NCBI GenBank assembly: GCA_009784185.1
Contig: WRCD01000001.1
Coordinates: 55,255-119,254, forward strand
Source: Bacillota bacterium
Lineage (GTDB): Bacteria; Bacillota; Clostridia; Christensenellales; UBA1242
Length of the DNA: 64,000 nt
Direction: 5' to 3'
Shown here: positions 1 through 64,000 of the stretch, in pieces
Position numbering within the stretch: position 1 is the stretch's first letter
Layout: the number at the start of each line of letters is the position of its first letter
Position numbers and translations under genes: made by a program
The notes under the pieces: generated by a model
Database searches by the model: none
What the model saw: only the letters and a program-made list of their open reading frames with translations
Told to the model about the DNA's origin: nothing

Positions 1-1
1 T

Positions 2-676
2 GTAAAGGATGCGTACAACTACAAGGATATTCAATTTATATTAAGCGATACCGCCGGCATCCGGCGCGGAGAGACTCGCGTTGAAGAAATCGGCATTGAG
101 CGCAGCTACATGGAGATAGAGTCTGCCGATATTGTTCTCGTAGTGCTGGACTCAAGCCAGGGGCTGACTCAAGAGGATGAGAAGCTGCTTAAGCTGGTGG
201 AGGATAAGCCGTGTATTACGGTTTGGAACAAGGCGGATATTTCTAGCGATGGGATTGCTTCGTCTGATGGGGCAGGAAGCAGGGCTCGCAATGACAATGT
301 GGTTTGTGCGCTGTCTTTGCGAGACGGGCAAGCGGAGCCGGCAAACGAAGCAATCTCCCATATAGAAGTCAAAACATCAGCACTACAAAATGTAGGTATT
401 TCCGAACTCAAAGATGCAGTCTATCAAACCATATTTACCGGAAGCACTGCTTTAGCCTCCGACCAAATTATGCTAACCTCGCTAAGACATAAGGCGGCAA
501 TAGAGCTGGCGCTCAATTCGCTTAAAACAGCAATATCTATGGCGGATAATGACGGGCTGGAATGTGTTTCGCTCTATATCAAATCCGCATGGCTTGCGCT
601 TGGCGAAATTACAGGAACCACAAGCAACGAGGCGGTGCTGGATGCTATATTCAGCAAATTCTGTTTGGGGAAATGA
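2..676 (+). CDS. mnmE: tRNA modification GTPase MnmE, C-terminal part (5' end lies outside the window)
   Basis: The frame is open from nt 2. It contains DTAGIR (G3), NKAD (G4) and the family-typical C-terminal FCLGK, and it sits directly upstream of mnmG. It carries a repeat-derived in-frame insert at 241-367. Confidence 0.85.
   Translation, partial: VKDAYNYKDIQFILSDTAGIRRGETRVEEIGIERSYMEIESADIVLVVLDSSQGLTQEDEKLLKLVEDKPCITVWNKADISSDGIASSDGAGSRARNDNVVCALSLRDGQAEPANEAISHIEVKTSALQNVGISELKDAVYQTIFTGSTALASDQIMLTSLRHKAAIELALNSLKTAISMADNDGLECVSLYIKSAWLALGEITGTTSNEAVLDAIFSKFCLGK
241..296. repeat. Type-C palindromic repeat (TTCTA..GGGATTGCTTCG-N25-CTCGCAATGACA), inside mnmE
   Basis: It aligns by eye with the copies at 6080, 8997, 15199 and 16773. 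Confidence 0.75.
311..367. repeat. Type-C repeat, inverted copy, inside mnmE
   Basis: The sequence CTGTCTTTGCGAG...CGAAGCAATCTCCC..TAGAA is the reverse complement of the type-C consensus. Confidence 0.7.
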
Positions 677-687
677 ACAAGCAGGAT

Positions 688-825
688 AAAATTCCCCTCT
701 AGAGAGGGGTGCCCGCTTGCGGGCGGGGTGTGTAAAAAGGCCTTTACGCCACCTTCGGTGTCGGCTACCCCGTCTGCCCTCGCCTCTGCGGCTCGGTCAT
801 CCACCCCTTCGGGGAAGGGGAATTT
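688..825. repeat. Composite A/B palindromic MITE-like element
   Basis: It begins AAAATTCCCCTCTAGAGAGGGGTGCC-hairpin-GGCGGGGTGTGT and ends GGCTACCCCGTC..CCACCCCTTCGGGGAAGGGGAATTT. The termini are inverted. Confidence 0.8.
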
Positions 826-840
826 ATAGGAGACAAACTC

Positions 841-2694
841 ATGGAAAACAATTTTGATGCAATTATAATCGGAAGCGGGCATGCGGGCGTTGAGGCGGCG
901 CTTGCTCTTTCTCGCATGGGACACAAAACACTTATGGTTACGCTTAATTTGGACAGCATTGCGTTTTTAGCTTGCAACCCGAGCATTGGCGGAACGGCCA
1001 AAGGACACCTGGTATGCGAGATTGACGCACTTGGCGGTGAAATGGGCAAAGCGGCTGATGCCTGCACCATAAATATGCGTATGTTAAACAGCGGCAAGGG
1101 TGCAGCCGTCCAAAGTCTGCGGGCACAGGTGGACAAAGTAAAATACCACACATATATGAAAAAAATGCTGGAAAACACTCCTAATTTACACATTAAACAA
1201 GGCGAAACCAGTAATATTCTTACAAAAAGCGGAAAAGTGGTTGGTATTGAACTTGACCAGAAACTAAAGTTTTTTGCTCCTAAAGTAATTGTTGCAACAG
1301 GCGTTTATTTAAACTCGCGCATTATATCCGGCAAATATGTGCGCAATGAGGGGCCAAACGGCTTCAGCAACGCTGCCCTGCTTACTAAAAACCTGATTAA
1401 GCTCGGTTGCAATATAATGCGCTTTAAAACCGGCACCCCGGCCAGGCTGGACGGGCGTACAATTAACCTAGGCGCGCTTGAGCCGCAGCATGGTGACGAC
1501 GGTGTGCGAAGATTTTGTGTGCTGGACAAAAACCCTGCCCTTAATCTGCAGCCATGCTATTTAGGCTATACAAATCCGGAAACGCATGAAATTATCAATA
1601 AAAACCTGCATCTGGCACCAATGTATAGCGGCGGCATCAACGGAATTGGCGCAAGATATTGCCCCAGTATAGAAGACAAGGTTGTGCGGTTTGCAGATAA
1701 ACAGCGCCACCAGTTCTTTTTAGAGCCGGAAAGCATGGATAGCAATGAAATATATCTTCAGGGCATAAGCACCAGTATGCCGGCCGAAATTCAGCAAAAG
1801 ATTGTAAACAGTTGTGCGGGCTTGGAAAAAGCGTGGATTATGCGGTACGCATATGCAATTGAATACGACTGCATAGACTCAACCGACCTATACCCTACTT
1901 TAGAATTTAAAAAAGTTAAGGGGTTGTATTTTGCAGGTCAGATAAACGGAACAAGCGGATACGAAGAGGCTGCTGCGCAGGGGCTAATTGCAGGGATTAA
2001 CGCTGCGCTTGCATTGCAAAACAAGCCTGCGCTGATTATTGGACGCGACCAGGGATACATTGGTGTGCTTATAGATGACCTTGTAACAAAGGGCACAAAC
2101 GAGCCGTACCGGATGATGACTTCACGTGCCGAATACAGGCTGATTCTCCGGCAGGATAATGCCGACGAGCGGCTCACTCCGCTAGGGTTTGCGGCCGGAC
2201 TTGCAGATAAAAAACGAGTGGCGGCACTTAAAAGCAAATTAAAACAAATTGCCGTTTTGGAGTCGGGCTTGGATAAAATACTTGCTCCGTCTGCAAAACT
2301 GAATAGTTTTTTAATAAAAAACGGGCAGCCGGAGGCAAAAAGCGGAATAAGTGTGCGGAATTTGGTTAAGCGGCCGGATATAAATCTTTTTGAACTGAAC
2401 AAGGAGTTTGAATTATTTAATGCCGCTGCAGATATTTTAGAACAAGTAAACACAAGAGTAAAATATGACGGATATATTGCCCTTGAACAAAAGCATATTG
2501 CAGAAATGCGCAAGACGGAAAATCTTTTGCTGCCCGACCTGGATTATAATTCTTTGTCCGGGCTAAGAATTGAGGCCAGACAAAAACTGAACAAGATAAA
2601 GCCTCTTAATCTCGGACAGGCATCAAGAATCAGCGGAGTTTCGCCTGCGGACATTGCTGTGCTGCTGATTTATTTAAAAACAATGAAAAACTGA
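841..2694 (+). CDS. mnmG: tRNA uridine 5-carboxymethylaminomethyl modification enzyme MnmG (GidA)
   Basis: N-terminal FAD motif DAIIIGSGHAGVEAA. Other GidA-typical segments are GGTAKGHLV.EIDALGG, RFKTGTPARL and FFAGQINGTSGYEEAAAQG. An AGGAGA SD lies 7 nt upstream of the ATG. Confidence 0.95.
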   Translation: MENNFDAIIIGSGHAGVEAALALSRMGHKTLMVTLNLDSIAFLACNPSIGGTAKGHLVCEIDALGGEMGKAADACTINMRMLNSGKGAAVQSLRAQVDKVKYHTYMKKMLENTPNLHIKQGETSNILTKSGKVVGIELDQKLKFFAPKVIVATGVYLNSRIISGKYVRNEGPNGFSNAALLTKNLIKLGCNIMRFKTGTPARLDGRTINLGALEPQHGDDGVRRFCVLDKNPALNLQPCYLGYTNPETHEIINKNLHLAPMYSGGINGIGARYCPSIEDKVVRFADKQRHQFFLEPESMDSNEIYLQGISTSMPAEIQQKIVNSCAGLEKAWIMRYAYAIEYDCIDSTDLYPTLEFKKVKGLYFAGQINGTSGYEEAAAQGLIAGINAALALQNKPALIIGRDQGYIGVLIDDLVTKGTNEPYRMMTSRAEYRLILRQDNADERLTPLGFAAGLADKKRVAALKSKLKQIAVLESGLDKILAPSAKLNSFLIKNGQPEAKSGISVRNLVKRPDINLFELNKEFELFNAAADILEQVNTRVKYDGYIALEQKHIAEMRKTENLLLPDLDYNSLSGLRIEARQKLNKIKPLNLGQASRISGVSPADIAVLLIYLKTMKN

Positions 2695-2874
2695 CACGCT
2701 GTTGCTGGCCATGCCCCTCAACGCCGGTAAACGAAGCGGTTTTATACAGCTCTGTTTAAGAAAAAGGGGCTTCGTTTAAAGCGTTTCGAAGTATGACCGA
2801 CAACAGCTCTCAAGACCTGGCCCGGCAGCTGCCGTCAGCGCGTCTGCCTTGTCTGGCATTTGCTCATGCGCTTA

Positions 2875-2890
2875 TGTTTCACGTGGAGCA
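2875..2890. promoter_or_regulatory. parS-like site TGTTTCACGTGGAGCA, about 30 nt upstream of the parA promoter
   Basis: It matches the Bacillus-type parS consensus TGTTNCACGTGAAACA at 14 of 16 positions. Confidence 0.5.
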
Positions 2891-2919
2891 GAAAATTGCG
2901 GCGAATGCGCGGTTTTTTG

Positions 2920-2948
2920 TTGAGTTTTATTTATGAGGGTGATATAAT
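2920..2948 (+). promoter_or_regulatory. Sigma70-type promoter of parAB (TTGAGT-17-TATAAT)
   Basis: The hexamers and the 17-nt spacer were read directly from the sequence. Confidence 0.55.
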
Positions 2949-2982
2949 GTCACTGCAATGTTATATTAGAAGGAGAAAAAGT

Positions 2983-3795
2983 TTGGGAAAGATTGTTGCA
3001 TTTACCAACCAGAAAGGCGGAGTTGGAAAAACTACGACCTGTGTTAACCTGGCGGCATATTTATGTGCTTTCAGTAAAAAAGTTTTAATTGTAGACCTTG
3101 ACCCGCAAGGAAATGCCACCACCGGTGTTGGCATAGACAAGAGCAAAGACTTAAAAACACTGTACAACATTATTGACAATGATTGTTCGGCAGCCGAAGC
3201 GGTTCTGGGCACAAATCTTGTCGGGCTGGATATTATTCCGTCTACTGTTGATTTGGCGGGAGCCGAAATTGACCTTGTTCAGATTAAAAGCAGAGAAAAG
3301 GTTTTAAAACGTGCATTGGACAGCTTGAAAAACAGTTATGACTATGTACTTATAGATTGTCCTCCAAGTTTGGGATTGCTGACGGTTAACGCTTTAACTG
3401 CTTCAAATTCAATTATGATACCTATACAATGCGAGTTTTATGCCCTTGAAGGGCTAAGCCAGCTTATGAACACCATAAAACTGGTTAAACAGCATTTGAA
3501 TCCGGAAATAGAAATTGAGGGCGTAATTTTAACTATGAAGGACAGCCGCTCCAATCTGGTTAATCAGGTAGCGGCAGAAATACAGAAATTTTTCGGCAAA
3601 AAAGTGTTTGAGGTTATTATACCAAGAAACATCCGGCTGGCCGAAGCTCCAAGCCATGGACTGCCGATTGTAATTTACGACAACAAGGCTCCGGGAGCCA
3701 TTGCATACCAGGAGCTTACAAGAGAATTTCTAAAACGGAACAATGACAAAGGAACTGTGGTTCCAAAAGAAAAACTGTTTAAAGGAGCTAATTAA
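2983..3795 (+). CDS. soj: ParA/Soj chromosome partitioning ATPase
   Basis: Deviant Walker A KGGVGKTT follows directly after the start. A TTG start at 2983 lies 5 nt after an AAGGAGA SD and downstream of a sigma70-like promoter at 2920-2948. The longer ORF-track start at 2860 would lie upstream of that promoter. Confidence 0.85.
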   Translation: MGKIVAFTNQKGGVGKTTTCVNLAAYLCAFSKKVLIVDLDPQGNATTGVGIDKSKDLKTLYNIIDNDCSAAEAVLGTNLVGLDIIPSTVDLAGAEIDLVQIKSREKVLKRALDSLKNSYDYVLIDCPPSLGLLTVNALTASNSIMIPIQCEFYALEGLSQLMNTIKLVKQHLNPEIEIEGVILTMKDSRSNLVNQVAAEIQKFFGKKVFEVIIPRNIRLAEAPSHGLPIVIYDNKAPGAIAYQELTREFLKRNNDKGTVVPKEKLFKGAN

Positions 3796-4847
3796 TGAAA
3801 AAAGGACTGGGAAAAGGGCTGGGGGCATTGTTCTCTGTGTACGAACAGGGTGAACAAGCAGCAGATGATATTATTAATTCTAAGCCTGTTCCACGTGAAA
3901 CAAACAAGGCGGAACCGAAGAGTGAGCCAAAACCTGTTCCACGTGAAACGATTGATGTAAAAAAACCGGCCGAACCAGAGGCGGCATATTACAATTGGGC
4001 GGAGGCTCAGGAGAGAGCGGGCAAAGCGGCGGCAGGCGTTACTCAGAATTTTGCCGGAGAGCGGGTTGAAATATTGGATTTAAATTTGATTGACAGAAAT
4101 GAAGACCAGCCAAGAAAGAATTTTGATAAAGAGGCTTTGGAAGAGCTTGCGGAATCTATAAGACAGCACGGCGTGATTCAGCCGATAGTTGTTAACAATG
4201 CCGGCGGGCGGTTTGTAATAATTGCCGGTGAGCGAAGGTATAGGGCAAGCAAGATGGCGGGCCTCAAAAAGATTCCCGCAATAATAAAGAATTATACCCA
4301 GCGGCAAATTAAAGAGGTTGCGCTAATAGAGAACTTGCAAAGGGAAGATCTGAACAGCTTGGAGGCTGCAAGGGCTATTAAGCGGCTTATGGAAGAGCAT
4401 GGAATGAACCAGGAAGAGGTTGCGGACAGAATTGGTAAAAGCAGGCCGGCAATTGCAAACACATTAAGGCTTTTATCGCTCCAGCCGGAAGTGCAGGCAA
4501 TGCTTGAGAAGGGTAAGCTAAGCGCGGGGCACGCAAGAACGCTTGTTGTGGTAAGTAAGCCCGAAGATCAGATTCGTCTTGCCAGACTGGCAACGGATGA
4601 TAAGAAAAGCGTTCGCGATCTGGAAAAAATTGTTAGAGAATACTTAAATCCAAGTTTGGCTAAGCCAAAGGCTAAACAGAGTGTCAGCTTAGAGTTGAAA
4701 GAGCTGATAAGTGATATGCAAAAGATATTTGCTACCAAGGTTCATGTTTTGGGCGGAGACAGAAGAGGCAGAATTTATATTGACTACTATAGCAAAGAAG
4801 ATTTGGACAGAATAAGTGATTGTATGGAAAGATTGAAAAGAAGATAA
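3795..4847 (+). CDS. spo0J: ParB/Spo0J partition protein with an extended N-terminal linker
   Basis: N-terminal KGLGKGLGAL, the ParB box GERRYRAS, and an HTH region EVADRIGKSRPAIANTLRLL. It overlaps the parA stop by 1 nt (TAATG). Confidence 0.9.
   Translation: MKKGLGKGLGALFSVYEQGEQAADDIINSKPVPRETNKAEPKSEPKPVPRETIDVKKPAEPEAAYYNWAEAQERAGKAAAGVTQNFAGERVEILDLNLIDRNEDQPRKNFDKEALEELAESIRQHGVIQPIVVNNAGGRFVIIAGERRYRASKMAGLKKIPAIIKNYTQRQIKEVALIENLQREDLNSLEAARAIKRLMEEHGMNQEEVADRIGKSRPAIANTLRLLSLQPEVQAMLEKGKLSAGHARTLVVVSKPEDQIRLARLATDDKKSVRDLEKIVREYLNPSLAKPKAKQSVSLELKELISDMQKIFATKVHVLGGDRRGRIYIDYYSKEDLDRISDCMERLKRR
3887..3902. promoter_or_regulatory. parS site TGTTCCACGTGAAACA inside parB coding sequence
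   Basis: It matches the canonical 16-mer exactly. Confidence 0.8.
3935..3950. promoter_or_regulatory. parS site TGTTCCACGTGAAACG inside parB coding sequence
   Basis: It matches 15 of 16 positions and lies 48 nt from the previous site. Confidence 0.75.
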
Positions 4848-4855
4848 TGCGAAAC

Positions 4856-4879
4856 AAAAACCGCCGTTGGCGGTTTTTT
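4856..4879 (+). terminator. Intrinsic terminator after parB
   Basis: The stem CCGCC-GTT-GGCGG is followed by a T6 run. Confidence 0.7.
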
Positions 4880-4884
4880 GTTTC

Positions 4885-4932
4885 GGCTACCCCGTCAGCT
4901 TCGCTGCCACCCCTTCTAAAAAGGGGAATTTT
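4885..4932. repeat. Solo type-B end
   Basis: The sequence is GGCTACCCCGTCAGCTTCGCTGCCACCCCTTCTAAAAAGGGGAATTTT. Confidence 0.75.
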
Positions 4933-4963
4933 GCTCAAGACATATCTTTGCCGGACAGGGAAT

Positions 4964-4979
4964 CGTTTCACGTGGAACC
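4964..4979. promoter_or_regulatory. parS-like site CGTTTCACGTGGAACC downstream of parB
   Basis: The 14-nt core is the reverse complement of the core of the sites inside parB. Only the outermost positions differ. Confidence 0.65.
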
Positions 4980-5073
4980 AATCTTTCTTGTTTACGAAGC
5001 AGCAGCGGAGTTGACGTGGTCTGTTACGTGCCTACGCAAAACACATCCCCCGTCACTCCACTACTGCTTCTTT

Positions 5074-5089
5074 CGTTCCACGTGGAACG
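5074..5089. promoter_or_regulatory. parS-like site CGTTCCACGTGGAACG (perfect 16-nt palindrome)
   Basis: It has the GTTCCACGTGGAAC core and forms the right arm of the 4964-5089 palindrome. Confidence 0.6.
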
Positions 5090-5130
5090 GGCAACGAGAA
5101 TTTTCCATAATATGTTAGATAGGACATATT

Positions 5131-5931
5131 ATGCTGGTAGAATTTTTTTCTGAGCTGTCTCCGTTATTGCAAACCGTGCTGGCAAGCACATTTGGTTTTT
5201 TGGTAACCGGCCTTGGGGCGGCAATTGTGTTTTTGTTTGCTAAACCCAATAAAAAGGTGTTTGCCTGTCTGCTGGCGGTAGCGGCAGGGGTAATGGTGGC
5301 CTCGTCTATATTCAGTCTGATATTGCCATCTATTGAAATGGGCGAACTGGTGTATGGCATGGGCTGGTTTACGGCTAGCCTCGGGTTTACATTGGGAGCA
5401 TTGTACATAGTTGCGGTTGATTATATGGTGGAAGCGGCTAACAAAAGAAAACGGCTGTTTAAAACTGCCGAGCGGAAACAAGCCTTTTTATTGTTTGCTT
5501 CTATTACCACTCACAACGTTGCTGAAGGTATGGTAATTGGAGTTGCTTTTGCAGCGGCTGCAATGACAGACAGCACGACTACAATTGTTGGAGCAATCTT
5601 GCTCGCTTTTGGAATTGCTGTACAAAACTTTCCCGAGGGAGCAGCTGTGTCTTTGCCGATGTACAGCTACGGGCACAGTAAGCCGGCGGCGTTTTTGTAT
5701 GGGGCCTTGTCGGCAATAGTTGAGCCGGTGTTTGCAATTGCAGCTTTTTTACTGGCAAGTCTTGCTGTTCCGCTTATGCCGTTTTTGCTGTCGTTTGGAG
5801 CAGGAGCAATGATTGGAGTTGTTCTTAGTGAGTTGATTCCAGATGCAATAAAGGGAAGCCGGAACCTGACGATACTTATGTTTTGTGCCGGATTTATATT
5901 TATGATGATTCTGGACGTGGTATTAGGGTGA
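5131..5931 (+). CDS. ZIP-family divalent metal transporter (ZupT/GufA-like)
   Basis: Polytopic membrane protein with the ZIP signatures HNVAEGMVIGVAF and QNFPEGAAVS. Confidence 0.75.
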   Translation: MLVEFFSELSPLLQTVLASTFGFLVTGLGAAIVFLFAKPNKKVFACLLAVAAGVMVASSIFSLILPSIEMGELVYGMGWFTASLGFTLGALYIVAVDYMVEAANKRKRLFKTAERKQAFLLFASITTHNVAEGMVIGVAFAAAAMTDSTTTIVGAILLAFGIAVQNFPEGAAVSLPMYSYGHSKPAAFLYGALSAIVEPVFAIAAFLLASLAVPLMPFLLSFGAGAMIGVVLSELIPDAIKGSRNLTILMFCAGFIFMMILDVVLG

Positions 5932-5941
5932 GTACTGGAAC

Positions 5942-5990
5942 AAAAGATTCCCCTCTTGAGAGGGGTGGCGCCGTAGGCGACGGGGTGTGT
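5942..5990. repeat. Solo type-A end
   Basis: The sequence is AAAAGATTCCCCTCTTGAGAGGGGTGGCGCCGTAGGCGACGGGGTGTGT. Confidence 0.75.
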
Positions 5991-6030
5991 CTAGCGCATG
6001 GCATTAAATAGGGCAATAAGCGTGCGCAAC

Positions 6031-6062
6031 AAAAATCCCCCTCTATCTTAGAGGAGAATTTT
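6031..6062. repeat. Degenerate terminal hairpin of the A/B family
   Basis: The sequence is AAAAATCCCCCTCTATCTTAGAGGAGAATTTT. Confidence 0.4.
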
Positions 6063-6079
6063 ATTCACTTCCTGTAGAT

Positions 6080-6136
6080 TTCTATCTAGGGGATTGCTTC
6101 GCTGGAGGTGCTTCGAAGACCGTCTCGCAATGACAG
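6080..6136. repeat. Type-C repeat (intergenic)
   Basis: The sequence is TTCTATCTAGGGGATTGCTTCG...CTCGCAATGACAG. Confidence 0.75.
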
Positions 6137-6139
6137 AAC

Positions 6140-6955
6140 CTACTTCTTCTTGCTGGTTAAAATCATATGAAATAACCAGTCCTGTGTTTTTTCGGGCAGT
6201 ATTCCCAAAAATTTTAGTTGTTTGCTGTTTACAATCCGGTACATTATTTTAGGCTTTTTCTTTTCAATTATTTTTTGTGTTAGTTTAGCCAGCAGCATCG
6301 GGTCATTGGTTTTGTTTAGTTCATGACTCATCATGCTTACCATGTTACCAAATGAGTCTTTAAAATATTTGGTAGTCTCCATAAGGTGGTTGCAGCTCTT
6401 AGTTGTTTCTGTCAGCATATTGGTTTTAAGCGAGCCCGGGCGGATTTTAACAACCGGAATTTTTAATAGTTTCAGCTCGCGCCGCAACGCATCCGAATAT
6501 GCTTCGACCGCAACCTTGCTGATTACATACGGCCCGTTAAACGGCGGGGAAGAGTATTGGGCAATCTCGCTTGAAATGTTTATAATTCTGCTGTAATCAC
6601 CTTTTAGCAGCGGCAGAAAAATTTTGTTTACCCGGTACATTCCCATAAGGTTGATGTCTATTATGTTTTGCAGTTTTGCCTCATCTATTTCGCAAATGGC
6701 CTCCATAACAAAAATGCCCGCGTTGTTTATAACGCATTTTAATGTATCGGTCTGCTGGCTGATTACTTTAAATGCGGCCTCAACGGAGGCGGGTTTGGTT
6801 ACATCCATAATCAGCGGAATTATGTTTTCACTTGGTTCGCCGGAGTATTTGTTAATATCCGTACAAAAAACCTTGTAGCCATTGTTGGCTAAATGCGTGG
6901 TTATAGCAAGCCCAATTCCGCTTGCTCCGCCGGTTACCAGAATGTAGTTGGTCAT
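6140..6955 (-). CDS. SDR-family oxidoreductase
   Basis: N-terminal TGGASGIG Rossmann motif, NNAG, and a YxxxK-type catalytic segment (YVISK). An AAGGAG SD overlaps the end of dnaB. Confidence 0.8.
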   Translation of the reverse strand: MTNYILVTGGASGIGLAITTHLANNGYKVFCTDINKYSGEPSENIIPLIMDVTKPASVEAAFKVISQQTDTLKCVINNAGIFVMEAICEIDEAKLQNIIDINLMGMYRVNKIFLPLLKGDYSRIINISSEIAQYSSPPFNGPYVISKVAVEAYSDALRRELKLLKIPVVKIRPGSLKTNMLTETTKSCNHLMETTKYFKDSFGNMVSMMSHELNKTNDPMLLAKLTQKIIEKKKPKIMYRIVNSKQLKFLGILPEKTQDWLFHMILTSKKK

Positions 6956-6964
6956 ATTTGCTCC

Positions 6965-8461
6965 TTAAAAGCTCTTCAGCACATCATCGTCTTCAAGGTT
7001 GTCCATGGCTTGCAGGGTTACGGCCTTGTCTTCGGCGGGTGTGGATTTGCGTTTTTGTTCGGCGGGCATACTGGCTTCAAGGCTGCCTGCATTGGCGGAT
7101 TTAGATAGGTCTTTAAACAGGGTATATTCGCCGTTCCATAGTAATTTAAAGTTGTGCAGCTGGCCGTTTCGGTGCTTGGCAATTATCACTTCCGCTATGT
7201 TCTTTTCGTATTCACCTTCTGCAATATCGTTATACATATCGCTTTTATAAATAAACGCAACAATATCCGCATCCTGCTCAATTGCGCCCGATTCTCTCAG
7301 GTCACTTAACACAGGCCTGTGGTCGCGGCGGGTTTCTACCGCACGGCTTAGCTGGCTAAGTGCAATTACCGGCACGTTCAGCTCTTTTGCCAGTATTTTC
7401 AGGCTGCGTGATATCTCGCTTATTTCCTGCTGGCGGTTATCACTCTTTGACTTGCCGCCAAGTGTCATCAGCTGGAGATAGTCCACCACAACAAGGTCAA
7501 GCCCGTGCTCGCGTTTTAGTCTCCGGCATTTGCTAAGCATTTCGGCGGGAGTTATTAAACTGGAGTCATCTACAAATATCTTGGCCTTGCTTAGTTCCTC
7601 ATGTGCTAGGGTAATGCGCTTCCAGTCGTCCGGCTTAAGCTTGCCGTTTAGCGCGTTGCTCATATTAACTCTGGCCACGGTACATAATGAGCGCTGAGCC
7701 AGTTGCCCGCGGGGCATTTCAAGGTTAAAAACTGCACAAACTTTTTTCTCTTTAATTCCAACGTGCTCTGCTATGTTCATGGCAAGACTGGTTTTACCAA
7801 AACCGGGCCGTGCGGCAATAAGAATCAGATTGCCTTTCTGCAGCCCATGAGTAATGTAGTCCAATTCGTAAAAGCCTGTTTTAAGTCCGCGCCTGCTGTT
7901 TGGGTCTTTATGAATTGCGTTGAAAATATCCAGCACGTCTAAGAGGGTTTCCTTAACCGCAACCAGGTCGCTTCTGTCCTGAGTTTTGGATACTTCAAAT
8001 ATGCTGCGTTCCGCGTAACTCAGTGCTTCGGTTAGGTCGCTTGCCGCATACGAGTTGTCAATTATTCCTTGTGCGCCTTTAATCAGCCTGCGCAGCAGGC
8101 TGTCACGCTTTACTATTTCTACGTAATGCTTAAAGTTGGCGGCAGACGGCACTATGTTGGTTAATGTACTGATATAAGCAATACCGCCGACTGAGGCAAG
8201 AAGGCCTTGTTTTTCAAGTTCGTCGGTAAGCGTAACGTAATCTATAGGCTGGTTTTTAACAAAAACCGATTGCATGCAGCTAAACACGTTTTTGTGGCTA
8301 TCCGTGTAAAAATCGTCCGAAACCATTTCGTTTAATATGGTTATGGGCGCTTCCAGGTCAATTAATACACATCCAAGCACTGCCTGCTCGGCTTCGATAT
8401 TATGCGGAAGAATCCTTGCGGATACGCTCACGTGAGACGTTGGTTTTTTAGTGGTACTCAT
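6965..8461 (-). CDS. dnaB: Replicative DNA helicase DnaB
   Basis: N-terminal PHNIEAEQAVLG, Walker A ARPGFGKTS, and EISRSLK.LAKEL..PVIALSQLSR. It has a C-terminal acidic extension and an AAGGAGA SD. Confidence 0.95.
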   Translation of the reverse strand: MSTTKKPTSHVSVSARILPHNIEAEQAVLGCVLIDLEAPITILNEMVSDDFYTDSHKNVFSCMQSVFVKNQPIDYVTLTDELEKQGLLASVGGIAYISTLTNIVPSAANFKHYVEIVKRDSLLRRLIKGAQGIIDNSYAASDLTEALSYAERSIFEVSKTQDRSDLVAVKETLLDVLDIFNAIHKDPNSRRGLKTGFYELDYITHGLQKGNLILIAARPGFGKTSLAMNIAEHVGIKEKKVCAVFNLEMPRGQLAQRSLCTVARVNMSNALNGKLKPDDWKRITLAHEELSKAKIFVDDSSLITPAEMLSKCRRLKREHGLDLVVVDYLQLMTLGGKSKSDNRQQEISEISRSLKILAKELNVPVIALSQLSRAVETRRDHRPVLSDLRESGAIEQDADIVAFIYKSDMYNDIAEGEYEKNIAEVIIAKHRNGQLHNFKLLWNGEYTLFKDLSKSANAGSLEASMPAEQKRKSTPAEDKAVTLQAMDNLEDDDVLKSF

Positions 8462-8496
8462 TTTTTCTCCTTTCTGTTGGCTGGGTTATGCGCCAG

Positions 8497-8549
8497 CAAT
8501 TCCCCTTTTTAGAAGGGGTGGCAATCACGGAGTGATTGACGGGGTAGCC
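8497..8549. repeat. Solo type-B end (reverse), between the membrane-protein gene and dnaB
   Basis: The sequence is CAATTCCCCTTTTTAGAAGGGGTGGCAATCACGGAGTGATTGACGGGGTAGCC. Confidence 0.75.
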
Positions 8550-8564
8550 AAACGATAGCTGGGG

Positions 8565-8987
8565 TTATTTTTTCTTCTTTCGTTTCTTTTTATGGTTGGG
8601 GTTGTTGTTTCTGGGCTTTGGTTTTACGTCGCCTTTGGCGCCGGCTACCCCGTCAGCTTCGCTGCCACCCCTTCGCGAGGAAGGGGAATTTTGTCCGGGA
8701 AGGTCTTCGCCTGGCTCTGGTTTAGTCTCCTCGTTTGCCTTGTGCAGCGCCAGCTTGGCGGCGTATTGCTTTTCGGCCTTTTTGCGCTGCCGGATTTTTA
8801 GCCGGTGCTCGTAAACAACCTGGCTTACTATTATTGCTACACCCATCAGCAGGGCATCAATAACTACCAGCAGCCAGAAATTTATATGCGGCTCTAATAG
8901 CCAGCTGACCGCAATAATTACCGGCAAGGCAATTAAAATGCCCAGATAATACCGCTTAGCATAATCCCTTAACTCTTTTTTAGTCAT
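8565..8987 (-). CDS. Small two-TM membrane protein with a basic tail partly encoded by a type-B repeat
   Basis: Two hydrophobic helices are followed by a K/R-rich tail. A GAGGAG SD is present. The tail codons ..QNSPSSRRGGSEADGVAG.. coincide with the repeat copy at 8643-8692. Confidence 0.55.
   Translation of the reverse strand: MTKKELRDYAKRYYLGILIALPVIIAVSWLLEPHINFWLLVVIDALLMGVAIIVSQVVYEHRLKIRQRKKAEKQYAAKLALHKANEETKPEPGEDLPGQNSPSSRRGGSEADGVAGAKGDVKPKPRNNNPNHKKKRKKKK
8643..8692. repeat. Solo type-B end inside the coding sequence of the small membrane protein
   Basis: The sequence is GGCTACCCCGTCAGCTTCGCTGCCACCCCTTCGCGAGGAAGGGGAATTTT. Confidence 0.75.
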
Positions 8988-8996
8988 GATTCTCCT

Positions 8997-9054
8997 CTGT
9001 CATTGCGAGTCACACCCGGGTCTTCTTCAAACGAAGCAATCCCAATGGATAGAA
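8997..9054. repeat. Type-C repeat (reverse), abutting the SD of the minus-strand membrane-protein gene
   Basis: The sequence is CTGTCATTGCGAG...CGAAGCAATCCCAATGGATAGAA. Confidence 0.75.
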
Positions 9055-9127
9055 GTGCAAACATATTACCACAAAGAAAGAGAATTGTAAAGTGAATAAA
9101 AGTTGACAGCAAAAGTTGGAAAACCTA

Positions 9128-9156
9128 TTGATATCACTTGCTAATCATGTTATAAT
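9128..9156 (+). promoter_or_regulatory. Promoter TTGATA-17-TATAAT
   Basis: It lies 20 nt upstream of the ATG at 9177, with the SD in between. Confidence 0.55.
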
Positions 9157-9176
9157 AAAGGCAGGAGATTTAAACA

Positions 9177-10127
9177 ATGAGTAAAATTAATAAAGACGAC
9201 TGGAAAGAGCGCATTTTGGGCGGCAATAAAAATCCCACGCCTTTTCAAAAACTGGAGCCGGAGTTTGTGCCTAAGTGGGGAATGCTGGGCTTGGGCGATG
9301 ACGACGAGCGGGAAGAACTTATTAATGTTATGAGCAAGGCTGGTGTGAAGCGTGTTAATTTTTGTTATCCGTTGGACGAGGATTTGAGCCAAAGTCCGGA
9401 GTTAATTATCTATACAATGGACATGGCACGCAGCTTTAAGGACTCCGGGTTTTTGGTGTCGTTTTGCAATATTGATGAGCTGGGCAAGATAAAGGTAATC
9501 AAAAAAGAATTTGGCAATCTTGACGACATATCCTATTTAACCGACGACAGCTGGGTGCCGGCGGTGATGGAGTATTGCACGAAACACAATACTCCATTCA
9601 TTCCAAGCGGACACAACATAGCGGAAATGAAAGCTTATGTTGACGCAGGATATCCTGTTGTGAAAGCAATGCCGTACGCCCAACAGAAGGTGGTAGACGG
9701 CAAGGCGGAAGGAATGTTTGCTGTGCCTGAGTTGCGCCAGAAGATAAACGGAAGAAAAGTTGACCAAGAGCAGTCCGATGTTTTGTTTGCTGCAGGAGGC
9801 GGTCTGGCTCCGCTTTTTACTAAGCCTGTAGGCGGGGCTCCAAAACTTAACTGGGCGTTTAAAGATGCTGCAAAACTGGAAGGAATGGTAATTATAAGTG
9901 CAACTCAACCCGTAAAAGTTTGCTTGCTTGAAAATGGGTGCTCCTGGACCAGCGGCAGTGAAAGCGCAGTGATAGCTAACAGGCTTGACGGAACTCAGAG
10001 CTATTTGAAAACAAAACCATCGCTGAAGCGCACAGAAACCTATTTTAACGCAGTTAAAACAAAGCTTGAAGGCAAAGAAAAAGTAAAGCCGGCAGGTTCG
10101 GCACCATTAAACCAGCGTACACCATAA
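9177..10127 (+). CDS. Hypothetical protein (a segment resembles KDPG/KHG-aldolase-type TIM barrels; weak)
   Basis: A TTGATA-17-TATAAT promoter and an AGGAGA SD lie upstream, and a terminator lies downstream. The segment TPFIPSGHNIAEMKAYVDAGYPVVKAMPY resembles the aldolase ..PG..TP.E...A...G...VK.FP pattern. The functional call is tentative. Confidence 0.6.
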   Translation: MSKINKDDWKERILGGNKNPTPFQKLEPEFVPKWGMLGLGDDDEREELINVMSKAGVKRVNFCYPLDEDLSQSPELIIYTMDMARSFKDSGFLVSFCNIDELGKIKVIKKEFGNLDDISYLTDDSWVPAVMEYCTKHNTPFIPSGHNIAEMKAYVDAGYPVVKAMPYAQQKVVDGKAEGMFAVPELRQKINGRKVDQEQSDVLFAAGGGLAPLFTKPVGGAPKLNWAFKDAAKLEGMVIISATQPVKVCLLENGCSWTSGSESAVIANRLDGTQSYLKTKPSLKRTETYFNAVKTKLEGKEKVKPAGSAPLNQRTP

Positions 10128-10138
10128 AAACTGTTAAC

Positions 10139-10167
10139 AAAAAATTCCCCAGAAGGGGGATTTTTTT
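10139..10167 (+). terminator. Terminator-like hairpin (also resembles the repeat-family terminal hairpin)
   Basis: The sequence AAAAAATTCCCC-AGAA-GGGGGATTTTTTT forms the hairpin. Confidence 0.55.
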
Positions 10168-10185
10168 ATTTGCCCTTTAAGTGGT

Positions 10186-10214
10186 TTACAGTTTGCCCAA
10201 TAATTTGGTATAAT
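10186..10214 (+). promoter_or_regulatory. helD promoter TTACAG-17-(TGg)TATAAT, extended -10
   Basis: The hexamers were read directly from the sequence. Confidence 0.55.
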
Positions 10215-10252
10215 GATACAATCGCAGTGGGAAATACCGGAGGTGAACGCCA

Positions 10253-12247
10253 ATGATGAAAAACGACCCAAAAGAGTTTGAGCTGGAGCAAAAGTATCTG
10301 GCAAATACGCTTACAGCGGTTAATAACCGCTTAGGCAGATTAGATAGTTTCGTGCGGCAGCAGATTGAAGACGTAACCGAAATGAAGCGCCATTTAAGCG
10401 ACGATGCGTGGGACATTGACCCGGAGGAGCTTGTACTGACACATAGCAAGGTAAACAGCCTTGTTGATTTCACCAATGGGCAGATAAGAGAAAGTTATAT
10501 GTTAAACAAGGCGCTTCGCGTGCCGTATTTCGGGCGCATAGACTTTTTGATAGACGGTGACAACGAACCCATGCAGGTATATGTGGGATTAATCGGCATT
10601 GAGGACGCAGGTGAGTATTACGTGTTTGACTGGCGTGCGCCGGTATCCGAGTTGTTTTACGAATCCGGCCTTGGGCGGGCGGCCTACCGGGCGCCGCAAG
10701 GCAAAATGAAGGGCGAGGTAACCCTGAAGCGGCAATATGTAATTAAGCGCGGTGAACTGAAACAGGTTTATGAGGTTGACCTTAATATTGCAGACGAGTT
10801 TCTGCAGGCAATTTTAAGCGAGCACAAAGACACGTCTGTGCTGCACTCAATAGCAAGCAGTATTCAGGCCGAGCAGAACAAGATTATAAGAAACAGCACC
10901 GACAATGTGCTGGTAGTTCAAGGTCGGGCAGGCAGCGGAAAAACCACAGTTGCGCTCCACAGAATAGCGTATATGCTTTACCGCGAGAAAAACATTACAA
11001 GCAGCAACGTGCTTGTGTTCAGCCCAAATTCCGCGTTCAGCAGTTATATTTCGGGCATTCTGCCGGAGCTTGGCGAGGAAAACACCCGTGAGGCTACGTT
11101 TGTTAAGTTTGTTAAAAGAATACTTAAAACCAGCGCCGATATTGAAAGCCAGGATGAGTTTGTAACCAGGTTTGCTAAGCTTAAGGATGTTGAAAAAGCT
11201 GTGGTGCTGGAAAAACTTAATATGGACATAGAAGGCGTGCTGGACAGTTATCTTAAGCGCTTCTGCCGCACATTGCGGTTTACCGGAGAGCTTGAAACCG
11301 GTGCCGGCACAATCAGCGAGCGCGACTTAAATAATATGCTGCATGAGCATTGCATTACCGACAGGGTTCAGGAGCGTATAAGCAACATTGCGGAAAACAT
11401 TGCAATATCAAGCGGCATAAACACTCCAAAAGCGCTTACAAGCTTACGTGACAACCTAATCGGCAGGCTGAATAAAAGCATTAAGCTTACCGACATTTAC
11501 AACGGATTTAATAAAGCTGTGTTTAATCTGCCTCCGCTTGGAGAAAAGCTTAGTTTTGAGGATGCCGTGCTGTTGTGCGTACTTAAAGGCAAGGTGCAGA
11601 ATGTCTTAGTTAAAATGGATGTGCGGCATATTATTATTGACGAGGCGCAGGATTATCCGCTGCTGCTTCTTAAGTTTTTGGTTGAGATTTTTCCGCGCAG
11701 TAAGTTTACAGTATTAGGCGACATTAACCAAAAAACCCTGCCGCTGCCGGATGATACCTTGCTGGCGTTTTCCGATATGTTTAAGGAACACGGCAGTTTT
11801 GTAGTGCTTAATGAGTCTTACCGGAGCAGTGAAGAAATTGTTGAATATGCGGGCAAAATTATAGGCGAGGATTCGCACAATGCTTTCAGGCTTAAGGTCA
11901 ATCGTCCGGTAATTGAGCACAAAGCATCGGAGTTTAACAATACGGTTTTATCAGATGTAGAGTCCTTAATAAAAGCGGGTGACAAAAGCATTGGAATAAT
12001 TGTTGATTCAATTGCTTCCGCTAAAGATGTATACAAGCAGCTCAAGCCAAAACTTGGCTCACGGCTGGGGCTTGTTAACAGCAGTGAGGCGGCAACCTTG
12101 GCTCCTATTATGGTTATTCCGGCGCTGCTTGCTAAAGGGCTGGAGTTTGACAGCTGCGTTGTACTATGTAAGGGTGCGTTAACTCAGGACAACTTGTTTT
12201 ATATAGCCTGCACAAGAGCAATACACGGATTGATTGTTTATTTATAA
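10253..12247 (+). CDS. helD: HelD-type UvrD-like helicase (RNA polymerase recycling factor family)
   Basis: N-terminal coiled-coil region, the PYFGRIDF motif, Walker A GRAGSGKTTVALHRIAYM, and IIDEAQD. A GGAGGTG SD is present. Confidence 0.8.
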   Translation: MMKNDPKEFELEQKYLANTLTAVNNRLGRLDSFVRQQIEDVTEMKRHLSDDAWDIDPEELVLTHSKVNSLVDFTNGQIRESYMLNKALRVPYFGRIDFLIDGDNEPMQVYVGLIGIEDAGEYYVFDWRAPVSELFYESGLGRAAYRAPQGKMKGEVTLKRQYVIKRGELKQVYEVDLNIADEFLQAILSEHKDTSVLHSIASSIQAEQNKIIRNSTDNVLVVQGRAGSGKTTVALHRIAYMLYREKNITSSNVLVFSPNSAFSSYISGILPELGEENTREATFVKFVKRILKTSADIESQDEFVTRFAKLKDVEKAVVLEKLNMDIEGVLDSYLKRFCRTLRFTGELETGAGTISERDLNNMLHEHCITDRVQERISNIAENIAISSGINTPKALTSLRDNLIGRLNKSIKLTDIYNGFNKAVFNLPPLGEKLSFEDAVLLCVLKGKVQNVLVKMDVRHIIIDEAQDYPLLLLKFLVEIFPRSKFTVLGDINQKTLPLPDDTLLAFSDMFKEHGSFVVLNESYRSSEEIVEYAGKIIGEDSHNAFRLKVNRPVIEHKASEFNNTVLSDVESLIKAGDKSIGIIVDSIASAKDVYKQLKPKLGSRLGLVNSSEAATLAPIMVIPALLAKGLEFDSCVVLCKGALTQDNLFYIACTRAIHGLIVYL

Positions 12248-12314
12248 ACAATCAATTATAAAATATAAATTATAAAATATAAATTGCGGATTTTATTTCA
12301 ATAGAGGTGGGGGT

Positions 12315-12668
12315 GTGGTAAACGACAATATCGTAAAAAACAAAAGCGCAGACTTTGCTTTAAGAGTAGTTAATCTTTATAAATATCTGGTTGACGATAA
12401 AAACGAAAAGGTCATGTCCAAACAAATTCTTAGAAGCGGAACAAGTGTTGGCGCAAATGTCTCAGAAAGCGTATATGCATCCAGCAAAGCCGACTTTATT
12501 AACAAACTGCAGATTGCACAGAAAGAAGCAGGCGAAACTGAGTTTTGGATTGAATTATTATATAAGTCTAAATACATTGACCAAAAATTATTTAACAGTT
12601 TAATAAACGACTGCAAGGAACTGCTAAGACTGTTGGCCACCATAATCAAAAATTCTAAAAAATCCTAA
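12315..12668 (+). CDS. Four-helix-bundle protein (23S rRNA intervening-sequence protein / Avd-like family)
   Basis: Its size and pattern fit the family: FALRVVNLYKYL...QILRSGTSVGANVSE...F..KL.IA.KEA.ETEFWIELL. It has a GTG start after a GAGGTGGGGG SD and is visibly more AT-rich than its neighbours. Confidence 0.75.
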   Translation: MVNDNIVKNKSADFALRVVNLYKYLVDDKNEKVMSKQILRSGTSVGANVSESVYASSKADFINKLQIAQKEAGETEFWIELLYKSKYIDQKLFNSLINDCKELLRLLATIIKNSKKS

Positions 12669-12716
12669 ATTTATATTTTATATCTTATAATTTATAATTG
12701 TATCCAAAGGAGACAT

Positions 12717-13283
12717 ATGGAACCAAAACGCGGAAGAGGGAAAACTGTAAATCCGTTTGAGCGGGCAATGCTCAATCTGTTTGTTTATAAATTGAGAAAG
12801 GGAAAAAGCGTGCTAAGCCTTGGCTGCGGTGTGGGCATACCGTACGAGCAGTTTTTGTGTATGCTTAAGTGCGTTATTACCGGCGTGGACGGGGATAAAA
12901 ACGCTGTAGTTCAAGCTATGGTAGATGTGCCGAGAGCTAAGTTTGTTTGTGAAAACATTTTAACATATAATACCAAAGAAACTTTTAACGGGCTGCTTTT
13001 AATTGACGCGCATCAGCACTTGCCAAAGGATACGCACAGAGAGCTGTTTTGCAAGGCAAACAATCTTTTGTGTGAAGAGGGCGTGCTGCTTGTTACGGTC
13101 CCGCCGCAAAATGCAATGGCCGACGGCAAACTATATGACCTGGATACTACAGTTAATATACTGGACGAATGCGGCTTTAAACTTATTGTAAGCGAGAACC
13201 AGACAGAGTACGGAATCAAGAACGACCTGAATTGGGTGCTGCTGCGAAAGAAGCCCACAACCACCAGCCAGATGAAGATGTAA
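12717..13283 (+). CDS. Class I SAM-dependent methyltransferase
   Basis: Motif I VLSLGCGVG and an AAAGGAGA SD. Confidence 0.6.
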   Translation: MEPKRGRGKTVNPFERAMLNLFVYKLRKGKSVLSLGCGVGIPYEQFLCMLKCVITGVDGDKNAVVQAMVDVPRAKFVCENILTYNTKETFNGLLLIDAHQHLPKDTHRELFCKANNLLCEEGVLLVTVPPQNAMADGKLYDLDTTVNILDECGFKLIVSENQTEYGIKNDLNWVLLRKKPTTTSQMKM

Positions 13284-13286
13284 AAT

Positions 13287-13316
13287 AAAAAACCACGCTG
13301 TTTAGCGTGGTTTTTC
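13287..13316. terminator. Bidirectional intrinsic terminator
   Basis: An A6 run, the stem CCACGCT-GTTT-AGCGTGG, and a T5 run lie between convergent genes. Confidence 0.75.
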
Positions 13317-13333
13317 TTTGTGGTTTTTAAGGA

Positions 13334-13498
13334 TTAACCGTTGTTGCGGTTGTTCTTGCGCGCTCTGCGGCAGTCAGAACATCTTACCGGCTTGTTTTCA
13401 AAGCCTTTTTCCTTATAAAACTCTTGTTCGCCAACGGTAAAGATAAATTCTTTTCCGCAGTCTTTGCAAACTAAGGTTTCATCTTGCATAAAGACCAT
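13334..13498 (-). CDS. Small zinc-ribbon protein (54 aa), absent from the supplied ORF track
   Basis: My translation is MVFMQDETLVCKDCGKEFIFTVGEQEFYKEKGFENKPVRCSDCRRARKNNRNNG. It has CxxC...CxxC, an AAGGAG SD 5 nt upstream, and a bidirectional terminator just downstream. Confidence 0.65.
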   Translation of the reverse strand: MVFMQDETLVCKDCGKEFIFTVGEQEFYKEKGFENKPVRCSDCRRARKNNRNNG

Positions 13499-13690
13499 AC
13501 TCCTTTTTAATTCTTAAAACTTTTTTAACTGGACCAAAACCAAAACTCTTTCAGAAAAAGGAGTAAGGGGAAAAGTTTTATACTTAATATTACCATATAA
13601 ATAAAAAATAATCAATAGTTTATGACAAACTTTTTCAATGAACATTTAACACTTAACACTGAACAATGTCGGGTCGCTGACACTCCGATT

Positions 13691-13855
13691 AAAATTCCCC
13701 TCTACAAGAGGGGTGCCCGTAGGGCGGGGTGTGGACAGAGCAAAGACACTCATTATTCTTGCCGCTTACGAATATCAATACTTAGTGAAGAGGTTTGTTT
13801 TTCACATACCCCGCCCCCTCTGGGGGCACCCCTTTATCTTAAAGGGGAATTTTTT
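13691..13855. repeat. Composite element with two inverted type-A ends
   Basis: It begins AAAATTCCCCTCTACAAGAGGGGTGCCCGTAGGGCGGGGTGTGG and ends CACATACCCCGCCCCCTCTGGGGGCACCCCTTTATCTTAAAGGGGAATTTTT. Confidence 0.8.
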
Positions 13856-13864
13856 GAGGTGGCA

Positions 13865-16840
13865 ATGGACAATTTCTACAATTACACAAAGTCTGAAATC
13901 TTTAATAAGTTCCGCACGAGCGAATCCGGTTTAACAAACGAGCGGGCGGAGGCTCTGCTCAAAACGCATGGACTCAACAAGTTGGCGGAGGCTAAAAAGA
14001 AACATCCGCTTATATTGTTTTTGGCTCAGTTTAAAGATATTATGGTTATTATTCTGCTTATTGCGGCCGTGGTGGTTGCCGCTGTGGGGCTGTTTAAGCA
14101 GGAATACAACGAGCTCTTAGACGCGGGCATAATTTTAATTATTGTACTATTAAATGCTGTTATAAACTTTATCCAACAAAACAAGGCCGATAAAAGCATG
14201 GAGAGCCTGAAGCGCATGAATCAGGCGCACGCCAAGGTGGTGCGGGGCGGGCAGGCTCGCAGTATCCTTGCTCAAAACATAGCATTAGGTGAGCTAATTA
14301 CGCTAGAAGCGGGCGATATTGTACCCGCGGATATGTTTATAACAAAGGCGCATAGCCTGCAGGTAAATGAGTCTGCGCTGACAGGTGAGAGCCATAGCGT
14401 AACCAAAACTGCTGCAGAGAGGCTGGGGCAAAACGTGGCGCTTGGAGATAGAACCAACATGGTGCATTCCGGCAGCGTGGTTAGTTATGGGCGCGGGGCT
14501 GGAGTTGCCGTACGCACCGGCATGAACACTGAAGTGGGTAAAATAGCGCACGCAATTAATACTGCTCCCGAGCAAACAACTCCGCTTCAGCAGAAACTGA
14601 ACAGAGTAGGAACAGTTATCGGAGTTGGTGTGCTGATAATTGCGGCGTTTATATTTGTGCTTAACGTGCTTGTTAAAGATGCTCATTCTATTTTTGACTC
14701 ATTGCTGGTTGCAATTGCGCTGGCGGTTGCAGCAATACCCGAAAGCCTGCCGGCGGCGGTTACTATAATAATGGCGCTAAGTGTTGGGCGGATGAGTAAG
14801 AAAAACGCCATTATCCGGCGGCTTAGTGCGGTAGAGACGCTTGGCTCATGTCAGGTAATATGCAGCGACAAAACCGGCACGCTTACGCAAAACAAGATGA
14901 CAGTGGTGGAAGTGTTTATGCCGGAAATGTTGACAGTACAAAATTCCCCTTCTCCGAAGGGGTGGATGCCGAAGGCAGACGGGGTAACAGCGGTCAAAGC
15001 AGAGTCCGTGCTGTTGGCCGCGGCAAGGCCGCGACTAGCCGCCGCGCAGAGCGGCGTAAGGGCCTTTAACACACCCCGTCCGCCTGACGGCTGCCCCCGG
15101 CTGCGCGCACCGCGCTTGCCCGCTTTGGCTACAAACAGCGCCCCACGCTGTTTGCTTTACGCGTCGCGCCCCTCTTATAGAGGGGAGTTGAGAAGCGCTT
15201 CTATCAGGGGGATTGCTTCGTTTGAAGGGGCAGGAGGCAGGGCTCGCAATGACAGCGCCCACGAGCTAATCCGCTGTATGCTGCTTTGCTCCGACTCTAC
15301 AGTCAGCGGCGGCAAGGTTATAGGCAACCCTACCGAAAATGCGCTGGTGGAGTACGGGCTGAAGCAGGGATTTAATAAAAAACTATTTGACGAACAATAT
15401 AGGAGAATAGACGAGCTGCCGTTTGACAGTAACCGAAAACTGATGACAACATTTAATATGGTAAACGGCAAGGTGGTTGGCTACACAAAGGGCTCGCCAG
15501 ATAATGTTTTGGACAGGTGTACACATTATTTGCAAGATGATGAGATGCTGCCACTTACCGGAGAAGTTGTTGAGCAAATGAAAAGCGAGATAGTTAGAGC
15601 AAACTCAAAAGCGTTGCGCACACTTGCGTTTGCGTATAAGGAATGTGGCGGAAGCAAGAAGTTTGGCTTTGACAATGAGCAGGGGCTAACTTTTATTGGT
15701 TTTGCTGGTCTAATTGACCCGCCAAGGCCGGAGGTGGCCCAGGCTATAAAAACCTGCAAGGCGGCCGGTATGACTACGGTAATGATTACCGGGGACCACT
15801 TAATTACCGCACTTGCAATAGCACGGCAGATTGGCTTAGCCGAGCGTGAACACGAAGCCATAACCGGCAAGCAGCTGGATGCCATGAGTGATGCGGAGTT
15901 TAAACGCAGGATAGAAAGCATTAAGGTTTACGCAAGAGTCAGCCCTGAAAACAAGGTGCGGATTGTGGATACATGGAAGAGCTTAGGCAAGGTGGTTGCC
16001 ATGACGGGCGACGGGGTGAATGACGCGCCAAGCCTTAAGCGGGCAGATATTGGAATCGGCATGGGCATATCGGGCACGGAGCTAACCAGGCAGGTGGCGG
16101 ATATGGTGCTTGCAGACGATAACTTTGCAACAATTGTGGTGGCGGTACGCGAGGGCAGGCGGATACTGGACAATATTAAAAAAGCCATCCGCTATATGTT
16201 CAGCACAAATCTGACGGAAGTTATTTCAATACTGACGGTTACAATGATTGCGCCCAAACTTACATTTTTATTGCCGATACAGATATTGTTTATAAACCTT
16301 GTTACCGACGGGCTGCCGGCCATTGCGCTGGGCATGCAAAGAAGCGAAAAGGATATTATGAACAGGAAGCCCGTACCCAAAACGGCTGGCCTATTTAGCG
16401 GCGGGCTTGGAAAAAACATTATTACCGAGGCCGCAATGCAAAGCGTTATTGTAATCAGCTTGTTTTTTGCAGCAAACGCCTTGTGGGGAAATGCTGTTGC
16501 CACAACCTGCGCTTTCATTACTCTCTCGCTGATACAACTATTCCACGCATGGAATGTACGAACTCATACAAGCATATTTAAGTCGGCTCCGCACAAAGAC
16601 AGGCTTATGCTGCTGGCATTCGGGCTTGGCCTTGGCCTTAACCTGATGATTGCACTTACGCCGGGCATTGCAGCCGCATTTGGAGTAGTTCCGCTAACCC
16701 TAACCCAATGGGCAGTGGTGGCGCTATGCAGTATGGCAATAATCCCACTGGTGGAGGTGTATAAACTAATAACTGTCTTTGCGAGTCGTTCCGGCAACGC
16801 CCGCAAACGAAGCAATCCCCTAAGTAGAAACAGCAGTTAA
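13865..16840 (+). CDS. P-type cation (Ca2+-type, P2) ATPase carrying repeat-derived insertions
   Basis: Motifs TGES, DKTGTLT, TGDH and GDGVNDAP, with about 10 TM segments. The true start is the ATG at 13865, after a GAGGTGG SD. The ORF-track start at 13622 reads through a palindromic element. Confidence 0.85.
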   Translation: MDNFYNYTKSEIFNKFRTSESGLTNERAEALLKTHGLNKLAEAKKKHPLILFLAQFKDIMVIILLIAAVVVAAVGLFKQEYNELLDAGIILIIVLLNAVINFIQQNKADKSMESLKRMNQAHAKVVRGGQARSILAQNIALGELITLEAGDIVPADMFITKAHSLQVNESALTGESHSVTKTAAERLGQNVALGDRTNMVHSGSVVSYGRGAGVAVRTGMNTEVGKIAHAINTAPEQTTPLQQKLNRVGTVIGVGVLIIAAFIFVLNVLVKDAHSIFDSLLVAIALAVAAIPESLPAAVTIIMALSVGRMSKKNAIIRRLSAVETLGSCQVICSDKTGTLTQNKMTVVEVFMPEMLTVQNSPSPKGWMPKADGVTAVKAESVLLAAARPRLAAAQSGVRAFNTPRPPDGCPRLRAPRLPALATNSAPRCLLYASRPSYRGELRSASIRGIASFEGAGGRARNDSAHELIRCMLLCSDSTVSGGKVIGNPTENALVEYGLKQGFNKKLFDEQYRRIDELPFDSNRKLMTTFNMVNGKVVGYTKGSPDNVLDRCTHYLQDDEMLPLTGEVVEQMKSEIVRANSKALRTLAFAYKECGGSKKFGFDNEQGLTFIGFAGLIDPPRPEVAQAIKTCKAAGMTTVMITGDHLITALAIARQIGLAEREHEAITGKQLDAMSDAEFKRRIESIKVYARVSPENKVRIVDTWKSLGKVVAMTGDGVNDAPSLKRADIGIGMGISGTELTRQVADMVLADDNFATIVVAVREGRRILDNIKKAIRYMFSTNLTEVISILTVTMIAPKLTFLLPIQILFINLVTDGLPAIALGMQRSEKDIMNRKPVPKTAGLFSGGLGKNIITEAAMQSVIVISLFFAANALWGNAVATTCAFITLSLIQLFHAWNVRTHTSIFKSAPHKDRLMLLAFGLGLGLNLMIALTPGIAAAFGVVPLTLTQWAVVALCSMAIIPLVEVYKLITVFASRSGNARKRSNPLSRNSS
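14940..15189. repeat. Composite B/A element (expanded) inside the ATPase coding sequence
   Basis: It begins AAAATTCCCCTTCTCCGAAGGGGTGGATGCCGAAGGCAGACGGGGTAAC and ends ACACACCCCGTCCGCC...GCGCCCCTCTTATAGAGGGGAGTT. Confidence 0.8.
15199..15255. repeat. Type-C repeat inside the ATPase coding sequence
   Basis: The sequence is TTCTATCAGGGGGATTGCTTCGTTTGAAGGGGCAGGAGGCAGGGCTCGCAATGACAG. Confidence 0.8.
16773..16829. repeat. Type-C repeat (reverse) forming the last codons of the ATPase gene
   Basis: The sequence is CTGTCTTTGCGAGTCG...CGAAGCAATCCCCTAAGTAGAA. Confidence 0.75.
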
Positions 16841-16854
16841 TATGAGCACGGAAC

Positions 16855-16977
16855 AAAATTCCCCTCTGTAAGAGGGGCGCGACGCGTAAAGCAAACAGCG
16901 TGGGGCGCTGTTTGTAGCCAAAGCGGGCAAGCGCGGTGCGCGCAGCCGGGGGCAGCCGTCAGGCGGACGGGGTGTGG
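16855..16977. repeat. Solo expanded type-A end; near-identical inverted copy of 15068-15189
   Basis: Its reverse complement aligns base-for-base with 15071-15189. I counted two differences (TTACAG/TTATAG and GAATT/GAGTT). Confidence 0.85.
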
Positions 16978-17001
16978 TTAGAGAAATGGAGCAACAAAAA
17001 A

Positions 17002-17032
17002 AGCGGGCTGGTTAGCCTGCTTTTACTTTTTT
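17002..17032 (+). terminator. Intrinsic terminator after the ATPase gene
   Basis: An 8-bp stem AGCGGGCT/AGCCTGCT with loop GGTT is followed by a T-rich tail. Confidence 0.6.
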
Positions 17033-17050
17033 GTGTTTAAACTATTTTGT

Positions 17051-17080
17051 TTGACTTTCTCTCTTTCTTTATCATATAAT
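17051..17080 (+). promoter_or_regulatory. cysS promoter TTGACT-18-TATAAT
   Basis: The hexamers were read directly. The leader is only about 25 nt long. Confidence 0.55.
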
Positions 17081-17106
17081 CTCTTCATAAGTAAGGAGAT
17101 TCTATT

Positions 17107-18540
17107 TTGCTTAAGCTATATGATTCGCTAACAAGAGAGAAGCGGGAGTTTGTACCGGTTACCAAAGGCGAAATTAAAATGTATGTCTGCGGTGTTACGG
17201 TATATAATAAAATGCATATCGGAAATGCGCGCACTTATGTGTCTTATGATATTATGCGCGAGTATTTTATTAATTTCAAAAACTACAAAGTGCTGTATAT
17301 CCAAAACATAACCGATGTTGGTGCGGTTGTTGGCGATGCCGACCGCGGCGAGGATAAGATTGAAAAGCAGGCACGGCTTGCCGGCCTCCACCCTATGGAA
17401 GTTGTGGATATGTACATTAAGCTCATGTGGGACGGGCTTGATGCGCTGAGAAACAGGAGACCGAATATAAGTCCGCGCGCAACCGGACATATTGTTGAAA
17501 TAATTGAAGCGGTTCAGGCTATGATAGCCAGCGGCAGTGCGTATGTGGCTGGCGGCGATGTTTACATTGATGTATCCAAAATTAAGAACTACGGCTGCCT
17601 CAGCGGCAACACCTTGGAGGCATTAAGCGCCGGTTATAGGATTGAGGCCGAGAGCAAAAAGCGCAGCCCGCATGATTTCAGTGTATGGAAGTCTGCCGGG
17701 CCAAAGTCTGACCTTAAGTGGAACAGCCCATGGGGAATGGGCTACCCCGGCTGGCATATTGAGTGCTCGGTTATGAGCCAGAAATATTTGGGCAACACTT
17801 TTGATATTCACGGCGGAGGCGCGGACATAAAGTTTCCGCATCATGAAAATGAAATTGCACAGAGCTATGCGCTGCACGGATGTCAGCCCGTCAACTATTG
17901 GGTGCATACCGGTATGCTTAATGTGGACGGAGCTAAAATGGCTAAGAGCGCAGGCAACTTTATAACCGCCGATGATGCCATTACAAAGTTTGGTGCAAGA
18001 GAGCTGAGATGGTTTTTTGTTAATTGCCATTACGGCAGCCCCACCAATATAAGCGCAGAAAGCATTGCCGCAACCGAAGCCGGATATGAGCGCCTGGCAA
18101 CCTACTTTTATAATCTGAAGCAAAATGCGGGCAACGCAAAAAATGCTGAGCTGGATAAGCTACTGAAAGACTTAGCAAACAAGTTTGAAGCCAGTATGGA
18201 CGACGACATAAACACCCCGAATGCGGTTGCGGCAATTTACGAATTTATAAAGCTAACAAACCCTATTATAGTATCTAAGCAATACAATTTGGGCAACATA
18301 AGCGCAATAACCGAGTTTTTTAGCAAAGTTAACCAAGTGTTTAAGGTGTTTGATTTTTTAACAGAAACAGGCGGGAAGCCGGACGACAGAGAAGCTAAAG
18401 TAAAACAGCTGATTGAAGAGCGTAATAATTTCAGGGCAGCTAAAAACTTTGCGGAGGCTGATAGAGTTAAGCAGGAGATATTGGCACTGAATGTGGAGTT
18501 GTATGACAACAAGGACGGCACGACGTATAGGCTGAAGTAA
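17107..18540 (+). CDS. cysS: Cysteine--tRNA ligase
   Basis: HIGN (HIGH) and KMAKS (KMSKS) motifs, and WHIECS. It has a TTG start after an AAGGAGA SD and a promoter at 17051-17080. Confidence 0.9.
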   Translation: MLKLYDSLTREKREFVPVTKGEIKMYVCGVTVYNKMHIGNARTYVSYDIMREYFINFKNYKVLYIQNITDVGAVVGDADRGEDKIEKQARLAGLHPMEVVDMYIKLMWDGLDALRNRRPNISPRATGHIVEIIEAVQAMIASGSAYVAGGDVYIDVSKIKNYGCLSGNTLEALSAGYRIEAESKKRSPHDFSVWKSAGPKSDLKWNSPWGMGYPGWHIECSVMSQKYLGNTFDIHGGGADIKFPHHENEIAQSYALHGCQPVNYWVHTGMLNVDGAKMAKSAGNFITADDAITKFGARELRWFFVNCHYGSPTNISAESIAATEAGYERLATYFYNLKQNAGNAKNAELDKLLKDLANKFEASMDDDINTPNAVAAIYEFIKLTNPIIVSKQYNLGNISAITEFFSKVNQVFKVFDFLTETGGKPDDREAKVKQLIEERNNFRAAKNFAEADRVKQEILALNVELYDNKDGTTYRLK

Positions 18541-18543
18541 ACC

Positions 18544-18681
18544 AAAAATTCCCCTTTGCTGCGCGAAGGGGTGGATGACGAGCCGAAAGGCGATGTCAGA
18601 CGGGGTAGTCGCTTGCGGAGCAAGCGCAAAAGCCTTTTTAACACACCCCGCCCTTCGGGCACCCCTCTCAAGAGGGGAATT
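18544..18681. repeat. Composite B/A element
   Basis: It begins AAAAATTCCCCTTTGCTGCGCGAAGGGGTGGA..GACGGGGTAG and ends ACACACCCCGCCCTTCGGGCACCCCTCTCAAGAGGGGAATT. Confidence 0.8.
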
Positions 18682-18705
18682 AATTAGAAGAGGAGAAATA
18701 AAAAT

Positions 18706-19359
18706 ATGGCAGATTTATCACAGATGAAACTAAACAACGGGACACCGATTAACCGGAAACGCAAAATGATTGTGTCGGTAGTGGGAGACACTGTCTGCAG
18801 TGCAGACAGCGAAAAGTATATTCTGGCAATGGAGCTGGGCAAGGCGCTTGTAGACAACGGCTACAGGGTTATGACCGGCGGCAACGGCGGAATTATGAAA
18901 GCGGCGCATGAAGGCGCGCATAGGAGCAAAAAGTATCGCGAAGGCGATACCATTGCTATTTTGCCTCAGGCTGACCATAATGAAGCAAATGCTTATGCGG
19001 ATATTTGTATCGGTTCCGGCCTGGACATGGTGCGCGATTTAATTGTTGCTAACAGCAAGGTAGTAATTGCGGTAGGCGGAGGAAGCGGAACGCTTCATGA
19101 AATGGCGGCGGCCTGGCAGCGCAGCAGAATGATTATAGGATATACTAATGTTAAGGGCTGGAGCGCTAATCTGGCAGGGCAAAAAATGGACAACCGTCAG
19201 CGTTACGGCGGTGTGGATGACGTAATCTGGCCGGTTACAAACGCAAAGGAAGTTATTGCAACCATTAACAAATACCTGCCGATGTACACTAAGGTTACAG
19301 AGAAGCTGGCATACGACCACCGTATGGTTGTGGAAGAGGCCGAACCAAGAACGGAATAA
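18706..19359 (+). CDS. TIGR00725/LOG-like (SLOG) family protein
   Basis: Motifs TGGNGGIM.AA..GA and VGGGSGTLHE, and an AGAGGAGA SD. Confidence 0.65.
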   Translation: MADLSQMKLNNGTPINRKRKMIVSVVGDTVCSADSEKYILAMELGKALVDNGYRVMTGGNGGIMKAAHEGAHRSKKYREGDTIAILPQADHNEANAYADICIGSGLDMVRDLIVANSKVVIAVGGGSGTLHEMAAAWQRSRMIIGYTNVKGWSANLAGQKMDNRQRYGGVDDVIWPVTNAKEVIATINKYLPMYTKVTEKLAYDHRMVVEEAEPRTE

Positions 19360-19361
19360 AT

Positions 19362-19500
19362 AAAATTCCCCTCTAGAGAGGGGTGCCACGGAGTGGCGGG
19401 GTGTGGTTAACGCAAAGTTTTGCGCTACCTCCGGTAGCGGCTACCCCGTCTGCACTTCGCTAACGGCTCGTGCATCCACCCCTTCGAAAAAGGGGAATTT
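19362..19500. repeat. Composite A/B element
   Basis: It begins AAAATTCCCCTCTAGAGAGGGGTGCCACGGAGTGGCGGGGTGTGG and ends GGCTACCCCGTCTGC..CCACCCCTTCGAAAAAGGGGAATTT. Confidence 0.8.
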
Positions 19501-19522
19501 CATAAAGAAGGACAAAACAAAA

Positions 19523-21364
19523 ATGCAAGAGAAGCTTACATTTAATGCGTTGCTGGATAAGTGGAGCAGATTCTGGACAGAGAATAATCACAAACAGATT
19601 AAAAACTCCAGCCTTGTGCCGGACGGCGATACAAGCGTGTTGTTTACAACTGCCGGAATGCAGCCGCTGGTGCCGTATCTCTTAGGCAGGCCGCATCCAA
19701 ACGGAACAAGGTTATATAACGTTCAGACATGTCTCCGGACAGACGACATAGAAGAGGTGGGCGACAGCAGTCACCTTACCAGTTTTCATATGCTGGGCAA
19801 CTGGAGCCTGGGCGACTATTTTAAAGAGGAATCTATTAAATACAGCTTCAACTTTTTAACAAATCCCAAATGGCTGAATATCCCGCTTGAAAAGCTGTCC
19901 GTAACAGTTTTTAAAGGAGACGAAAACGCTCCGTATGATGAGGTAAGTGCTGCGGCATGGGAAAAACTGGGTATACCAAAGAGCCGTATCTACCCCCTGG
20001 GAAAAAAAGATAACTGGTGGGCGGCCGGTGATACCGGACCTTGCGGACCCGACACCGAAATTTTTTATGATACCGGCAAGCCGTCTTGCGGAGAAAGTTG
20101 TGGGCCTGCTTGTAATTGCGGAAAACATATAGAAATCTGGAACAATGTTTTTATGGAATATAACGTTCCGGCACCGGGTGCAAAGCCCGAAAAACTGCCG
20201 AAACAGAATGTAGATACCGGCATGGGCGCAGACCGTGTACTATGCGTGCTTAACGGGTATGAGACGGTTTTTGAAAGAACTTGTTTTATGGGCGCAATAG
20301 TTATTTTGGAAGAGCTTAGTTCTCACTTTTCTTACAATCCTTCTAAAAAGGACAATAACTCAGAAGCCGTAAACAAGGATTTCAGAATAATAGCCGACCA
20401 CCTGCGAAGTGCTGTATTTTTGCTGGGCGATGAAATGCCAACAACACCAAGCAATACCGGCAGGGGATATATATTGCGCAGATTGATACGGCGGGCAATT
20501 ATGTGTGCCAGAAAGTTGTATATAACAGATTCACGGCAATTAACAAAAGTGATTGAATATTATATCAGGTATTATGCAAATCTTTATCCAAATATGGATA
20601 TGCGCGCAAGTGATATAGTTGGAGAGTTTGTTAAAGAGGCAGACGCTTTTGGTAAAACCCTGGCCAGTGGCATGAAAGAGTTTGAAACTGTTGTAAGCAC
20701 AATAAAGAGTTCAAGCGAGCGCAGTAACTTAATCACCGGCCAGCAAGTGTTTAGGTTGTACGACACATTCGGTTTTCCGCCGGAGCTTACAGAAGAACTT
20801 GCTAAGGAAAAAGGGCTGACTGTTGACATGGCAGGCTTCAAGGTGGCTTACGCCGAGCATCAGGAAAAATCGAGAGCCGGCGGAGCCGATATGTTTAAGG
20901 GCGGAGTGTTTAGGGGAGACGGTGCGCAAGAGGAGATGCTGAAAAAGCTGCACTCAGCAACGCATTTATTACACGCGGCGCTTGGCAAAGTGCTGGGCAA
21001 CACAAGCTTGCAACGCGGAAGCAATATTACAGCCGAGCGGTTGCGTTTCGATTTTTTATGCGACCATAAACTTACTGACGACGAAATTAAACGGGTTGAA
21101 GAACTGGTTAACAGTTGGATTAAGGCTGACGAGCCTATAGTTTGTAACGAAATGAGTTTGGACGAGGCAAAGAGGAGCGGCGCAATAGGAATATTCAGTG
21201 ATAAGTACGGCGAAAAAGTTACTGTTTACTCAATGGGCGGATTCAGTAAAGAACTATGCGGCGGGCCGCATGCAAGCCGAACCGGTGAGCTCGGGAGCTT
21301 TAAAATAACCAAAGAAGAAGCCAGCAGCGCGGGAGTGCGCAGGATTAAGGCGGAGTTGAGGTAA
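19523..21364 (+). CDS. alaS: Alanine--tRNA ligase, short form (613 aa) ending after the editing domain
   Basis: Class II core FTTAGMQPLVPYLLG. Editing-site HSATHLLH and CGGPH motifs are followed by AGVRRI and the stop. The start is the ATG at 19523; the ORF-track start at 19403 reads through a palindromic element. Confidence 0.8.
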   Translation: MQEKLTFNALLDKWSRFWTENNHKQIKNSSLVPDGDTSVLFTTAGMQPLVPYLLGRPHPNGTRLYNVQTCLRTDDIEEVGDSSHLTSFHMLGNWSLGDYFKEESIKYSFNFLTNPKWLNIPLEKLSVTVFKGDENAPYDEVSAAAWEKLGIPKSRIYPLGKKDNWWAAGDTGPCGPDTEIFYDTGKPSCGESCGPACNCGKHIEIWNNVFMEYNVPAPGAKPEKLPKQNVDTGMGADRVLCVLNGYETVFERTCFMGAIVILEELSSHFSYNPSKKDNNSEAVNKDFRIIADHLRSAVFLLGDEMPTTPSNTGRGYILRRLIRRAIMCARKLYITDSRQLTKVIEYYIRYYANLYPNMDMRASDIVGEFVKEADAFGKTLASGMKEFETVVSTIKSSSERSNLITGQQVFRLYDTFGFPPELTEELAKEKGLTVDMAGFKVAYAEHQEKSRAGGADMFKGGVFRGDGAQEEMLKKLHSATHLLHAALGKVLGNTSLQRGSNITAERLRFDFLCDHKLTDDEIKRVEELVNSWIKADEPIVCNEMSLDEAKRSGAIGIFSDKYGEKVTVYSMGGFSKELCGGPHASRTGELGSFKITKEEASSAGVRRIKAELR

Positions 21365-21369
21365 TTTTA

Positions 21370-21398
21370 TTGACATCACACCCAAACTAAGTTATAAT
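21370..21398 (+). promoter_or_regulatory. Promoter TTGACA-17-TATAAT
   Basis: It has consensus hexamers and lies upstream of the DUF4097-like gene. Confidence 0.6.
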
Positions 21399-21427
21399 GA
21401 AAAAAATTGGTCTGTTGTGAGGTGAAT

Positions 21428-22936
21428 ATGGCAAAGCTTGCGGTTCAGATATTTAAGTATATGCTTATTGTGCTTGGCGGAATAGCTTGTTTGGGCATTA
21501 TCGGCTGCGCCGTACTTGTAATTTTTCCGAGTGCTACCATATTTGGTGTTAGTTATTCCTCCGGAAATGCTGCCCCAATAGAAAACAGACACGTAAACTC
21601 AGGCAACTTTGCCTTGGCAGACACTGTTGAGTTTAAAACAAACGGCTACGGAATCAGGCTGCGTGAAATGAGGACAGAAGACAACCTCCCCAATGAATTT
21701 GATTTCGGCACAAGGCTGTACAAACAGTTTGCCGGGTTTGTTTACGGAGACACCAGAACTCCGGCTTTAAGCACAGGGTATGATGCCGACACAAAAGTTT
21801 TTACTTTCGAGGTAAGTGAGCCGGTAGGTTTTGTTAACAACACAAACACATATCTGGAAGTGTATCTCCGCTCAACAAGCCTGCTTGCGTCCAAAACTCT
21901 GCTTTTAACCACAACCTCGGGCAAGGTTGATATTGGTCTGCCCATAACCGGGTCGTCAAAAAACCTGGAAATAGGAAATGCAATTGTAAACACCGGTCAC
22001 GGCAGCACTAAGTTTACCAACGCCATAATAAAAGACAAACTTACAGTAAACAAAACCGGCGGCGAAATTACTGTGGATAAAAACATTGGCGGAACGGCTG
22101 ATATACTGATGAGCGCCGGACTAACCAGAATTACTCTTTTGGGAGTTGCGGAAAGCGGTAAAAGCACAGGCTCAGACTTTGGCCTGGAGATTAATGCCAG
22201 CAACGCCGACATTAAAGTAACTAAAGTATGGAATGACGGTTTCAAACTGGATGCGGGCGGAGGACTTGTCAACATAGCCGAAATTAACGGTGATGTGTCG
22301 GTTGACATGACCGCCGGCTGTGAGCTGCATATTACTACAATACAAGGCGCGAGCAGCGTTGCAATAAACGGCACGGGCGGAGCACTGACAATAGGTGAAG
22401 TAAACTGTGATGTTGTTATATACAAAACCTCCGGAAGCGTTACAATAACTAAAGCGCTTGGAGAGGTTGATATTGAAAACGTGAACGGCAACATTACAAT
22501 AACCGAGGCCAACAAAGAGGTTACGGCTGTAAGTGAGCGCGGCAACATAAATATTACCGGCAAGGACGACAAAGCCTTTAAAATAACTACAACAAACAAC
22601 TACGGAACAACCACAATTAAAAAAGCACGGGGTGTTGTGGATGCCAAAATCCGCACCAACGGACCGGGCACAATAAACGTGGAGTTTCTGCAAGTTGTTG
22701 GTGCAAGCGAAATTCAAAGCAACATCGGTCAGATTACAATAAGTATCAATATTTCATTTGCCGCTGCAGAACCGTTTTATCTGATATGGGATACGCAATC
22801 GGCCAGCATTGACGTTTGGGGGACCGAAACAACACTCAGTAAAAGCGAAGCAGGAATATTGGGTGCGGAGGACACCTGCGCTGATAAAATTACGGTAGCA
22901 ACCACCAGGCATTTTGTAATAAGCACTGTATCGTAA
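21428..22936 (+). CDS. DUF4097-like beta-strand repeat protein with an N-terminal TM/signal anchor
   Basis: N-terminal hydrophobic helix. Repeated ..G.I.I....G.V.. beta-helix-like units occur, for example GNITITEANKEVTAVSERGNINITG. It has a GAGGTG SD and a promoter at 21370-21398. Confidence 0.55.
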   Translation: MAKLAVQIFKYMLIVLGGIACLGIIGCAVLVIFPSATIFGVSYSSGNAAPIENRHVNSGNFALADTVEFKTNGYGIRLREMRTEDNLPNEFDFGTRLYKQFAGFVYGDTRTPALSTGYDADTKVFTFEVSEPVGFVNNTNTYLEVYLRSTSLLASKTLLLTTTSGKVDIGLPITGSSKNLEIGNAIVNTGHGSTKFTNAIIKDKLTVNKTGGEITVDKNIGGTADILMSAGLTRITLLGVAESGKSTGSDFGLEINASNADIKVTKVWNDGFKLDAGGGLVNIAEINGDVSVDMTAGCELHITTIQGASSVAINGTGGALTIGEVNCDVVIYKTSGSVTITKALGEVDIENVNGNITITEANKEVTAVSERGNINITGKDDKAFKITTTNNYGTTTIKKARGVVDAKIRTNGPGTINVEFLQVVGASEIQSNIGQITISINISFAAAEPFYLIWDTQSASIDVWGTETTLSKSEAGILGAEDTCADKITVATTRHFVISTVS

Positions 22937-22951
22937 TAGCACGAAACAAAC

Positions 22952-22977
22952 AAAAACCACCGCTATGGTGGTTTTTT
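22952..22977 (+). terminator. Intrinsic terminator
   Basis: The sequence AAAAACCACC-GCTAT-GGTGGTTTTTT forms the hairpin and T run. Confidence 0.75.
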
Positions 22978-22978
22978 A

Positions 22979-23007
22979 TTGACTTTTTTGTAAGTTGTAT
23001 CTATAAT
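22979..23007 (+). promoter_or_regulatory. tyrS promoter TTGACT-17-TATAAT
   Basis: The hexamers were read directly. The leader is about 20 nt long. Confidence 0.6.
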
Positions 23008-23027
23008 TTTGAATCAGGAGATTGAAA

Positions 23028-24263
23028 ATGAAATTTAACAGCAATGCATTCGGTATTTTACAGGAGCGGGGGTTTGTTTACTTACTGAGTCATCCGGAAG
23101 AAACAAGGAAACTGCTTGAAAAAGGGCCCGTTACATTTTATCTTGGTATTGACCCAACCGCAGACGACCTGCATATAGGTCACTTTTTTGCGTTGCAGAT
23201 ATTTAAAATTCTGCAGGACTGCGGACATAAAGGGGTTCTGCTGATTGGCGGAGCAACTGCCATGATTGGCGATCCAAGCTTTAAGAGCGATATGCGTAAA
23301 CTCTTAACCAAAGAGGAAGTAGACAGAAACTCTAAAGAGATAAACGGCATACTGCACAGGTTTATCAGTTTATCCGGAGATAATCCGGCAATAGTTGTAA
23401 ACAATGCCGACTGGATAAGACAGAAAGATTTTATAGGCTTTCTGCGTGAAGTAGGCACACATTTTAACGTGGCTAAAATGCTGGCTGCGGATTGTTACAA
23501 AAACAGGCTGCATGAGGGCGGGCTGACTTTTCTGGAAATGGGATATATGCTTATGCAGGCGTATGATTTTGTGCATTTAAACGACAAGTACAACTGCTTA
23601 ATGCAGATTGGCGGCAGTGACCAATGGGGGAATATTGTTGCGGGCGTGGAGCTATCAAGAAAAATGAGCAACGCCAAGGGGCAGGAGCGGCCGCTTATGG
23701 TGGGTTTATGCTGTCCGCTGCTGACTAAGGCCGACGGAACAAAAATGGGCAAGACCGAAAAAGGTGTATTATGGGTAAGCCGAGATAAAACCAGTGCGTA
23801 TGACTGTTTTCAATACTTTACAAATGTATACGACGAGGATGTTGAGCAGCTGCTGCGATTCTTTACCATGCTTCCGGTTGCGGAAATTAAAGACAAATGC
23901 AAAACAGATATTGTTGGCGCAAAGCGCCTTATGGCATATGAGGTTACAAAAAAACTGCATGGAGAAGCCGAGGCTAAGCAGGCACAAGAAACCGCTAAAA
24001 CGCTGTTCTCCGGCGGCGGCGCGGACGGGGACGTTCCTACACAGGAAATCAGTATTGGGGCAGGGGCTAAGGTTGTGGATGTCTTAGCGCTGACAAGCAT
24101 TGTAAAAAGCAAGCGCGAAGCAAGGGAGTTTATTGAAGCCGGCGCAATTTTAATAGACAACGAAAAGGTAGTTGGGGTAGATTCCTGCCTTGATAAAAAC
24201 AAGAAAGAATTTTTGGTAAAGAAAGGGAAGAAGACCTTTTTAAAGGTTGTTTTGAAACCATAA
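23028..24263 (+). CDS. tyrS: Tyrosine--tRNA ligase
   Basis: HIGH (LHIGHF) and KMGKT (KMSKS) motifs, plus a C-terminal S4-like domain. The ATG lies 7 nt after an AGGAGA SD. Confidence 0.9.
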   Translation: MKFNSNAFGILQERGFVYLLSHPEETRKLLEKGPVTFYLGIDPTADDLHIGHFFALQIFKILQDCGHKGVLLIGGATAMIGDPSFKSDMRKLLTKEEVDRNSKEINGILHRFISLSGDNPAIVVNNADWIRQKDFIGFLREVGTHFNVAKMLAADCYKNRLHEGGLTFLEMGYMLMQAYDFVHLNDKYNCLMQIGGSDQWGNIVAGVELSRKMSNAKGQERPLMVGLCCPLLTKADGTKMGKTEKGVLWVSRDKTSAYDCFQYFTNVYDEDVEQLLRFFTMLPVAEIKDKCKTDIVGAKRLMAYEVTKKLHGEAEAKQAQETAKTLFSGGGADGDVPTQEISIGAGAKVVDVLALTSIVKSKREAREFIEAGAILIDNEKVVGVDSCLDKNKKEFLVKKGKKTFLKVVLKP

Positions 24264-24400
24264 TTCTCCTTTAAGATAAAGGAGCACCCCGCTTGCGGGG
24301 GGAGGTATGTGAAACAGTTGGATAAGCAATAAGACTGGCTTTATCACATACCCCGTCAAGCCTGACGGCTTGCCACCCCTTTATTTTAAGGGGGAATTTT
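24262..24400. repeat. Composite element, more degenerate
   Basis: It begins AATTCTCCTTTAAGATAAAGGAGCACCCCGCTTGCGGGGGG and ends CACATACCCCGTCAAGCCTGACGGCTTGCCACCCCTTTATTTTAAGGGGGAATTTT. Confidence 0.65.
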
Positions 24401-24417
24401 ATGAAAGGGGCTCATTT

Positions 24418-24666
24418 ATGAACAAATCTGAGTTAATGCAAATCCCGGGCGTGGGCAAACGCATGGCAGAGCACATGACCAAAGCGGGATACCCCACTAT
24501 TGAGTCATTAAAAGGCGCCAATCCGGACGAGATATACGCTAAAAGCGTAATGGCAGGCATGATGGACGACAGGTGTGCGCTATATCTGTACAGGTTATGC
24601 GTGGCATATGCCAACAACGAGATTAAAACTCCGGAGCAGCTTAAGTGGTACAATTGGAAGGATTAA
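24418..24666 (+). CDS. Helix-hairpin-helix protein (Cdd1/'pathogenicity locus' family-like)
   Basis: The sequence MQIPGVGKRMAEHMTKAGY..IESLKGANPDEIY matches the family pattern. The in-frame ATG at 24418 follows an AAAGGGG SD, and the upstream part of the ORF is repeat-derived. Confidence 0.6.
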   Translation: MNKSELMQIPGVGKRMAEHMTKAGYPTIESLKGANPDEIYAKSVMAGMMDDRCALYLYRLCVAYANNEIKTPEQLKWYNWKD

Positions 24667-24692
24667 AAAAGCGGAGCCAGCCCCGCTTTTTT
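24665..24692. terminator. Bidirectional terminator between convergent genes
   Basis: The sequence AAAAAAGCGG-AGCCAGCC-CCGCTTTTTT forms the hairpin with flanking A and T runs. Confidence 0.65.
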
Positions 24693-24704
24693 GTTTGCAT
24701 ACTG

Positions 24705-25100
24705 TTATTTCTTGGCAATCATCAGCATCCAATTGATGCCGTATTTGTCTACCAGGCAGCCATAAAGCTCTGCGTAAAACGGTTCGCACAGGTCTTCTAT
24801 AATCTTTCCGTCTGCCTTTAAAACCTCCCAGGCTTTTTTCAGCGCCTCCGAATTTTCAAACGGCGGCATTACAAACATATTGTCGCCGGTTGTGGCTTTG
24901 TGCGGATAATCGGCGCACATAATGTTGCCGCTGCCCAGTACAAAGGTTGAGTGCATAATCAGGTTTTTGGTGGCTTCATCGGCATATCCTTCCATTTCGC
25001 CGTATCTGCATAGCTCCGTAATTTTGCCTCCAAACGCTTTTTCATAGGTCTTTAGTGCCTCCTCACAGTCTCCGCTGAACATTAAGTAGTGTTGAAACAT
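24705..25100 (-). CDS. VOC/glyoxalase-fold protein (PhnB-like)
   Basis: MFQHYLMF...HSTF.......D.....YG..WM pattern. The start at 25100 follows an AAAGGAGA SD, and the longer ORF-track start has no SD. Confidence 0.6.
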   Translation of the reverse strand: MFQHYLMFSGDCEEALKTYEKAFGGKITELCRYGEMEGYADEATKNLIMHSTFVLGSGNIMCADYPHKATTGDNMFVMPPFENSEALKKAWEVLKADGKIIEDLCEPFYAELYGCLVDKYGINWMLMIAKK

Positions 25101-25357
25101 AAAACATTCTCCTTTAGCATAATACCCCATTATAGCACAAATGTTTGATGTGCGCAACAAAAACCATGCTTGTGCATTAATATTTTGAATAAATACTATT
25201 TTTCACATTGTTTCGTTTGTCTTTTTTTGGCGAAATATTGTATATTTATTTTGACATAGTTTTTATGGCGGGGGAGTTTCGTCTTTTTCGGTTTTTTTTC
25301 TTGCAAAAGAGATACAATAATTTTACATATCGGTTTCGGAAAACATAGGAGGGGAAT

Positions 25358-28300
25358 ATGAGTACATTAGCCAAAAAGGGGAACGCGTGGATAAAGAGAT
25401 TCACAGTGTTTGGTGTTGCCATTGCGCTTATGTGCTGCGGCTTTGCTGCGCTGGGTTTTAACCAGCAGCAATACGGCAAAGACGGCGGCGTTGTTTACGC
25501 GGCAAGCAACCAATCGGGACTGGACTTTGAAAACGCATTGGAAATTGGAACTGCGGCTCCTCTTCTTGTTGGCGGCGCAGGCAGAACAATGCTTGCAACG
25601 CAAAACAGATATGTGCGGCTTACCGCCGACATTAACATCAGCGGAAATGCCCCCTGGACTCCTATTCCGACTCTGGCAGCCGGAACGGTATTTGACGGCG
25701 GAATTTATGAGGTGGACAGCCAGGGCGATTTTGTTTATGATTCAACTACAAACGAACCTATTCTTCTTGGTAAGCGGAAAATTGTTGGCCTTACAAACAC
25801 AAGCAACACCAACAACATAGGGTTTGTGGCTAATCTTTTAGGAACCTTTAAGAACGTAGACTTTGAAAACGTAAACCTTGCCGGCACAGGCACAAACAGG
25901 GGCGTGGTTGCGGCAACCGTGCAAAACGGCAATCAGGCGGTTAACGCAAGAATAGAAAATGTGGGTGTGGTTAACGGAGCCGTAGGAGGCACAAATGCCG
26001 GCGGACTTGTCGGCTCGGTTGGTGTTTCAAACAGCGTTGCGGCCACAACTGTTCTTACAATTGACCAATGCTATAACATGGCGGCAATTGCGGCCGTTAA
26101 TGATGCCGGCGGACTTGTGGGCTCGTCACTAAGATGTACATTAACAATAACCAAAAGCTTCAACTCAGGCTCGGTTGTTTCGGCAAGCATTAACAACCGC
26201 CCTAACGTAGGCGGAATTTTGGGCCTGGGCGATGCAACTATCCTTAAAATGGAAAATGTGTATTGTACGGCACGTGTTGAGTGGCTTTCAAACGGGCAAG
26301 GTAATGTGGGCGGTATTATAGGAAACCTTCAAAATGCCGGTGCAACAACCTTAAATAATGTTGCCTTTGCCGGAACTCTTGGCGGAGGCGGCTCTGCCAT
26401 GCTTGGCGGTATTACAAACAATACAAGCAACGGTACGGGGCCTTTTAATATTACAAACTGCTATTATCCGCAAGGGCAAGGTACAAGCAATATAGGCGGT
26501 TCGGCAGCCGCTCAGCCAAGCCAGATGGAGAACGTTCTTGACGAAATTATGGCAATTATTGCGGGGAAACTTATCTTCTCGGTAGTTACGCCAACTTCTC
26601 TTCAGCAATCTCAAAATGGATATACTTTTACAACCAGCCACAGATTGTCGGTTTTGCAAAATTCTGTATATACCTTTACGGTAAGCCTGCTTGCTTCACA
26701 CAGCCAAGCAGCACCGGCCGTGTCAATTAAAATAGGACAAGGCTCAACAGAAACGTGGGCAGACCTGGTTGACCCGGTTCTGGGAGACCCCGCATTTGGT
26801 TCTGTATCGCCAAACCCGCTGGCTCACACTTCTAGCACAACGTCATATACATTTACTATAAACGATATATATGACAACATGGAAATTTTTGTAGGAACAT
26901 CCCGAAACACATACACTGTTTCAGCAGCACCGGCTGACGCTGGTGCTCAAGGAACCTTTGGCTTTACAAGCGGCTATTTTGGCGGAACAAGCGGAACGCC
27001 TGTCGTCCCGTCTTATCCTGCTGGGGTTACGGGAGCTTCGGTCAACCATGGAACAACCATCAACTTTCAGATTACAATGGCAACCGGATATACACAAATG
27101 GCTCCGTTTGTGCGATTCGGCTCAACAACAATTTCCGGAACCTTGGTTTCGGCCGGCGTATATAACTATTCGTATGTTGTAAACAGCAGTGCTGCAATTA
27201 CCATAACGCCTGTTTCAAACAACTACGCGGTTACAAGAAACCCTGCAGGCAATTATACAGGCTTTACTTTTAGTTCAATATCTCCCGAAACGGTTGGCAT
27301 AAACGGGAGCTACACTTTTACCTTGCAGGTTAATGAGGCTTACCGCAACGCAACCAGCCATGCACGCCTTTCAACAATTGGCGGTGCGGGCAACATTAAT
27401 ATTGCCAGAGTTGGAGCAACCGGAACGCTGGGTACTATGCTGGCAATTTCCAGCAATCAGGTAACGGGCGAATATGTATATTACATTATGAACATTAACT
27501 CCGATACTGTAATAAACTTCCCGACTCTGCAAATCAGCAGTTATACCATTGCACTGCCAAGCGGTCCTGAGTTTACCTCGGTTCCTATGCAGTTTACCAA
27601 CCCGCCGCTTAACACGATAGTGCGGACTTCGTACAACCACGGAGATATGTGTCAGTTTTCAATTACGGTGGCACCGGCATACCGCGGAACGGCACCGATT
27701 GTAATGCACGGCGGCACAGTTTTAACACCTACCTCGTCAAACGACATTTCCGGTGTGTACGGCTTTAACTTCCCGGTTACTCAGCAGGCGGCAATTACGG
27801 TAACCACGGGCAGCGTAAATACATTTGTGGTTACCCGCCCCAACTCAGGCACCGGATGGAACACCTCGTCGAGCGACCCCATTCATGTGGAATATGACGG
27901 CGAATACAACTTTATAGTTAACGTTGATGCAGGCTACCGTGGTGTTGCCGGTGCATGGAGGGCTCCAAGCATTATGCTGACAGACGGCACAGGTGCTCAG
28001 CTTATAGACAGCTCCGGGCAGCCGCTTAACCCGGGCACCAACGACGTTACACTTGTTTTAAACACTTTGCACCCCAGTTATTCTCCGGCAAACGGTGTGT
28101 ACACGTACCGGATTTTAGACATTCAAAGCAATATTACCATTCAGGTTTCGGCAAGCATAAACACGTATGCCGTAAACTTTCCCACAAGCGGAACAGGCTT
28201 TGTTTCGGTAGTTGCAACAACTCCTGTGGGCTTTGCCGGCACGGTTAACCACAACGGAAGCTTTAGCTTTACCGTAACATCGGATTTAGCAAACGGGTAT

Positions 28301-31300
28301 GGCCTGTTTGCTCCAACCGTAACAGTTAACGGCGGCGGCAATATTACTCCTGTAAGCGGCAACACAACAACAGGTGTTTACACTTATACAATTAACAACA
28401 TTACTGCAATCCAGAATATTTCAATTGCGGGCAACATTAACACGTATGCCGTAAACAGAGATAACAGCGGAGACGGCTGGACAGCATCTTCGGGCGCAAC
28501 GGGAGCAAGCTGGAACGGAGATTATGAGTTTACCGTAACGGTTGCACCGTCGCACAGGGGTGACTCGGTAAACGGCTGGAGAGCGCCTACCGTTACATTT
28601 ACAGGTACAGGCAGTTGTGACAACGGCGGAACCTTGGGGCTGCTGGAGTTTAACCCCGCGTTGTCTAATCAGTCAACCGGCGTTTATGTTTATAAAATAA
28701 CCGGCATTAAAAGCGCGATAGACATTTCAATTTCGGCTGATATAAACAAGTATACTGTTGTATTTGATGAAGACCCCAGAGACGGTGAGCCCGGTTTTGA
28801 GGGCAGCGGCTGGTTTACAGATGATGAAGATGACCTCGACTTCAGTCACGGCGGAAACTACATATTTGTAATTAATGTTGACGAGGGCTGGTATGGTGAC
28901 GCAGGTGCAAGAAGAGCTCCAACAGTTACATTTAAGGGCACGGCAAACGGTGTTACAAACGGCAGCGTTTCGGTTTTTGTCTCCGACCCGAGACATAACC
29001 CCGACGGCGGCGTGTTCGTTTTCAGGCTGGCAAGTATTACAACCGATATTGAGCTTTCGGTAACAGCCACAATCAACCAATACACGGTTTCAAGAACCGC
29101 TGACGGCACGGGCTTTTCGTCTGCTCCAAACGCAGGCTCGGCAAGCCCCGTTGACTGGAACGGCAGTTATGAGTTTACCGTAAATGTTGGCGCCAACTAC
29201 AGGGGTGACATAGTAAACGGCTGGAGAGCACCAAGCGTAACCCTTGCAAGCGGCACGGGCAGCCTGGTTCTGGACACCGGTCACTTAAACTATTTTCCGG
29301 AAAACGGTGTTTATACATACAAACTTACAGGAATTAAAAGCAATATCCAGATTAATATATCGGTTCAGCTTAACACCTACATTGTAGCGTTTGCAAACGG
29401 CAACGCGCTTACAGGTGACGGCTGGGCTGCAACTCCGGGCACAAGTCCGGTGTCACATGGCGGCAACTACACTTACACCGTTACTTTGGACGTATCTCAC
29501 AGAGGAGATGCCATAAACGGCTGGAGAGCGCCTACCGTAAGTGCCGGAACGCTTGTTCCGGGCTCAAGTGATGCAGCCGCAGGCGTATATGTTTACACAA
29601 TTACCGGTGTTACAACCAACGTTACTATTGCAATAAGCAACGTAACCAGAAACCAATATACCGTGGCGTTTGCAAACGGCAACGCGCTTACGGGTGACGG
29701 CTGGACTGCAACTCCGGGCGCAAGTCCGGTAGCACATGGCGGCAACTATACCTTTACCGTAACACTTGACGTATCTCACAGAGGCGACTCGGTAAACGGC
29801 TGGAGAGCGCCTACCGTAAGTGCCGGAACGCTTGTTCCGGGCGAGAGTGATGCAACCATAGGTGTATATGTTTACACAATTACGGGAGTTACAGGCAATA
29901 CTACAATAACAGTAAGCAACGTAACCAGAAACCAATACAGCGTTACCCTGCCTTCAAGCAGAGTAGGGTATTCTTTTGCGGGCATAACCGAACCGGCATC
30001 AGTAGGACATGGCCAGGCATTCTCTTTCCAGATTCTGGTTTCACCAAGCCACCACACACCGGTTGTTACAATTAAAGGTGGCAGCACGGTTCCCGGAACC
30101 TTTATTACCGACAGATTCTATTTCTCTGTCAGCAATGTTCAGGCAAACTTTGAACTAGAGGTTTTGGTTACTCCATATATATACACGGTAACCCTGCCTT
30201 CAGGGCAGAATGCAGTTGGATTTACTGCAGATAAAGACACGCTTGCATCAAGTGTGGTTCTTTACCATTATCAAAACAGCACAACTCCGGATACAAAATA
30301 TTACTTTGCAATTTCACTCCTTGCTTCTCACTCCGGCATATCGTCGGTGAGTGTTAGTGCGGGCACAGCCACACTTACACCGCTTGGCGAAACCAGCCCG
30401 GGAAGCGGAGTTTTTAGATACGAACTTTCAGAATTTAGAGGTACGGTTGAAGGCATTGTAATTTCTGCAACCGCAACCATTAAAACATATAATGTTTCGT
30501 TTAACGGCGGACTTAGCGCAGCCGGCTGGGAAGTAACAAGCGCGGTCAGCCCAACAACCAACTCGGTTGACTACGGCAGCGAATTCAGATTCTTTGCTAA
30601 TGTAAACACCGGCTATAATACTCTTGTTGTAGAGTACACAATGGCAGGCGGAGCAACACAGACAGCAAGCCGTGTAGGCTCAACCAACGAATATTATATC
30701 TCCAACATAACCGGCAATGTTGTAATTACAATCAGTTCAACAATCAACAGTTACAACGTGTCGGTTGCGGGCGGCAATCTAACCCCGGCCGGCTGGACAG
30801 TTTCGGGCGGAGATATTGTAAGCCCAACAACCAACCCGGTTAACTACAACCTGCCGTTCAGCTTTGATGCGCAATTAAACACCGGCTACCACACTCTTTC
30901 CGTTACTTACACAATGGGCGGAGTGTCTATGGGCGCATTAACAGCGGCGTCGGGAACGGACACCTTTACTATTCCGCACGTAACAGGCAACATTGTTATT
31001 ACGGTAAGCTCAATTCTTCACACATACACAATCACGGCAAGCGCGGTTGGCAACGGAAACATAAGCCCAAGCGGCACCGCAACAATCAATTACGGCAGCA
31101 ACAGTTCAACCTACACATTTACGCCAAACACTGGATATGAGGTTGTTGGCATTATTATCAACAAAGGCCTTCCAAGCCAGGTAATACTTGACGGAACCAC
31201 AAACCCGACACTTGCTGCGGCCATTGCAAGCGGCTATCGGTTTATGGGCGTAACGGCAAACTTTACAATTGAAGTAACGTTTGCAATACGGACCTTTACA

Positions 31301-34300
31301 TTAACAGTTACGCAAACCGCCAACGGAACCATTGAATTTGACAGCGCCACGGCTGTTACAAGGTCGTTTGACTATGGTTCAACACCAAAATACGACATTG
31401 TTCCGGCAACGGGTTATGGTATTGACAAAATTATAATCGGCGGAACGGAGCTGTCCGGCATTGCATTAACAAATGCTATTGCGGCAGGCTCATACACTTT
31501 TGCCGCAATCACAGCAGCAACCAGCATTGAAGTAACATTTAAAAAGATTGTGTTTACAATTGAGGCAAGCGCAGGCAGCAACGGAAGCATTACGCCAAGC
31601 GGTTATGTAAGCGTAAACCACGGCGAAAATGAGTCATTTACTTTTAACCCGTCAACAGGATATAGAGTTGTTGGGGTTGAAATAGACGGAACTGCCTTAA
31701 CAAGCACCGCGCTTGAGGATGTTATTAATGCTAACGGCTACACTTTTACCAACGTAACGGGTGACGGACATTCTATTCATGTAACATTTACAATCATACA
31801 ATATACAGTTACGGCAAGCGCAGGCGGCAACGGAAACATAAGCCCAAGCGGTGCGGCAACAATCAATCATGGCAGCAACAGTGCAGTTTACACGTTTGCG
31901 CCCGCAACCGGCTACTATGTTGAAAGCATTGTTATTGACGGAACAACCATCTACACAAGTGCAGACCCGGAATTTGCAGGCTTTGTTGCAAGCGGTTATC
32001 AGTTTGTGGGCGTAACGGGACAGCGTACGATTCATGTAACCTTTGCAATATACACTTACGACATTACGGTTACTGCAACCGGCAACGGAACGGTTGAACC
32101 AACAGCCGGCACATTGAGCGGCGGCAAGCTGACAGTAAACTACGGTGCTACGCCAACCTTTACAATAACTCCTGCTGCAAACCACCACATTGTAAGCATA
32201 ACAGTTGGCGGAGCAATAGTAGCTAATGCCAACTCATACACATTTACAGCAGTTACTGCAAACACCAGCATTGCGGTTGTGTTTGCAATTGACGCATATA
32301 CAGTAAGTTTTGTAACAACTAATGCGGTACATAGGCCGGCCTCCAGTTGGGTATCTTACACCATTGCGCCAACAACCATAGACCACGGAGCAGTATGGAC
32401 AGTGCCAAGCTTAGCAGGCGTGCGCCATGTAAGCACGTTTGCAAATGCAATCGGATTTACAGTAACAAGCGGACCAAATACGGGAGCAACCGTATACACT
32501 CCCGGCCAGACTATAACTATAACGGGAACGACAACAATAACAATCGTGTTTGACACAGGCACGTCGTGGTCTGTTACGCTTGACGAGGGCGACAGCAACA
32601 TCAGGACTAATTTCATAACCGGACAGCTGGCCACCGACAACCTGCCGGATGCGCCAAACTACAGCAAAGCCAACCATGATTTCCTTGGTTGGAGTTTAAC
32701 GTACATCAGCCCGAGTGCTGCAGCAGCGCTTGACGCAACGGGTCTTGCGGCATTGATAGCCGGAGGAACCAGTGTTAACGCAGACAACGCAAACGGCAAG
32801 ACCTATTACGCAGTATGGCGCGGAACGGCGCAGGCAGTGACGTTTAAAGACCATGACGGAACGACATTAGGAACAGACAGTATATACTATAATGAAAGCA
32901 TAGCGGCATTAACGCCGCCTGCTGCCGGCGCATGGAATTGGGACGACAGAGAATACTATTACACATTCAAAGGCTGGAGTACAAGCCAGCAGGTATATTG
33001 GACAACCGGCAACGTGGACAACGCAAGCTGGAACGAAGGGGTGCTAAGCTTCCCGCAGACTATAACGGGAGCAACCAACTATTACGCAGTATACACAAGA
33101 GCAATTAAGTATTATACTGTTACATGGATAAGTGATAACAACGCAACAACTACACAAAGCACGTACAGATACGATGATGTAATAAGCATTCCGGGCTATA
33201 CAGCCCCATCCAACACTGCTACATGGACATATACCTTTGTTGGCTGGAGAATAACTGTGCAGACCGACTTTGACACCGATACCGGCGGCACTGTTGCGCT
33301 TACCGGAACCAAGGTAACGGCAGATGCAACCTATTATGCTATATTCAGCAGGGCAGCAACCTTGCACACCATCAACTGGTACAACTTTGACGGAACCCTA
33401 ATAAAGAGTGACAGCCTTGCAAACGGGTTAAGTTTAACATTGCCAACTTTAGGAGCAGGCGGCTTTAACGCGCCATCCAACACCGTGGCATTGTCATACA
33501 CGTTTAAAGGCTGGAGCCACACCAACACCGGACATAATGGCGCAACAATTGCAACACCAACGGTTGTTGAGGCATCACTCCCCGGCACCGGCGGGCAAAC
33601 CATAAATTACTATGCAATATTCAATCAGTTTGCAACACCATATGTTGTAACCTTTGTTACAACCAATGCAGTGGAGTTGGTTAGCGGCAACTGGGAGCCA
33701 TATACTGTTGACACAAGCAACAGTGCTACATACTCGTTCTATGGCGGTGTGTGGACCGTGCCTGACTTAACCGGCATACGCCATGCAACCACATACGCGG
33801 ATGCAATCGGATTTAGAATTACCAGCGGAACCGGTTCGGGCTCAACTGTGTACTCATTTGGTGACGCAATCAACTTTGCAATAACCATACAAAGCGCAAC
33901 CACAATTACAATTGTGTTTGCTGCAGGCACGTCATGGTCAATTACACTTGACGAGGGCGACAGCAACATCAGGACTAATTTCATAACCGGACAGCTGGCC
34001 ACCGGCGACTTACCGGCAGCGCCAAACTACAGCAAAGCCAACCATGATTTCCTTGGCTGGAGTTTAACCATGTACACGCCAAGCCAGGCGGCAGCACTCA
34101 GCGGGCAGACCCTGCAGGATATTGAAGACACCAAAACAGGAAGCTACAGCGTAACTGCAGACAGTCCTACAGGCTTAACCTATTACGCTGTTTGGAGAGG
34201 AACGGCGCAGACTGTTACGTTCAACGAATGGAGAGGAGCGTCTGCAACTCAGATAACAACGCAGCAAATCTTCTACAACGAGAGCGTATCGTTTGGCGGC

Positions 34301-37300
34301 ACAGTACCGGCAAACTGGGAAGATGTTGAATACAAATATACTTTCATCGGCTGGAACACCACGCAACAAGTTTATTGGAACGCGGCAGTTGGCGGCGGCA
34401 GAGACAATGCAGCATGGAACGAAAGCGTGCTGGCATTCCCGCAGACCATTACAGCACCAAGAGACTATTATGCGGTATATAAAAGAGAAATTAAATATTA
34501 CACATTAACCTGGACAAACTATGACGACGCAGAGACTGTACAATCATCATACAGACATAATGCAACCATTAATATCCCGAGCGTAAGCGGTCCATCAAAC
34601 GATGCTACATGGACATATACATTTGCGGGCTGGAGAACAACCGGGGCGCAATCAGACTACAGTGACCAGGATAACCTTATATCAGTATCTGCGCTTACCG
34701 GAACTCAGGTAACGGCTGATGTAACATATTACGCATTGTTCAGCAGGGCAGCAACCTTGCATACCATCAACTGGTATAACTTTGACGGAACCCTAATAAA
34801 GAGTGACAGCCTTGCAAACGGGGCAGGTTTAACATTGCCAACTTTAGGAGCAGGCGGCTTTAACGCACCATCCAACACCGTAGCGCTGTCATACTCGTGG
34901 AAAGGCTGGAACACCACCAACACTAACTGGGGCGGCGCAACAATAGCAAACCCAACCGTGGTTAATGTAGCAACTCCGGGCACAGGCTCAGTTACAATTG
35001 ACTACTATGCAATTTTCAACCAGTTTGCAACACCATACACCGTAACATTTGACACAACCGGTGCCGAGAAAGAGAGTGTTCTAGGAAACGGAAACTGGGC
35101 TCCGTTCACTATTACCCAGGAAATAATAGGCTATGGTTCAACCTGGACAGTAATAGGTTTGACCGGTGTGCGAAACGAAGTAGGCTATGCAAACGCAATA
35201 GGCTTCCGGGTAACAAGCGGACCAAATACGGGAGCAACCGTATACACTCCCGGCCAGACTATAACTATAACGGGAACGACAACAATAACAATAGCGTTTG
35301 CTTCAGGTACGTATTTCATTACCTTGGATGAAGGCGACGGCAATGTTAGACACAACTACATAACCGGACAAAACGCACCGGGCACATTACCAAGTTTGCC
35401 GAACTACAGTAAGGCCGACCATGATTTCCTTGGCTGGAGTTTAACGTATATTTCACCAAGCGAGGCGGCCAAACTGGATAGCTCAGAAGAAGCTAACTTG
35501 GCAGCAACCAAGGGGGGAGCCGTTACCGCAACGGGCGAGTTGGTATATCGTGCGGTCTGGCGCGGAACGGCGCAGGCGGTTAATTTCTATGATTGGAGAG
35601 GTGTAAGTGTTGGTTCAGCAATAGATACACAAGCAATTTTCTACAACGAAAATATACTATCATTTGGCGGAGTTGCACCGTCCAACTGGGACGACAGAGA
35701 ATACTATTACACATTCAAAGGCTGGAGTACAAGCCAGCAGGTATATTGGACAACCGGCAACGTGGACAACGCAAGCTGGAACGAAGGGGTGCTTTCATTC
35801 CCGCAGACTATAACGGGAGCAACCAACTATTACGCAGTATACACAAGAACAATTAAGTATTACACAATCACTTGGAAGAACTATGATGACACAACTGCAG
35901 CAACACAAACCACGTACAGATACGGAGATGCAATAACACCTCCAAGTGCAAAAGCCGTACCTAACGACGAGTTGTTTATATACACCTTCCTTGGCTGGAG
36001 GATATCAACGGCGCAGACAGACTATGACACAGACGTGTCCGGTTTCAGCACAAGCCTTGGCACAATCTCTGGCAATGCAACCTATTACGCAGGCTTCAGC
36101 AGAGTGGACACAGAGCATACCGTAAACTGGTATAACTTTGACGGAACACTGATAAAGAGCGAGCTTCTTAAAATAGGCGCTGCAATTACAGAGCCGACAG
36201 CTCACGGCAACTACAAAGTGCCGTCAATCACAGTATCAAGCGTATACTCGCTTAAGGGCTGGAACACAAGCCTTACCGCACACAACGGAAGCGTGATAAC
36301 GCTGGATGCAAACCTTACACTGACATCAAACGGTGCAGTGGTTATAAACTATTACGCAGTGTTTAACGAAACGCCGAGACCGTACACAGTTACGTTCGTT
36401 ACAACCAACGCAGTGCAATATGTTACAGACGCGTGGGTGTCGTATACAATTACTGGTGAAACCATCAACTTCGGTTCAACCTGGACGGTTCCAAGCTTAG
36501 CCGGCATACGACACGCAACCACATATGCAAACGCAACCGGTTTCAGAATAACAAGCGGAACGGGCTCCGGAGCAACTGAATATACGCCCGGTCAAACGAT
36601 AACCATACAAAGCGCAACCACAATCACAATAGTGTTTGCTGCAGGAACTTCGTGGTCAATTACACTCGACGAGGGCGACAGCAACATAGTACCTGACTAC
36701 ATAACCGGACAGAATGCAACCGGCAGCTTGCCGGCAGCACCGACGTACGACAAGACCAACTATGATTTCTTAGGTTGGAGCGCAACATACGTGTCGCCAA
36801 GCCAGGCAGCAGCAGGTCTCGGCACGATTATAGCCGGCGGAACGAGTGTTACTGCGGACAGTGCAAGCGGCAAGACCTATTACGCTGTTTGGAGAGGAGA
36901 AGAACAAGAAGTTAACTTCTACAACTGGGACGGCACAAGCCAGACACTGGTTCAGACTGTAAAAGTTTATTACGGAGAATCTGCAGCGAGTATATTTACA
37001 GCAGGTAATCCGTCTATTACACAAACAAACTTCTACACCTTTGCTTTTGAGGGCTGGAACACAACCAAGCAGGTTCACGGAATACGAAACGGCTCATGGA
37101 GCGAAGCAACAGTGACACCCGGCACAATTCTGGCTCCGACGGACTATTATGCTGTTTACAAGCGAACCATGAGAACGTATAGCATAAACTGGTACGACTA
37201 TGACGGCACATTGGTAACTGCTCAGAACGGGCTGGAATATGATGCTGTAATATCAGCACCAAGCCCGACAAAAGCTCCAACTTCGGTTTCACACAACTAT

Positions 37301-40300
37301 GCTTTTGCCGGCTGGCGAGTAACATCTCAAAGTATTGGAGACGACGAATATAACTTCGGTGACCTAGCTGGTGTTATTACAAACTTTGCAGGAATTAACG
37401 TAACGGCCTCAAACGTATATTACGCCCTATTTAGCCAGTCAATTAAAGTTTACTCAATTACGGCAAGCGCAGGCAGCAACGGAAGCATTGCTCCTGCCGG
37501 AAGCGTTGCGGTTAACCACGGAGCAAGCCGTACGTTTACGTTCAGTCCTGCTGCTAATCACCACGTGGCAAGCATTACAGTTGACGGAACAACCTATACA
37601 AGTGCCGACGGTGCAACCTTTGACGGCTATGTTAGCGGCGGCTACACTTTTAGCAATGTAACTGCAAACGGACACACAATAAGCGTAACGTTTGCAATTG
37701 ACCAGCGCACAATTACGGTAACAACAACCGGCAGCGGAACAGTTACAACCGCAACAGGCAGCACAAGCGGAAACGTTGTGACTGTTAATTATGGTGCTAC
37801 ACCAACCTTTACAATAACTCCTGCTGCAAACCACCACATTGTAAGTATAACAGTTGGCGGAGTGGCGCTTGACGGCACAACCAACCCAACATTGGCAGCA
37901 GTTATTTTGGCTGGGGCATATCAGTTTGCAAGCGTAACAGCCAACACAAGCATTGCAGTTGTGTTTGCAATTGACCAGCGCACAATTACCGCAAGCGCTG
38001 GAGCCAACGGTAATATTTCTCCAATCGGAAATGTTTCGGTTGACTACAACGGCAGCCAGAAGTTTACCTTTGCAGCAGATGCAAACTACCATATTGCAAG
38101 CCTTGTTGTAATAATTAACGGCGTGCAGGTATCCGGCCCATCAATTGCAGCGGCTATTACGGCAGGTGAATACACGTTTACCAACGTAACAACAGATTGT
38201 TCAATAAGTGTAACGTTTGCAATTGACACGTACACAATTTCAGCAAGCGCAGGCAGCAATGGTAATATTTCTCCTGCCGGAAGCGTTTCTGTTGACCATG
38301 GCGCAGACCAGACATTCACGTTCCATCCGGCTGCCAACTACCATGTGGCCAGCATTACGGTTGACGGAACAACCTATACAAGCGGCGCAACCTTTGACGG
38401 CTTTGTTAGCGGCGGCTACACATTCAGCAATGTAACCACAACGCACACAATAAGCGTAACGTTTGCAATTAATACAAATGCAATTACAGCAAGCACAGGC
38501 AGCAATGGTAATATTTCTCCAAGCGGAATCGTAAATGTAAATTACGGCGCCAGCAGCCCGGCCTTTACGTTTACACCAAACACAGGCTATGAAATTGACC
38601 AAGTGCTGGTTAACGGTGTTAACAATGCAGGAGCGGTATCAAGCGGCACGTACACGTTTATAAGTGTTACGTCAGCCCAGACTATTTCTGTAACGTTCAA
38701 GCTTAAATCGTATACTATAACAATAACAACCGGCTCAAACGGAACCACTCACTTAAATGACAATGCAAGCCCGGTTGGCGGAAGCGTTGAGGCTGACCAC
38801 TTCAGCACGCCAAAGTTTACTTTCGTTCCCGCAACCGGCTACAGGGTTATAGCCATAAGTGTTGATACGGGCAGCGGCAGTCTTACCGCCTTAACCGGAA
38901 CTGCTCTAACAAACGCAATCAGCGGCGGCTACACGTTTGCAAGCATAACGGGCAGCAGAGCAATCTCTGTTACATTCGATAAGATTCTTTACACAATTAC
39001 AGCAAGCACGGGCAGCAATGGTAGTATTTCTCCTGCCGGAAGTGTTTCGGTGAGACACGGCGAAGATGAGGCCTTTACATTCACACCAAACACAGGCTAT
39101 GAAATTGACCAAGTGCTGGTTAACGGTGTTAACGATGCGGGAGCGGTACCAAGCGGCACATATACGTTTACAAACGTAACTACCACTCATACAATTAGTG
39201 TAACGTTTAAGCTTAAAACATACACAATTACGGCAAGCGCAGGCAGCAACGGAAGCATAAGCCCAAGCGGAAATGTTCCGGTTAACCACGCGGCAAGCCA
39301 GGCCTTTATGTTTGTGCCTGATGCAAACTATCATGTGGAAAGCATTACTATAAACGGCACAACTTATACAAGTGCCGACGGGGCAGCCTTTGACGGATAT
39401 GTAAGCCTGGGTTACACATTCAGCAACGTAACGGCAAACGGAAACTCAATTAGTGTAACCTTTGCAATTGATGCTTACACAGTTTCTTTCAGAGACGGAC
39501 TTAGCGGTACCGGCTGGGCAGTTTCGGGCAGCGGTGTTGGCCAAAGCAACTCGGTTGACTGGGACAATGACTTCTACTTCTTTGCAAACGTAACCACCGG
39601 CTACGAAAATCTTACTGTTAGATACACGATTAACGGTGCTGTTACAGAATATAATGCAGTTCCGGGCTTAGAGCCAAACGAGTACTATATTCCTAATGTG
39701 CAGGGCACAATTCAGATAGTTGTTTCATCAAGCATTATTAAGCTTAATGTTGAGTGGAAAAACGGCTACAGCGGTGCAGGCTGGAGCACGGAAAATGTTG
39801 ATGAACAAGTTAACTACGGCGGCAGTTATTTAATTTCCATTTTACTGGACGGTCATTACAGGCAGACAACACCAAAGATTTTAATCAACAATGTTGAGGT
39901 ATTATCGGGTATCTCTTACAACTCAACCACCGGTGTTGCAACATATACCATATCAAACATCATTCTGGACAGAGAAATTGAGATTGTTGTTGTGCCTAAC
40001 GTATACAATGTTACTTTGGACAGCACGCCAAGCACCAGCCCTGTTAACTGGGTGTTTGACGATACAGGTTATACTAAAAATATTACTTACAGCCCAACCG
40101 CCGAAGATGACTACGAGTTTACAATTACGGTAAACAACGTTGCATATGACCCGGAAACTCTTATTGTAAGGTTTAACGGCGTTATTGCGTATAGCGACAC
40201 TGTTCTTGGCGGACTCATTGACGGCATTGATGTAGGTGTTGCCGTAAGCGGCACCAACAACGAAATATTTACCTTCACAATTCCTCAGATGATTAAACAC

Positions 40301-43300
40301 CTAAACATTACAATTGAATTGGGCTTGAATGTTTATACTGTTACCAAATCCACAGAAGAAAGAGTAACAATAAACTTTGAAAACGGAGACGGCATTACAA
40401 GAGCGCACGGTCAGCCGTTTACCTTTACCGTTACTGTGGACGAATCTGCAACCCAGAACACGCCGGAATTTAGAATTAACGGCACAGGCAGCTGGATTGC
40501 AATGGCAAGAGTTGGAGCTACCAACACTTACACATACACCATTTCAAGCATGACAGAGAGCATTGTAATAAGCGCAAGGGCCGCAGTTAATACCTACAAT
40601 GTAACCTGGAACGGCAACAATTACAGCGGAACCGGCTGGAGCACTGCAAACGTAAACGATACTGTAACCTGGAACGGAGAATACACGTTCACGATTGATG
40701 TTGACTCAAGCACTCACAACTCTGCAACTCTTGTGGTTACGGTTAACCATGCTGAAATTTTTGCGGACCAGTTTGGTGTTTATACAATTTCGGCAATAAA
40801 AGGCAACCAGACAATCCGCGTGGTTTCTCTCGACTGGAATGTTTACAATGTGTCTGTTTCGGGCGGCAGCCTGTCACCGGCAGGCTGGGTGGTTTCGGAC
40901 GGCGATATTGTAAATGCAGCCACAAACCCGATTGAACACGGTTCCAACTTTGTGTTTAACGCAGCGCTTAAAACGGGCTACAACACATTGGTTGTTAAAT
41001 ACACAATGGTTGGATTTGACAGCGGCAACCCGCAAACAATTGCCGGCGTGCTGGGAGTTTACACAATTCCTAACGTAATCGGTGATGTTGTTATTACGGT
41101 TACTTCAATAATTAATGAATATTCGGTATCGTTTGTTGGCGGAGTTACGGAGGCTGCCGGCTGGATTGTTACCGACGTATTAGATACGAGCCCGGTTAAG
41201 CATGGCTTTGGTTTTGCCTTTGAGGCAGAAACCAAAGAAGGGTACAACACGCTTGTTGTTACCTACACAATGGCCGGAACGCCCGGCACACACATTGTGG
41301 ATGCAGTTGGCGGGGTTTACACTATAGAAAACATTACAGGCGCAGTTGTTATTGCATTGTCGTCAAGCATTAATACATACACGGTAACAATTCCGGAAGG
41401 CGGAGCCGGACAAGGCTTTACCGCCGCAACAGCAGACGGAGATGTTGACTGGGGCAGCAGCTTTACGTTTACAATTGCTTTAGACAGTAAGCACGACCTT
41501 AACATTCCGACAGTTACCGTAACAAGAACAGGGCAGGCAGCCGATGTTCTTGACGAAGAAATTAACAACGCATATTACTCGCTTTCGGTTGCAAGAAACG
41601 CAAACGGACGCATTACTTCAATCACTGTTGTAATTAAACAGGTTAAGGAAGACGCTGATGTTGACATTCAGCCGATTGTAAACAGATACACAATTTCGCT
41701 TACCGGCAATGCGTACGGCTCAATTGCAATTCATGCTTCGGACCTGGATACCGATTATGAGCACGGTTCGGACATCAGAATTATTGTAACACCTAATGCA
41801 GGGTACAACTTCCTGTATTTAAGCAGTAATCCGTCGGGCGTTTATGGGGTTACATATCAGGTAACCGTAACCGTAAGCGGTATTACCAACCACATGACTA
41901 TTGAAGCAATATTTGCCGAGAATCCGGTTACAACAATTTATTTTGACCCTAACGGCGGAAGAATAACCAGCGGTGCGGGCGTAATTCAGCAAGTTTCGGG
42001 CAACGGCGGACTGACTGCCAACGTAAGCGGCATTGAAGAGCCTAAGAGGGTTGGATACGTATTCCAGGGCTGGAACGAAAACGCCGCCGGAACAGGTGCG
42101 TTTGTAGATACTTTTGTGTTCAGCTATAATGAAACCACAGGCGTTACATATTATGCAATATGGGCGCTGAGGGAATACGAGATTATTGTTGACCTTGCCG
42201 AAATGGTTGACGCCGGCGAAACCCCTGTTCAGGCAGGAAAAGACCCCGGTTACTTCTCGCTTGACACAAATTATTACATAGGTTTTGATGACGGCTTGTA
42301 TATGGTTGAATGGCTGGTTTGGTTTGACAGCGGCTTTACTCCGCTTGGAAGCATTATGCCGTATCTCAACATAAAAGATATTTTTGCTAATAATGACAAG
42401 GGGCTGGAGCTTTTGGCAAGATACGAGATTCCTACAGGAGGATATTACCAGCTTAGATTCCAGCCAAGAGTTGAACTTGCCCCATACTCAATTACCGCAA
42501 CAATTATCAACGGTGCTGAGGCAACAATTACAGTTACAACAAACAAAGGAACTCAGGCGCTTACCAACAATATGCCGGTTCAGGTTTCCGGAGATGATGT
42601 TACAATTTCTATTAAAGTTTCAAAAGTGTACAAAGTTATTTGCGGCGAACTTGCTTTTGACAGTACGCTTTTGAGCGGAAACGGAATAATGGAATATACT
42701 TTCACATTCCCGGCAGCACTTGTGTCAAACTTTGTCTTCACAGTTGAGTTTGAAGAAATTGATTACAAGCTTGTTCTAGCGGCAGAAGTGTCACCTGCCG
42801 ACGCACCGCCGCTGGTGGTTCTTAACCACCACTGGGCTTCTTCTGACGAGTTGTCTATGCTGCTTGGCGCTGACAGAACAACAATCATGCAGATAAATGC
42901 GCCGCAAGGGCACAGCTTTATACGATACTCTGTTATAGACAAAGACGGTGTGTATTGGACTCTCTCGGACAAAACCGTTGCTCAGCTTGTTGTTGGGGTT
43001 ACGCTTGTAACAAACGGCTTTGTAACAAAAACCTTCTGGCTTGAAGACTTCCTGCGCAGCATTGGTTCGGGCGAGGAAGGAATTGTTGTTGTTGCGCATT
43101 ACGTTGTTCGGCAAACAGTTAAGGCGGAGTTGGCTGCCGGCAGCAACAGTTTATGGGGAAGCATAGAGGTGTTCTATCTTGACCCTGACTTTAACGCCGC
43201 TTCCGAATACAACAAATTACTCCAGGAAATGATTGAAGCTCATCCGCTTCTTGACAACGACCTGCTTACGCGTGACGGTGGTCTGGAGCCGTGGGAAGAA

Positions 43301-44704
43301 GACATCCTTGACAGTTTTGAACCCGTAATTCAGGCAGAGCTTGAAAGAATTAAGTGGATTCAAATTACTAACCCTAAAAACGGAACGGCATTCGATTACA
43401 ACCAGGAAATTAAAGTGGTTGTTAAGCCGACAAATGATAACTACCTTCTAAATTCAATCTCAGGGCTGGACGGAGTTGCCGTTACATATTACAAAGACGA
43501 ACAGGGCAACGACATTGAAGGGATGTTTAAGTTTAATCTCACAGCCGACGTATCAATAACTGTTGCGTTTGATGCTATAATATTCAGCGTGACGAGAGTA
43601 TCGAGAGATGTTGACGGAAGCCCGCTTCCTAACGCCGAAAACAAAAGCTATCAGGACCTGGTAAAAGGCGAGCAGATTGAAGGCATTAACATTGGAACGG
43701 TTAACGAATACGAGTTTGTGGGCTGGTTTGTTGAGGTTGGCGTAGTTAAGTATTATGCCGACAGCACCGGAATTTACTTCTTTGACGGGTTGGGTGTTAA
43801 AAAATATGTTGACGGCATGGACGGAGTCTTTGCCCTTGACGTGGACACCGGCATAATTAACAGCCTTACGCTTACCGGCAACTTTGTTCAATTCTTTGCA
43901 AGCGGCGGCAACGTTATTACTTTAGTTGCAGAGTTTGGAAGAAAAACATCAATTGAAATTTCAATCATTGACGACTCGGTTGACCTCAACGGCTATGAAA
44001 TTTGGATTGGAGCAAGTAAGATTGGCGAGTCAACCGAAAAGAAACTGTTGTGGGACAGCCTTCCGTCAGGAACAGAAATAACCATCGTTCCGCAAAACAA
44101 CAAGTATTACACCTATGAAGGTTATGAGCTTGACGGCACACCGGGCACGGGCGCAATTGTTGTGCCTCTGCAGGGTCCGGCGTTCCTTAACATTAACTTT
44201 AAAAAGATTATGTACACAATGGACGTTAAGGTTACCGACTCAAATGCAAGAGGTCAGGTAATTTACGACGAAACAGTTGAGTTTGGAATCGGCAGTGTGC
44301 TTGTGTTCAAGTTTGAGCCGAGTGCCGGATATCAGTTAAGAAGCATGATTGTTAATACGAAGCAAGCAATGGAAATGACCGGAGACATGATGTTTATAGG
44401 CAACACGTTAACCATATTTGTAACGGAAGCATGGCTTGATTCGTGGGAGGAATGGATTAACGCAAACGACAAAGTAAGGTTTGAAATTACGGTTGAAACA
44501 ACCATGACAACAGCGTACTTTGTTTCAATGGGAGCTCTTGCTGCCGGTGTGCCGTTGATAACGCTTGGAATTGTTCTGGTATTGCTTTCAAACAGAAAGA
44601 AAAAAGCAGCATACGCACAGGCACTTGCAAAAAGTAAAAGTTCTAAAGCAGGGCTTGAGTCACAGCAATTTATTAAGGACCTGCAAAGCGGAAAATGGGA
44701 TTAA
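25358..44704 (+). CDS. Giant (6448 aa) surface protein: GLUG-type head, beta-rich modules, InlB-B-like and Listeria-Bacteroides repeats, C-terminal TM anchor
   Basis: An AGGAGG SD precedes an N-terminal signal/anchor. From about aa 60 to 400 there are repeated (N/D)xGG(L/I)(V/I)G motifs. These are followed by about 100-aa modules (..GW..NG.Y.F.V....YRG..) and by SAGxNGxISPxG...GY.V modules. Four super-repeats of about 450 aa carry ..F.GW...YYA(V/I)(W/Y/F) units. The C-terminus has a TM helix and an RKKK tail. Confidence 0.85.
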   Translation: MSTLAKKGNAWIKRFTVFGVAIALMCCGFAALGFNQQQYGKDGGVVYAASNQSGLDFENALEIGTAAPLLVGGAGRTMLATQNRYVRLTADINISGNAPWTPIPTLAAGTVFDGGIYEVDSQGDFVYDSTTNEPILLGKRKIVGLTNTSNTNNIGFVANLLGTFKNVDFENVNLAGTGTNRGVVAATVQNGNQAVNARIENVGVVNGAVGGTNAGGLVGSVGVSNSVAATTVLTIDQCYNMAAIAAVNDAGGLVGSSLRCTLTITKSFNSGSVVSASINNRPNVGGILGLGDATILKMENVYCTARVEWLSNGQGNVGGIIGNLQNAGATTLNNVAFAGTLGGGGSAMLGGITNNTSNGTGPFNITNCYYPQGQGTSNIGGSAAAQPSQMENVLDEIMAIIAGKLIFSVVTPTSLQQSQNGYTFTTSHRLSVLQNSVYTFTVSLLASHSQAAPAVSIKIGQGSTETWADLVDPVLGDPAFGSVSPNPLAHTSSTTSYTFTINDIYDNMEIFVGTSRNTYTVSAAPADAGAQGTFGFTSGYFGGTSGTPVVPSYPAGVTGASVNHGTTINFQITMATGYTQMAPFVRFGSTTISGTLVSAGVYNYSYVVNSSAAITITPVSNNYAVTRNPAGNYTGFTFSSISPETVGINGSYTFTLQVNEAYRNATSHARLSTIGGAGNINIARVGATGTLGTMLAISSNQVTGEYVYYIMNINSDTVINFPTLQISSYTIALPSGPEFTSVPMQFTNPPLNTIVRTSYNHGDMCQFSITVAPAYRGTAPIVMHGGTVLTPTSSNDISGVYGFNFPVTQQAAITVTTGSVNTFVVTRPNSGTGWNTSSSDPIHVEYDGEYNFIVNVDAGYRGVAGAWRAPSIMLTDGTGAQLIDSSGQPLNPGTNDVTLVLNTLHPSYSPANGVYTYRILDIQSNITIQVSASINTYAVNFPTSGTGFVSVVATTPVGFAGTVNHNGSFSFTVTSDLANGYGLFAPTVTVNGGGNITPVSGNTTTGVYTYTINNITAIQNISIAGNINTYAVNRDNSGDGWTASSGATGASWNGDYEFTVTVAPSHRGDSVNGWRAPTVTFTGTGSCDNGGTLGLLEFNPALSNQSTGVYVYKITGIKSAIDISISADINKYTVVFDEDPRDGEPGFEGSGWFTDDEDDLDFSHGGNYIFVINVDEGWYGDAGARRAPTVTFKGTANGVTNGSVSVFVSDPRHNPDGGVFVFRLASITTDIELSVTATINQYTVSRTADGTGFSSAPNAGSASPVDWNGSYEFTVNVGANYRGDIVNGWRAPSVTLASGTGSLVLDTGHLNYFPENGVYTYKLTGIKSNIQINISVQLNTYIVAFANGNALTGDGWAATPGTSPVSHGGNYTYTVTLDVSHRGDAINGWRAPTVSAGTLVPGSSDAAAGVYVYTITGVTTNVTIAISNVTRNQYTVAFANGNALTGDGWTATPGASPVAHGGNYTFTVTLDVSHRGDSVNGWRAPTVSAGTLVPGESDATIGVYVYTITGVTGNTTITVSNVTRNQYSVTLPSSRVGYSFAGITEPASVGHGQAFSFQILVSPSHHTPVVTIKGGSTVPGTFITDRFYFSVSNVQANFELEVLVTPYIYTVTLPSGQNAVGFTADKDTLASSVVLYHYQNSTTPDTKYYFAISLLASHSGISSVSVSAGTATLTPLGETSPGSGVFRYELSEFRGTVEGIVISATATIKTYNVSFNGGLSAAGWEVTSAVSPTTNSVDYGSEFRFFANVNTGYNTLVVEYTMAGGATQTASRVGSTNEYYISNITGNVVITISSTINSYNVSVAGGNLTPAGWTVSGGDIVSPTTNPVNYNLPFSFDAQLNTGYHTLSVTYTMGGVSMGALTAASGTDTFTIPHVTGNIVITVSSILHTYTITASAVGNGNISPSGTATINYGSNSSTYTFTPNTGYEVVGIIINKGLPSQVILDGTTNPTLAAAIASGYRFMGVTANFTIEVTFAIRTFTLTVTQTANGTIEFDSATAVTRSFDYGSTPKYDIVPATGYGIDKIIIGGTELSGIALTNAIAAGSYTFAAITAATSIEVTFKKIVFTIEASAGSNGSITPSGYVSVNHGENESFTFNPSTGYRVVGVEIDGTALTSTALEDVINANGYTFTNVTGDGHSIHVTFTIIQYTVTASAGGNGNISPSGAATINHGSNSAVYTFAPATGYYVESIVIDGTTIYTSADPEFAGFVASGYQFVGVTGQRTIHVTFAIYTYDITVTATGNGTVEPTAGTLSGGKLTVNYGATPTFTITPAANHHIVSITVGGAIVANANSYTFTAVTANTSIAVVFAIDAYTVSFVTTNAVHRPASSWVSYTIAPTTIDHGAVWTVPSLAGVRHVSTFANAIGFTVTSGPNTGATVYTPGQTITITGTTTITIVFDTGTSWSVTLDEGDSNIRTNFITGQLATDNLPDAPNYSKANHDFLGWSLTYISPSAAAALDATGLAALIAGGTSVNADNANGKTYYAVWRGTAQAVTFKDHDGTTLGTDSIYYNESIAALTPPAAGAWNWDDREYYYTFKGWSTSQQVYWTTGNVDNASWNEGVLSFPQTITGATNYYAVYTRAIKYYTVTWISDNNATTTQSTYRYDDVISIPGYTAPSNTATWTYTFVGWRITVQTDFDTDTGGTVALTGTKVTADATYYAIFSRAATLHTINWYNFDGTLIKSDSLANGLSLTLPTLGAGGFNAPSNTVALSYTFKGWSHTNTGHNGATIATPTVVEASLPGTGGQTINYYAIFNQFATPYVVTFVTTNAVELVSGNWEPYTVDTSNSATYSFYGGVWTVPDLTGIRHATTYADAIGFRITSGTGSGSTVYSFGDAINFAITIQSATTITIVFAAGTSWSITLDEGDSNIRTNFITGQLATGDLPAAPNYSKANHDFLGWSLTMYTPSQAAALSGQTLQDIEDTKTGSYSVTADSPTGLTYYAVWRGTAQTVTFNEWRGASATQITTQQIFYNESVSFGGTVPANWEDVEYKYTFIGWNTTQQVYWNAAVGGGRDNAAWNESVLAFPQTITAPRDYYAVYKREIKYYTLTWTNYDDAETVQSSYRHNATINIPSVSGPSNDATWTYTFAGWRTTGAQSDYSDQDNLISVSALTGTQVTADVTYYALFSRAATLHTINWYNFDGTLIKSDSLANGAGLTLPTLGAGGFNAPSNTVALSYSWKGWNTTNTNWGGATIANPTVVNVATPGTGSVTIDYYAIFNQFATPYTVTFDTTGAEKESVLGNGNWAPFTITQEIIGYGSTWTVIGLTGVRNEVGYANAIGFRVTSGPNTGATVYTPGQTITITGTTTITIAFASGTYFITLDEGDGNVRHNYITGQNAPGTLPSLPNYSKADHDFLGWSLTYISPSEAAKLDSSEEANLAATKGGAVTATGELVYRAVWRGTAQAVNFYDWRGVSVGSAIDTQAIFYNENILSFGGVAPSNWDDREYYYTFKGWSTSQQVYWTTGNVDNASWNEGVLSFPQTITGATNYYAVYTRTIKYYTITWKNYDDTTAATQTTYRYGDAITPPSAKAVPNDELFIYTFLGWRISTAQTDYDTDVSGFSTSLGTISGNATYYAGFSRVDTEHTVNWYNFDGTLIKSELLKIGAAITEPTAHGNYKVPSITVSSVYSLKGWNTSLTAHNGSVITLDANLTLTSNGAVVINYYAVFNETPRPYTVTFVTTNAVQYVTDAWVSYTITGETINFGSTWTVPSLAGIRHATTYANATGFRITSGTGSGATEYTPGQTITIQSATTITIVFAAGTSWSITLDEGDSNIVPDYITGQNATGSLPAAPTYDKTNYDFLGWSATYVSPSQAAAGLGTIIAGGTSVTADSASGKTYYAVWRGEEQEVNFYNWDGTSQTLVQTVKVYYGESAASIFTAGNPSITQTNFYTFAFEGWNTTKQVHGIRNGSWSEATVTPGTILAPTDYYAVYKRTMRTYSINWYDYDGTLVTAQNGLEYDAVISAPSPTKAPTSVSHNYAFAGWRVTSQSIGDDEYNFGDLAGVITNFAGINVTASNVYYALFSQSIKVYSITASAGSNGSIAPAGSVAVNHGASRTFTFSPAANHHVASITVDGTTYTSADGATFDGYVSGGYTFSNVTANGHTISVTFAIDQRTITVTTTGSGTVTTATGSTSGNVVTVNYGATPTFTITPAANHHIVSITVGGVALDGTTNPTLAAVILAGAYQFASVTANTSIAVVFAIDQRTITASAGANGNISPIGNVSVDYNGSQKFTFAADANYHIASLVVIINGVQVSGPSIAAAITAGEYTFTNVTTDCSISVTFAIDTYTISASAGSNGNISPAGSVSVDHGADQTFTFHPAANYHVASITVDGTTYTSGATFDGFVSGGYTFSNVTTTHTISVTFAINTNAITASTGSNGNISPSGIVNVNYGASSPAFTFTPNTGYEIDQVLVNGVNNAGAVSSGTYTFISVTSAQTISVTFKLKSYTITITTGSNGTTHLNDNASPVGGSVEADHFSTPKFTFVPATGYRVIAISVDTGSGSLTALTGTALTNAISGGYTFASITGSRAISVTFDKILYTITASTGSNGSISPAGSVSVRHGEDEAFTFTPNTGYEIDQVLVNGVNDAGAVPSGTYTFTNVTTTHTISVTFKLKTYTITASAGSNGSISPSGNVPVNHAASQAFMFVPDANYHVESITINGTTYTSADGAAFDGYVSLGYTFSNVTANGNSISVTFAIDAYTVSFRDGLSGTGWAVSGSGVGQSNSVDWDNDFYFFANVTTGYENLTVRYTINGAVTEYNAVPGLEPNEYYIPNVQGTIQIVVSSSIIKLNVEWKNGYSGAGWSTENVDEQVNYGGSYLISILLDGHYRQTTPKILINNVEVLSGISYNSTTGVATYTISNIILDREIEIVVVPNVYNVTLDSTPSTSPVNWVFDDTGYTKNITYSPTAEDDYEFTITVNNVAYDPETLIVRFNGVIAYSDTVLGGLIDGIDVGVAVSGTNNEIFTFTIPQMIKHLNITIELGLNVYTVTKSTEERVTINFENGDGITRAHGQPFTFTVTVDESATQNTPEFRINGTGSWIAMARVGATNTYTYTISSMTESIVISARAAVNTYNVTWNGNNYSGTGWSTANVNDTVTWNGEYTFTIDVDSSTHNSATLVVTVNHAEIFADQFGVYTISAIKGNQTIRVVSLDWNVYNVSVSGGSLSPAGWVVSDGDIVNAATNPIEHGSNFVFNAALKTGYNTLVVKYTMVGFDSGNPQTIAGVLGVYTIPNVIGDVVITVTSIINEYSVSFVGGVTEAAGWIVTDVLDTSPVKHGFGFAFEAETKEGYNTLVVTYTMAGTPGTHIVDAVGGVYTIENITGAVVIALSSSINTYTVTIPEGGAGQGFTAATADGDVDWGSSFTFTIALDSKHDLNIPTVTVTRTGQAADVLDEEINNAYYSLSVARNANGRITSITVVIKQVKEDADVDIQPIVNRYTISLTGNAYGSIAIHASDLDTDYEHGSDIRIIVTPNAGYNFLYLSSNPSGVYGVTYQVTVTVSGITNHMTIEAIFAENPVTTIYFDPNGGRITSGAGVIQQVSGNGGLTANVSGIEEPKRVGYVFQGWNENAAGTGAFVDTFVFSYNETTGVTYYAIWALREYEIIVDLAEMVDAGETPVQAGKDPGYFSLDTNYYIGFDDGLYMVEWLVWFDSGFTPLGSIMPYLNIKDIFANNDKGLELLARYEIPTGGYYQLRFQPRVELAPYSITATIINGAEATITVTTNKGTQALTNNMPVQVSGDDVTISIKVSKVYKVICGELAFDSTLLSGNGIMEYTFTFPAALVSNFVFTVEFEEIDYKLVLAAEVSPADAPPLVVLNHHWASSDELSMLLGADRTTIMQINAPQGHSFIRYSVIDKDGVYWTLSDKTVAQLVVGVTLVTNGFVTKTFWLEDFLRSIGSGEEGIVVVAHYVVRQTVKAELAAGSNSLWGSIEVFYLDPDFNAASEYNKLLQEMIEAHPLLDNDLLTRDGGLEPWEEDILDSFEPVIQAELERIKWIQITNPKNGTAFDYNQEIKVVVKPTNDNYLLNSISGLDGVAVTYYKDEQGNDIEGMFKFNLTADVSITVAFDAIIFSVTRVSRDVDGSPLPNAENKSYQDLVKGEQIEGINIGTVNEYEFVGWFVEVGVVKYYADSTGIYFFDGLGVKKYVDGMDGVFALDVDTGIINSLTLTGNFVQFFASGGNVITLVAEFGRKTSIEISIIDDSVDLNGYEIWIGASKIGESTEKKLLWDSLPSGTEITIVPQNNKYYTYEGYELDGTPGTGAIVVPLQGPAFLNINFKKIMYTMDVKVTDSNARGQVIYDETVEFGIGSVLVFKFEPSAGYQLRSMIVNTKQAMEMTGDMMFIGNTLTIFVTEAWLDSWEEWINANDKVRFEITVETTMTTAYFVSMGALAAGVPLITLGIVLVLLSNRKKKAAYAQALAKSKSSKAGLESQQFIKDLQSGKWD
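29375..29933 (+). repeat. Intragenic tandem duplication, 2 x 279 nt (93 codons)
   Basis: GCGTTTGCAAACGGCAACGCGCTTAC recurs at 29387 and 29666. The copies share long identical blocks. Confidence 0.85.
32300..37440 (+). repeat. Four intragenic super-repeats of about 1.35-1.40 kb each
   Basis: The units start near 32305, 33648, 35043 and 36389 (peptide ..(T/S)F(V/D)TT(N/G)A..). Blocks of about 50-106 identical nt are shared between non-adjacent units. Confidence 0.85.
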
Positions 44705-44719
44705 GGGGAGGGTTGAATT

Positions 44720-46921
44720 ATGAAGAAATTAAGAATGAATTTTAGTTTAATCAGTTTTGCCGCCCTGCTTGTTTCCGTCTTTGCCTGCTTGGGAATCTTT
44801 GGACTGGTCAACAGCGGAAGCCGGGCTGTCTTTGCCGACGAACCCGGCAATCCGTTAATCAGCGTGTTTCTGGCAGATAACGAAATTGAGGGCGGAGAGT
44901 TTAAGATTGGTATGCGTCCAATCACCTTGAACGGAACGGGCACATACACTTTCTCTTCGGCGGGCGAAACAATTAATCTTATTGTGACGGTCTGGCCGCA
45001 TTATGAATTTGTTGGCTACACGATATATTATTATGATGCTCTTACAGAAGGCTTTGTTCTGGACGAAAATGATACGGAAGAAAGAAAACAGACCACTTAT
45101 CCGCTGCTGCTGCAGGACGTTTCGGAGTATGAGATTTATGTGGAATTTAAAATCAAAGAATATGAATTGATTGTTCTTTCGCAATGGTTTGACAACAGGT
45201 CGCTGGACATTTCAAATGACATTTCCGGCGATTTAGGCAGCGGAGCGTTCAAAAGAATCAATTTCACTTCAAACCTTATTACCTTAGATGAAGAGGCTGA
45301 ATTTAAAAATGATATATGGAATGAGGACGGCCTAAGATTTTCGCATGTTGAAATCTTCTATTTCACCGGAAGGGGCAGCAATGACCTGGGAATACAGCCT
45401 CTTTATGAACTGACTTTTAATTCGGCAAATCTTGGTTTGTATGCAAATGAAGACGCGCAAATCTGGGTTATAGGGGTGTATGTTGAAACCTTTGACGTTA
45501 ACATCGGCATTCCTAATTTTCACTCGCTGTACAACGGAATTGAAATTTCAATCATAAGCCCTGTATTTAACAAGCCCGAAACTTTTGAAAGTCATGCCAG
45601 AAGCTTCCGGGGCTGGGTTGACAAAGGCTCATTGATTGTTATTAACGCACTGCATGACGATTACTACACATTTGCCGGATATACATTCCTGGATGGCGAA
45701 GCACCGGGCATCTTTGGCAACGGCGGGCTGCAGGCAATGTTTAAAGTGTTTGAAAACTATCGGATTTATGCAAACTTTGAGCCGGTGCTGCTAACTTTAA
45801 CGTTGCTTGCACGCGACTCTAACGGGAACCTCTTTGACCTTTCCGGCCATGCATATATTAAGATGACTCTCTTTAATACCGGCCTTGAGCCGGGAAAAGC
45901 CAACATCAACGATGTTATGGAAGAGGTTATCTTCCATACAGCCCTGCAGGGCTTTGGCGTTCTGGGCACATATTCCGTTAAAAGAGCAACGTCCGATGTG
46001 CTTGACCCGCTTGTGTTTTCAACCTCTACGTCCAGGCTTACTCCTGCATTTTTGCAGAAATATCTTTACAACGACGGAATAATTTTAGTTGTGCACGTAA
46101 TTAGACAATATGATGTTAATTTTATTGTTCCTCAGCTCTCGGCGGGGATGGGCACTTATGAAGTGTTTGTTAACGGCGGAAGCGTTGGGGTACAGGCAGC
46201 TTCAAAAATGTTTAGATTTAATATCGGTGACAACGTTGAAATTAAAGCAAGCGAAGGAACGTTCCGTAACTTTGGAGGATTTTCAGGCGTTGCAAACGAT
46301 GACATCTTTTACTCAAAAGCAGAAAAAAGACTTATTTTTGTTGCAGGCTATGACAGAACGGTAAATGTGAACTTTTCAGCCGTTATGTTCAGCGTTAAAG
46401 ACGGTGCGGCAAACTCAAATGTTTTCATGCTGCCAAAAACAGTGTCTGTGGGTGACGTTCTGACATTGTCACTGTCATATAACCTGGCGCCTAACCAGAC
46501 AATTAAAGACTGGAAAATATTCGGTGACAGTTATACAAAATGGAGCAGTATTGCCGAGCTTGAAGGAAGCACATTAAAAATTACCTTAAACGAAGCCTTT
46601 ATTATGGCGTATTCAAACTGGTCCGCGGGCGGAACCGACCTGGTAATCAGCAGTGAAGCTATTCCAGGTATGGAGACGGGCGTGCTTTTAATGATTCTGA
46701 TTCCGAGCATTGCTATTCCGGTTTTAGCCGCAGTGCTGCTGCTTTTATGGCTGCAGAACATGAAGCGTAAGAGAATTGTAAGAACAATGGTTACAGAGAA
46801 AATGCAAAGTGACATGACGCGAAACACGGCCGGTTTTATTTCGGACTTAAAGGCCGGAAACATTGCTTCAACAGATGCGCAGGTTAAAAAGGGAATGAAA
46901 GACAAAGACTGGCGTAAATGA
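44720..46921 (+). CDS. Surface-anchored protein (733 aa) with signal peptide, degenerate beta modules and a C-terminal TM plus conserved tail
   Basis: It starts 15 nt after the giant gene with a GGGGAGGG SD. It has a signal peptide (..SRAVFA|DE) and a C-terminal TM followed by KRKR...GFISDLKAG. Confidence 0.75.
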   Translation: MKKLRMNFSLISFAALLVSVFACLGIFGLVNSGSRAVFADEPGNPLISVFLADNEIEGGEFKIGMRPITLNGTGTYTFSSAGETINLIVTVWPHYEFVGYTIYYYDALTEGFVLDENDTEERKQTTYPLLLQDVSEYEIYVEFKIKEYELIVLSQWFDNRSLDISNDISGDLGSGAFKRINFTSNLITLDEEAEFKNDIWNEDGLRFSHVEIFYFTGRGSNDLGIQPLYELTFNSANLGLYANEDAQIWVIGVYVETFDVNIGIPNFHSLYNGIEISIISPVFNKPETFESHARSFRGWVDKGSLIVINALHDDYYTFAGYTFLDGEAPGIFGNGGLQAMFKVFENYRIYANFEPVLLTLTLLARDSNGNLFDLSGHAYIKMTLFNTGLEPGKANINDVMEEVIFHTALQGFGVLGTYSVKRATSDVLDPLVFSTSTSRLTPAFLQKYLYNDGIILVVHVIRQYDVNFIVPQLSAGMGTYEVFVNGGSVGVQAASKMFRFNIGDNVEIKASEGTFRNFGGFSGVANDDIFYSKAEKRLIFVAGYDRTVNVNFSAVMFSVKDGAANSNVFMLPKTVSVGDVLTLSLSYNLAPNQTIKDWKIFGDSYTKWSSIAELEGSTLKITLNEAFIMAYSNWSAGGTDLVISSEAIPGMETGVLLMILIPSIAIPVLAAVLLLLWLQNMKRKRIVRTMVTEKMQSDMTRNTAGFISDLKAGNIASTDAQVKKGMKDKDWRK

Positions 46922-46985
46922 TTAAAACAGTAATCCCTCAGTGTTGTGCTGAGGGTTATTGTTGAAGTACTAAAGGGGATAGGGT

Positions 46986-49900
46986 ATGAACAAAAGAGTT
47001 TTTATAAGTTCGTACAAAAGGTTGGGGCTGGTTGTTGCGCTGATAATGATTGCCGGCTCATTTATGTTTTTAATTAATGCGGGAAAAAGCATAGACCGTG
47101 CCAGCGCTTTTGACGGAACTCCCGTTGCTTTTGTTGACGGCACCGACGGCACTGGCGTGTTGGGTGACCCATACATAATAACTAAGGAAGGGCATTTAGT
47201 ATACCTGTCCGAAAACTATAACAGGCTGGGGGCAAAGCAGCACTATAGGCTGGGTGCTAATTTAGACTTGGACGGCTTTGTGTTTACCCCGATTGCAAAC
47301 GATAACGCAAATGCTTTTAAAGGAGAATTTGACGGCGCCGGTTTTGTAATTTCAAACTTTGTAATGAGCGGCAGCAGTAATGCGGGCGGCTTGTTCGGCT
47401 ATATTGACGGCGGAAAGGTTTTTGATGTTAACATAATAAACTTTAATGCCGAGCAGATTTATACGCCGGGCAGTTTGGCCGGCGGCATAGCGGGAGAGGC
47501 ATTAAACGCAGAAATAACAAACTGTACCGTTTCGTCCTCAAGGCTTACTGCATATAATTCGGCCGGCGGTATTGCCGGAAGTGCACACAGCACTGTTGTT
47601 GAAGACTGCAAAGTGTTTGCATCGTTTATCAGTGCGCAAAAAAGTGCGGGCGGCATTGTAGGTGAAATAACCGGCAGCGGAAGCGTTGTTAACAGCTGCC
47701 TGAGCCAGAACAACAACATATTGGCCGAGACATATATATTGCTGGCAGGTGTGGATTCTGCGGCGGGCGGCATTGCTGCAATAAGCAATGGCACGGCAAT
47801 AAGCGATTGCAGGAGCCGCGACAACAATATCTTTTCTCAGCGATATACCGCAGGGTTGGTTGCCGTTGCCCTGGGAACGACCATTACAAGCAGTTATAAT
47901 ACCAGCACGGTAAAGGGATATGACGGTGTAAGTTTTGCGGGTGTGTACTCGTTAAACGGCGCAAACGGGATTGACGGCATTGCTGCATTAAACGGCGCAG
48001 ACGGAAAGGCCGGGGCAGCGGGAGCAAACGGCACCCGCGGGGGAAGTGCGGGCGGAATTGTTTGTGTGATAGATTATGAAAGTGTCATAACGGACACCTT
48101 TAATGCGGGCATGATTATAGCGGGCAGCGGAGGCGGAGGCGGCAACGGCGGCAGCGGCGGCGGAGGCGGCAACAGCGGAAAAGACGGCTCTGATAATTAT
48201 CTGGCTAACGGAGGCAGCGGCGGCAGCGGAGGCGGAGGCGGCAACGGCGGCAACGGAGGCAGCGCGGGCGCAATATATGTTTTTTACTTAAACAACAGTT
48301 CTGTCCCGGTAAATATTGCCGGCATTATTACAAACACGTTTACCCGTGCGGGAATGGTTAATCTGGACCTGATAAACGGCAATGGCGGTTCTGCGGGCTT
48401 TGGTGGTTTTGCAGGGGGCTTTGGTTATGGTCTGGTTAATGGCAGCAGCGGGCAAAACGGGCTGAACGGCATTCCGGGTGACAGCGGGACAATTGAAAAA
48501 CTGACAGGTGAGGAGTTTCAGCCGCATCTGGTGTTTAATTATAATGGCGGTAATGTTGGTGTTGCAACAAAACCGGTTGATTACAACTCTGCGTTTGGCA
48601 CGTTGCCCGTGCCGGTTTATGATGGCTGGAAGTTTGTAGGCTGGCAAAACGAATATGGCAGTTTTGTAAACGGCAACACCTTATTCTTGGCGCTTGATAA
48701 AATTGAATTAACAGCTATATATGAAAAATTATACGTAATTAACGCGCATCTTAACAACGGCAGCGGAGTTTCAGGCACGGTGTTTGAAGCAAATGATTTT
48801 GTTGCCGAAGGGCTGCCTGTTCCTGTAAGAGCGGGCTGGGCGTTTGACGGCTGGTACCTTGATTCTGCTTTCGGCACTCCCTTATCCGCAACCGCTACCG
48901 CAATAAGCCTGGAAGCCAGTCCAACGGTATATGCCAAGTGGCTTCAGGAAATAAGAATAAACTTTAACATAACCGAGTTTGGCAGCATTATTAACAACGA
49001 GCCCGCAAGCGTGCTCAACAATTTTAACGCCGCTGCGCCCAATCAGTTGTATGTAATAAGAGTAAGCGGGCGGCCGCTTGGTGCATTGCCTGTAGCCAGG
49101 CCCAATATATTAAACAGCCAGTATTATTTCGGCGGCTGGTATGAGAATATATCAAATACTTCTACATTGGTTGCGGCAACCACGGTATACAACCATGCAA
49201 GCCTTACAAACGGGCAGATAACGCTTACCTCCAGATGGAACACTAACGCTTTCCTGGAGTATAACTTAATGGGCGCAGATGACATTGACGAGTGCAGTAC
49301 AGCATGGGACGGCGGCGATGAAATATATGCCGGCGGAACCGGAACCGAGCAAAACCCGTTTCAGATTGCTAACGCCAGACAGCTGAGGCAGCTGGCACTG
49401 CACGTAAACAACCGCACGGCAATCAGCCCGGGCAACTTTTATTTTGACAAACACTTTATTTTAACAAACAATATAGATTTGGGAACCGTTCATCTATGGG
49501 AGCCTATAGGTAACGGTTCGGTAGTCGGCGGACTGGTCAGGAGATTTGAAGGAAGCTTTCACGGAAATGGCTTTTATGTAAAAAATCTTAACATACAATA
49601 CAATAGCAGTACGGCAATAGCTGCCGGAAGCCGTATTTATCTGGGGCTGTTTGGCGCTGCACTTAATGCAAAAATTACCCAAGTTGGCATTGAAAGCGGA
49701 AGCATTACTTTTAACGCAACCGGAACGGGGAATATAGCTGAGCGCACACATATATATGTAGGCTCTGTTATCGGGCGTTGTGCCGGTGCTACATTGATAC
49801 AGGAATGCTACAGTAACGTTGATATCAACGTAAACGTTAACAGAACCGCTGCTACTCTGGGCGTTTCGGCTTTTGTGGGCGGAATGGTTGGCAGGCTTGA

Positions 49901-52900
49901 TAACGGAACAAGCGAAGGAAATGTGTCCAGCGACAATTGGGGCATTCAAACGGCGGGCAGTTCGTTTATAAACAGTTATTTCAGCGGCAGTATTGAATCG
50001 CTCTTTAACTACAACAGCGGCAGGGTGCACAACTTTGTGGGCGGAATTGTTGGCTATGTTTACCTTAGCAACTTTGCTAATGTTTTTAATACCGGCAATA
50101 TTAATATAAGAACGGTACAAACACAGTCTGCCGGTTCTACCATTGCATTTGCGGGCGGAATTTGCGGGGAGATAAACAGCGGCGGAAACCTGGCCAACAC
50201 TTTTAACACGGGAACCGTTAGCGCACATGGTCAGGCTGCCGGAGGGGACCGCCGTGTTGAGGTAGGCGGAATAGTTGCGCACTTAAATGACTCGGCGGGC
50301 CGGATTACCATTAACGGATGTAAAAACACCGGTGCGCTATATCTAACACGGGTGGGGTCAACCACGTCAAGAAACACCACCCCTGAAGTTAACTACGAGG
50401 GCGACGGGCTTGGAGGTATTATTGGGCTTATTGTAGGCACTGCGGGAGTAACGGGCATAAACAATCAGTATGTACAGAACACTATGTTTTTCCGTACCAC
50501 GGCATCCGGCAGCTGGACTCAATATAGGAATGTAGGGATTGATTACTACAACAACGGTTCTGCAAGAACGAGGCCTGCCAACACAAGCAACGGTGCGGGC
50601 GGGCAATATAACGGCAACCACTTAATAGTTGGAAATAATAACCTGGTGGCACATGGCCATGCAGGAAATCACGAGGCATTTGCTTTTGCCAACAACACAG
50701 ACTTTTTTGTAAGCAGTTCTTATTTTGTGGTTCCGTCCGCTGTAACTAATCCGACCATAGCTGCTCCAAATGTTGGAAGATGGAACTTTAGTACGGTATG
50801 GGAATTTAGGCTTGACAGAAACGACAACCTGCCGCTTTTAAAGTACATGAGCTATCTTACAGAATATAAAAGCGGCGTATTAACTCCTAACAGAAAATAT
50901 GTTTATAACGGCGAACGGGTAGGCAGGTTAATTACACCGCTAAGAACCGGATATTTGTTTGAGGGCTGGTGGAACTATCCTGTGGAATTTGACCCAGAGG
51001 TGGGCGGGCTTGCATACAACAGCATTGCGGCGGTAAACGGACAAAACGGATTTATAAGATATGCAGGCAAAACTGCAACAAGCCTTACAGATACCAATTC
51101 AACCGTTTTTGTGGGGCTGGACAATATTCAGATATATGCCGGCTGGATGCCGATACTCAGTAACATTACCTTTACGGTTACGCTAAAAGGTTTATCGGCC
51201 GATGACTCCATCAGCGTTTACCGAGGTTACGCAATGGGGCAGCTTTATGACCCGGTACGCCCCGGTTATGAGTTTTTGGGCTGGTTTGACAGCGGCAATA
51301 TAAGGTACTACAATACCACGGTTTATGCCTTAAGCACCGACCTGATATTAACTGCCAGGTGGCAGGCAAATACATACAGCATAGAGTTTAATGCGGCAGG
51401 CGGATTTGTTTCGGTCGGTATTATTCATGTTGAATATGACAGCACATTAGAGCTGCTGCCTATTCCTTACCTGTTTGGGCATAAGTTTTTAGGCTGGAAG
51501 ACAGCGGGCGGAAGCACGGTTAAAGATGGAGACATATATAAGTTTGACGGCAATATAGTTGTTGCGGCAGAATGGGAGCTTAACACTTATCAGGTTATAT
51601 TTGACTCCAACCCGGCAAGTGTGGCAGGCACAATAGCCGGTGTAATGACACCGCAGGTGTTTGATTTTTACACCGGACCGCAAGATGAGCAAAATCTGAA
51701 GACAAACGCATTCAGCGTAACAGGCTACATTTTTATGGGCTGGGCATTAACGCCGGGCATAAACAGCAATGTGGTATACCTGGACGGTGTAAGCTTTAAA
51801 ATGGACACCGAAGGTGACGTAACTCTTTATGCTGTCTGGAGAGCGGAAACGTTTTTTGTGCGCATGGACACGCGCGGCGGATGGGTTAGTAATCCGGGCA
51901 CCTTAATACGCGAGGGTGCGGCAGGACAAAGAGTAAGCTTGCCAACGCCAACCAAAACCGGATACGATTTTGCTAAATGGCACACGCTGGTTGGCGGGGT
52001 TGAAACGCTTGTAGGCAATAGCATTATAATAAGCGGAAATATCGATGTTTACGCTAAATGGGACGAGATTACATACACTGTCAGCTATAACAAAAATCCG
52101 GGTTCCGGCAGCACGGCTGTAGTTGGAACCGACCCGACTCCGGGAAGCATTCAGACCCCGGGCAGCCTGCCGCTAAACTATTCTGCTTATTCAAGAACAG
52201 GCTACACTTTTGTTGGCTGGGCGCTTGAGCCTGGCGGGCCGCTAATATATAAAAAAGAAACCAACGATATGCTGCATACAACAGGATTGCCAGCGGCTTA
52301 CGCCGGTTCTAATACTTTAGTGCTTTACGCTGTTTGGGAGCCAAACGTGTTTATACTGGAATTTTTCAGCAACGCAGAGGCAATAGACAGAGTTGCCGAT
52401 GTTGACGTGATGGCAAGCCAGTCGTTCAGTTTTGACCAGCCTAAGAATTTATTTGCAAATCAATTTGCTATTATTGGGCTGGAGTTTAAAGGCTGGGCAA
52501 CAACTTCTGTGCTGGCCAAAGCCGGTACGGTAGAGTTTGTAAACTCGGAACTGTTTGGTGCGTTTACTACCGTAAACAAGCTGTATGCAGTGTGGGGGAA
52601 CAGGACATATGTACTGGAGTTCCGCTCCGGCAGCCAGTTTTTGGGCACTACCATTAGTGCAGAGTTTGATTTAGACGAACAAACCGACATTATCTTGCCG
52701 GGCGAAATCAGCTTTCCGCCATCGTTTTTCAGGCAAAGAAATGACTTTATGGGCTGGGCCCTTACCGCAAGTGCTGCGGAAGGTATCAGCAAAATGCCGG
52801 TTGGCATACAGGCTGCGGCTATGGCAAACGGAAACCGGATTACATTGTTTGCTGTTTGGGAGCCGACCAAGTACACAATAGTAATTAAAGACGAAACCGA

Positions 52901-54389
52901 AACCGAAACGCTTCTTACGCTTTACAATGTGCCTTACGGTCATCCTACATGGTATTATAATGCAGGAATTTTTACCAAGACAGGCTATGCCTTTAACGGG
53001 CTGGCGTTTAGCGGAGGCTCGGTGTTTATAACTCCTACCGGCTTTATAGAAATAGGAGAAAGCTATTTTGATACGTTTGATGCCGTAAAGATGCTTGTTG
53101 CAAAACATACACCCATTAAACCGGAGCTGATTGGTCTTAGCAAAGAGCAGGTAGTTTATAAGCAGGCCGAGAACATAACCATTCTGTTTTCGGGTGTTAA
53201 TGTGGTATTTAATGTAAGCAGCGTATTGAACGGCACAGTTTCTATAAACCCGCAAGGAGTCTTAAGCATAACCGCAACAGGAAAGCCGGGAGTAGACACG
53301 GTATCGTTTACGGTAACTGCCACGCATACGGACGACAGCAATGTGTTTGATACCAAAACGTATGAAGTGATTATAAACAAAAGCGCAATCAGCATAGAGA
53401 GTTACAGCACTGCTTTTGTTTACACAGGGCTTAATCAGCAGGCAGATGTGGCTTATACCCTTGCCGGAGTAGATGCCGGCGACAATGTTAAGGCATTGTC
53501 CGGTCTTACGTTCAAGCAAAACAACGTTATAGTTCCGTTTGTTAACGCCGGCACGTATACGGTAGAATTTGTGCTGGCCGCAGCCTGGGCAGCGTATTAT
53601 CAAACAGATGAAAGCTGTGTGTTTAATATAATTATCAGCCCTGCCATACTTACTGTTACCGGAAATAGTTTAGAAAAGATTTATTTTACGGACAATCCGG
53701 ACGAATCATTGTTTGAAAGCATTGTTGCCGGCTTTGTTAACGGTGAGGACATAAATATTGTAGTAAACTACTCAACGTTCTGCACAAAACTAAGCGGGGT
53801 TGGCAAATACATAATATATCAGCTTGCCGAACCGGTGCCGAACTATGACTTTAAATACGAAAACGGTTACATTGAGGTAAAGCCGGTTGCGCTTGTTAAC
53901 GCCGCAATTGAACTGCAGACGGGGGCCGGCGGGTATGTTGAAGGCGGAAAACTGTTTTTTAACTTAGAAGACATTTCTTTTGGAGCTGACGGCGAATTTA
54001 CGGTAAATGATTTTACTATCGTCTGGGAATACACCTCAACACTTGGCGGAAGCTGGACAAGGCTAAACAACGAGCATGATAGTCAGCTGATATTAACAAG
54101 CTATAAGCTTGGAATAGATGTTGCAGGCTTGTTTTTTAGGGTGCGCATTGAAGGTGCGGGTAACATAGCGTCCGATTCAAACGCCGCGTCTTTGGTAACG
54201 CAAGACAGCAGGATAGCCGCTGCACCGTCGGCACCGCTTATGCCGCTTAATGTGCTTGTTACTGTTTTGGCACTGTTTGGGCTTGGCGCAGCAATCGGCT
54301 CTGCTATACTCATTATATGCTTAAGGCATAAGCGCTTAATTGCCCGGATTAATTTGCAAAATGAATATCTGGGAGGGGCAAGAAGATGA
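46986..54389 (+). CDS. Large (2467 aa) surface protein: two GLUG-type regions, Gly/Asn-rich tract, Listeria-Bacteroides repeats, MBG-like modules, C-terminal TM
   Basis: It has an AAAGGGG SD and a signal peptide. AGGI(A/V)G motifs occur twice (about aa 130-300 and about aa 800-1250). There are many ..GY.F.GW......LYAVW units. MBG-like segments are present (YTGLNQQADV.., ..NYDFKYENGYIEVKP). The C-terminus has a TM helix followed by RHKR. Confidence 0.85.
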   Translation: MNKRVFISSYKRLGLVVALIMIAGSFMFLINAGKSIDRASAFDGTPVAFVDGTDGTGVLGDPYIITKEGHLVYLSENYNRLGAKQHYRLGANLDLDGFVFTPIANDNANAFKGEFDGAGFVISNFVMSGSSNAGGLFGYIDGGKVFDVNIINFNAEQIYTPGSLAGGIAGEALNAEITNCTVSSSRLTAYNSAGGIAGSAHSTVVEDCKVFASFISAQKSAGGIVGEITGSGSVVNSCLSQNNNILAETYILLAGVDSAAGGIAAISNGTAISDCRSRDNNIFSQRYTAGLVAVALGTTITSSYNTSTVKGYDGVSFAGVYSLNGANGIDGIAALNGADGKAGAAGANGTRGGSAGGIVCVIDYESVITDTFNAGMIIAGSGGGGGNGGSGGGGGNSGKDGSDNYLANGGSGGSGGGGGNGGNGGSAGAIYVFYLNNSSVPVNIAGIITNTFTRAGMVNLDLINGNGGSAGFGGFAGGFGYGLVNGSSGQNGLNGIPGDSGTIEKLTGEEFQPHLVFNYNGGNVGVATKPVDYNSAFGTLPVPVYDGWKFVGWQNEYGSFVNGNTLFLALDKIELTAIYEKLYVINAHLNNGSGVSGTVFEANDFVAEGLPVPVRAGWAFDGWYLDSAFGTPLSATATAISLEASPTVYAKWLQEIRINFNITEFGSIINNEPASVLNNFNAAAPNQLYVIRVSGRPLGALPVARPNILNSQYYFGGWYENISNTSTLVAATTVYNHASLTNGQITLTSRWNTNAFLEYNLMGADDIDECSTAWDGGDEIYAGGTGTEQNPFQIANARQLRQLALHVNNRTAISPGNFYFDKHFILTNNIDLGTVHLWEPIGNGSVVGGLVRRFEGSFHGNGFYVKNLNIQYNSSTAIAAGSRIYLGLFGAALNAKITQVGIESGSITFNATGTGNIAERTHIYVGSVIGRCAGATLIQECYSNVDINVNVNRTAATLGVSAFVGGMVGRLDNGTSEGNVSSDNWGIQTAGSSFINSYFSGSIESLFNYNSGRVHNFVGGIVGYVYLSNFANVFNTGNINIRTVQTQSAGSTIAFAGGICGEINSGGNLANTFNTGTVSAHGQAAGGDRRVEVGGIVAHLNDSAGRITINGCKNTGALYLTRVGSTTSRNTTPEVNYEGDGLGGIIGLIVGTAGVTGINNQYVQNTMFFRTTASGSWTQYRNVGIDYYNNGSARTRPANTSNGAGGQYNGNHLIVGNNNLVAHGHAGNHEAFAFANNTDFFVSSSYFVVPSAVTNPTIAAPNVGRWNFSTVWEFRLDRNDNLPLLKYMSYLTEYKSGVLTPNRKYVYNGERVGRLITPLRTGYLFEGWWNYPVEFDPEVGGLAYNSIAAVNGQNGFIRYAGKTATSLTDTNSTVFVGLDNIQIYAGWMPILSNITFTVTLKGLSADDSISVYRGYAMGQLYDPVRPGYEFLGWFDSGNIRYYNTTVYALSTDLILTARWQANTYSIEFNAAGGFVSVGIIHVEYDSTLELLPIPYLFGHKFLGWKTAGGSTVKDGDIYKFDGNIVVAAEWELNTYQVIFDSNPASVAGTIAGVMTPQVFDFYTGPQDEQNLKTNAFSVTGYIFMGWALTPGINSNVVYLDGVSFKMDTEGDVTLYAVWRAETFFVRMDTRGGWVSNPGTLIREGAAGQRVSLPTPTKTGYDFAKWHTLVGGVETLVGNSIIISGNIDVYAKWDEITYTVSYNKNPGSGSTAVVGTDPTPGSIQTPGSLPLNYSAYSRTGYTFVGWALEPGGPLIYKKETNDMLHTTGLPAAYAGSNTLVLYAVWEPNVFILEFFSNAEAIDRVADVDVMASQSFSFDQPKNLFANQFAIIGLEFKGWATTSVLAKAGTVEFVNSELFGAFTTVNKLYAVWGNRTYVLEFRSGSQFLGTTISAEFDLDEQTDIILPGEISFPPSFFRQRNDFMGWALTASAAEGISKMPVGIQAAAMANGNRITLFAVWEPTKYTIVIKDETETETLLTLYNVPYGHPTWYYNAGIFTKTGYAFNGLAFSGGSVFITPTGFIEIGESYFDTFDAVKMLVAKHTPIKPELIGLSKEQVVYKQAENITILFSGVNVVFNVSSVLNGTVSINPQGVLSITATGKPGVDTVSFTVTATHTDDSNVFDTKTYEVIINKSAISIESYSTAFVYTGLNQQADVAYTLAGVDAGDNVKALSGLTFKQNNVIVPFVNAGTYTVEFVLAAAWAAYYQTDESCVFNIIISPAILTVTGNSLEKIYFTDNPDESLFESIVAGFVNGEDINIVVNYSTFCTKLSGVGKYIIYQLAEPVPNYDFKYENGYIEVKPVALVNAAIELQTGAGGYVEGGKLFFNLEDISFGADGEFTVNDFTIVWEYTSTLGGSWTRLNNEHDSQLILTSYKLGIDVAGLFFRVRIEGAGNIASDSNAASLVTQDSRIAAAPSAPLMPLNVLVTVLALFGLGAAIGSAILIICLRHKRLIARINLQNEYLGGARR

Positions 54390-57300
54390 AAAAATTATTT
54401 GTTATCTTAGCCTGTTTTGTGTTTTCTGTGTCGGTGTTTGCTTTTGCGCTGTATCCCAACATGAAGTCGGAGCGCGTTACGGCCGGCAACTGGAACGACG
54501 GTATTGATATAAATACCTACGTCTTTACAGGCGGCGGCTCTGGTGATAGTGCGTTGGACCCGTATATAATAACCGATGCAAGTGACTTAGCTTACATGAG
54601 CAAACAGGCGGCCGAAAATGCGTCTATTTTAAACTATAAATTCTATGAGCTGGCAAATGATATACTTAACTTGGATGTTCATTATTTTACACCGATTGGT
54701 TCCGGCAACGAAAACAACAAAATTTATAATATAAGTTTTAACGGAAACGGTTATACGCTGGACGGACTAACTATAGACATCGGTTCGGATTATAACGGTC
54801 TGTTTGGGTTTTTGGCGGATTCGGACATCTACAATTTAAACCTGACAGGAGTCAGCATAGTTGATACTGCTTCCGGCGGAATGTATACCGGCGCAGTTGC
54901 CGGATATGCACAGGGAAGCACCTTTACCGACATAAATACAAGCGGAACAATAACCGTAACAAACAACTATGCCGGAGGCATGGTGGGAGCACTTGGCGGT
55001 GCTGAAAGCGGTTTTGTTGGGTGCATAAGCAACGTGAATGTTACGTCAACTACCGGAAGTTATACGGGAGGTATTTTTGGTGCTGCGTATTCGGGTACGG
55101 TAACGTTAAGCGGATGCAGAAACTATGGTAATATAAGCGGTAATGAATATGTAGCGGGCATTGGTTCGGGCTATAGCACAACCAGCGCAACGTTTATTCT
55201 TGATAGTTGCGTAAACACAGGAGTTGTTAAAAGCCTTACGTTTAACGAAAGCTATTTTGCCGGGCTGATTGCATACGCAAGCAGCAGCTTAAATAATGTA
55301 ATGAATTTTTGCTCTAACACCGGAAAAATTGATGCAACCAACTCCAACTATGTAGCGGGGCTGGTTGCGTTTGGAAAATTCAGTATTAAAGACTGCTTTA
55401 ACAATGCAGGCGTTGACGGCAGAAATTTTGTTGCGGGCATTGCGGCATACGGCACGTTTGATGTTGACGGCAGCTATAACGGTGTAAGCGGCAATATATC
55501 TGCAAGCGGTTCGTCGGCAGATACCGTGGCGGGCGGAATTGTTGGCCGAATGGCCGGCCCGGGCAGCATAAAGCTGAGTTACAACAAGGGGGCGGTCAGC
55601 GTTAGCGGAAACGGAACGCCGGCAGGGTTGCTGGGCAGTTTTGACGCGGCAGGTGCGCCTGCTAATATGTTTGTAATAGAAAACTGCTATAACTGGGGTG
55701 AGGCCGGTAATGCTTTTATCGGCGCTTCAAGCCAGTCTGTTACTGTTGTTAATTGCTATAATATGTCCGGCTCGTCGGTGGCGGCTGGTGCAAATATTAT
55801 AAACTCACTTATAGTCAACGGCGGCAGTGCAGGTTCAATTTTTAACAATTTGTCGGCTTACAGCCCGTCCGGCTGGGGGCTGGATACGCAGCAGAGTTTC
55901 TTTAACGGAACAACTTACGTAAATTACAACAACGGACTCCCATATATACGCTCCGGGCTGGTCAGCGCCTTATATATTGATTTACAGGGCGGAGAAGCAA
56001 CGGGAGCCTTTAAAGGATTTTACCTGCAGGATTACTTAGGGCAGACACAGGTGCTCTTTACTGATTTTAAGAAACTGGGTTACAGTTTTGTTGGATTTAA
56101 CGTGCCAATGCCGTTTGTGCACAAATTACAGGCAGAGGTTTTGTATTGTCAATATGCGTTAACCGATTATGCAATTGAAGTGGATGTAGACGCCGGCAGT
56201 GTAAGTGAAGGCACCGTTGGATTGTATAAGTGGGTTGGCGGTACGCTAACCTTAACCGCCGATCCGGAGGACTTTTATGCCAATCTGGAAACTAATATGG
56301 TTATAAAGGCAGAACAGATTTCGCAGTTAAGCAACAAATTTGCTTATTGGGCGGTTGAGTTTGATGCCGTGCTGTACCAGGTTTCCAACCAAGCCGAGCT
56401 TAATTTAGGCAGTATATTTAATATGAGCTTTTTAGCTGCTTTTGAGGAGCATCTGCTTGCCTTGCCGGCAGGCGCTGCCGACTTTAGATTTGTTGCGGTG
56501 TTTGAGGAATCCTGGGAGATAGAGGTAGATATTGCTACACAACACAAAAACTGGGGAGACCTGACTATAACCGTTGGCGGAAATACACACGGTTTCAATT
56601 TTGATAATACATTCAGGGTTCCGGTTACACATACGGCAATAAACCTTACACTTACACCAAAAGAATATTACAAAACATCGTCGTTTTCGATAGAAAAGGT
56701 AAATGATGCTTCGGGGCAGACCCTTATAGAACCATATACCTTAAACGAGTTTGAGCCCACCAGCATTAACATACAACTGAAAAGCGACCTTAAGCTTTCA
56801 ATCAGTTTTGCCGTAACAATTTATAATTTCAGCATTAGTTCGGTTTATGAGGATTTTACCGATACGCCGGACAACCTGATAGAGTTGTACGGGAACGTAT
56901 ATCCATTTTATATTGACCAATTTATTAATCCTGCCGTTCAGAGTGGGATTTCCGCTAAAGCGGGAGATATTGAAGCCTACAGGTTTTTAGGTTTTAAGTT
57001 TAAGTATGCCATTGGCGGCGGGTACAGCAATTATGTGGATTTGTACGCCCCGGGTGTGATGGGGGCAGTTGATGTAGATGCCGGATTTTTAAAAGACTAC
57101 TTTGTTAGCGGAGCCCAATATTACAACGGCGGAACAGTTTATATAGTTGCGGTATACAAACAGCAGTATCAGTTAAATGTGGAGTTTAACGACCACGAAT
57201 TAGGCAGTCTTGATGTGCGGATAAACACAAGCAGTATTTTAGACTACAACGGCAGATATTTTGACGAGGGCTCGGATATTAAAATATTTATTATAATTTA

Positions 57301-58555
57301 CGACAATTGCAGATTGGACAGTATTACTATAAACGCAGCTGCGGCCGCACAGGTAGACTTACCCTTAGAGACCGGCTTAAATATTTTAATCCGTCTTGCC
57401 AAGATACGGTATTATCTGGAGCTGTATACTATAGATTACGACAATATTAAAATCGATACCGAAGGCAATCTGGAGGCTATAGATTTTAAATCTGACCTGT
57501 TTGGTGAGTATCTGGAATATGATGACAATTTTGTTATATACAACTATCAATCTTTGGAAATGCGCAACAACATGATGTTTGTTGCGTGGTATTACAGGCT
57601 GGCGGGCGGTGCGCTTGTGCCGATTACGGCAGATGAGGATGACAACATAAACAGTATTATTACAAAAGGAATTATTAATCAGGTTAAGTGGACAGGTTCC
57701 GGCGGCCGGGAATACATAACCATTGTTGCAAAAATAGTTAACATTTTTGTGTTGGATGTGCACCTGTCTATAACTCAAAGCTTACGCGGGGACTATATTG
57801 TTGCAGTATATGATGAGGGACTGAATGATTTTGTAATTGTTGACAAGGATGACACAGAGTTTGCAATGGGCGCAACGGTGCGTATAACGGCCGTATCAAA
57901 CAACTATTTCAGTTTTGCTTATTTTGAAGACAGCCAGGGCAATAAGCTTGCTGCAGATAGTTCCAATCCGTTTGCACTCACATTTGTTTTGAGCGGAAAC
58001 CAATTTATTTCGGTCTATTTTGACCCGGACGATTTTTACTTTGCTTTAGGGCCGGGTGACATTTCTCCCAACGGAGAGGTGATGTATCTAATCAATTCCA
58101 AGGCAGCCGAGATAGGGCAAATGCAGACCGTAAAGATAGGCGATACAATTATTGTATCCTTTGAGCCGGGGGCAAATTATCAGGTTAGTGAATTTACAAT
58201 AAACGGAAAAACTTTAATTCAGCTGAGAGACGATTACGGTGCCCAAATAGCAGGAAATTCACTTATAATAAGAGTTAATGCGGATTTCCTGGACTGGATT
58301 TCGGGCAATCAGGGGCTGATTAGCGCCAACATATCAACAGCCATAAGCACATTGTATATAATACTGCTTGCCTCAATTGCCGTGCTGGTGCCGGGAATGG
58401 TGCTTGCCGCAACCATAATAATGGTATACAACCAGCGCAAGAAGGCTGCGGCGCTTGTGGTTAAAGCAAGGCAGGCAAAAACCAAGGGCGGACACGACTT
58501 TAGAGACATGATGGATAAGATAGGCGAAGAAAAGCGAAAGGAGATTAACAAATGA
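54386..58555 (+). CDS. Large (1389 aa) surface protein: GLUG-type head, degenerate beta modules, C-terminal TM plus conserved tail
   Basis: Its ATG overlaps the upstream stop (ATGA). It has a signal peptide and head motifs GLFGFL, YTGAVAGYA, YAGGMVGAL and YTGGIFGAA. The C-terminal module is ..VSFEPGANYQVSEFTINGK.. followed by a TM helix and NQRKKAA. Confidence 0.8.
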   Translation: MKKLFVILACFVFSVSVFAFALYPNMKSERVTAGNWNDGIDINTYVFTGGGSGDSALDPYIITDASDLAYMSKQAAENASILNYKFYELANDILNLDVHYFTPIGSGNENNKIYNISFNGNGYTLDGLTIDIGSDYNGLFGFLADSDIYNLNLTGVSIVDTASGGMYTGAVAGYAQGSTFTDINTSGTITVTNNYAGGMVGALGGAESGFVGCISNVNVTSTTGSYTGGIFGAAYSGTVTLSGCRNYGNISGNEYVAGIGSGYSTTSATFILDSCVNTGVVKSLTFNESYFAGLIAYASSSLNNVMNFCSNTGKIDATNSNYVAGLVAFGKFSIKDCFNNAGVDGRNFVAGIAAYGTFDVDGSYNGVSGNISASGSSADTVAGGIVGRMAGPGSIKLSYNKGAVSVSGNGTPAGLLGSFDAAGAPANMFVIENCYNWGEAGNAFIGASSQSVTVVNCYNMSGSSVAAGANIINSLIVNGGSAGSIFNNLSAYSPSGWGLDTQQSFFNGTTYVNYNNGLPYIRSGLVSALYIDLQGGEATGAFKGFYLQDYLGQTQVLFTDFKKLGYSFVGFNVPMPFVHKLQAEVLYCQYALTDYAIEVDVDAGSVSEGTVGLYKWVGGTLTLTADPEDFYANLETNMVIKAEQISQLSNKFAYWAVEFDAVLYQVSNQAELNLGSIFNMSFLAAFEEHLLALPAGAADFRFVAVFEESWEIEVDIATQHKNWGDLTITVGGNTHGFNFDNTFRVPVTHTAINLTLTPKEYYKTSSFSIEKVNDASGQTLIEPYTLNEFEPTSINIQLKSDLKLSISFAVTIYNFSISSVYEDFTDTPDNLIELYGNVYPFYIDQFINPAVQSGISAKAGDIEAYRFLGFKFKYAIGGGYSNYVDLYAPGVMGAVDVDAGFLKDYFVSGAQYYNGGTVYIVAVYKQQYQLNVEFNDHELGSLDVRINTSSILDYNGRYFDEGSDIKIFIIIYDNCRLDSITINAAAAAQVDLPLETGLNILIRLAKIRYYLELYTIDYDNIKIDTEGNLEAIDFKSDLFGEYLEYDDNFVIYNYQSLEMRNNMMFVAWYYRLAGGALVPITADEDDNINSIITKGIINQVKWTGSGGREYITIVAKIVNIFVLDVHLSITQSLRGDYIVAVYDEGLNDFVIVDKDDTEFAMGATVRITAVSNNYFSFAYFEDSQGNKLAADSSNPFALTFVLSGNQFISVYFDPDDFYFALGPGDISPNGEVMYLINSKAAEIGQMQTVKIGDTIIVSFEPGANYQVSEFTINGKTLIQLRDDYGAQIAGNSLIIRVNADFLDWISGNQGLISANISTAISTLYIILLASIAVLVPGMVLAATIIMVYNQRKKAAALVVKARQAKTKGGHDFRDMMDKIGEEKRKEINK

Positions 58556-59541
58556 GAGCTATAATTGTTTCCTGTCTTATGCTTGCTATGTGCCTGTGTG
58601 TTGCAATATGTTTTGGATACAGCGGCCACGGTGTTGTAAAAGTTTCGGCTGCTTATGAGCCGGAAAACAATGCAGTTCCGGCTGCTGCCGCGCCAAGAAG
58701 CGCAGGGTTTGGCGCATTTGGCGTATGCTCGGTTTATGTTACTATCCCGGGCGAATACAATGGCATGGGCAGTTTCGCGGTTTTTGCGGTTGATACCGAC
58801 CCTGATACAGAAGAGAAAATTTTAACCGGAATAACGCCGGAAGAGAGCAGCAGATATGAGTTCCCGGCCGGGACTTTAATTGAAATTCATGCACTGCCTA
58901 ATCCGTTTCATGAGTTTGTTGACTTTAAACAAAACTTTAAAAGCGAACGTGCGTCACATGAAATATTAAGTGTTGAAGTAAGGTCGGACAGAGAATTCTT
59001 TTTGCTGTTTAAAAAGAAAAACTATATCATTAACGAAGGAATTATCTCCAGCGGCGTGGTGCTTAGTACAAACCAGTTTAAATTGGGTGATGAAATTTAT
59101 GTGTCATTAACCCTGGACTCCATGTTTGAAGTAAAGGACTTTAAAATAAACGGAATTTCGGTTAATCATCCAAACTACACCGGAGAAATAAAGTTTGCAA
59201 ACAACATTGCAACCATTATTATTACCGAGGACTGGCTGGGCGGTTATCTGAGCAATTTGGATGTTGTTGTAACAACCAAACTAAACGATATGTTTTTGAT
59301 TGCCTTAATAACCGCGTCAACCTCAATTCCGCTTTTAATATTGCTTACTGTGTTTTTGCTGGCAATTGGTAAAAGGCAGCGCAAGGCAGCAAGGCACGCA
59401 TTGCAGGTTAAGCAGGTATACGCGTTCCAGACAGATACCGGCTCGTTTATTAAGGGGCTTAAAGACGGAAGTTTTACCGGACAGTTTACGGATAAAGACA
59501 TAAAAGCAGAGCTAAAGAGCCAGAGCAAAGACCCGATGTAA
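58552..59541 (+). CDS. Small (329 aa) member of the same anchored family: signal peptide, one or two beta modules, TM and conserved tail
   Basis: Its ATG overlaps the upstream stop (ATGA). It has a signal peptide and a C-terminal TM followed by KRQRKAA...GSFIKGLKDG. Confidence 0.75.
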   Translation: MRAIIVSCLMLAMCLCVAICFGYSGHGVVKVSAAYEPENNAVPAAAAPRSAGFGAFGVCSVYVTIPGEYNGMGSFAVFAVDTDPDTEEKILTGITPEESSRYEFPAGTLIEIHALPNPFHEFVDFKQNFKSERASHEILSVEVRSDREFFLLFKKKNYIINEGIISSGVVLSTNQFKLGDEIYVSLTLDSMFEVKDFKINGISVNHPNYTGEIKFANNIATIIITEDWLGGYLSNLDVVVTTKLNDMFLIALITASTSIPLLILLTVFLLAIGKRQRKAARHALQVKQVYAFQTDTGSFIKGLKDGSFTGQFTDKDIKAELKSQSKDPM

Positions 59542-59544
59542 CAA

Positions 59545-59573
59545 TTGACAATCTTTTTTGATAGGCGTATAAT
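59545..59573 (+). promoter_or_regulatory. Lipoprotein gene promoter TTGACA-17-TATAAT
   Basis: It has consensus hexamers and starts immediately after the end of the operon. Confidence 0.6.
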
Positions 59574-59599
59574 AATTTACAATAAAGGAGATTTAAAAA

Positions 59600-60145
59600 A
59601 TGAAACTGATAAAAACACTTGTTGCAGCCGTGCTGCTGATTGCCTGCCCGTTAGCGTTTTCGGCGTGTTTTAACAACGGAGATATTCCGCTTGGCACGTA
59701 CAAGCCCGGATTGGTTCAGATAGGCGATAACTCCGCTCACCGTTTTGCAATGGCAGATATGTATAGTCTGGACGATATGACTTCTGCTGCGGTAGTGCAA
59801 AGGATTGCCAACAAACTTGCGGAATTTGGCGTTACTTCAGATATTGATTCAAATTCTTTGGCATACAAGATTAAAAACTATTACGAATTTCATGCCGGCC
59901 TGACCGAGGTTGCCGTTGCAAGCAATCTGATTACAATTGATGCTAGAAGAACCAGTCTTGGACTGCAGAACGGTTCTAAAGCCAGCGAGTACACGGTAGA
60001 CTCTGCCGGTTTGATAGTGTTCCAAAAAGATATGTCTGCCGTGAAGTTTGAAGGAACAAAAGACTGGTCGTTTAAGAACAACGAGATTTATATGAACCAG
60101 AACGCAATAGACAGCACATCATACAGTTTTATTTATAAAAAATAG
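59600..60145 (+). CDS. Putative lipoprotein
   Basis: N-terminus MKLIKTLVAAVLLIAC with an LIAC lipobox-like motif (alternative FSAC). It has its own TTGACA-17-TATAAT promoter, an AAAGGAGA SD and a terminator. Confidence 0.55.
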   Translation: MKLIKTLVAAVLLIACPLAFSACFNNGDIPLGTYKPGLVQIGDNSAHRFAMADMYSLDDMTSAAVVQRIANKLAEFGVTSDIDSNSLAYKIKNYYEFHAGLTEVAVASNLITIDARRTSLGLQNGSKASEYTVDSAGLIVFQKDMSAVKFEGTKDWSFKNNEIYMNQNAIDSTSYSFIYKK

Positions 60146-60150
60146 CAAAC

Positions 60151-60178
60151 AAAAAGCCCGAGTAAAATCGGGCTTTTT
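60151..60178 (+). terminator. Intrinsic terminator after the lipoprotein gene
   Basis: The sequence AAAAAGCCCGA-GTAAAA-TCGGGCTTTTT forms the hairpin and T run. Confidence 0.75.
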
Positions 60179-60206
60179 ATATGGCGTACCTAACAAGCCT
60201 AAACGC

Positions 60207-60235
60207 TTGATATATCGTGTGTTTTGCAGTATAAT
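60207..60235 (+). promoter_or_regulatory. Promoter TTGATA-17-TATAAT placing +1 at the ATG of the 218-aa ORF
   Basis: The -10 hexamer ends 6 nt before the ATG at 60242, and no SD is present. Confidence 0.5.
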
Positions 60236-60241
60236 TAATGT

Positions 60242-60898
60242 ATGGAAGAAAAATGGAAACGTGCATGGTGTCCGTGGACGGAACGGTGTGGCGGAGCTGC
60301 GTTTGAGGGCGACATTGCCAACGGTAATTGGGCTGCGTATTGCGGCTTTGTGAAAGAATATAAGCGTGAACGCGATAAAACATATGAAAAAATTTCAAAA
60401 ACAGCTAGAGTGATAGATGCACAGCGTAGATTTGCAAAATTTACTCAAGAATCTCAAGCGCTTGTTTTGGAAACCAAGGCTCGTAAAATGCATCGCGACA
60501 CGATTGCCTGCTTTAATGCAAGGGTTGAAGACGATACAAAAACATTTAAAAGAATTATTAGCAGAGAGTCTAAAAACGGCAAATATGAAAGTAAAATACT
60601 GCAAGACACGCTTGGCGAATATATGGATGATTATTTCAAAAAAAAGTGGCAGGCAGAAAGTGATAATCCAAGCCCGGAGAGACAGAAACATGCCGACTGG
60701 TTAGGCTATCCAAATTTGGTAGCAGAGGTATGGTGTGAAAAGAAAAATGCTTTTATCAAGTATCATATTTATCCCTCAGCTTGGACAAAGCAGCAACGAA
60801 AGAAATGGGATGGCATGACTGAAAACGAGCAGAAAGTTGTATCCGAAAAGGAATGGCAGCGCATTACGGCCGAGCCCCAAACAAAGAGAAAACAATAA
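60242..60898 (+). CDS. Hypothetical K/E/W-rich protein (218 aa), no recognisable family
   Basis: It is a long ORF whose ATG lies at the predicted transcription start of a strong promoter (60207-60235). I recognise no motif in it. Confidence 0.45.
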   Translation: MEEKWKRAWCPWTERCGGAAFEGDIANGNWAAYCGFVKEYKRERDKTYEKISKTARVIDAQRRFAKFTQESQALVLETKARKMHRDTIACFNARVEDDTKTFKRIISRESKNGKYESKILQDTLGEYMDDYFKKKWQAESDNPSPERQKHADWLGYPNLVAEVWCEKKNAFIKYHIYPSAWTKQQRKKWDGMTENEQKVVSEKEWQRITAEPQTKRKQ

Positions 60899-60903
60899 CA
60901 GTG

Positions 60904-60978
60904 TGGCGTTCCCTACAAGAATCGAACTTGTAACTGGCCCTTAGGAGGGGCCTGTTATATCCATTTAACTAAGGGAAC
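60904..60978 (-). tRNA. tRNA-Arg (anticodon CCU)
   Basis: I folded a 75-nt cloverleaf by hand. Acceptor stem GTTCCCT/AGGGAAC, D stem GTTA/TAAC, anticodon stem GGCCC/GGGCC with loop CT-CCT-AA, T arm ACAAG-TTCGATT-CTTGT, discriminator G, and an encoded CCA. Confidence 0.85.
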
Positions 60979-60987
60979 AAGCCTTTA

Positions 60988-61016
60988 ATTATAGCACTTA
61001 AGCAGCGCTTGTGCAA
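60988..61016 (-). promoter_or_regulatory. tRNA-Arg promoter TTGCAC-17-TATAAT (minus strand)
   Basis: The -10 hexamer ends 9 nt before the first tRNA nucleotide. Confidence 0.55.
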
Positions 61017-61075
61017 GCCAAATTGTCAATTTTGTGCTCCTGCGTGGTGTAACTGCTGATTTTTCTATAAATCCG

Positions 61076-61104
61076 GTTGCCTAAATTGTTTTTTATTGGT
61101 ACAA
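61076..61104 (+). promoter_or_regulatory. yfhO-like gene promoter TTGCCT-17-(TGg)TACAAT
   Basis: The hexamers were read directly from the sequence. Confidence 0.5.
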
Positions 61105-61130
61105 TGTGATTTAAATAAGAAGGGGGAGTT

Positions 61131-63710
61131 ATGAAAGGGATAACTAAAAAACATTGGAAAACTATTTGGGAGTATTCGCTTCCGCCTTTGGTAACCTTGG
61201 TTTTGCTTAGTGTTTTCCTGGCCGTTAAGGGGGTATATCCTTTTGGCGGCGGAGCCGTCGGGCTGATAGACTATTATCATGGACTTGTACCGAGTTATAC
61301 TTATTTGTGGGATATGTTGCATGGTAATGCGTCCATTTTTTACTCCTCAGCTTTGGGTGGCGGCGGCAATATTTTTGCGTCTGGTATAATGAACTCTTTC
61401 CTGTGCCCAATTCTGTGGCTTGTTGCGCTTTTTCCGCGTGAGACATTGGCATTTAACATAGTGTTTATTATTGCAATTCTATTTTTGATAATTGCTTTTA
61501 CTTCTTACTTTTGCTTTAAAAGGCTTTTTCCGAATGTTAACAAATATTACCTACTGTTCTTTTCTATAATGTGGACCTTTAGTGCTTGGATGCTGGTACA
61601 TTACACCAACGTTGGCTGGCTGACCATTATTGCGCTTTTTCCATTGCTGGTTTTGGCACTAAGATACTTGATTCAAAAAAACAAAATAACCCCGTTCGTA
61701 ATAGTTTTTGCTTATAGTTTAATGCTTAGTTATTATATTTCGTTTATGATTCTTGTAGCACTGGTTGCCGTTGCGCTGATATATATTCTTATGCTTGTAA
61801 AGGAAAACAAGAAAAAGACCGCCGCGGCACTGGGATACGGCTTAATATTTTCACTGCTTATTTCTATGATTGCGTTTGCGCCTAGTTTAATAGCCGGCTT
61901 GGGAAGTTTCCGCATAGATTCCGGAGGCTCCGCACAGGTTTTGTATGAAAACTTTGGCAGCAAATTATTTATGATTATTGCCTTCCCCCTTCCGTTGGTA
62001 TTAATTGCCATGTACTTTATTAAACATTTTAAGACCGACAAGCGTATGGCACTTGTGTTTATTGCGGTTTTGGCAGTGCTTTTGTCCGGGCTCGTGTTTG
62101 AAAGGATTAACGCAATGTGGCATACGGGAAGCTATTATTCTTTTCCGTACAGATATAGTTTTGTAATTTTGTTTGCGTTGCTGTTTATGGCATTGTATTA
62201 CATCAATAAGTTTGATTGGCGGCATGATTTTAAGGAGATAAAAAGCAAATTTATTAGCGCACTCCTTATACCTGGTTTTGCAGTAACATATATATTCTTA
62301 TCGTTGGTGTCTCTGGGGCTAAATCACCCGTATCAAACATTGTCGCTTGCTACCACACTGCTGGTTCTTGCTTTAAGCGGTACCGGGGCGGCGCTATATG
62401 TGTTGTTTTTAAAACAGAAACGAACTACGCTGAAACATATAGGAGTTTGTGCTGTTGCTTTTGTAACAATATTCTCGCTGACGTTTGCATATTTCGGGGA
62501 TAGGTTTTACGAGGAACACCATAACCAGATTCAAACCAATTTCTCTATTAGTACATCTGGACTGGAACTTCCGTATCGTATTAAAGACAAGGACAATGTG
62601 TTGTATCCAAACTACCCGTTAATGCTGAATTACCCATCACTGTCTACATGGATTCATATCAGCCCTAACGACCAAACTCTGGCCTATCGCTATTTGGGAT
62701 ACAACGAGTACGGCGTGGTTCTTACCGACCAGGGCGGAAGTTTGTTTTCCGATTTACTGCTGGGAAACAGATATGTCTTGTCGTTAGACCCAAGTCTGTC
62801 TAGCGTGGTATACACAAAAATAGATGAGTTTCAGGGTGCCGAAAACAAGTTGTATATGTACGAGCATAACTTTACATTGCCCTATGTTCAACTGTTTGAT
62901 AAGGCCTTAGACATTTCTGAACTAAACGAATCCTCAATTTTAGATGCGCAGAATGAAATTTATCAAGCGCTGTTAGGCACTAACCAAAACATTATTAATA
63001 CTATTCCTTTCGTGTCTGAAGCGGTTGGAGAGGATATGAAAATTACGGTTAATGTTACGGAGCTTCAAAACCTTTATTTGCAATTTCCGTACGGAACAAA
63101 GGCCTTTCTGTTGGTGGACGACGATAACAAAATTGCCATAAACAACGGGTTGTTTGACCTTGGCATATTTGAGGATGAAACTGTGGAATTTCTAATTTCT
63201 GTGGATAGCCTGGAGGATGCTCAACTTAGCACAATAAAAATTGCAGATGTTCAGAATCTGTCACATGTTGCAAATAATAATTTTGCCAACTATCAGATAA
63301 CCAGGTCAGGAATTAAGTTTACCATAACTTCTGCTGGAAGTTCTCAGGCATTTGTACCCATTACATGGCTTGCGGATTACTCTGTAAAGGTAAACGGGCA
63401 AGTGGGCGAAATTTCAAAGGCCTTCACTTCGTTTGTGGTTGTGCAGTTGCATGACGGCGCAAATGTTATCGAGGTAGATTTTACTCCACAACTATTCAAT
63501 GTTGGAGCACTTATTTCCATAATAGCGTTAATCTTGGTTATTGCTTTATATATCTTAAACCGGTTTTTCAGGCTTTTAGACAAAAGAACCTTCCAATGGA
63601 TAGGAACAAGTTTGGGCGGTATCATTGTGTTGGCTATCGGCTTCCTAGTGTTTTTACAGCCGTTTGCACTAACGTTTGTGGATTTGTTTCATGCAATTTT
63701 TAAACCATAA
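61131..63710 (+). CDS. YfhO-family polytopic membrane protein (GT-C-type glycosyltransferase family)
   Basis: About 13 or more TM segments are followed by a C-terminal extracytoplasmic domain and a terminal TM. The N-terminal D..H(G).VP...YLWDMLHG pattern is typical of YfhO. It has an AAGGGGGAG SD and a promoter at 61076-61104. Confidence 0.6.
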   Translation: MKGITKKHWKTIWEYSLPPLVTLVLLSVFLAVKGVYPFGGGAVGLIDYYHGLVPSYTYLWDMLHGNASIFYSSALGGGGNIFASGIMNSFLCPILWLVALFPRETLAFNIVFIIAILFLIIAFTSYFCFKRLFPNVNKYYLLFFSIMWTFSAWMLVHYTNVGWLTIIALFPLLVLALRYLIQKNKITPFVIVFAYSLMLSYYISFMILVALVAVALIYILMLVKENKKKTAAALGYGLIFSLLISMIAFAPSLIAGLGSFRIDSGGSAQVLYENFGSKLFMIIAFPLPLVLIAMYFIKHFKTDKRMALVFIAVLAVLLSGLVFERINAMWHTGSYYSFPYRYSFVILFALLFMALYYINKFDWRHDFKEIKSKFISALLIPGFAVTYIFLSLVSLGLNHPYQTLSLATTLLVLALSGTGAALYVLFLKQKRTTLKHIGVCAVAFVTIFSLTFAYFGDRFYEEHHNQIQTNFSISTSGLELPYRIKDKDNVLYPNYPLMLNYPSLSTWIHISPNDQTLAYRYLGYNEYGVVLTDQGGSLFSDLLLGNRYVLSLDPSLSSVVYTKIDEFQGAENKLYMYEHNFTLPYVQLFDKALDISELNESSILDAQNEIYQALLGTNQNIINTIPFVSEAVGEDMKITVNVTELQNLYLQFPYGTKAFLLVDDDNKIAINNGLFDLGIFEDETVEFLISVDSLEDAQLSTIKIADVQNLSHVANNNFANYQITRSGIKFTITSAGSSQAFVPITWLADYSVKVNGQVGEISKAFTSFVVVQLHDGANVIEVDFTPQLFNVGALISIIALILVIALYILNRFFRLLDKRTFQWIGTSLGGIIVLAIGFLVFLQPFALTFVDLFHAIFKP

Positions 63711-63735
63711 AAAAGAGCCTTGCGGCTCTTTTTTG
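63710..63735. terminator. Bidirectional terminator
   Basis: The sequence AAAAAGAGCC-TTGC-GGCTCTTTTTT lies between convergent genes. Confidence 0.75.
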
Positions 63736-63770
63736 TGTTGTTATAGTTTCATTAAGGTTTTTATTTGACA

Positions 63771-64000
63771 CTACGGTCTGTATGCTTTGTTTTCGTAGTC
63801 TGCCACAAACCATTTTTTGCCTTTTTGAACTACAATATGGCCTTCGGCTTCTAAAAGCATTTTATGCCCTTCAATGCCTTGCGGGTACTTTTCGTTTAGC
63901 TCGCCGTTCTTTTTTAATGTCCGCCAATACGGGGTCTCGTCAGCGCCCATGCGCTCGTTGCTGGCTTCGGCAACAATGCGGGAAAATATTCCGGCAGTCA
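63771..64000 (-). CDS. MGMT-family (methylated-DNA--protein-cysteine methyltransferase DNA-binding domain-like) protein, C-terminal part; 5' end outside the window
   Basis: My minus-strand translation is ..IVAEASNERMGADETPYWRTLKKNGELNEKYPQGIEGHKMLLEAEGHIVVQKGKKWFVADYENKAYRP*. The (T/I)P(Y/W)WR...G..... and LL..EG patterns are present. Confidence 0.55.
   Translation of the reverse strand, partial: TAGIFSRIVAEASNERMGADETPYWRTLKKNGELNEKYPQGIEGHKMLLEAEGHIVVQKGKKWFVADYENKAYRP

What the first reader, a model, noticed from the sequence alone, without database searches (positions are those of the whole stretch)
241..367. Head-to-head pair of type-C palindromic repeats translated in frame inside the MnmE GTPase domain
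Two copies of about 57 nt of the repeat TTCTA..GGGATTGCTTCG-N~25-CTCGCAATGACA lie in inverted orientation at 241-296 and 311-367. They sit between the G4 NKAD motif and the following conserved (T)SA segment of mnmE. They are read through in frame as ..NKADISSDGIASSDGAGSRARNDNVVCALSLRDGQAEPANEAISHIEVKTSA... The same repeat occurs intergenically (6080-6136, 8997-9054) and in the ATPase gene, so this stretch is repeat DNA rather than ancestral MnmE sequence. A universally conserved enzyme appears to tolerate a palindromic insert of roughly 40 codons. This resembles the behaviour described for Rickettsia palindromic elements, but in an apparently unrelated lineage and with an unrelated sequence.
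Basis: partly seen in the sequence, partly recalled or inferred. Interest (0 to 1): 0.6.

Follow-up and report, generated by a model that had tools for sequence, protein, structure and literature searches.

The report
Selfish repeats translated inside MnmE GTPase
A termite-gut bacterium's essential tRNA-modifying GTPase MnmE reads straight through two copies of a small selfish DNA repeat as an extra, probably floppy surface loop; this is a further example of the "protein-coding palindromes" known from Rickettsia, so it is a tidy but not a new kind of finding.

Summary
Window 239-298 (+) and 310-370 (-) are two units of a repeat (TTCTA-N7-GATTGCTTCG-N22-CTCGCAA[T/A]GAC). The 1.16 Mb termite-gut genome has 88 such units. 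Both lie in frame between G4 (NKAD) and G5 (TSA) of mnmE.

None of 19 family or order relatives has this segment, nor do the two closest homologues (58-60% identical, 450 aa). The exact motif occurs 53 times in this genome and is missing from 39 of 40 relatives. The net gain is about 30 aa, not 40, because the loop is naturally variable (12-44 aa).

AlphaFold keeps the MnmE fold (TM 0.8 to solved MnmE) and leaves the insert disordered. All invariant MnmE residues are kept.

New here:
- The same gene carries two more repeat-derived in-frame inserts upstream of the window.
- This is the only pair in the genome with this orientation; the other 17 are the opposite way round.
- The repeat resembles the CGTC-REP / Ssn-related-motif repeats, which flank small GIY-YIG "Ssn" nuclease genes in other phyla. 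A decayed relic of such a gene sits between two units in this genome.

Verdict: RPE-like selfish insertion, a new member of a known kind. This scan had already reported it in other genes of this genome. No expression data exist.

The parts
2..676 (+). 3' part of mnmE (the last 224 codons plus the stop). The gene starts 935 nt upstream of the window, at G000:C1:54320. The full protein is P0001, 536 aa.
   Evidence: Pfam TrmE_N, MMR_HSR1 and MnmE_helical all match. PDB MnmE 1xzp matches at E 1e-75.
227..238 (+). G4 motif NKAD of the G domain, immediately upstream of the insert.
   Evidence: Read from the sequence. K389 and D391 are invariant in the alignment of 71 sequences.
239..298 (+). Type-C repeat unit 1, on the same strand as the gene, read as ISSDGIASSDGAGSRARNDN.
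   Evidence: nhmmer E 1e-14 and exact pattern match at 253-295. The same IAS...RND frame is used by 9 of the 11 sense-oriented intragenic units listed.
299..309 (.). Short spacer between the two units. The two 43-nt cores are 17 nt apart. It may be all that remains of the ancestral loop.
   Evidence: That it is ancestral sequence is an inference.
310..370 (-). Type-C repeat unit 2, on the opposite strand, read through its reverse complement as ALSLRDGQAEPANEAISHIEV.
   Evidence: nhmmer E 4e-14 and pattern match at 313-355 on the minus strand. The same SLRD...NEAI frame occurs in other intragenic units.
374..382 (+). G5 motif TSA, immediately downstream of the insert.
   Evidence: Read from the sequence. 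S438 is nearly invariant. The model places strand beta-6 at residues 433-436.
841..2694 (+). mnmG (gidA), the partner enzyme of MnmE. It is intact at 617 aa and carries no insert.
   Evidence: Pfam GIDA at E 1e-150.
6078..6137 (+). Intergenic type-C unit.
8996..9056 (-). Intergenic type-C unit.
15198..15256 (+). Type-C unit in frame in a 1073-aa ORF.
16772..16829 (-). Type-C unit near the 3' end of that 1073-aa ORF; no long frame spans it.

Best explanation
Two ~60-nt units of a non-autonomous selfish repeat landed, in opposite orientation, in the naturally variable loop between G4 and G5 of the MnmE G domain. The unit is TTCTA-N7-GATTGCTTCG-N22-CTCGCAATGAC-AG. It is the end-repeat of a small element that in other bacteria carries a single-domain GIY-YIG 'Ssn'-type nuclease gene. 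Most reading frames of the unit carry no stop codon: all five open at the conserved boxes are seen in use. Unit length is close to a multiple of three. So the gene stays open and the repeat is translated as about 40 residues of hydrophilic, disordered loop, a net gain of about 30 aa with roughly 10 ancestral codons lost. The loop corresponds to the alpha-4 region of Ras-like G domains. From textbook G-domain topology (not measured on this model) that region lies away from the switch regions that drive GTPase dimerisation, so the enzyme is expected to keep working and the insert to be near-neutral. Shown here: the repeat identity, the in-frame reading, the absence from relatives, the conserved catalytic residues, the preserved fold with a disordered insert, and the link to GIY-YIG genes. 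Inferred: tolerance in vivo, translation of the insert, and the way the units moved. By analogy with the published Ssn work, movement probably involved single-stranded DNA cleaved by the nuclease supplied in trans. The nuclease gene is now decayed or lost in this genome.
For: Repeat family:
- The genome holds 77 regex hits and 88 nhmmer units.
- Window matches number 6 against 0.00 expected by chance.

Lineage-specific expansion:
- The exact motif occurs 53 times in G000. It is absent from 39 of 40 family and order relatives and occurs once in the remaining one.

Absence from orthologues:
- HMMER alignment to solved MnmE structures breaks exactly at residues 393-434.
- The 19 relatives and the closest homologues P0002 and P0003 (450 and 449 aa, 58-60% identical) lack the segment.
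- The loop is 12-44 aa in 70 homologues, median 15, against 46 here.

The gene looks functional:
- All 44 invariant columns of a 71-sequence alignment are kept, including G1-G4 and C533/G535/K536 of the C-terminal CxGK motif.
- The three Pfam MnmE domains match.
- It is the only mnmE in the genome, and mnmG is intact next door.

Structure:
- Mean pLDDT is 81.5, with the core above 90 and residues 398-427 below 50.
- TM-score normalised to the target is 0.80-0.82 against 9hip_A and 1xzp_A.

Not an assembly error:
- A Logan contig of 1074 nt covers L001 1953-3026, across both units, with 0 differences and even depth.

General in this genome:
- 27 units lie in frame in 17 ORFs of 250 aa or more.
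- 8 of 10 such ORFs tested have Pfam domains: MutL, MnmA, LeuRS, ValRS, an ABC-FtsX transporter, Rce1-like, a Gate-domain protein and DUF4097.

Link to GIY-YIG genes:
- In 5 genomes of other phyla, 4 of 9 small GIY-YIG genes have complete units within about 100-300 nt and a fifth has a single box; at least 3 have units on both sides.
- In this genome, a 37-48 aa C-terminal relic of such a gene lies between a (-) and a (+) unit at C2:47118-47354 (tblastn E 2e-8).

Literature:
- Ssn nucleases and their flanking hairpin repeats are described in PMC11893778.
- Intragenic CGTC/GTAG REPs, including RPE-4 and RPE-6, are described in PMC3733652.
- RPEs are reviewed in PMC10969869.
Against: - No RNA or protein data exist for this organism, so translation and activity of the full-length protein are not shown.
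- No close relative (same genus or species) is available, so no true empty site can be shown at the DNA level. The date of insertion is unknown.
- Two 60-nt units would add 40 codons, but only about 30 were gained, so a simple insertion is not the whole story.
- No target-site duplication was seen.
- Single units in this genome are not more structured than shuffled sequence (z about -0.3). This differs from the clean hairpins of published CGTC REPs and SRMs.
- No intact small GIY-YIG gene is present in this genome, which is 94% complete.
Confidence: 0.85

Rival explanations
1. mnmE is a decaying pseudogene. The repeats have inactivated it, and the frame is open only by chance in a shrinking genome.
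For: The genome is small at 1.16 Mb. The gene has taken five repeat units at three sites. No expression data exist (one search listed no RNA run).
Against: All three inserts are in frame and free of stop codons. All 44 invariant columns are kept. The fold is preserved. It is the only mnmE copy. Its partners mnmG and mnmA are retained. The same repeats sit in frame in indispensable genes such as LeuRS and ValRS, so an in-frame insertion is clearly survivable in this genome.
Confidence: 0.07
2. The insert has been co-opted. It acts either as an mRNA hairpin that tunes mnmE translation or stability, or as a new protein surface.
For: The 132-nt region folds more stably than shuffled sequence (-51 kcal/mol, z -2.8). 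It is the only pair in the genome with this orientation.
Against: Canonical pairs of the same family fold far better (z -8.6) and lie anywhere in the genome. The peptide is predicted to be disordered. The same units occur in many unrelated proteins in several frames, which argues against a specific function.
Confidence: 0.04
3. Assembly artefact. Repeat DNA was joined wrongly into mnmE when the metagenome was assembled.
For: The genome comes from a metagenome, and the Logan contigs break at the two upstream repeat inserts (records 1-3).
Against: One contig covers both type-C units and about 400-540 nt on either side with 0 differences and the same depth as the flanks (record 3). The gene continues in frame on both sides.
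Confidence: 0.02
4. The segment is ancestral, lineage-specific MnmE sequence, and the other copies derive from it.
For: None beyond the shared sequence.
Against: The motif occurs in at least 120 stretches of DNA from many phyla. It is absent from the MnmE of all relatives. It flanks GIY-YIG genes elsewhere.
Confidence: 0.01

Closest known systems
Rickettsia palindromic elements (RPEs; Ogata et al. 2000, as reviewed in PMC10969869)
   Same: Small multi-copy repeats are found both between genes and in frame inside unrelated housekeeping genes. They add a peptide without breaking the protein. Orthologues lack them. The host has a reduced genome and lives in association with another organism.
   Different: The host is a Clostridia-class bacterium from termite gut, not an alphaproteobacterium. 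The unit is about 60 nt (111-115 nt as a pair) rather than about 150 nt. Several frames and both orientations are used. Direct sequence comparison with RPE-1 to RPE-10 was not done here.
CGTC-tagged REP superfamily (Di Nocera, De Gregorio and Rocco 2013, PMC3733652), which includes Neisseria dRS3 and Rickettsia RPE-4 and RPE-6
   Same: There is a (C/T)GTC tag followed by a stem that starts with AT (TGTC-ATTGC...), and a tail of CC after ...GCAAT. Units are often paired in inverted orientation. Units occur inside genes, including replication and repair genes; MutL is an example here.
   Different: Published families have stems of 8-9 bp and loops of 4-5 nt. Here only 5 bp (ATTGC/GCAAT) close a 31-nt interior that is variable and, in this genome, not hairpin-like. 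The paper found no dedicated enzyme for CGTC repeats.
Ssn-related motifs (NTS/SRM) flanking ssnA, a single-domain GIY-YIG single-strand DNA nuclease (PMC11893778)
   Same: The head CGTCATT and tail AATCY of the NTS resemble TGTCATT...AATCCC here. The architecture repeat-gene-repeat, with small GIY-YIG genes of about 80-110 aa, was seen in other phyla. It also appears as a decayed relic in this genome. Expansion in symbionts is noted in the paper.
   Different: The paper proposes a role in limiting natural transformation in Neisseria and does not deal with in-frame insertion into genes. This genome has no intact ssn gene. Cleavage of type-C DNA by an Ssn enzyme is untested.
REP/REPIN elements mobilised by RAYT transposases
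   Same: Short repeats, often as inverted doublets, that depend on an enzyme supplied in trans.
   Different: There is no GTAG tag and no RAYT link. REPINs are almost always extragenic, whereas about a third of the units here lie inside genes.

Membership tests
MnmE/TrmE tRNA-modification GTPase | N-terminal TrmE_N domain, a helical domain split by the G domain, and G1-G5 motifs | tested here: met
   Pfam PF10396 (E 3e-32), PF12631 (E 7e-45) and PF01926 (E 4e-30) all match. GRPNVGKS, GTTRD, DTAG, NKAD and TSA are visible in the sequence.
MnmE/TrmE tRNA-modification GTPase | C-terminal C-x-G-K motif | tested here: met
   The protein ends in FCLGK. C533, G535 and K536 are invariant across 71 sequences.
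MnmE/TrmE tRNA-modification GTPase | Overall fold of solved MnmE structures | tested here: met
   Foldseek gives TM-score (normalised to the target) 0.82 to 9hip_A and 0.80 to 1xzp_A. Core pLDDT is above 90.
RPE-like protein-coding palindromic repeats | A multi-copy repeat family with both intergenic and intragenic copies | tested here: met
   The genome has 88 units. Of these, 27 lie in 17 ORFs of 250 aa or more and most of the rest lie in no long ORF.
RPE-like protein-coding palindromic repeats | The copy is in frame and free of stops, the host protein is otherwise intact, and orthologues lack the segment | tested here: met
RPE-like protein-coding palindromic repeats | The insert lies at a surface or otherwise permissive position | tested here: inconclusive
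   The insert is modelled as disordered, with pLDDT below 50. It lies in a loop that varies from 12 to 44 aa among homologues. Solvent exposure could not be measured because the tool returns no coordinates.
RPE-like protein-coding palindromic repeats | The insert is present in the mRNA and the protein | not testable with these tools
   No RNA run holds this sequence.
RPE-like protein-coding palindromic repeats | Sequence homology to RPE-1 to RPE-10 | not tested
   No RPE sequences were at hand. The only link is the indirect one through the CGTC superfamily (PMC3733652).
CGTC-tagged REP / Ssn-related motif | A (C/T)GTC tag, a stem starting with AT, and a CC(A) tail | tested here: met
   The reverse complement of the consensus unit reads cTGTC-ATTGCGAG...CGAAGCAAT-CCCC.
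CGTC-tagged REP / Ssn-related motif | A compact hairpin with a stem of 8-9 bp and a loop of 4-5 nt | tested here: not met
   Only 5 bp can close the unit. The 43-nt cores fold no better than shuffled sequence (z -0.27). Interiors with a stem of 4 bp or more make up 2.6% here against 25% in other phyla.
CGTC-tagged REP / Ssn-related motif | Units flank a small single-domain GIY-YIG (ssn) gene | tested here: met
   In other phyla, 4 of 9 small GIY-YIG genes have complete units nearby and at least 3 have them on both sides. In this genome a C-terminal gene relic lies between a (-) and a (+) unit. No intact copy is present in this genome.
CGTC-tagged REP / Ssn-related motif | Single-stranded units are cleaved by the cognate Ssn nuclease | not testable with these tools
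   This needs a biochemical assay.
MITE (miniature inverted-repeat transposable element) | Terminal inverted repeats plus a target-site duplication | tested here: inconclusive
   Canonical 111-nt pairs have GTCATTGCGAG / CTCGCAATGAC termini. No duplication is visible beyond a palindromic CT/AG. The mnmE pair has the opposite geometry.

The most novel reading that the evidence does not exclude
The repeats associated with Ssn-type GIY-YIG nucleases (CGTC REP / SRM) may be the common agent behind in-frame 'protein-coding palindromes' from Rickettsia to Clostridia. On this reading, the termite-gut lineage acquired the element horizontally, suffered a burst that peppered even essential enzymes (three sites in MnmE alone), and then lost the nuclease. 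The loss of about 10 host codons at the mnmE site would then suggest insertion by a repair or recombination route on single-stranded DNA rather than cut-and-paste.
Probability: 0.3. Interest if true: 0.55.

Novelty: new member of a known kind. Interest (0 to 1): 0.35.

Why it matters
The finding shows that a universally conserved GTPase can absorb about 85 extra residues of selfish-repeat origin at three sites and still look functional. It extends the Rickettsia-type phenomenon to a gut Firmicute with a reduced genome. It also marks the G4-G5 loop, the N-domain loop and the helical-domain loop of MnmE as natural permissive sites, which could be useful for tagging or engineering the enzyme. The link to Ssn-type GIY-YIG genes suggests a candidate mobilising enzyme for a repeat class that was described in 2013 as lacking one. 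The phenomenon itself is already known, and this scan has already reported it several times in this same genome.

Tried and rejected
- RNA evidence: no RNA holder was listed, so nothing can be said about expression.
- Read laying on four termite-gut runs. No contig joins across the insert, so there is no deletion allele. Runs X2 and X3 cover only short parts of the gene at low depth and do not reach the site, so they say nothing about an empty-site strain.
- A regular expression for GIY-YIG ORFs in the 120 cross-phylum loci found none. The association appeared only when starting from the GIY-YIG genes.
- Single-unit hairpin. Folding of the 43-nt cores is not better than shuffled sequence. 'Palindromic' therefore applies to pairs, not to units, in this genome.
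- Target-site duplication: none was seen.
- Intein or other protein-level excision was considered and dropped. The segment is repeat DNA shared with intergenic copies and has no intein features. This was judged from the sequence alone; no dedicated search was run.
- Complex prediction with MnmG was not used, because binding is not the claim made here.

Full report
**What is there**

The window opens inside a gene whose 224 C-terminal codons run to position 676. The window is G000:C1:55255-119254, in a 1.16 Mb, 19-contig genome. I fetched the upstream DNA as L001. The whole gene encodes a 536-aa protein, P0001.
- It has the three Pfam domains of MnmE.
- It matches solved MnmE structures at E 1e-75.
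- Its partner mnmG follows at 841-2694 (GIDA, E 1e-150).

**The observation**

At 239-298 (+) and 310-370 (-) lie two units of a repeat with conserved boxes GATTGCTTCG and CTCGCAA(T/A)GAC, separated by 22 variable bases and preceded by TTCTA-N7.
- The boxed pattern has 6 matches in the window against 0.00 expected from shuffles.
- A profile built from 77 genomic hits finds 88 units in the genome. The two mnmE units score E 1e-14 and 4e-14, as good as the intergenic ones.

**Is it an insert?**

Yes.
- HMMER alignments to solved MnmE structures break into blocks 3-34, 63-197, 251-393 and 434-536.
- In an alignment with MnmE from 19 family and order relatives, and with the two closest homologues found among 5.8 billion proteins (P0002 and P0003, 450 and 449 aa, 58-60% identical), this protein alone has extra sequence at three places.
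- At the G4-G5 loop it has 46 residues. The 70 homologues have 12-44, median 15, and the few long loops are unrelated in sequence.
- So the site is naturally permissive. The net gain is about 30 residues although the repeat DNA spans 42 codons, so roughly ten ancestral codons were lost or overwritten.
- The exact motif occurs 53 times in this genome. It is absent from 39 of 40 relatives, with one match in G005. This is a lineage-specific expansion, not ancestral sequence.

**Is it real DNA?**

The source is a termite-gut metagenome. A 1074-nt Logan contig of the probable source run covers L001 1953-3026, across both units, with no differences and the same depth as the flanks. A mis-join is therefore unlikely. 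No RNA run is available.

**Does the gene still look alive?**
- All 44 invariant columns of a 71-sequence alignment are kept, including the G motifs and the C-terminal CxGK.
- AlphaFold with that alignment gives mean pLDDT 81.5. The core is above 90, and three stretches have low confidence: below 50 at 52-54, 210-244 and 398-427, with block means of 52-57 around 41-60. These coincide with the three inserts.
- The model matches solved MnmE at TM 0.80-0.82 normalised to the target.
- It is the only mnmE in the genome.

- The gene carries two further repeat-derived in-frame inserts upstream of the window. One is a hairpin unit of another family, read as KFPSREGCPVRGGVC (L001 about 1447-1512). The other is a unit of a third kind followed by a truncated type-C 3' box (L001 about 1930-2055).
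- The two other kinds are the two halves of the palindromic element that also fills the mnmE-mnmG spacer (window 688-828).
- Of 18 adjacent type-C pairs in the genome, 17 are (-)(+). These form 111-nt palindromes with GTCATTGCGAG / CTCGCAATGAC at the outer ends and TAGAA-TTCTA at the centre.
- The mnmE pair is the only (+)(-) pair, with a 17-nt spacer. It folds much less well (z -2.8 against -8.6). It therefore looks like two single units side by side rather than one canonical element.

**How general it is**

27 units lie in frame in 17 ORFs of at least 250 aa. Eight of ten such ORFs tested have clear Pfam domains: MutL, MnmA, LeuRS, ValRS, an ABC-FtsX transporter, Rce1-like, a Gate-domain protein and DUF4097. 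Two sense frames and all three antisense frames are used. One sense frame is closed by the TGA in AATGAC.

**What the repeat is**
- The two boxes occur together in at least 120 stretches of DNA from many phyla. There the interior is often a short hairpin with varying stems: 25% have a stem of 4 bp or more, against 3% in shuffles. In this genome the figure is 2.6%.
- I started from PF01541 hits in five of those genomes. Four of nine small GIY-YIG genes have complete units within about 100-300 nt and a fifth has a single box; at least three have units on both sides.
- This genome has no intact small GIY-YIG gene; the only hit is a 663-aa ORF, presumably UvrC. But at C2:47118-47354 a (-) unit and a (+) unit enclose the last 37-48 codons of such a gene (tblastn E 2e-8 and 2e-6). 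This is a decayed autonomous element.
- This matches the published picture. Single-domain GIY-YIG 'Ssn' nucleases cut single-stranded DNA next to hairpin repeats (NTS/SRM, CGTCATT...AATCY) that flank their genes across phyla (PMC11893778).
- The same repeats were classed earlier as CGTC-tagged REPs. That class includes Rickettsia RPE-4 and RPE-6, and its members are known to occur inside genes (PMC3733652).
- Type C shares the tag, the AT start and the CC tail, but not the compact 8-9 bp hairpin. I therefore file it as working like that superfamily and as a probable divergent member, not a proven one.

**Mechanism**

The best-supported reading is selfish insertion into a permissive loop, tolerated because most frames of the unit are open and the peptide is hydrophilic and disordered. 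The closest known phenomenon is the RPEs (PMC10969869). How the units moved is inferred, not shown. The published Ssn work suggests single-stranded DNA cleavage by the nuclease supplied in trans. No target-site duplication was seen, and host codons were lost at the mnmE site, which fits a repair-type route better than cut-and-paste. Rival readings (pseudogene, co-option, assembly error, ancestral sequence) are all much less likely, for the reasons given in their entries.

**Earlier work of this scan**

Earlier notes from this scan already reported the same phenomenon in this genome, in a calcium pump, an ABC transporter, alanine racemase, TruA, NrdG and DnaX. They also named the RPE, CGTC-REP and GIY-YIG links. 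I re-tested the GIY-YIG and CGTC leads myself. I added the gene relic, the Ssn paper, the three-site load on MnmE and the odd orientation of the pair.

**Verdict**

This is a new member of a known kind, of moderate to low interest.

Noticed in passing
L001:1447-1512 (G000:C1:54446-54511, upstream of the window): mnmE carries a second in-frame repeat insert. It is a hairpin unit of another family (AATTCCCCTCTCGAGAGGGGTGCCCCGTTAGGGGCGGGGTGTGT), read as KFPSREGCPVRGGVC in the N-terminal domain. All relatives lack it. Block-mean pLDDT is 52-56 over residues 41-60, dropping below 50 at 52-54.
   Followed up: partly
L001:1930-2055 (G000:C1:54929-55054, upstream of the window): mnmE carries a third in-frame insert of about 40 aa in the helical domain. 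It is made of a unit of a third repeat kind (..GCTACCCCGTC..CCACCCCTTCGGAAAAGGGGAATT) followed by a truncated type-C 3' box (GTCTCGCAGTGACAG). pLDDT is below 50.
   Followed up: partly
window 688-828: The mnmE-mnmG spacer is filled by a ~140-nt palindromic element. Its left and right halves are the same two repeat kinds that sit separately inside mnmE.
   Followed up: partly
G000:C2:47118-47354: A (-) and a (+) type-C unit enclose the C-terminal 37-48 codons of an Ssn-like single-domain GIY-YIG nuclease gene (…IEREKQIKAGSRQAKTRLINKANPEF…). This is a decayed autonomous element. No intact copy is present in the genome.
   Followed up: yes
G000: C4:10831-12636, C5:103149-104354, C15:5747-8281, C16:7369-10122 (loci L024, L027, L030, L031): Type-C units lie in frame in MutL (a full pair in the interdomain linker), MnmA, LeuRS and ValRS.
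   Followed up: partly
whole genome G000: 17 of 18 adjacent type-C pairs are (-)(+) elements, mostly 110-113 nt (modal 111 nt = 37 codons) measured from GTC to GAC. The typical pair length is a multiple of three, which may help in-frame survival.
   Followed up: partly
proteins P0120 and P0051 (MnmE homologues from other organisms): Two distant MnmE homologues have loops of 42-44 residues, unrelated in sequence, at the same G4-G5 position. The site seems to be a recurrent place for length gain. Whether these loops are also repeat-derived was not checked.
   Followed up: no
L001:1276-1443, 2267-2434 and 2938-3201 in runs X2 and X3: Short low-depth contigs identical to this mnmE region occur in termite-gut metagenomes. 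Run X2 belongs to a second study, so the organism seems to recur in termite guts.
   Followed up: no

What the first reader, a model, noticed from the sequence alone, without database searches (positions are those of the whole stretch)
14940..15255. In-frame insert of about 105 codons, built from stacked mobile palindromic elements, in the nucleotide-binding region of an otherwise intact P-type ATPase
About 15 codons after the phosphorylation motif DKTGTLT the reading frame runs through three repeat units. These are a type-B end (14940), a linker plus an expanded type-A end (to 15189), and a type-C repeat (15199-15255). The ATPase sequence then resumes (..HELIRCMLLCSDS..GNPTENALV..). The inserted peptide QNSPSPKGWMPKADGV...RPRLAAAQSG...PRLRAPRLPALATNSAPRCLLYASRPSYRGELRSASIRGIASFEGAGGRARNDS has no stop codon across roughly 315 nt of highly structured, GC-rich repeat DNA. 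All catalytic motifs downstream (TGDH, GDGVNDAP) remain in frame. Either the pump tolerates a large, probably disordered loop at the P/N-domain junction, or this is a very recent inactivation that happens to be stop-free. Three different repeat units stacked in one gene also suggests that existing elements attract new insertions.
Basis: partly seen in the sequence, partly recalled or inferred. Interest (0 to 1): 0.75.

Follow-up and report, generated by a model that had tools for sequence, protein, structure and literature searches.

The report
Selfish palindromic repeats inside a calcium pump
An otherwise intact bacterial calcium-pump gene carries about 105 extra codons, read in frame, made of two kinds of small selfish palindromic DNA repeats that also occur in many bacterial phyla and often sit in frame inside genes there.

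Summary
The gene at 13865-16840 encodes a 991-aa P2A Ca2+-ATPase similar to Listeria LMCA1. Residues ~359-464 (nt 14940-15255, 64% GC against 46% for the window) are absent from its syntenic orthologue and from all 119 other best homologues (868-922 aa).

The insert is two elements, not three:
- a 250-nt inverted doublet of one repeat module (14940-15189);
- a 57-nt "type-C" palindrome (15199-15255).

Only one of six frames is open across the insert, and it is the gene's frame. All catalytic and ion-site residues are kept. AlphaFold predicts the insert as a disordered loop on a well-folded pump.

Other repeat units in the same window behave the same way. A type-C copy supplies the pump's last ~22 codons, two type-C copies lie in frame in mnmE, and one module lies in frame in a small membrane-protein ORF.

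I favour a tolerated, translated insertion like the Rickettsia palindromic elements (about 0.65). Recent inactivation is not excluded.

An unexpected result is that both repeat types occur across phyla. The module shows covariation that fits an intrastrand DNA triplex plus a hairpin. It lies in frame in HsdR, methyltransferase, radical-SAM and other genes. In 13 of 120 loci it brackets a DUF559 (Vsr-like) nuclease gene. Type-C units bracket small GIY-YIG nuclease genes in two loci. I found no published description of either.

The parts
13865..16840 (+). P2A-type Ca2+-ATPase gene (991 aa) that carries the insert
   Evidence: Pfam finds Cation_ATPase_N, E1-E2_ATPase, Cation_ATPase, Hydrolase and Cation_ATPase_C. 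Best solved relative is Listeria LMCA1, E=1e-192, matched as two blocks 3-368 and 466-969. The AlphaFold model matches 9evc with TM 0.88 normalised to the target.
14940..15189 (.). Inserted element 1: a 250-nt long variant of the two-module inverted doublet
   Evidence: Same layout as the 138-nt doublets at 689-826, 18546-18683 and 19363-19501. Only 1 of 6 frames is open.
14942..14985 (+). B-type triplex-hairpin module at the left end of element 1: AATTCCCCTTCTCCGAAGGGGTG-GATGCCGAAGGCAGA-CGGGGT
   Evidence: Translated as NSPSPKGWMPKADGV, the same frame as NSPPLEGW..DGV copies in other phyla.
15070..15189 (-). Expanded A-type module at the right end of element 1, with its second hairpin enlarged to about 85 nt
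   Evidence: 98% complementary over 120 nt to 16857-16976 (I1).
15199..15255 (+). Inserted element 2: a 57-nt type-C palindromic unit (GATTGCTTCG...CTCGCAATGAC)
   Evidence: 93% identical to the copy at 251-296. One of 6 copies in the window, 0 expected.
16773..16830 (-). Type-C unit that supplies the last ~22 codons of the ATPase (VFASRSGNARKRSNPLSRNSS) in place of the Lys-rich tail seen in orthologues
   Evidence: (I3, I4), the C-terminal block of the alignment.
16857..16976 (+). Solitary expanded A-type module just after the ATPase stop codon. It forms an inverted repeat with 15070-15189.
   Evidence: The gene's likely intrinsic terminator follows at 16999-17024.
13693..13853 (.). Two inverted A-type modules around a 77-nt AT-rich core, directly upstream of the ATPase start. 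The stretch is stop-free in the gene's frame, which explains the 1072-aa gene call in another assembly.
240..368 (.). Two inverted type-C units in frame in mnmE. They replace the ~17-aa stretch between the NKxD motif and the last strand of the G domain with ~40 aa.
   Evidence: Translation. In the alignment to T. maritima TrmE, query 8-81 matches 289-363 and query 122-224 matches 381-482.
8625..8690 (-). Module read in frame (QNSPSSRRGGSEADGV) in the C-terminal tail of ORF 8565-8987. A partner module lies at 8498-8545.
689..826 (.). Reference 138-nt intergenic doublet (A module, linker, inverted B module) between mnmE and mnmG
   Evidence: Folds as one long hairpin, -65 kcal/mol, z = -3.2.
18546..18683 (.). 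138-nt intergenic doublet between cysS and the LOG-like gene
19363..19501 (.). 139-nt intergenic doublet after the LOG-like gene
6079..6136 (+). Intergenic type-C unit. Another lies at 8999-9041 (-).
4865..4933 (-). Solitary B-type module after parB. Further module copies lie at 5947-5985 and 24262-24400.

Best explanation
Two unrelated small selfish palindromic repeats landed 9 nt apart in a surface loop of the nucleotide-binding domain of a Ca2+-ATPase. One is a 250-nt inverted doublet of a 'triplex-hairpin' module. The other is a 57-nt type-C palindrome.

The copies that persist are those that keep the reading frame. The pump is therefore made with an extra, unstructured loop of about 105 residues between the first beta-hairpin and the first helix of the N domain, and it most likely still works.

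This is the same outcome as for Rickettsia palindromic elements: insertion is indiscriminate, and selection keeps only in-frame, stop-free, surface-exposed copies.

Shown here:
- the insert is repeat DNA that orthologues lack;
- it is in frame;
- the rest of the gene is undamaged;
- the model places the insert as a disordered loop;
- the same repeats sit in frame in other genes of this window and of other phyla.

Inferred:
- the insert is translated and the pump is active;
- the elements move or moved. For the module, a DUF559 (Vsr-like) nuclease acting in trans is a candidate, because modules bracket such genes elsewhere;
- the conserved single-strand fold (an intrastrand purine-motif triplex plus a C-GNA-G hairpin) is what that machinery recognises.
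For: Insert is foreign:
- The syntenic orthologue (L001; ZIP-SDR-DnaB-helicase-methyltransferase-ATPase-CysS-LOG) and the 119 other best homologues are 868-922 aa and lack it.
- No repeat copy occurs in L001 or L002.
- Other copies of both repeats in the window are intergenic.

Frame:
- The 250-nt doublet is open in only 1 of 6 frames, the one used, and the ATPase resumes in frame. My estimate is that a random insertion would look like this about 1 time in 18.

No decay:
- The gene keeps 198 of 206 positions that are invariant in 11 homologues. The 8 changes are all conservative, and other members lose 0-18.
- D335KTGT, E293, N782/E785, N811/D815, TGDH and GDGVNDAP are intact.

Structure:
- AlphaFold gives pLDDT 81 and pTM 0.77. 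Only residues 361-461 fall below 50, with no secondary structure.
- The rest superposes on LMCA1 9evc with TM 0.88.
- The insert replaces a stretch that in LMCA1 is residues ~357-371.

Recurrence:
- Two type-C units lie in frame in mnmE.
- A type-C unit forms the ATPase C-terminus.
- A module lies in frame in ORF 8565-8987.
- In other phyla, 28 of 179 modules lie in reading frames open for at least 60 codons on both sides. Pfam domains on both sides were confirmed for HsdR, an MmeI-like methyltransferase, a type ISP enzyme, a ketosynthase/AMP-binding protein, a radical-SAM YgiQ and an O-methyltransferase.

Other:
- No terminator-like site lies on the sense strand within the insert.
- A second public assembly is identical over 23.2 kb that include the insert.
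Against: - There is no expression, proteomic or activity evidence.
- No relative between 64% and 100% identity exists in the protein collection. So neither the age of the insertion nor selection since it happened can be measured.
- The 120-nt arm is 98% identical to the copy 1.7 kb downstream. The insertion may therefore be recent, and in that case the lack of decay says little.
- About 11 native loop codons are missing relative to orthologues, which could matter for N-domain folding.
- The second assembly may rest on the same reads.
- Whether the genome has another Ca2+-ATPase could not be checked.
Confidence: 0.65

Rival explanations
1. Recent inactivation. The insertions are young, happen to be stop-free and in frame, and the pump is misfolded or inactive. 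The gene is an incipient pseudogene that has not yet accumulated damage.
For: - The 120-nt arm is 98% identical to the downstream copy, which suggests recent duplication.
- The gene has taken five repeat insertions, inside it or directly flanking it, including loss of its native C-terminal tail and of ~11 loop codons. That could reflect relaxed constraint.
- No close relatives exist to test constraint.
Against: - The chance that a random insertion of this doublet is open and restores the frame is about 1 in 18 by my estimate.
- Nothing else in the gene has decayed.
- The same repeats sit in frame in mnmE, a conserved single-copy housekeeping gene, and in frame in many intact multi-domain genes of other phyla.
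- The site is a length-variable surface loop that the model leaves outside the fold.
Confidence: 0.22
2. The insert is removed or bypassed before a mature protein is made. Possible routes are excision at the DNA level, processing and religation of the highly structured RNA, or intein-like protein splicing.
For: - The insert is strongly structured (DNA fold -82.8 kcal/mol, z = -3.4).
- Related elements in other genomes carry a nuclease ORF in frame within host genes, a layout that recalls inteins and homing endonuclease genes.
Against: - Pfam finds no Hint or intein domain, and the boundaries (V|QNSPS ... ARNDS|AH) do not have the usual residues at both splice junctions.
- No Rfam family, intron or ribozyme matched in 1-26000 at E<=1.
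- If the insert were removed, nothing would select for an open frame, yet the only open frame is the one used.
Confidence: 0.05
3. Assembly artefact. Short-read assembly collapsed or chimerised repeat copies into the ATPase gene.
For: - The contigs come from short-read metagenome assemblers.
- Other copies of both repeats lie within 2 kb.
Against: - A chimera would not be expected to restore the ATPase frame exactly and continue with the correct downstream gene.
- The 250-nt element has unique internal sequence. Only its 120-nt arm has a near-identical copy.
- A separately deposited ENA assembly (207-kb contig) is 100% identical over 23,219 nt across the region.
Confidence: 0.03
4. Native lineage-specific domain. 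The segment is an evolved functional loop of this ATPase lineage and only resembles the repeats.
For: This region of P2 ATPases varies in length (from my own knowledge, SERCA has a longer segment here than LMCA1).
Against: - The segment is made of units with near-identical copies in intergenic DNA.
- Its GC content is 18 points above that of the window.
- It is absent from the syntenic orthologue.
- It is predicted to be disordered.
Confidence: 0.02

Closest known systems
Rickettsia palindromic elements (RPEs; Ogata et al. 2000, as summarised in review PMC10969869)
   Same: Both are palindromic repeats of about 100-150 nt with several families. They are inserted in frame in unrelated housekeeping genes, encode a conserved peptide, are thought to be tolerated because they lie at protein surfaces, and also occur intergenically.
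   Different: - The host lineage differs: by homologue names this is probably a Clostridia-like uncultured bacterium.
- I did not test sequence similarity to RPEs.
- Here the basic unit is a ~40-nt module found across many phyla, with covariation that fits a triplex.
- The module brackets a nuclease gene in some genomes. As far as I know no such association is described for RPEs.
REP / BIME / REPIN elements and their RAYT transposases (Di Nocera et al. 2013, PMC3733652)
   Same: Both are short GC-rich palindromes that occur singly, as inverted doublets and in clusters. Both are mostly extragenic but sometimes lie inside genes. In both, ORF-less units coexist with copies that flank an enzyme gene.
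   Different: - There is no GTAG or CGTC tag; the conserved 5' end is AATT.
- No Y1 (RAYT) transposase gene lies near the modules in 120 loci. The only enriched neighbour is DUF559.
- The sequence is conserved across phyla, not confined to one species or genus.
Intrastrand triplex motif TMECO / BoxC of enterobacteria (Holder et al. 2015, PMC4666352)
   Same: Both are a repeated pyrimidine block followed by two purine blocks that can form a purine-motif intrastrand triplex. Both are abundant, are conserved repeats, and are linked to genome rearrangement.
   Different: - TMECO is CCCTCNCCC-N3-6-GGGNGAGGG-N3-GGGNGAGGG, with short loops.
- In the module here the third strand is separated from the duplex by a variable hairpin of 10-90 nt. 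Their finder, which allows loops of at most 6 nt, would miss it.
- Triplex formation is inferred here only from covariation. It has not been measured.
Vsr-like (PD-(D/E)xK) homing endonucleases in 'fractured genes' and group I introns (Dassa et al. 2009, PMC2677866)
   Same: In both, a small Vsr-fold nuclease gene is inserted inside conserved protein-coding genes. The same host-gene site recurs in different organisms: HsdR in L090 and P0131, and the type ISP enzyme in L016, L047 and P0157.
   Different: - Here the nuclease is Pfam DUF559, bracketed by structured inverted modules.
- The whole element is read through in frame, with no intein, no intron and no split of the host gene.
- The window itself has only ORF-less copies.
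MITEs that make in-frame fusions (ERIC, BOX, Anabaena MITEs; review PMC10969869)
   Same: Both are small, non-autonomous, have terminal inverted repeats and many copies, and occasionally lie inside genes with an open frame.
   Different: - No target-site duplication can be called here, because the terminal AATT is its own complement.
- No conventional transposase partner is known.

Membership tests
P2A Ca2+-transporting P-type ATPase | Five Pfam domains in order, and closest solved relatives are Ca2+-ATPases | tested here: met
   (all five domains above cut-off). (LMCA1 E=1e-192; SERCA 1e-138). (TM 0.88 to 9evc).
P2A Ca2+-transporting P-type ATPase | Catalytic and ion-site residues: DKTGT, TGD, GDGxND, the M4 PExL glutamate, the M5 N/E pair and the M6 N/D pair | tested here: met
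   D335-T339, T642-D644, G715-D720, E293, N782/E785 and N811/D815 are invariant columns of the 12- and 55-sequence alignments.
P2A Ca2+-transporting P-type ATPase | Ca2+-dependent ATP hydrolysis or transport | not testable with these tools
   Needs expression and an assay.
Rickettsia palindromic elements | Sequence membership in RPE families 1-10 of Rickettsia | not tested
   No RPE sequences were compared. The host is not a Rickettsia, although one module copy was found in a Rickettsiales MAG (L052).
Rickettsia palindromic elements | Palindromic repeat inserted in frame in functional genes at surface positions | tested here: met
   for the window. for other genomes.
MITE | Short, many copies, no coding capacity of its own, terminal inverted repeats | tested here: met
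   Doublets of 138-250 nt end in AAATTCCCCT...AGGGGAATTT. There are 13 module copies in the window.
MITE | Target-site duplication, and a cognate autonomous IS with the same ends | tested here: inconclusive
   The terminal AATT is its own reverse complement, so a TSD and a TIR cannot be told apart. The ORF-bearing relatives carry DUF559, not a known transposase.
REP/REPIN | GTAG or CGTC tag next to the palindrome | tested here: not met
   151 unique copies all start with AATT, which the search pattern imposed. Neither tag appears in the printed flanks, though I did not screen for them specifically.
REP/REPIN | Association with a RAYT (Y1 HUH) transposase gene | tested here: not met
   Unbiased clustering of ORFs in 120 loci gave DUF559 as the only specifically enriched family and no Y1 transposase cluster. 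Whole genomes were not searched.
Intrastrand triplex motif (purine motif) | Py block, complementary Pu block, then a third block that mirrors the Pu block so that C-G*G, T-A*A and T-A*T triads can form | tested here: met
   Variable positions 6 and 7 follow the triad rules in 164 of 165 and 139 of 141 copies. None of 2000 tail shuffles reaches this. Caveat: the copies are related to each other.
Intrastrand triplex motif (purine motif) | Physical triplex formation (CD, NMR, footprinting) | not testable with these tools
   Holder et al. did this for TMECO (PMC4666352). It has not been done for this module.
Intein | Hint domain with conserved residues at both splice junctions | tested here: not met
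   No Pfam match in residues 359-464. The segment is repeat DNA and is predicted to be disordered.

The most novel reading that the evidence does not exclude
The two repeats in this pump may be ORF-less derivatives of two families of miniature mobile elements that occur across bacterial phyla and that I could not find described.

- In their full forms a ~110-aa nuclease gene is bracketed by conserved single-strand-structured ends. For the triplex-hairpin module the nuclease is DUF559 (Vsr-like). For the GTCATTGCGAG...CGAAGCAATC palindrome it is a small GIY-YIG nuclease.
- Both families are largely stop-free and are routinely read through when they land in genes.

If so, they would be a bacteria-wide counterpart of the Rickettsia palindromic elements and a general source of new loops and tails in proteins.
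Probability: 0.35. Interest if true: 0.85.

Novelty: new variant of a known kind. Interest (0 to 1): 0.68.

Why it matters
In-frame palindromic repeats in genes are a textbook curiosity of Rickettsia. This window shows the same thing in an unrelated uncultured bacterium, in a well-understood membrane pump and in mnmE. That gives a clean test case for how large an unstructured insert an N domain can tolerate.

The broader point is that the repeat units are not private to this genome. The same ~40-nt module, with covariation that points to a DNA triplex plus a hairpin, occurs from Chlamydiota to Cyanobacteria. It is often in frame inside genes, including the same sites of restriction-modification genes in different organisms, and it sometimes brackets a DUF559 nuclease gene.

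If that association reflects mobility, three things follow:
- It would assign a role to one subfamily of a very common domain of unknown function (more than 5000 homologues of the query).
- It would explain a class of recurrent 'hypothetical protein' peptides (NSPPLEGW..GVV, TPPxEGN, ..ARND..) in genome annotations.
- It would identify a widespread route by which selfish DNA adds loops to proteins.

Tried and rejected
- Rfam scan of 1-26000 at E<=1: no family matched.
- Exact look-up of the 991-aa product: not on record. The 1072-aa upstream-extended form was found instead.
- Protein search with the 106-aa insert peptide: nothing at E<=0.01. It did not even recover the window's own protein, so the result is uninformative.
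- Degenerate-codon scan of JGI metagenomes for the left flank (VVEVFMPEMLTV), to look for strains with or without the insert: no hit.
- Full-text searches for the motif sequences and for their peptide translations: only irrelevant hits.
- The 25 papers that mention DUF559: none has a title or abstract that points to such elements. I did not read them.
- Single type-C units folded alone are no more stable than shuffles (z between -1.1 and +0.5). Their palindromic character is better seen in the canonical 32-nt form from other genomes.
- RAYT/REP explanation: set aside because there is no GTAG or CGTC tag and no Y1 transposase near the modules.
- Intein or intron explanations: set aside.
- dN/dS on the flanks: not attempted, because the nearest orthologue is only 62% identical and synonymous sites would be saturated.
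Full report
THE GENE AND THE INSERT

Window 13865-16840 (+) is a 991-codon ORF with a GAGGTG ribosome-binding site.
- Pfam finds the five domains of a cation P-type ATPase.
- The best solved relative is the Listeria Ca2+-ATPase LMCA1 (E=1e-192). It matches as two blocks: query 3-368 to LMCA1 3-368, and query 466-969 to LMCA1 372-875. About 100 residues of the query therefore have no counterpart.
- DKTGTLT is at 335-341. The extra segment runs from Q359 to S464 (nt 14940-15255). Then AHELIRCMLLCSDS, GNPTENALV, TGDH and GDGVNDAP follow in frame.
- The segment is 64% GC against 45.7% for the window. It has stops in five of six frames, and the open one is the gene's frame.

IT IS FOREIGN TO THE ATPASE FAMILY

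- Of 7999 homologues scored, the 119 best other than the window's own protein are 868-922 aa. The nearest (P0002 and P0003, 62% and 61% identical in the alignment) show a clean gap over the segment.
- P0002 lies in a syntenic locus (ZIP transporter, SDR, DnaB, helicase, methyltransferase, ATPase, CysS, LOG-like), so it is the orthologue.
- Neither that locus nor L002 contains any copy of the repeats.
- The gap is not exact. The query also lacks about 11 loop residues that all relatives have between the strand after DKTGT and the helix ELxR.

WHAT THE INSERT IS MADE OF

The window holds 13 copies of a hairpin-led module and 6 copies of a second palindrome, 'type C'. None is expected by chance.

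Module layout:
- AATTCCCCT-loop-AGGGGTG, then a variable second hairpin, then (A/C)CGGGGT plus 2-3 nt.
- Two modules in inverted orientation joined by a linker form 138-139-nt elements. These fill the intergenic spaces at 689-826, 18546-18683 and 19363-19501, and each folds as one long hairpin.

The insert:
- 14940-15189 has exactly this layout: B-type module, linker, inverted A-type module. Its linker hairpin and its A-module second hairpin are enlarged. It is one 250-nt element, not two.
- Nine nucleotides later comes a 57-nt type-C unit (15199-15255), 93% identical to the copy at 251-296.

Other repeat sites at this gene:
- The 120-nt A-type arm has a 98% identical inverted copy at 16857-16976, just past the stop codon.
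- A further type-C unit (16773-16830) supplies the last ~22 codons of the ATPase. Orthologues have a Lys-rich tail there.
- Two more modules sit directly upstream (13693-13853).
- In total, five repeat sites lie in or around this one gene.

IS THE GENE STILL GOOD?

- The gene keeps 198 of 206 positions that are invariant among 11 homologues. The eight changes are conservative, and other family members lose 0-18.
- The phosphorylation site, hinge motifs and ion-site residues are invariant columns that the query shares.
- AlphaFold with a 55-sequence alignment gives mean pLDDT 81 and pTM 0.77. Only residues 361-461 are below 50, with no secondary structure. They lie between strand 356-359 and helix 463-474.
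- The rest superposes on LMCA1 in the E1-Ca state with TM 0.88.
- The site is about 15 residues into the N domain, in a stretch whose length differs between LMCA1 and SERCA. It is not the P/N hinge itself (for the LMCA1 alignment; the domain boundaries and the SERCA comparison are from my own knowledge).
- The sense strand of the insert has no terminator-like site.
- The 250-nt element is open in one of six frames, and the downstream frame is also restored. My estimate is that a random insertion would look like this about 1 time in 18.
- A separately deposited ENA assembly is identical over 23,219 nt including the insert. This argues against a one-off assembly error, although the reads may be shared.

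THE SAME BEHAVIOUR ELSEWHERE IN THE WINDOW

- The C-terminal half of mnmE (window 2-676) reads through two inverted type-C units (240-368). Against T. maritima TrmE, a 17-residue stretch between NKxD and the last strand of the G domain is replaced by about 40 residues.
- ORF 8565-8987 reads through a module as QNSPSSRRGGSEADGV. This is the same frame as QNSPSPKGWMPKADGV in the pump.
- By my count, seven of the 19 repeat units lie inside ORFs, and all seven are open in the host frame. Short units are open in 3-5 of 6 frames, so this is only weakly informative for them.

THE MODULE IS NOT LINEAGE-SPECIFIC

Distribution:
The hosts include Chlamydiota, many Chryseobacterium species, Bacteroidales, Verrucomicrobia, Planctomycetota, Cyanobacteria, Patescibacteria, Nitrospira, Oscillospiraceae, Acidobacteria, a Rickettsiales MAG and Gammaproteobacteria.
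- My rough expectation for chance matches over the whole collection was about a dozen.

Features that the search pattern did not impose are nevertheless shared:
- The second hairpin has 66 different stem sequences but always pairs (mean perfect stem 4.7 bp against 2.3 bp in shuffles).
- Its loop is C-GNA-G or C-AAA-G in 92 of 151 copies. From my own knowledge, that loop type marks very stable single-stranded DNA mini-hairpins, and it is strand-specific.
- The two variable base pairs at the bottom of the first stem covary with the two bases after CGGGGT according to purine-motif triplex rules. C-G pairs go with G; T-A pairs go with A or T.
- The rules hold in 164 of 165 and 139 of 141 copies, and none of 2000 shuffles reaches this.
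- The module therefore looks like an intrastrand triplex whose third strand is delivered by a hairpin.
- The nearest described object is the TMECO/BoxC triplex repeat of enterobacteria (PMC4666352). Its finder allowed only loops of up to 6 nt. Relatedness among copies could inflate the covariation signal, and triplex formation has not been measured.

IN-FRAME COPIES AND A NUCLEASE PARTNER IN OTHER GENOMES

In-frame copies:
- 28 of 179 modules lie in frames open for at least 60 codons on both sides.
- Pfam confirms host domains on both sides for an HsdR, an MmeI-like methyltransferase, a type ISP enzyme, a ketosynthase/AMP-binding protein, a radical-SAM YgiQ and an O-methyltransferase.

DUF559 partner:
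- In 13 of the 120 loci, a DUF559 (PF04480; Vsr-like PD-(D/E)xK) ORF with 52-69% identity across phyla lies next to the modules. In most of these it sits between inverted modules with the AATT ends outward, and the smallest such element is about 440 nt.
- Unbiased clustering of all ORFs in these loci gives DUF559 as the only specifically enriched family. No Y1 transposase cluster appears.
- More than 5000 homologues exist. Many predicted proteins carry the module peptides (NSPPLEGW..GVV before the domain, TPPxEGN after it).
- The same insertion sites recur in HsdR (L090, P0131) and in type ISP enzymes (L016, L047, P0157).
- Vsr-like nucleases have been proposed as homing endonucleases in another context (PMC2677866).
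- The window has no DUF559 gene, so any mobilisation would be in trans or in the past.

TYPE C IS ALSO WIDESPREAD

The canonical 32-nt form is GATTGCTTCGTCGCTTCGCTCCTCGCAATGAC, and its complement has GCGAAGC at the centre.
- It also occurs in four other genomes among the module loci.
- In two loci (L176, L217) a ~94-aa GIY-YIG nuclease ORF is flanked on both sides by inverted pairs of type-C units. In two more (L170, L174) a related GIY-YIG ORF is flanked on each side by a single sister palindrome with GTCATT...AATC ends. This is a lead only.

COMPARISON WITH WHAT IS KNOWN

- The outcome matches Rickettsia palindromic elements, which are the known case of frequent in-frame repeat insertion (review PMC10969869).
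- It also matches the occasional intragenic REPs (PMC3733652).
- It is not a REP in the strict sense, because it has no GTAG or CGTC tag and no RAYT nearby. It is not an intein. It matches no Rfam family.
- I rate the finding itself as a new variant of a known kind.
- The cross-phylum module, its triplex-type covariation and its nuclease partners appear to be undescribed in the literature I could search. That library is limited to open-access papers.

VERDICT

- The insert is real and made of selfish repeats (about 0.95).
- It is probably translated and tolerated (about 0.65).
- Recent inactivation remains possible (about 0.2).
- The other explanations are minor.

Noticed in passing
L004-L123 (GTDB genomes); window copies listed under parts: The ~40-nt module AATTCCCCT..AGGGGTG-hairpin-CGGGGT occurs in many bacterial phyla. 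Its covariation fits a purine-motif intrastrand triplex, and its second hairpin has C-GNA-G loops typical of stable single-stranded DNA hairpins.
   Followed up: partly
L016, L032, L047, L070, L073, L089, L090, L107, L115, L116, L119, L122, L123: A DUF559 (Vsr-like) nuclease ORF lies next to the modules and in most of these loci is bracketed by inverted copies. In HsdR, an MmeI-like methyltransferase and a type ISP enzyme, the whole unit is read in frame, and the same host sites recur in different organisms.
   Followed up: partly
L176:200-760; L217:6890-7490; L170; L174: In L176 and L217 a small GIY-YIG nuclease ORF (~94 aa) is flanked on both sides by inverted pairs of type-C palindromes. 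In L170 and L174 it is flanked on each side by a single sister palindrome with GTCATT...AATC ends. This suggests a second family of nuclease-plus-palindrome elements.
   Followed up: partly
window 240-368: mnmE carries two inverted type-C units in frame in its G domain, between the NKxD motif and the last strand. They replace about 17 native residues with about 40.
   Followed up: yes
window 15070-15189 and 16857-16976: 120-nt inverted repeats, 98% identical, flank the 3' 1.67 kb of the ATPase gene. Recombination between them would invert that segment and break the gene. In the assembled orientation the gene is intact.
   Followed up: no
window 12253-12700: A PF05635 '23S rRNA intervening-sequence protein' ORF (12315-12668) is bracketed by 42-nt AT-rich inverted repeats and sits between the helicase and methyltransferase genes. 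The syntenic locus L001 has only about 22 nt there, so this looks like another small ORF-plus-inverted-repeat insertion.
   Followed up: partly
window 13829-13864: The module hairpin just upstream of the ATPase start is followed by AATTTTTT on the sense strand and scores as terminator-like. It lies directly before the ribosome-binding site and could dampen read-through into the pump gene.
   Followed up: no
window 13622-13864: The upstream repeat pair is stop-free in the ATPase frame. One public assembly therefore calls a 1072-aa product that starts 81 codons too early. Alignment to homologues and the GAGGTG site support the start at 13865.
   Followed up: yes
window 27000-48300: Very large ORFs with many internal ~250-1400-nt repeats, one called at 6448 aa with a weak Flg_new_2 hit. 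A Gly-rich GGC/GGA 9-nt periodic tract lies at 48111-48281. No module or type-C copy lies beyond about 24.4 kb.
   Followed up: no
L093:2795-4031: A histidine-kinase-like ORF in another genome reads through a pair of type-C units near its N-terminus (..CHCEPRRGEAI..LLRGAKAPLAVT..). This is another in-frame type-C case outside the window.
   Followed up: no

What the first reader, a model, noticed from the sequence alone, without database searches (positions are those of the whole stretch)
25358..59541. 34-kb five-gene operon encoding 11,366 aa of modular surface proteins without a sortase signal
Five co-directional genes (6448, 733, 2467, 1389 and 329 aa) are separated by 15 nt, 64 nt, and two 4-nt ATGA overlaps. 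The overlaps imply co-transcription and translational coupling of the last three genes. All five products have an N-terminal signal peptide or anchor and a single C-terminal TM helix. Three of them (1, 3 and 4) begin with GLUG-type heads, meaning repeated xxGG(I/L)(V/A)G beta-helix-like motifs; protein 3 has two such regions. The bodies are long arrays of Listeria-Bacteroides-type repeats (..GY.F.GW...(Y/L)YA(V/I)W), SAGxNGxISPxG InlB-B-like modules, and MBG-like modules. Unclassified beta modules of about 100 aa are also present. I found no LPXTG, no choline-binding, SLH or LysM modules, and no dedicated secretion genes in the window. The arrangement (three large headed proteins plus two small headless ones with the same anchor) suggests a multi-component surface fibre or adhesin layer rather than independent adhesins.
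Basis: partly seen in the sequence, partly recalled or inferred. Interest (0 to 1): 0.65.

Follow-up and report, generated by a model that had tools for sequence, protein, structure and literature searches.

The report
Paired membrane-anchored giant surface proteins
A termite-gut Clostridia bacterium carries five adjacent genes for very large cell-surface proteins; they are two separate conserved cassettes, built around an unannotated membrane-anchor module that always occurs as a short-tailed gene followed by a long-tailed gene, which suggests two-protein surface fibres.

Summary
An independent assembly of the same sequencing run matches them base for base.

The interpretation needs revision. 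This is not one conserved five-gene operon. It is two independently conserved cassettes side by side: a pair (g1+g2) and a triple (g3+g4+g5). A stable hairpin with a U-rich tail separates them.

g1, g2, g4 and g5 share a C-terminal module of about 270 aa that Pfam and NCBIfam do not recognise. It consists of two beta-sandwich domains, a TM helix with a conserved proline, a basic patch and a conserved cytoplasmic tail.

A profile of this module finds a family of 'hypothetical proteins' in Christensenellales-like Clostridia. The family splits into clade A (short tail) and clade B (long tail, NTGxFIxDLREGKxVGQVTDEDVK). In all 15 loci with readable gene order, an A gene is followed directly by a B gene, and A and B sub-clades co-diversify.

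g3 has a different conserved anchor. Heads are non-catalytic beta-helices homologous to the IgA1-protease N-domain. g1 is a chain of about 60 beta modules.

Best reading: Sec-exported, type-I-anchored A/B hetero-complexes that form long adhesive fibrils. This is inferred, not shown. In some relatives the pairs lie next to a conserved actin-like protein.

The parts
25358..44704 (+). g1, 6448 aa. Giant clade-A (short-tail) protein and first gene of cassette 1.
   Evidence: ORF. Clade A in the NJ tree. Relatives of 2231+ to 3158 aa are each followed by a B gene of 509-768 aa.
25358..25504 (+). g1 signal peptide or signal anchor, aa 1-49 (hydrophobic 14-35, then VYA/AS).
   Evidence: Kyte-Doolittle scan and sequence. 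No signal-peptide predictor was available.
25505..26557 (+). g1 GLUG-type beta-helix head, aa about 50-400.
   Evidence: BLAST of g1 144-383 to g4 122-449. GG[IL][VA]G motifs at aa 215, 251 and 318. Included as a row in head alignment A4, whose profile hits IgA1 protease. A weak ZmpA hit.
26561..32680 (+). g1 array 1: about 22 tandem beta modules of about 90 aa, InlB B-repeat / Flg_new_2-like (aa 402-2441).
   Evidence: Autocorrelation peak at lag 93, z = 8.4. Iterated HMM hits. Weak Pfam Flg_new_2, 4 stretches.
32300..37000 (+). g1 super-repeat: 4 units of about 455 aa (1338-1395 nt, 60-91% DNA identity), each holding Listeria-Bacteroides-like F.GW...YYAVW modules.
   Evidence: Repeat families D1, D4, D8, D10, D11, D13, D16 and D19. 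HMM hits spaced about 455 aa apart. F.GW motifs at roughly 90-aa spacing.
37376..41809 (+). g1 array 2: about 18 tandem modules of about 85 aa carrying the SAGSNGxIxPxG motif (aa 4007-5484).
   Evidence: (family D2).
41687..42157 (+). The only Pfam matches in g1: Flg_new_2 above its cut-off and Flg_new at the cut-off (aa 5444-5600).
   Evidence: Flg_new_2 scores 25.9-28.4 bits against a cut-off of 23.6. Flg_new scores 25.3-27.8 against 27.
43928..44701 (+). g1 C-terminal anchor module, type A. Two beta domains, TM (aa 6388-6412), NRKKK, and a short tail ending QQFIKDLQSGKWD.
   Evidence: Alignments. Profile search. Tree.
44720..46921 (+). g2, 733 aa. Headless clade-B (long-tail) partner and second gene of cassette 1.
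   Evidence: Clade-B relatives of 721-768 aa (P0025, P0036, P0043) and of 509 aa (P0106) directly follow giant A genes.
46091..46918 (+). g2 anchor module, type B. TM with PSIAIP, NMKRKR, and tail NTAGFISDLKAGNIAS-TDAQVKKGMKDK.
46935..46955 (+). Hairpin followed by UUAUUGUUG in the 64-nt g2-g3 gap. A likely (partial) intrinsic terminator between the two cassettes.
   Evidence: 9-bp stem, 5 GC pairs. (dG -21.8 kcal/mol, z -3.87, 0 of 200 shuffles as stable).
46986..54389 (+). g3, 2467 aa. Third component type ('C'), with two beta-helix heads, a Gly-rich tract, Flg_new repeats, MBG_2 and its own anchor.
   Evidence: Pfam. BLAST. 43.7% identical and colinear with the 2423-aa protein of L094.
48111..48281 (+). 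9-nt-periodic GGC-rich tract encoding GGSGGGGGNGG... (g3 aa about 376-432). A possible length-variable or assembly-uncertain spot.
   Evidence: Repeat family D6. Contig breaks and depths of 2.7-18.9 against 10.7. Spurious scFv-linker hits.
54228..54386 (+). g3 TM helix (aa 2415-2447) and short tail RHKRLIARINLQNEYLGGARR. The anchor is conserved in g3-like proteins and unrelated to the A/B module.
   Evidence: The A1 HMM gives no significant match, and the motif is conserved in L081, L083 and L094.
54386..58555 (+). g4, 1389 aa. Clade-A protein with a beta-helix head; middle gene of cassette 2. Its start overlaps the g3 stop (ATGA).
   Evidence: Orthologues P0021, P0026 and P0065 sit between a g3-like and a g5-like gene.
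54473..56005 (+). g4 head, a right-handed parallel beta-helix (aa 30-540).
   Evidence: AF2 model with pLDDT 84 and pTM 0.85. Profile hit to IgA1 protease 7uvk residues 1088-1291, E = 1e-10. Foldseek best hits 3n6z, 7jgj and 6xjb. No HExxH.
57728..58552 (+). g4 anchor module, type A.
58552..59541 (+). g5, 329 aa. Minimal clade-B protein: signal peptide, anchor module and long tail. Its start overlaps the g4 stop (ATGA).
   Evidence: orthologues at 35-42% identity. AF2 model with two beta-sandwiches, a TM helix and cytoplasmic helices. Tree.
59545..59573 (+). Perfect sigma-70 consensus promoter (TTGACA-17-TATAAT) just after g5. It marks the next gene, a lipoprotein at 59600-60145, as a separate unit.
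   Evidence: The lipoprotein gene has no homologue near related loci.

Best explanation
The region encodes two adjacent cassettes of one undescribed family of surface proteins, found in Christensenellales-like gut Clostridia.

**Proposed topology and architecture**
- Each protein is exported by a Sec-type signal peptide.
- It stays in the cytoplasmic membrane through a single C-terminal TM helix (type I topology).
- It projects a chain of small beta modules, and g1, g3 and g4 are tipped by a non-catalytic GLUG/IgA1-protease-type beta-helix head.

**The family's defining part**
The defining part is a C-terminal module of about 270 aa. It has two membrane-proximal beta-sandwich domains, a TM helix with a conserved (I/V)P, a basic stop-transfer patch and a conserved cytoplasmic helix (F-I-x-D-L-x-x-G). 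It exists in two ancient forms:
- A: tail of about 31-47 aa.
- B: tail of about 51-67 aa that adds VGQVTDEDVKxxMKxKKK.

The two forms are always encoded as A then B.

**Proposed mechanism**
I propose that the A and B modules pair with each other, ectodomain base to ectodomain base and TM to TM, to give a heteromeric stalk.
- In cassette 1, the 6448-aa g1 (A, about 60 modules, possibly 200 nm or more if extended) is the fibre. The 733-aa g2 (B) is its base or anchor partner.
- In cassette 2, g4 (A) pairs with the minimal g5 (B). g3 has its own conserved anchor and joins as a third component.

The likely role is adhesion to particles, polysaccharide or other cells in the termite gut.

**Shown versus inferred**
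- Shown: the ORFs, domain homologies, the A/B split, the conserved gene order and the independence of the cassettes.
- Inferred: export, topology, physical A-B pairing and adhesion.
For: - **ORFs and coupling signals.**
- **Shared module.** It is present in g1, g2, g4 and g5 but not g3.
- **Not curated.** No Pfam or NCBIfam model matches the module. Relatives are named 'hypothetical protein'.
- **Family size.** The profile search finds 2347 cluster representatives. Of the top 150, 73 carry the full module at the extreme C-terminus.
- **Conserved TM and tails.** The TM and tail motifs fall into two tail types.
- **A/B clades.** An NJ tree built without the tail columns still separates the clades. 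All 13 proteins known to be first genes are in clade A. All 12 known to be second genes are in clade B.
- **Gene order.** A is directly followed by B in 13 independent loci plus the 2 here.
- **Co-diversification.** g1-like A genes pair with g2-like B genes, and g4-like A genes pair with g5-like B genes.
- **Stand-alone cassettes.** A triple occurs alone in L094. Pairs occur alone in L085, L097 and L099.
- **g5 model.** Two beta domains, a long TM helix and cytoplasmic helices.
- **Head.** A beta-helix homologous to the IgA1-protease N-domain, with no HExxH.
- **Cytoplasmic role of the B tail.** Some B tails carry an extra conserved cytoplasmic domain. This argues that the tail has a cytoplasmic function.
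Against: - There is no direct evidence that A and B touch. No complex prediction, co-variation analysis or proteomics was possible.
- Conserved A-then-B order could reflect an ancient tandem duplication kept only for co-expression.
- Three long-tailed proteins fall in clade A and two short-tailed ones fall in clade B.
- The g5 model has only moderate confidence (pLDDT 66.6), and its fold matches are generic.
- No RNA data exist for co-transcription.
- Signal-peptide cleavage was not predicted with a dedicated tool.
- An adhesion target is pure inference. Beta-helix heads of this fold class also occur in polysaccharide lyases.
Confidence: 0.55

Rival explanations
1. The genes are independent tandem-paralogous adhesins. 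Each protein works alone as a membrane-anchored adhesin. The A-then-B order is a frozen relic of an old tandem duplication that is retained for co-regulation, with no physical complex.
For: - All have their own signal peptide and TM anchor.
- In some sub-families both A and B carry heads and are similar in length, for example 1267 and 1264 aa in L091.
- Tail type and clade do not match perfectly.
Against: - The order and adjacency are kept in 15 of 15 readable loci, despite only about 20-45% identity and changing neighbourhoods.
- A and B sub-clades co-diversify.
- g5-type B proteins are little more than the anchor module. They have no plausible binding ectodomain of their own.
- Conserved residues inside the TM helix suggest helix-helix packing.
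Confidence: 0.25
2. The C-terminal module is a sorting or processing signal. The TM and tail are recognised by an unidentified processing enzyme, analogous to a sortase or exosortase. The ectodomain would then be cleaved and attached to the wall, or released, so the TM helix is not the final anchor.
For: - The juxtamembrane motif (V-x-T-x-M-N in A, T-G-L-x-T-G in B) and the TM are conserved.
- The layout of signature motif, TM and basic patch superficially resembles known C-terminal sorting signals.
Against: - The tails are 31-67 aa or longer, with conserved helices and sometimes an added domain. Known sorting signals end a few basic residues after the TM; this comparison rests on my general knowledge.
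- No LPXTG or similar motif is present.
- No candidate processing enzyme lies in the window or is conserved next to related loci.
Confidence: 0.08
3. The proteins form a structural cell-envelope coat or spacer, S-layer-like, rather than adhesins. They would form a canopy or brush that shapes or protects the envelope, anchored by TM stalks as in two-component archaeal S-layers.
For: - The family is chromosomal and origin-proximal here.
- At least one MAG carries more than one family locus: L089 and L093, both from CALNBM01.
- There is a weak fold match to SlaA/SlaB (E = 6e-3).
- No SLH or other wall-binding modules are present.
Against: - Extreme length variation between orthologous A proteins (2231+ to 6448 aa) and rapid module expansion are typical of adhesins or fibrils under diversifying pressure, not lattice-forming proteins. 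This step is inference.
- Head domains resemble ligand-binding or -cleaving beta-helices.
- The SlaAB match has low TM-score (0.17).
Confidence: 0.12
4. The giant ORF is an assembly artefact, with mis-joined or mis-counted repeats, so the true gene is shorter, longer or broken.
For: - Only short-read data from one run exist.
- The middle of g1 breaks into many short unitigs, and one low-depth unitig joins 31602 to 40241.
- The Gly tract in g3 has odd depths.
Against: - The reading frame stays open over 19.3 kb.
- Independent contigs match with zero differences.
- Repeats are at most 91% identical.
- The alternative joint is supported by only 21 nt on one side, at depth 4.8.
- g3 is colinear with a 2423-aa orthologue from another sample.
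Confidence: 0.04

Closest known systems
Streptococcal IgA1 protease / ZmpA family (Peptidase M26; PDB 7uvk, 7jgj, 6xjb) and the Bacteroides 'putative IgA1 protease' 3n6z
   Same: The heads of g1, g3 and g4 are homologous to the GLUG-containing right-handed beta-helix N-domain. The profile E-value is 1e-10 and Foldseek probability is 1.0. A related protein carries a weak Peptidase_M26_N hit.
   Different: There is no M26 catalytic domain and no HExxH anywhere. The body and anchor are different, and there is no LPXTG.
Listeria internalin B-repeat / Listeria-Bacteroides repeat proteins (Pfam Flg_new, Flg_new_2) and MBG-domain adhesins
   Same: The same small beta modules build the stalks. g3 passes the Flg_new and MBG_2 cut-offs, and g1 passes Flg_new_2. 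The beta part of the anchor module also hits repeat arrays in many unrelated surface proteins.
   Different: There are no LRR, GW, LPXTG or T9SS sorting domains. Most g1 modules fall below Pfam thresholds. The TM-plus-tail module and the A/B pairing are not features of those families.
Giant C-terminally TM-anchored Gram-positive adhesins such as Staphylococcus aureus Ebh (from my own knowledge, not tested here)
   Same: A very long rod of tandem modules, an N-terminal signal peptide, one C-terminal TM helix and a basic cytoplasmic stretch, with no sortase motif.
   Different: Ebh is a single gene with alpha-helical repeats. It has no paralogous partner gene and no homologous anchor module.
Two-component, TM-stalk-anchored surface assemblies (Sulfolobus SlaA/SlaB, PDB 8qox) and, by analogy only, integrin alpha/beta heterodimers and the Mycoplasma mobile Gli123/Gli349/Gli521 operon (the latter two from my own knowledge)
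   Same: These are co-encoded large surface proteins that act as a complex anchored by TM helices. For integrins and the Gli proteins, short cytoplasmic parts couple to internal filaments. This parallels the A/B tails and the nearby actin-like gene in some relatives.
   Different: There is no sequence homology. The SlaAB fold match is weak. In SlaAB only one partner has a TM. Coupling to a cytoskeleton is unproven here, and no actin-like gene lies in the window.
Sortase-assembled pilins (BcpA, SpaD, RrgB, EbpB)
   Same: There is a weak fold resemblance to the two beta-sandwich domains of the anchor module (best E = 7.5e-4, TM about 0.18).
   Different: There is no LPXTG, pilin motif or sortase gene. 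The TM-scores are too low to claim the same fold family.

Membership tests
Sortase (LPXTG) substrates | C-terminal LPXTG-like motif followed by a TM segment and a short basic tail | tested here: not met
   The regex scan finds only an internal LPGTG at g1 aa 2741. None lies near any C-terminus. Tails are 31-56 aa.
Pfam Glug (PF07581) / GLUG beta-helix heads | Match to the Glug motif model above its gathering score | tested here: inconclusive
   g3 scores 18.7 bits against a cut-off of 20.5. g1 and g4 have no hit.
Pfam Glug (PF07581) / GLUG beta-helix heads | Right-handed beta-helix homologous to the GLUG-bearing N-domain of IgA1 proteases | tested here: met
   The profile of 12 heads hits 7uvk/7uvl at E = 1e-10. 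The AF2 model has pLDDT 84. Foldseek top hits are 3n6z, 7jgj and 6xjb.
Peptidase M26 (IgA1 protease / Zmp) | Catalytic zinc-metalloprotease domain with HExxH | tested here: not met
   There is no HExxH in any of the five proteins and no Peptidase_M26_C hit.
Listeria-Bacteroides repeat (Flg_new, PF09479 / TIGR02543) | Score above the curated cut-off | tested here: met
   g3 scores 156.2 bits (cut-off 27) with 6 stretches, and TIGR02543 scores 65.4. g1 is borderline at 25.3-27.8 bits. g2, g4 and g5 have none.
Divergent InlB B-repeat (Flg_new_2, PF18998) | Score above the curated cut-off | tested here: met
   g1 scores 25.9-28.4 bits against 23.6. g3 scores 21.2, below the cut-off. A self-built HMM finds 43 such modules in g1.
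MBG domain (MBG_2, PF18676) | Score above the curated cut-off | tested here: met
   Only g3, aa 2222-2294, at 32.3 bits against 25. The same domain is present in the g3 orthologue of L094.
Single five-gene operon | Short or overlapping junctions on one strand | tested here: met
   Gaps of 15 and 64 nt and two ATGA overlaps.
Single five-gene operon | No terminator between the genes, and one transcript | tested here: inconclusive
   A strong hairpin with a U-rich tail lies in the g2-g3 gap. No consensus promoter fits the roughly 30 nt before g3. No RNA runs hold the sequence.
Single five-gene operon | Five-gene order conserved in relatives | tested here: not met
   The pair and the triple occur separately, flanked by unrelated genes: L085, L094, L097, L099.
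Proposed A/B paired-anchor family (defined here) | Full module of about 270 aa at the extreme C-terminus (two beta domains, TM with a conserved IP, basic patch, FIxDLxxG helix) | tested here: met
   g1, g2, g4 and g5 score 336-398 bits against the profile, which was built from these same four sequences. 69 further proteins among the top 150 have the same layout. g3 does not match.
Proposed A/B paired-anchor family (defined here) | An A-type (short-tail) gene immediately followed by a B-type (long-tail) gene | tested here: met
   g1 then g2, and g4 then g5. Thirteen other loci show the same order, with no counter-example among loci where both neighbours are readable.
Proposed A/B paired-anchor family (defined here) | Physical A-B heteromer | not testable with these tools
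   No multimer prediction is available. There are too few paired sequences for co-variation analysis. No proteomic data exist.

The most novel reading that the evidence does not exclude
The A/B pairs may be integrin-like transmembrane heterodimers. Their conserved cytoplasmic tails, especially the long B tail, would dock onto a conserved chromosomal actin-like filament system. That would couple long surface fibrils to an internal cytoskeleton for positioning, force transmission or surface motility.

**Evidence pointing this way**
- In three termite-gut MAGs, the actin-like gene, its partner of about 240 aa, the A gene and the B gene form one tightly packed gene string, with a 4-nt overlap into the A gene.
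- In 7 of 11 ALP loci with adequate flanks, A/B genes lie within about 4 kb, in varying arrangements.
- Some B tails carry an extra conserved cytoplasmic domain.

**Limit**
No actin-like gene lies in this 64-kb window, so the link is untested for this organism.
Probability: 0.12. Interest if true: 0.9.

Novelty: new variant of a known kind. Interest (0 to 1): 0.55.

Why it matters
Christensenellales-like Clostridia are widespread gut bacteria, and little is known about their cell surface. This locus exposes a sizeable family that no curated library covers. It has at least 73 clusters at 50% identity among the best 150 hits, all named 'hypothetical'.

The family's organising principle is a conserved two-gene, two-anchor-type arrangement with conserved TM and cytoplasmic tails. 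If A and B do form a heteromer, this would be a distinct way for monoderm bacteria to mount very long fibrils on the membrane without sortase.

The conserved cytoplasmic tails would give a handle for asking what they connect to inside the cell. In practical terms, the module can be turned into a profile to annotate these proteins, and g5-type proteins offer a minimal construct for structural work.

Tried and rejected
- **Word-indexed homologue searches.** Searches with g5 and with its alignment found almost nothing: only the query itself and one protein on a 1.3-kb contig. The exhaustive profile search was needed.
- **GTDB scans.** Scans with g2 and with the g5 alignment confirmed no relatives. 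The pattern choice was too narrow.
- **Self-iterated searches.** Searches seeded with single Pfam-positive repeats did not spread. Seeding with eight in-register 93-aa units did.
- **PDB sequence searches.** g4's head alone gave nothing. g3's N-terminus hit only GGGGS linkers of scFv constructs, a low-complexity artefact.
- **Foldseek on the g5 model.** It gave only generic Ig/pilin-like matches at TM about 0.18, and I do not use these for classification.
- **Downstream genes as system members.** I considered the downstream lipoprotein (59600-60145), the 218-aa protein (60242-60898) and YfhO (61131-63710) as part of the system. I rejected this because the lipoprotein gene has its own perfect promoter and none of the three recurs at related loci.
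- **Mobile-element origin.** I rejected this for the window. The context is origin-proximal housekeeping genes (mnmE, mnmG, parAB, dnaB and aminoacyl-tRNA synthetases).
- **Literature.** Three literature searches found nothing on this family.

Full report
**Observation**

All are on the + strand, none has an internal stop, and together they total 11,366 aa. The junctions are 15 nt, 64 nt and two ATGA overlaps, and each start follows a strong Shine-Dalgarno sequence.

A Kyte-Doolittle scan gives one N-terminal and one C-terminal hydrophobic segment per protein. No LPXTG lies near any C-terminus; the only match is an internal LPGTG in g1.

**Source and assembly**

The window is chromosomal and origin-proximal. 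Upstream are mnmE, mnmG, parA, parB, dnaB and several aminoacyl-tRNA synthetases. MnmG is at best 61% identical to Christensenellales/Clostridia gut MAGs.

The sequence occurs in one public run, from a termite gut metagenome. Logan's independent contigs of that run match the whole 25-60.5 kb stretch with no differences.

The middle of g1 falls into short unitigs with depth up to about 2x. This fits the internal DNA repeats, which are at most 91% identical over about 230 nt, rather than a collapse. One low-depth unitig joins 31602 to 40241 with only 21 nt of support on one side.

The one place where length may be uncertain is a 9-nt-periodic Gly-codon tract in g3 (48111-48281). No long reads were available.

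**Domain content**

Curated libraries see little.
- g3 has six Flg_new repeats (156 bits) and one MBG_2. Flg_new_2 and Glug fall just below their cut-offs.
- g1 has only one Flg_new_2 and one borderline Flg_new near aa 5444-5600, even when it is cut into ten pieces.
- g2, g4 and g5 have no Pfam or NCBIfam hit.

Even so, g1 is modular throughout.
- Autocorrelation peaks at 91-93 aa, with z = 8.4 for aa 801-1800.
- An HMM seeded with eight in-register units finds 43 modules in two arrays, aa 402-2441 and 4007-5484.
- Between these arrays lie four super-repeats of about 455 aa. They carry F.GW...YYAVW motifs at about 90-aa spacing.

**Heads**

g3 11-599, g3 774-1213, g4 2-611 and g1 144-383 are homologous. 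A profile of twelve heads hits the beta-helix domain of IgA1 protease (7uvk residues 1088-1291) at E = 1e-10.

The AF2 model of the g4 head is a right-handed beta-helix with pLDDT 84 and pTM 0.85. Its best fold matches are 3n6z and the IgA1 proteases, followed by lyases, tailspikes and adhesins.

None of the five proteins has HExxH. The heads are therefore the non-catalytic part of that family.

**The anchor module**

BLAST and alignment show that g1, g2, g4 and g5 share their last 260-280 aa, and that g3 does not.

A profile of these four, searched against 1.84 billion cluster representatives, gave 2347 hits. In the top 150 they fall into two groups:
- 73 proteins have the whole module at the very C-terminus.
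- 77 match only through the beta-repeat part. Many of these look like unrelated repeat-rich surface proteins with other C-terminal ends.

The 73 range from 235 to 3158 aa, with g1 an outlier at 6448. The members looked up are all named 'hypothetical protein'.

Their C-termini align as follows:
1. GNtLtIxVTxxWL
2. a juxtamembrane V-x-T-x-m-n motif
3. a TM helix with a conserved (I/V)P, which reads PSxxIP in many
4. NxKKKK
5. about 15-20 aa
6. F-I-x-D-L-R/K-x-G

After that the protein either ends (short tail) or continues with VGQVTDEDVKxxMKxxKKKK (long tail). The AF2 model of g5 (pLDDT 66.6) shows two beta-sandwich domains, one long helix through the membrane and two short cytoplasmic helices.

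**A/B pairs**

An NJ tree built from the module without the tail columns still splits into two clades. One holds short tails (31-47 aa) and the other long tails (51-67 aa). There are five exceptions.

Gene order could be read in 13 loci from other samples and MAGs: L081-L086, L090-L094, L097 and L099. Further pairs appeared in L101, L102 and L110. In every case an A gene is directly followed by a B gene on the same strand, with a gap of up to about 125 nt (under about 30 nt in most loci) or an overlap.

All 13 known first genes fall in clade A and all 12 known second genes in clade B. Sub-clades co-diversify:
- g1-like giants pair with g2-like proteins of 509-768 aa.
- g4-like proteins pair with g5-like proteins of 341-439 aa.
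- Other sub-families pair 1267 with 1264 aa, or about 2170 with about 1630 aa.

In the window, g1 is A and g2 is B, and g4 is A and g5 is B.

**g3 and the cassettes**

g3 is 43.7% identical and colinear over its whole length with a 2423-aa protein in L094. Its own C-terminus is conserved in L081, L083 and L094 (AGYVEGGKLYFN...NQLILTSY...GLYFRV, then TM, then RHKRLIxRxN). The A/B profile does not match it.

In L094 the g3-like, g4-like and g5-like genes form a stand-alone triple between opposite-strand genes. In L085, L097 and L099 a g1-like and a g2-like gene form a stand-alone pair.

So the five-gene order is not conserved, but the 2-gene and 3-gene units are. Within the window the two units are separated by a hairpin (dG -21.8 kcal/mol, z -3.9) with a U-rich tail. 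This is probably a partial terminator, because there is no room for a consensus promoter before g3.

A perfect sigma-70 promoter follows g5 and precedes the lipoprotein gene at 59600. That gene, the next one and YfhO do not recur at related loci.

**Mechanism**

I propose the following.
- The proteins are exported by Sec and held in the membrane by the C-terminal helix.
- The A and B modules pair at the membrane to give a heteromeric base.
- The A protein supplies the long stalk and head. In g1 that is about 60 modules, on the order of 200 nm if each adds 3-4 nm, which is my own estimate.
- In these two sub-families the B protein supplies a short base and the longer cytoplasmic tail.
- g3 is a third, separately anchored component of the second cassette.
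- Adhesion is the most likely role, given the head fold and the fast-evolving, expandable stalks.

Pairing, topology and function are all inferences.

The main rival is that these are independent tandem paralogues kept together only for co-expression. Lesser rivals are a cleaved sorting signal, a structural coat and an assembly artefact.

**Actin-like neighbour**

Near the pairs in L091-L093 lies an actin-like protein (ALP_N plus MreB-like_C) with a partner of about 240 aa.

A scan for this ALP in GTDB genomes found 16 loci at 57-88% identity. Of the 11 with adequate flanks, 7 have A/B genes within about 4 kb:
- in-operon upstream in three termite-gut MAGs;
- the pair a few kb upstream of the ALP in three others;
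- one A gene on the opposite strand in one.

Some B tails also carry an added conserved cytoplasmic domain. No ALP lies in this window.

This motivates the high-novelty reading that the tails couple the fibrils to an internal filament. Shared ancestry of the MAGs, or an ordinary partition system, could also explain the linkage.

**Novelty**

The building blocks are known: GLUG beta-helix, B-repeats, Flg_new and MBG. The kind is also known, namely giant TM-anchored Gram-positive surface proteins.

The conserved A/B anchor module, its cytoplasmic tails and the strict paired gene order are not covered by Pfam, NCBIfam or the literature I could search. I rate it a new variant of a known kind, with interest 0.55.

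Noticed in passing
L091:968-2817; L092:12221-14052; L093:12594-14399; L100-L102 (ALP at 10001-11044, pair from about 11700): A highly conserved actin-like protein (ALP_N + MreB-like_C) with a partner of about 240 aa lies next to A/B pairs in several Christensenellales-like MAGs. In three termite-gut MAGs it sits in the same gene string, with a 4-nt overlap into the A gene. None is present in the window.
   Followed up: partly
P0111, P0069, P0054, P0077 (last ~130 aa); L099:17927-19858: Some B-type proteins extend the long tail with a Pro/Ala/Lys-rich linker and a conserved C-terminal domain of about 60 aa (…TLQKDGxIxDxxGxxFAxAxLxxGxIxDxxxxVIGxVxGxGxI). I could not identify this domain.
   Followed up: no
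L090:6499-7167; L092:10445-11077; L093:10660-11277: A conserved protein of about 205-222 aa (42-53% identity, no Pfam hit) directly follows the B gene in one sub-family. It is not similar to the lipoprotein that follows g5 in the window.
   Followed up: partly
window 48111-48281: A 9-nt-periodic GGC-rich tract encodes GGSGGGGGNGG runs in g3, between the first head and the Flg_new repeats. Independent contigs break here with depths of 2.7-18.9 against 10.7. This suggests length heterogeneity or strain variation.
   Followed up: partly
window 19403-22936: The alanyl-tRNA synthetase ORF is only 653 aa (catalytic and SAD domains). It is followed by a separate 509-aa ORF with a weak LiaG-like match rather than the usual AlaRS C-terminal part.
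   Followed up: no
window 61131-63710: A YfhO-family membrane protein (231 bits) lies about 1.6 kb downstream of the cassettes. It is not conserved near related loci, so it is probably unrelated.
   Followed up: partly
window 10253-12668: A UvrD-like helicase with a weak STAND-NTPase-like N-part is followed by a 23S rRNA-intervening-sequence protein homologue. This could be a small defence or mobile island within an otherwise housekeeping context.
   Followed up: no
window 26000-40000: GC skew on the coding strand drops to about zero or negative across g1, whereas it is positive elsewhere on the + strand. This probably reflects the Thr/Ser/Asn/Gly-rich repeat composition.
   Followed up: no
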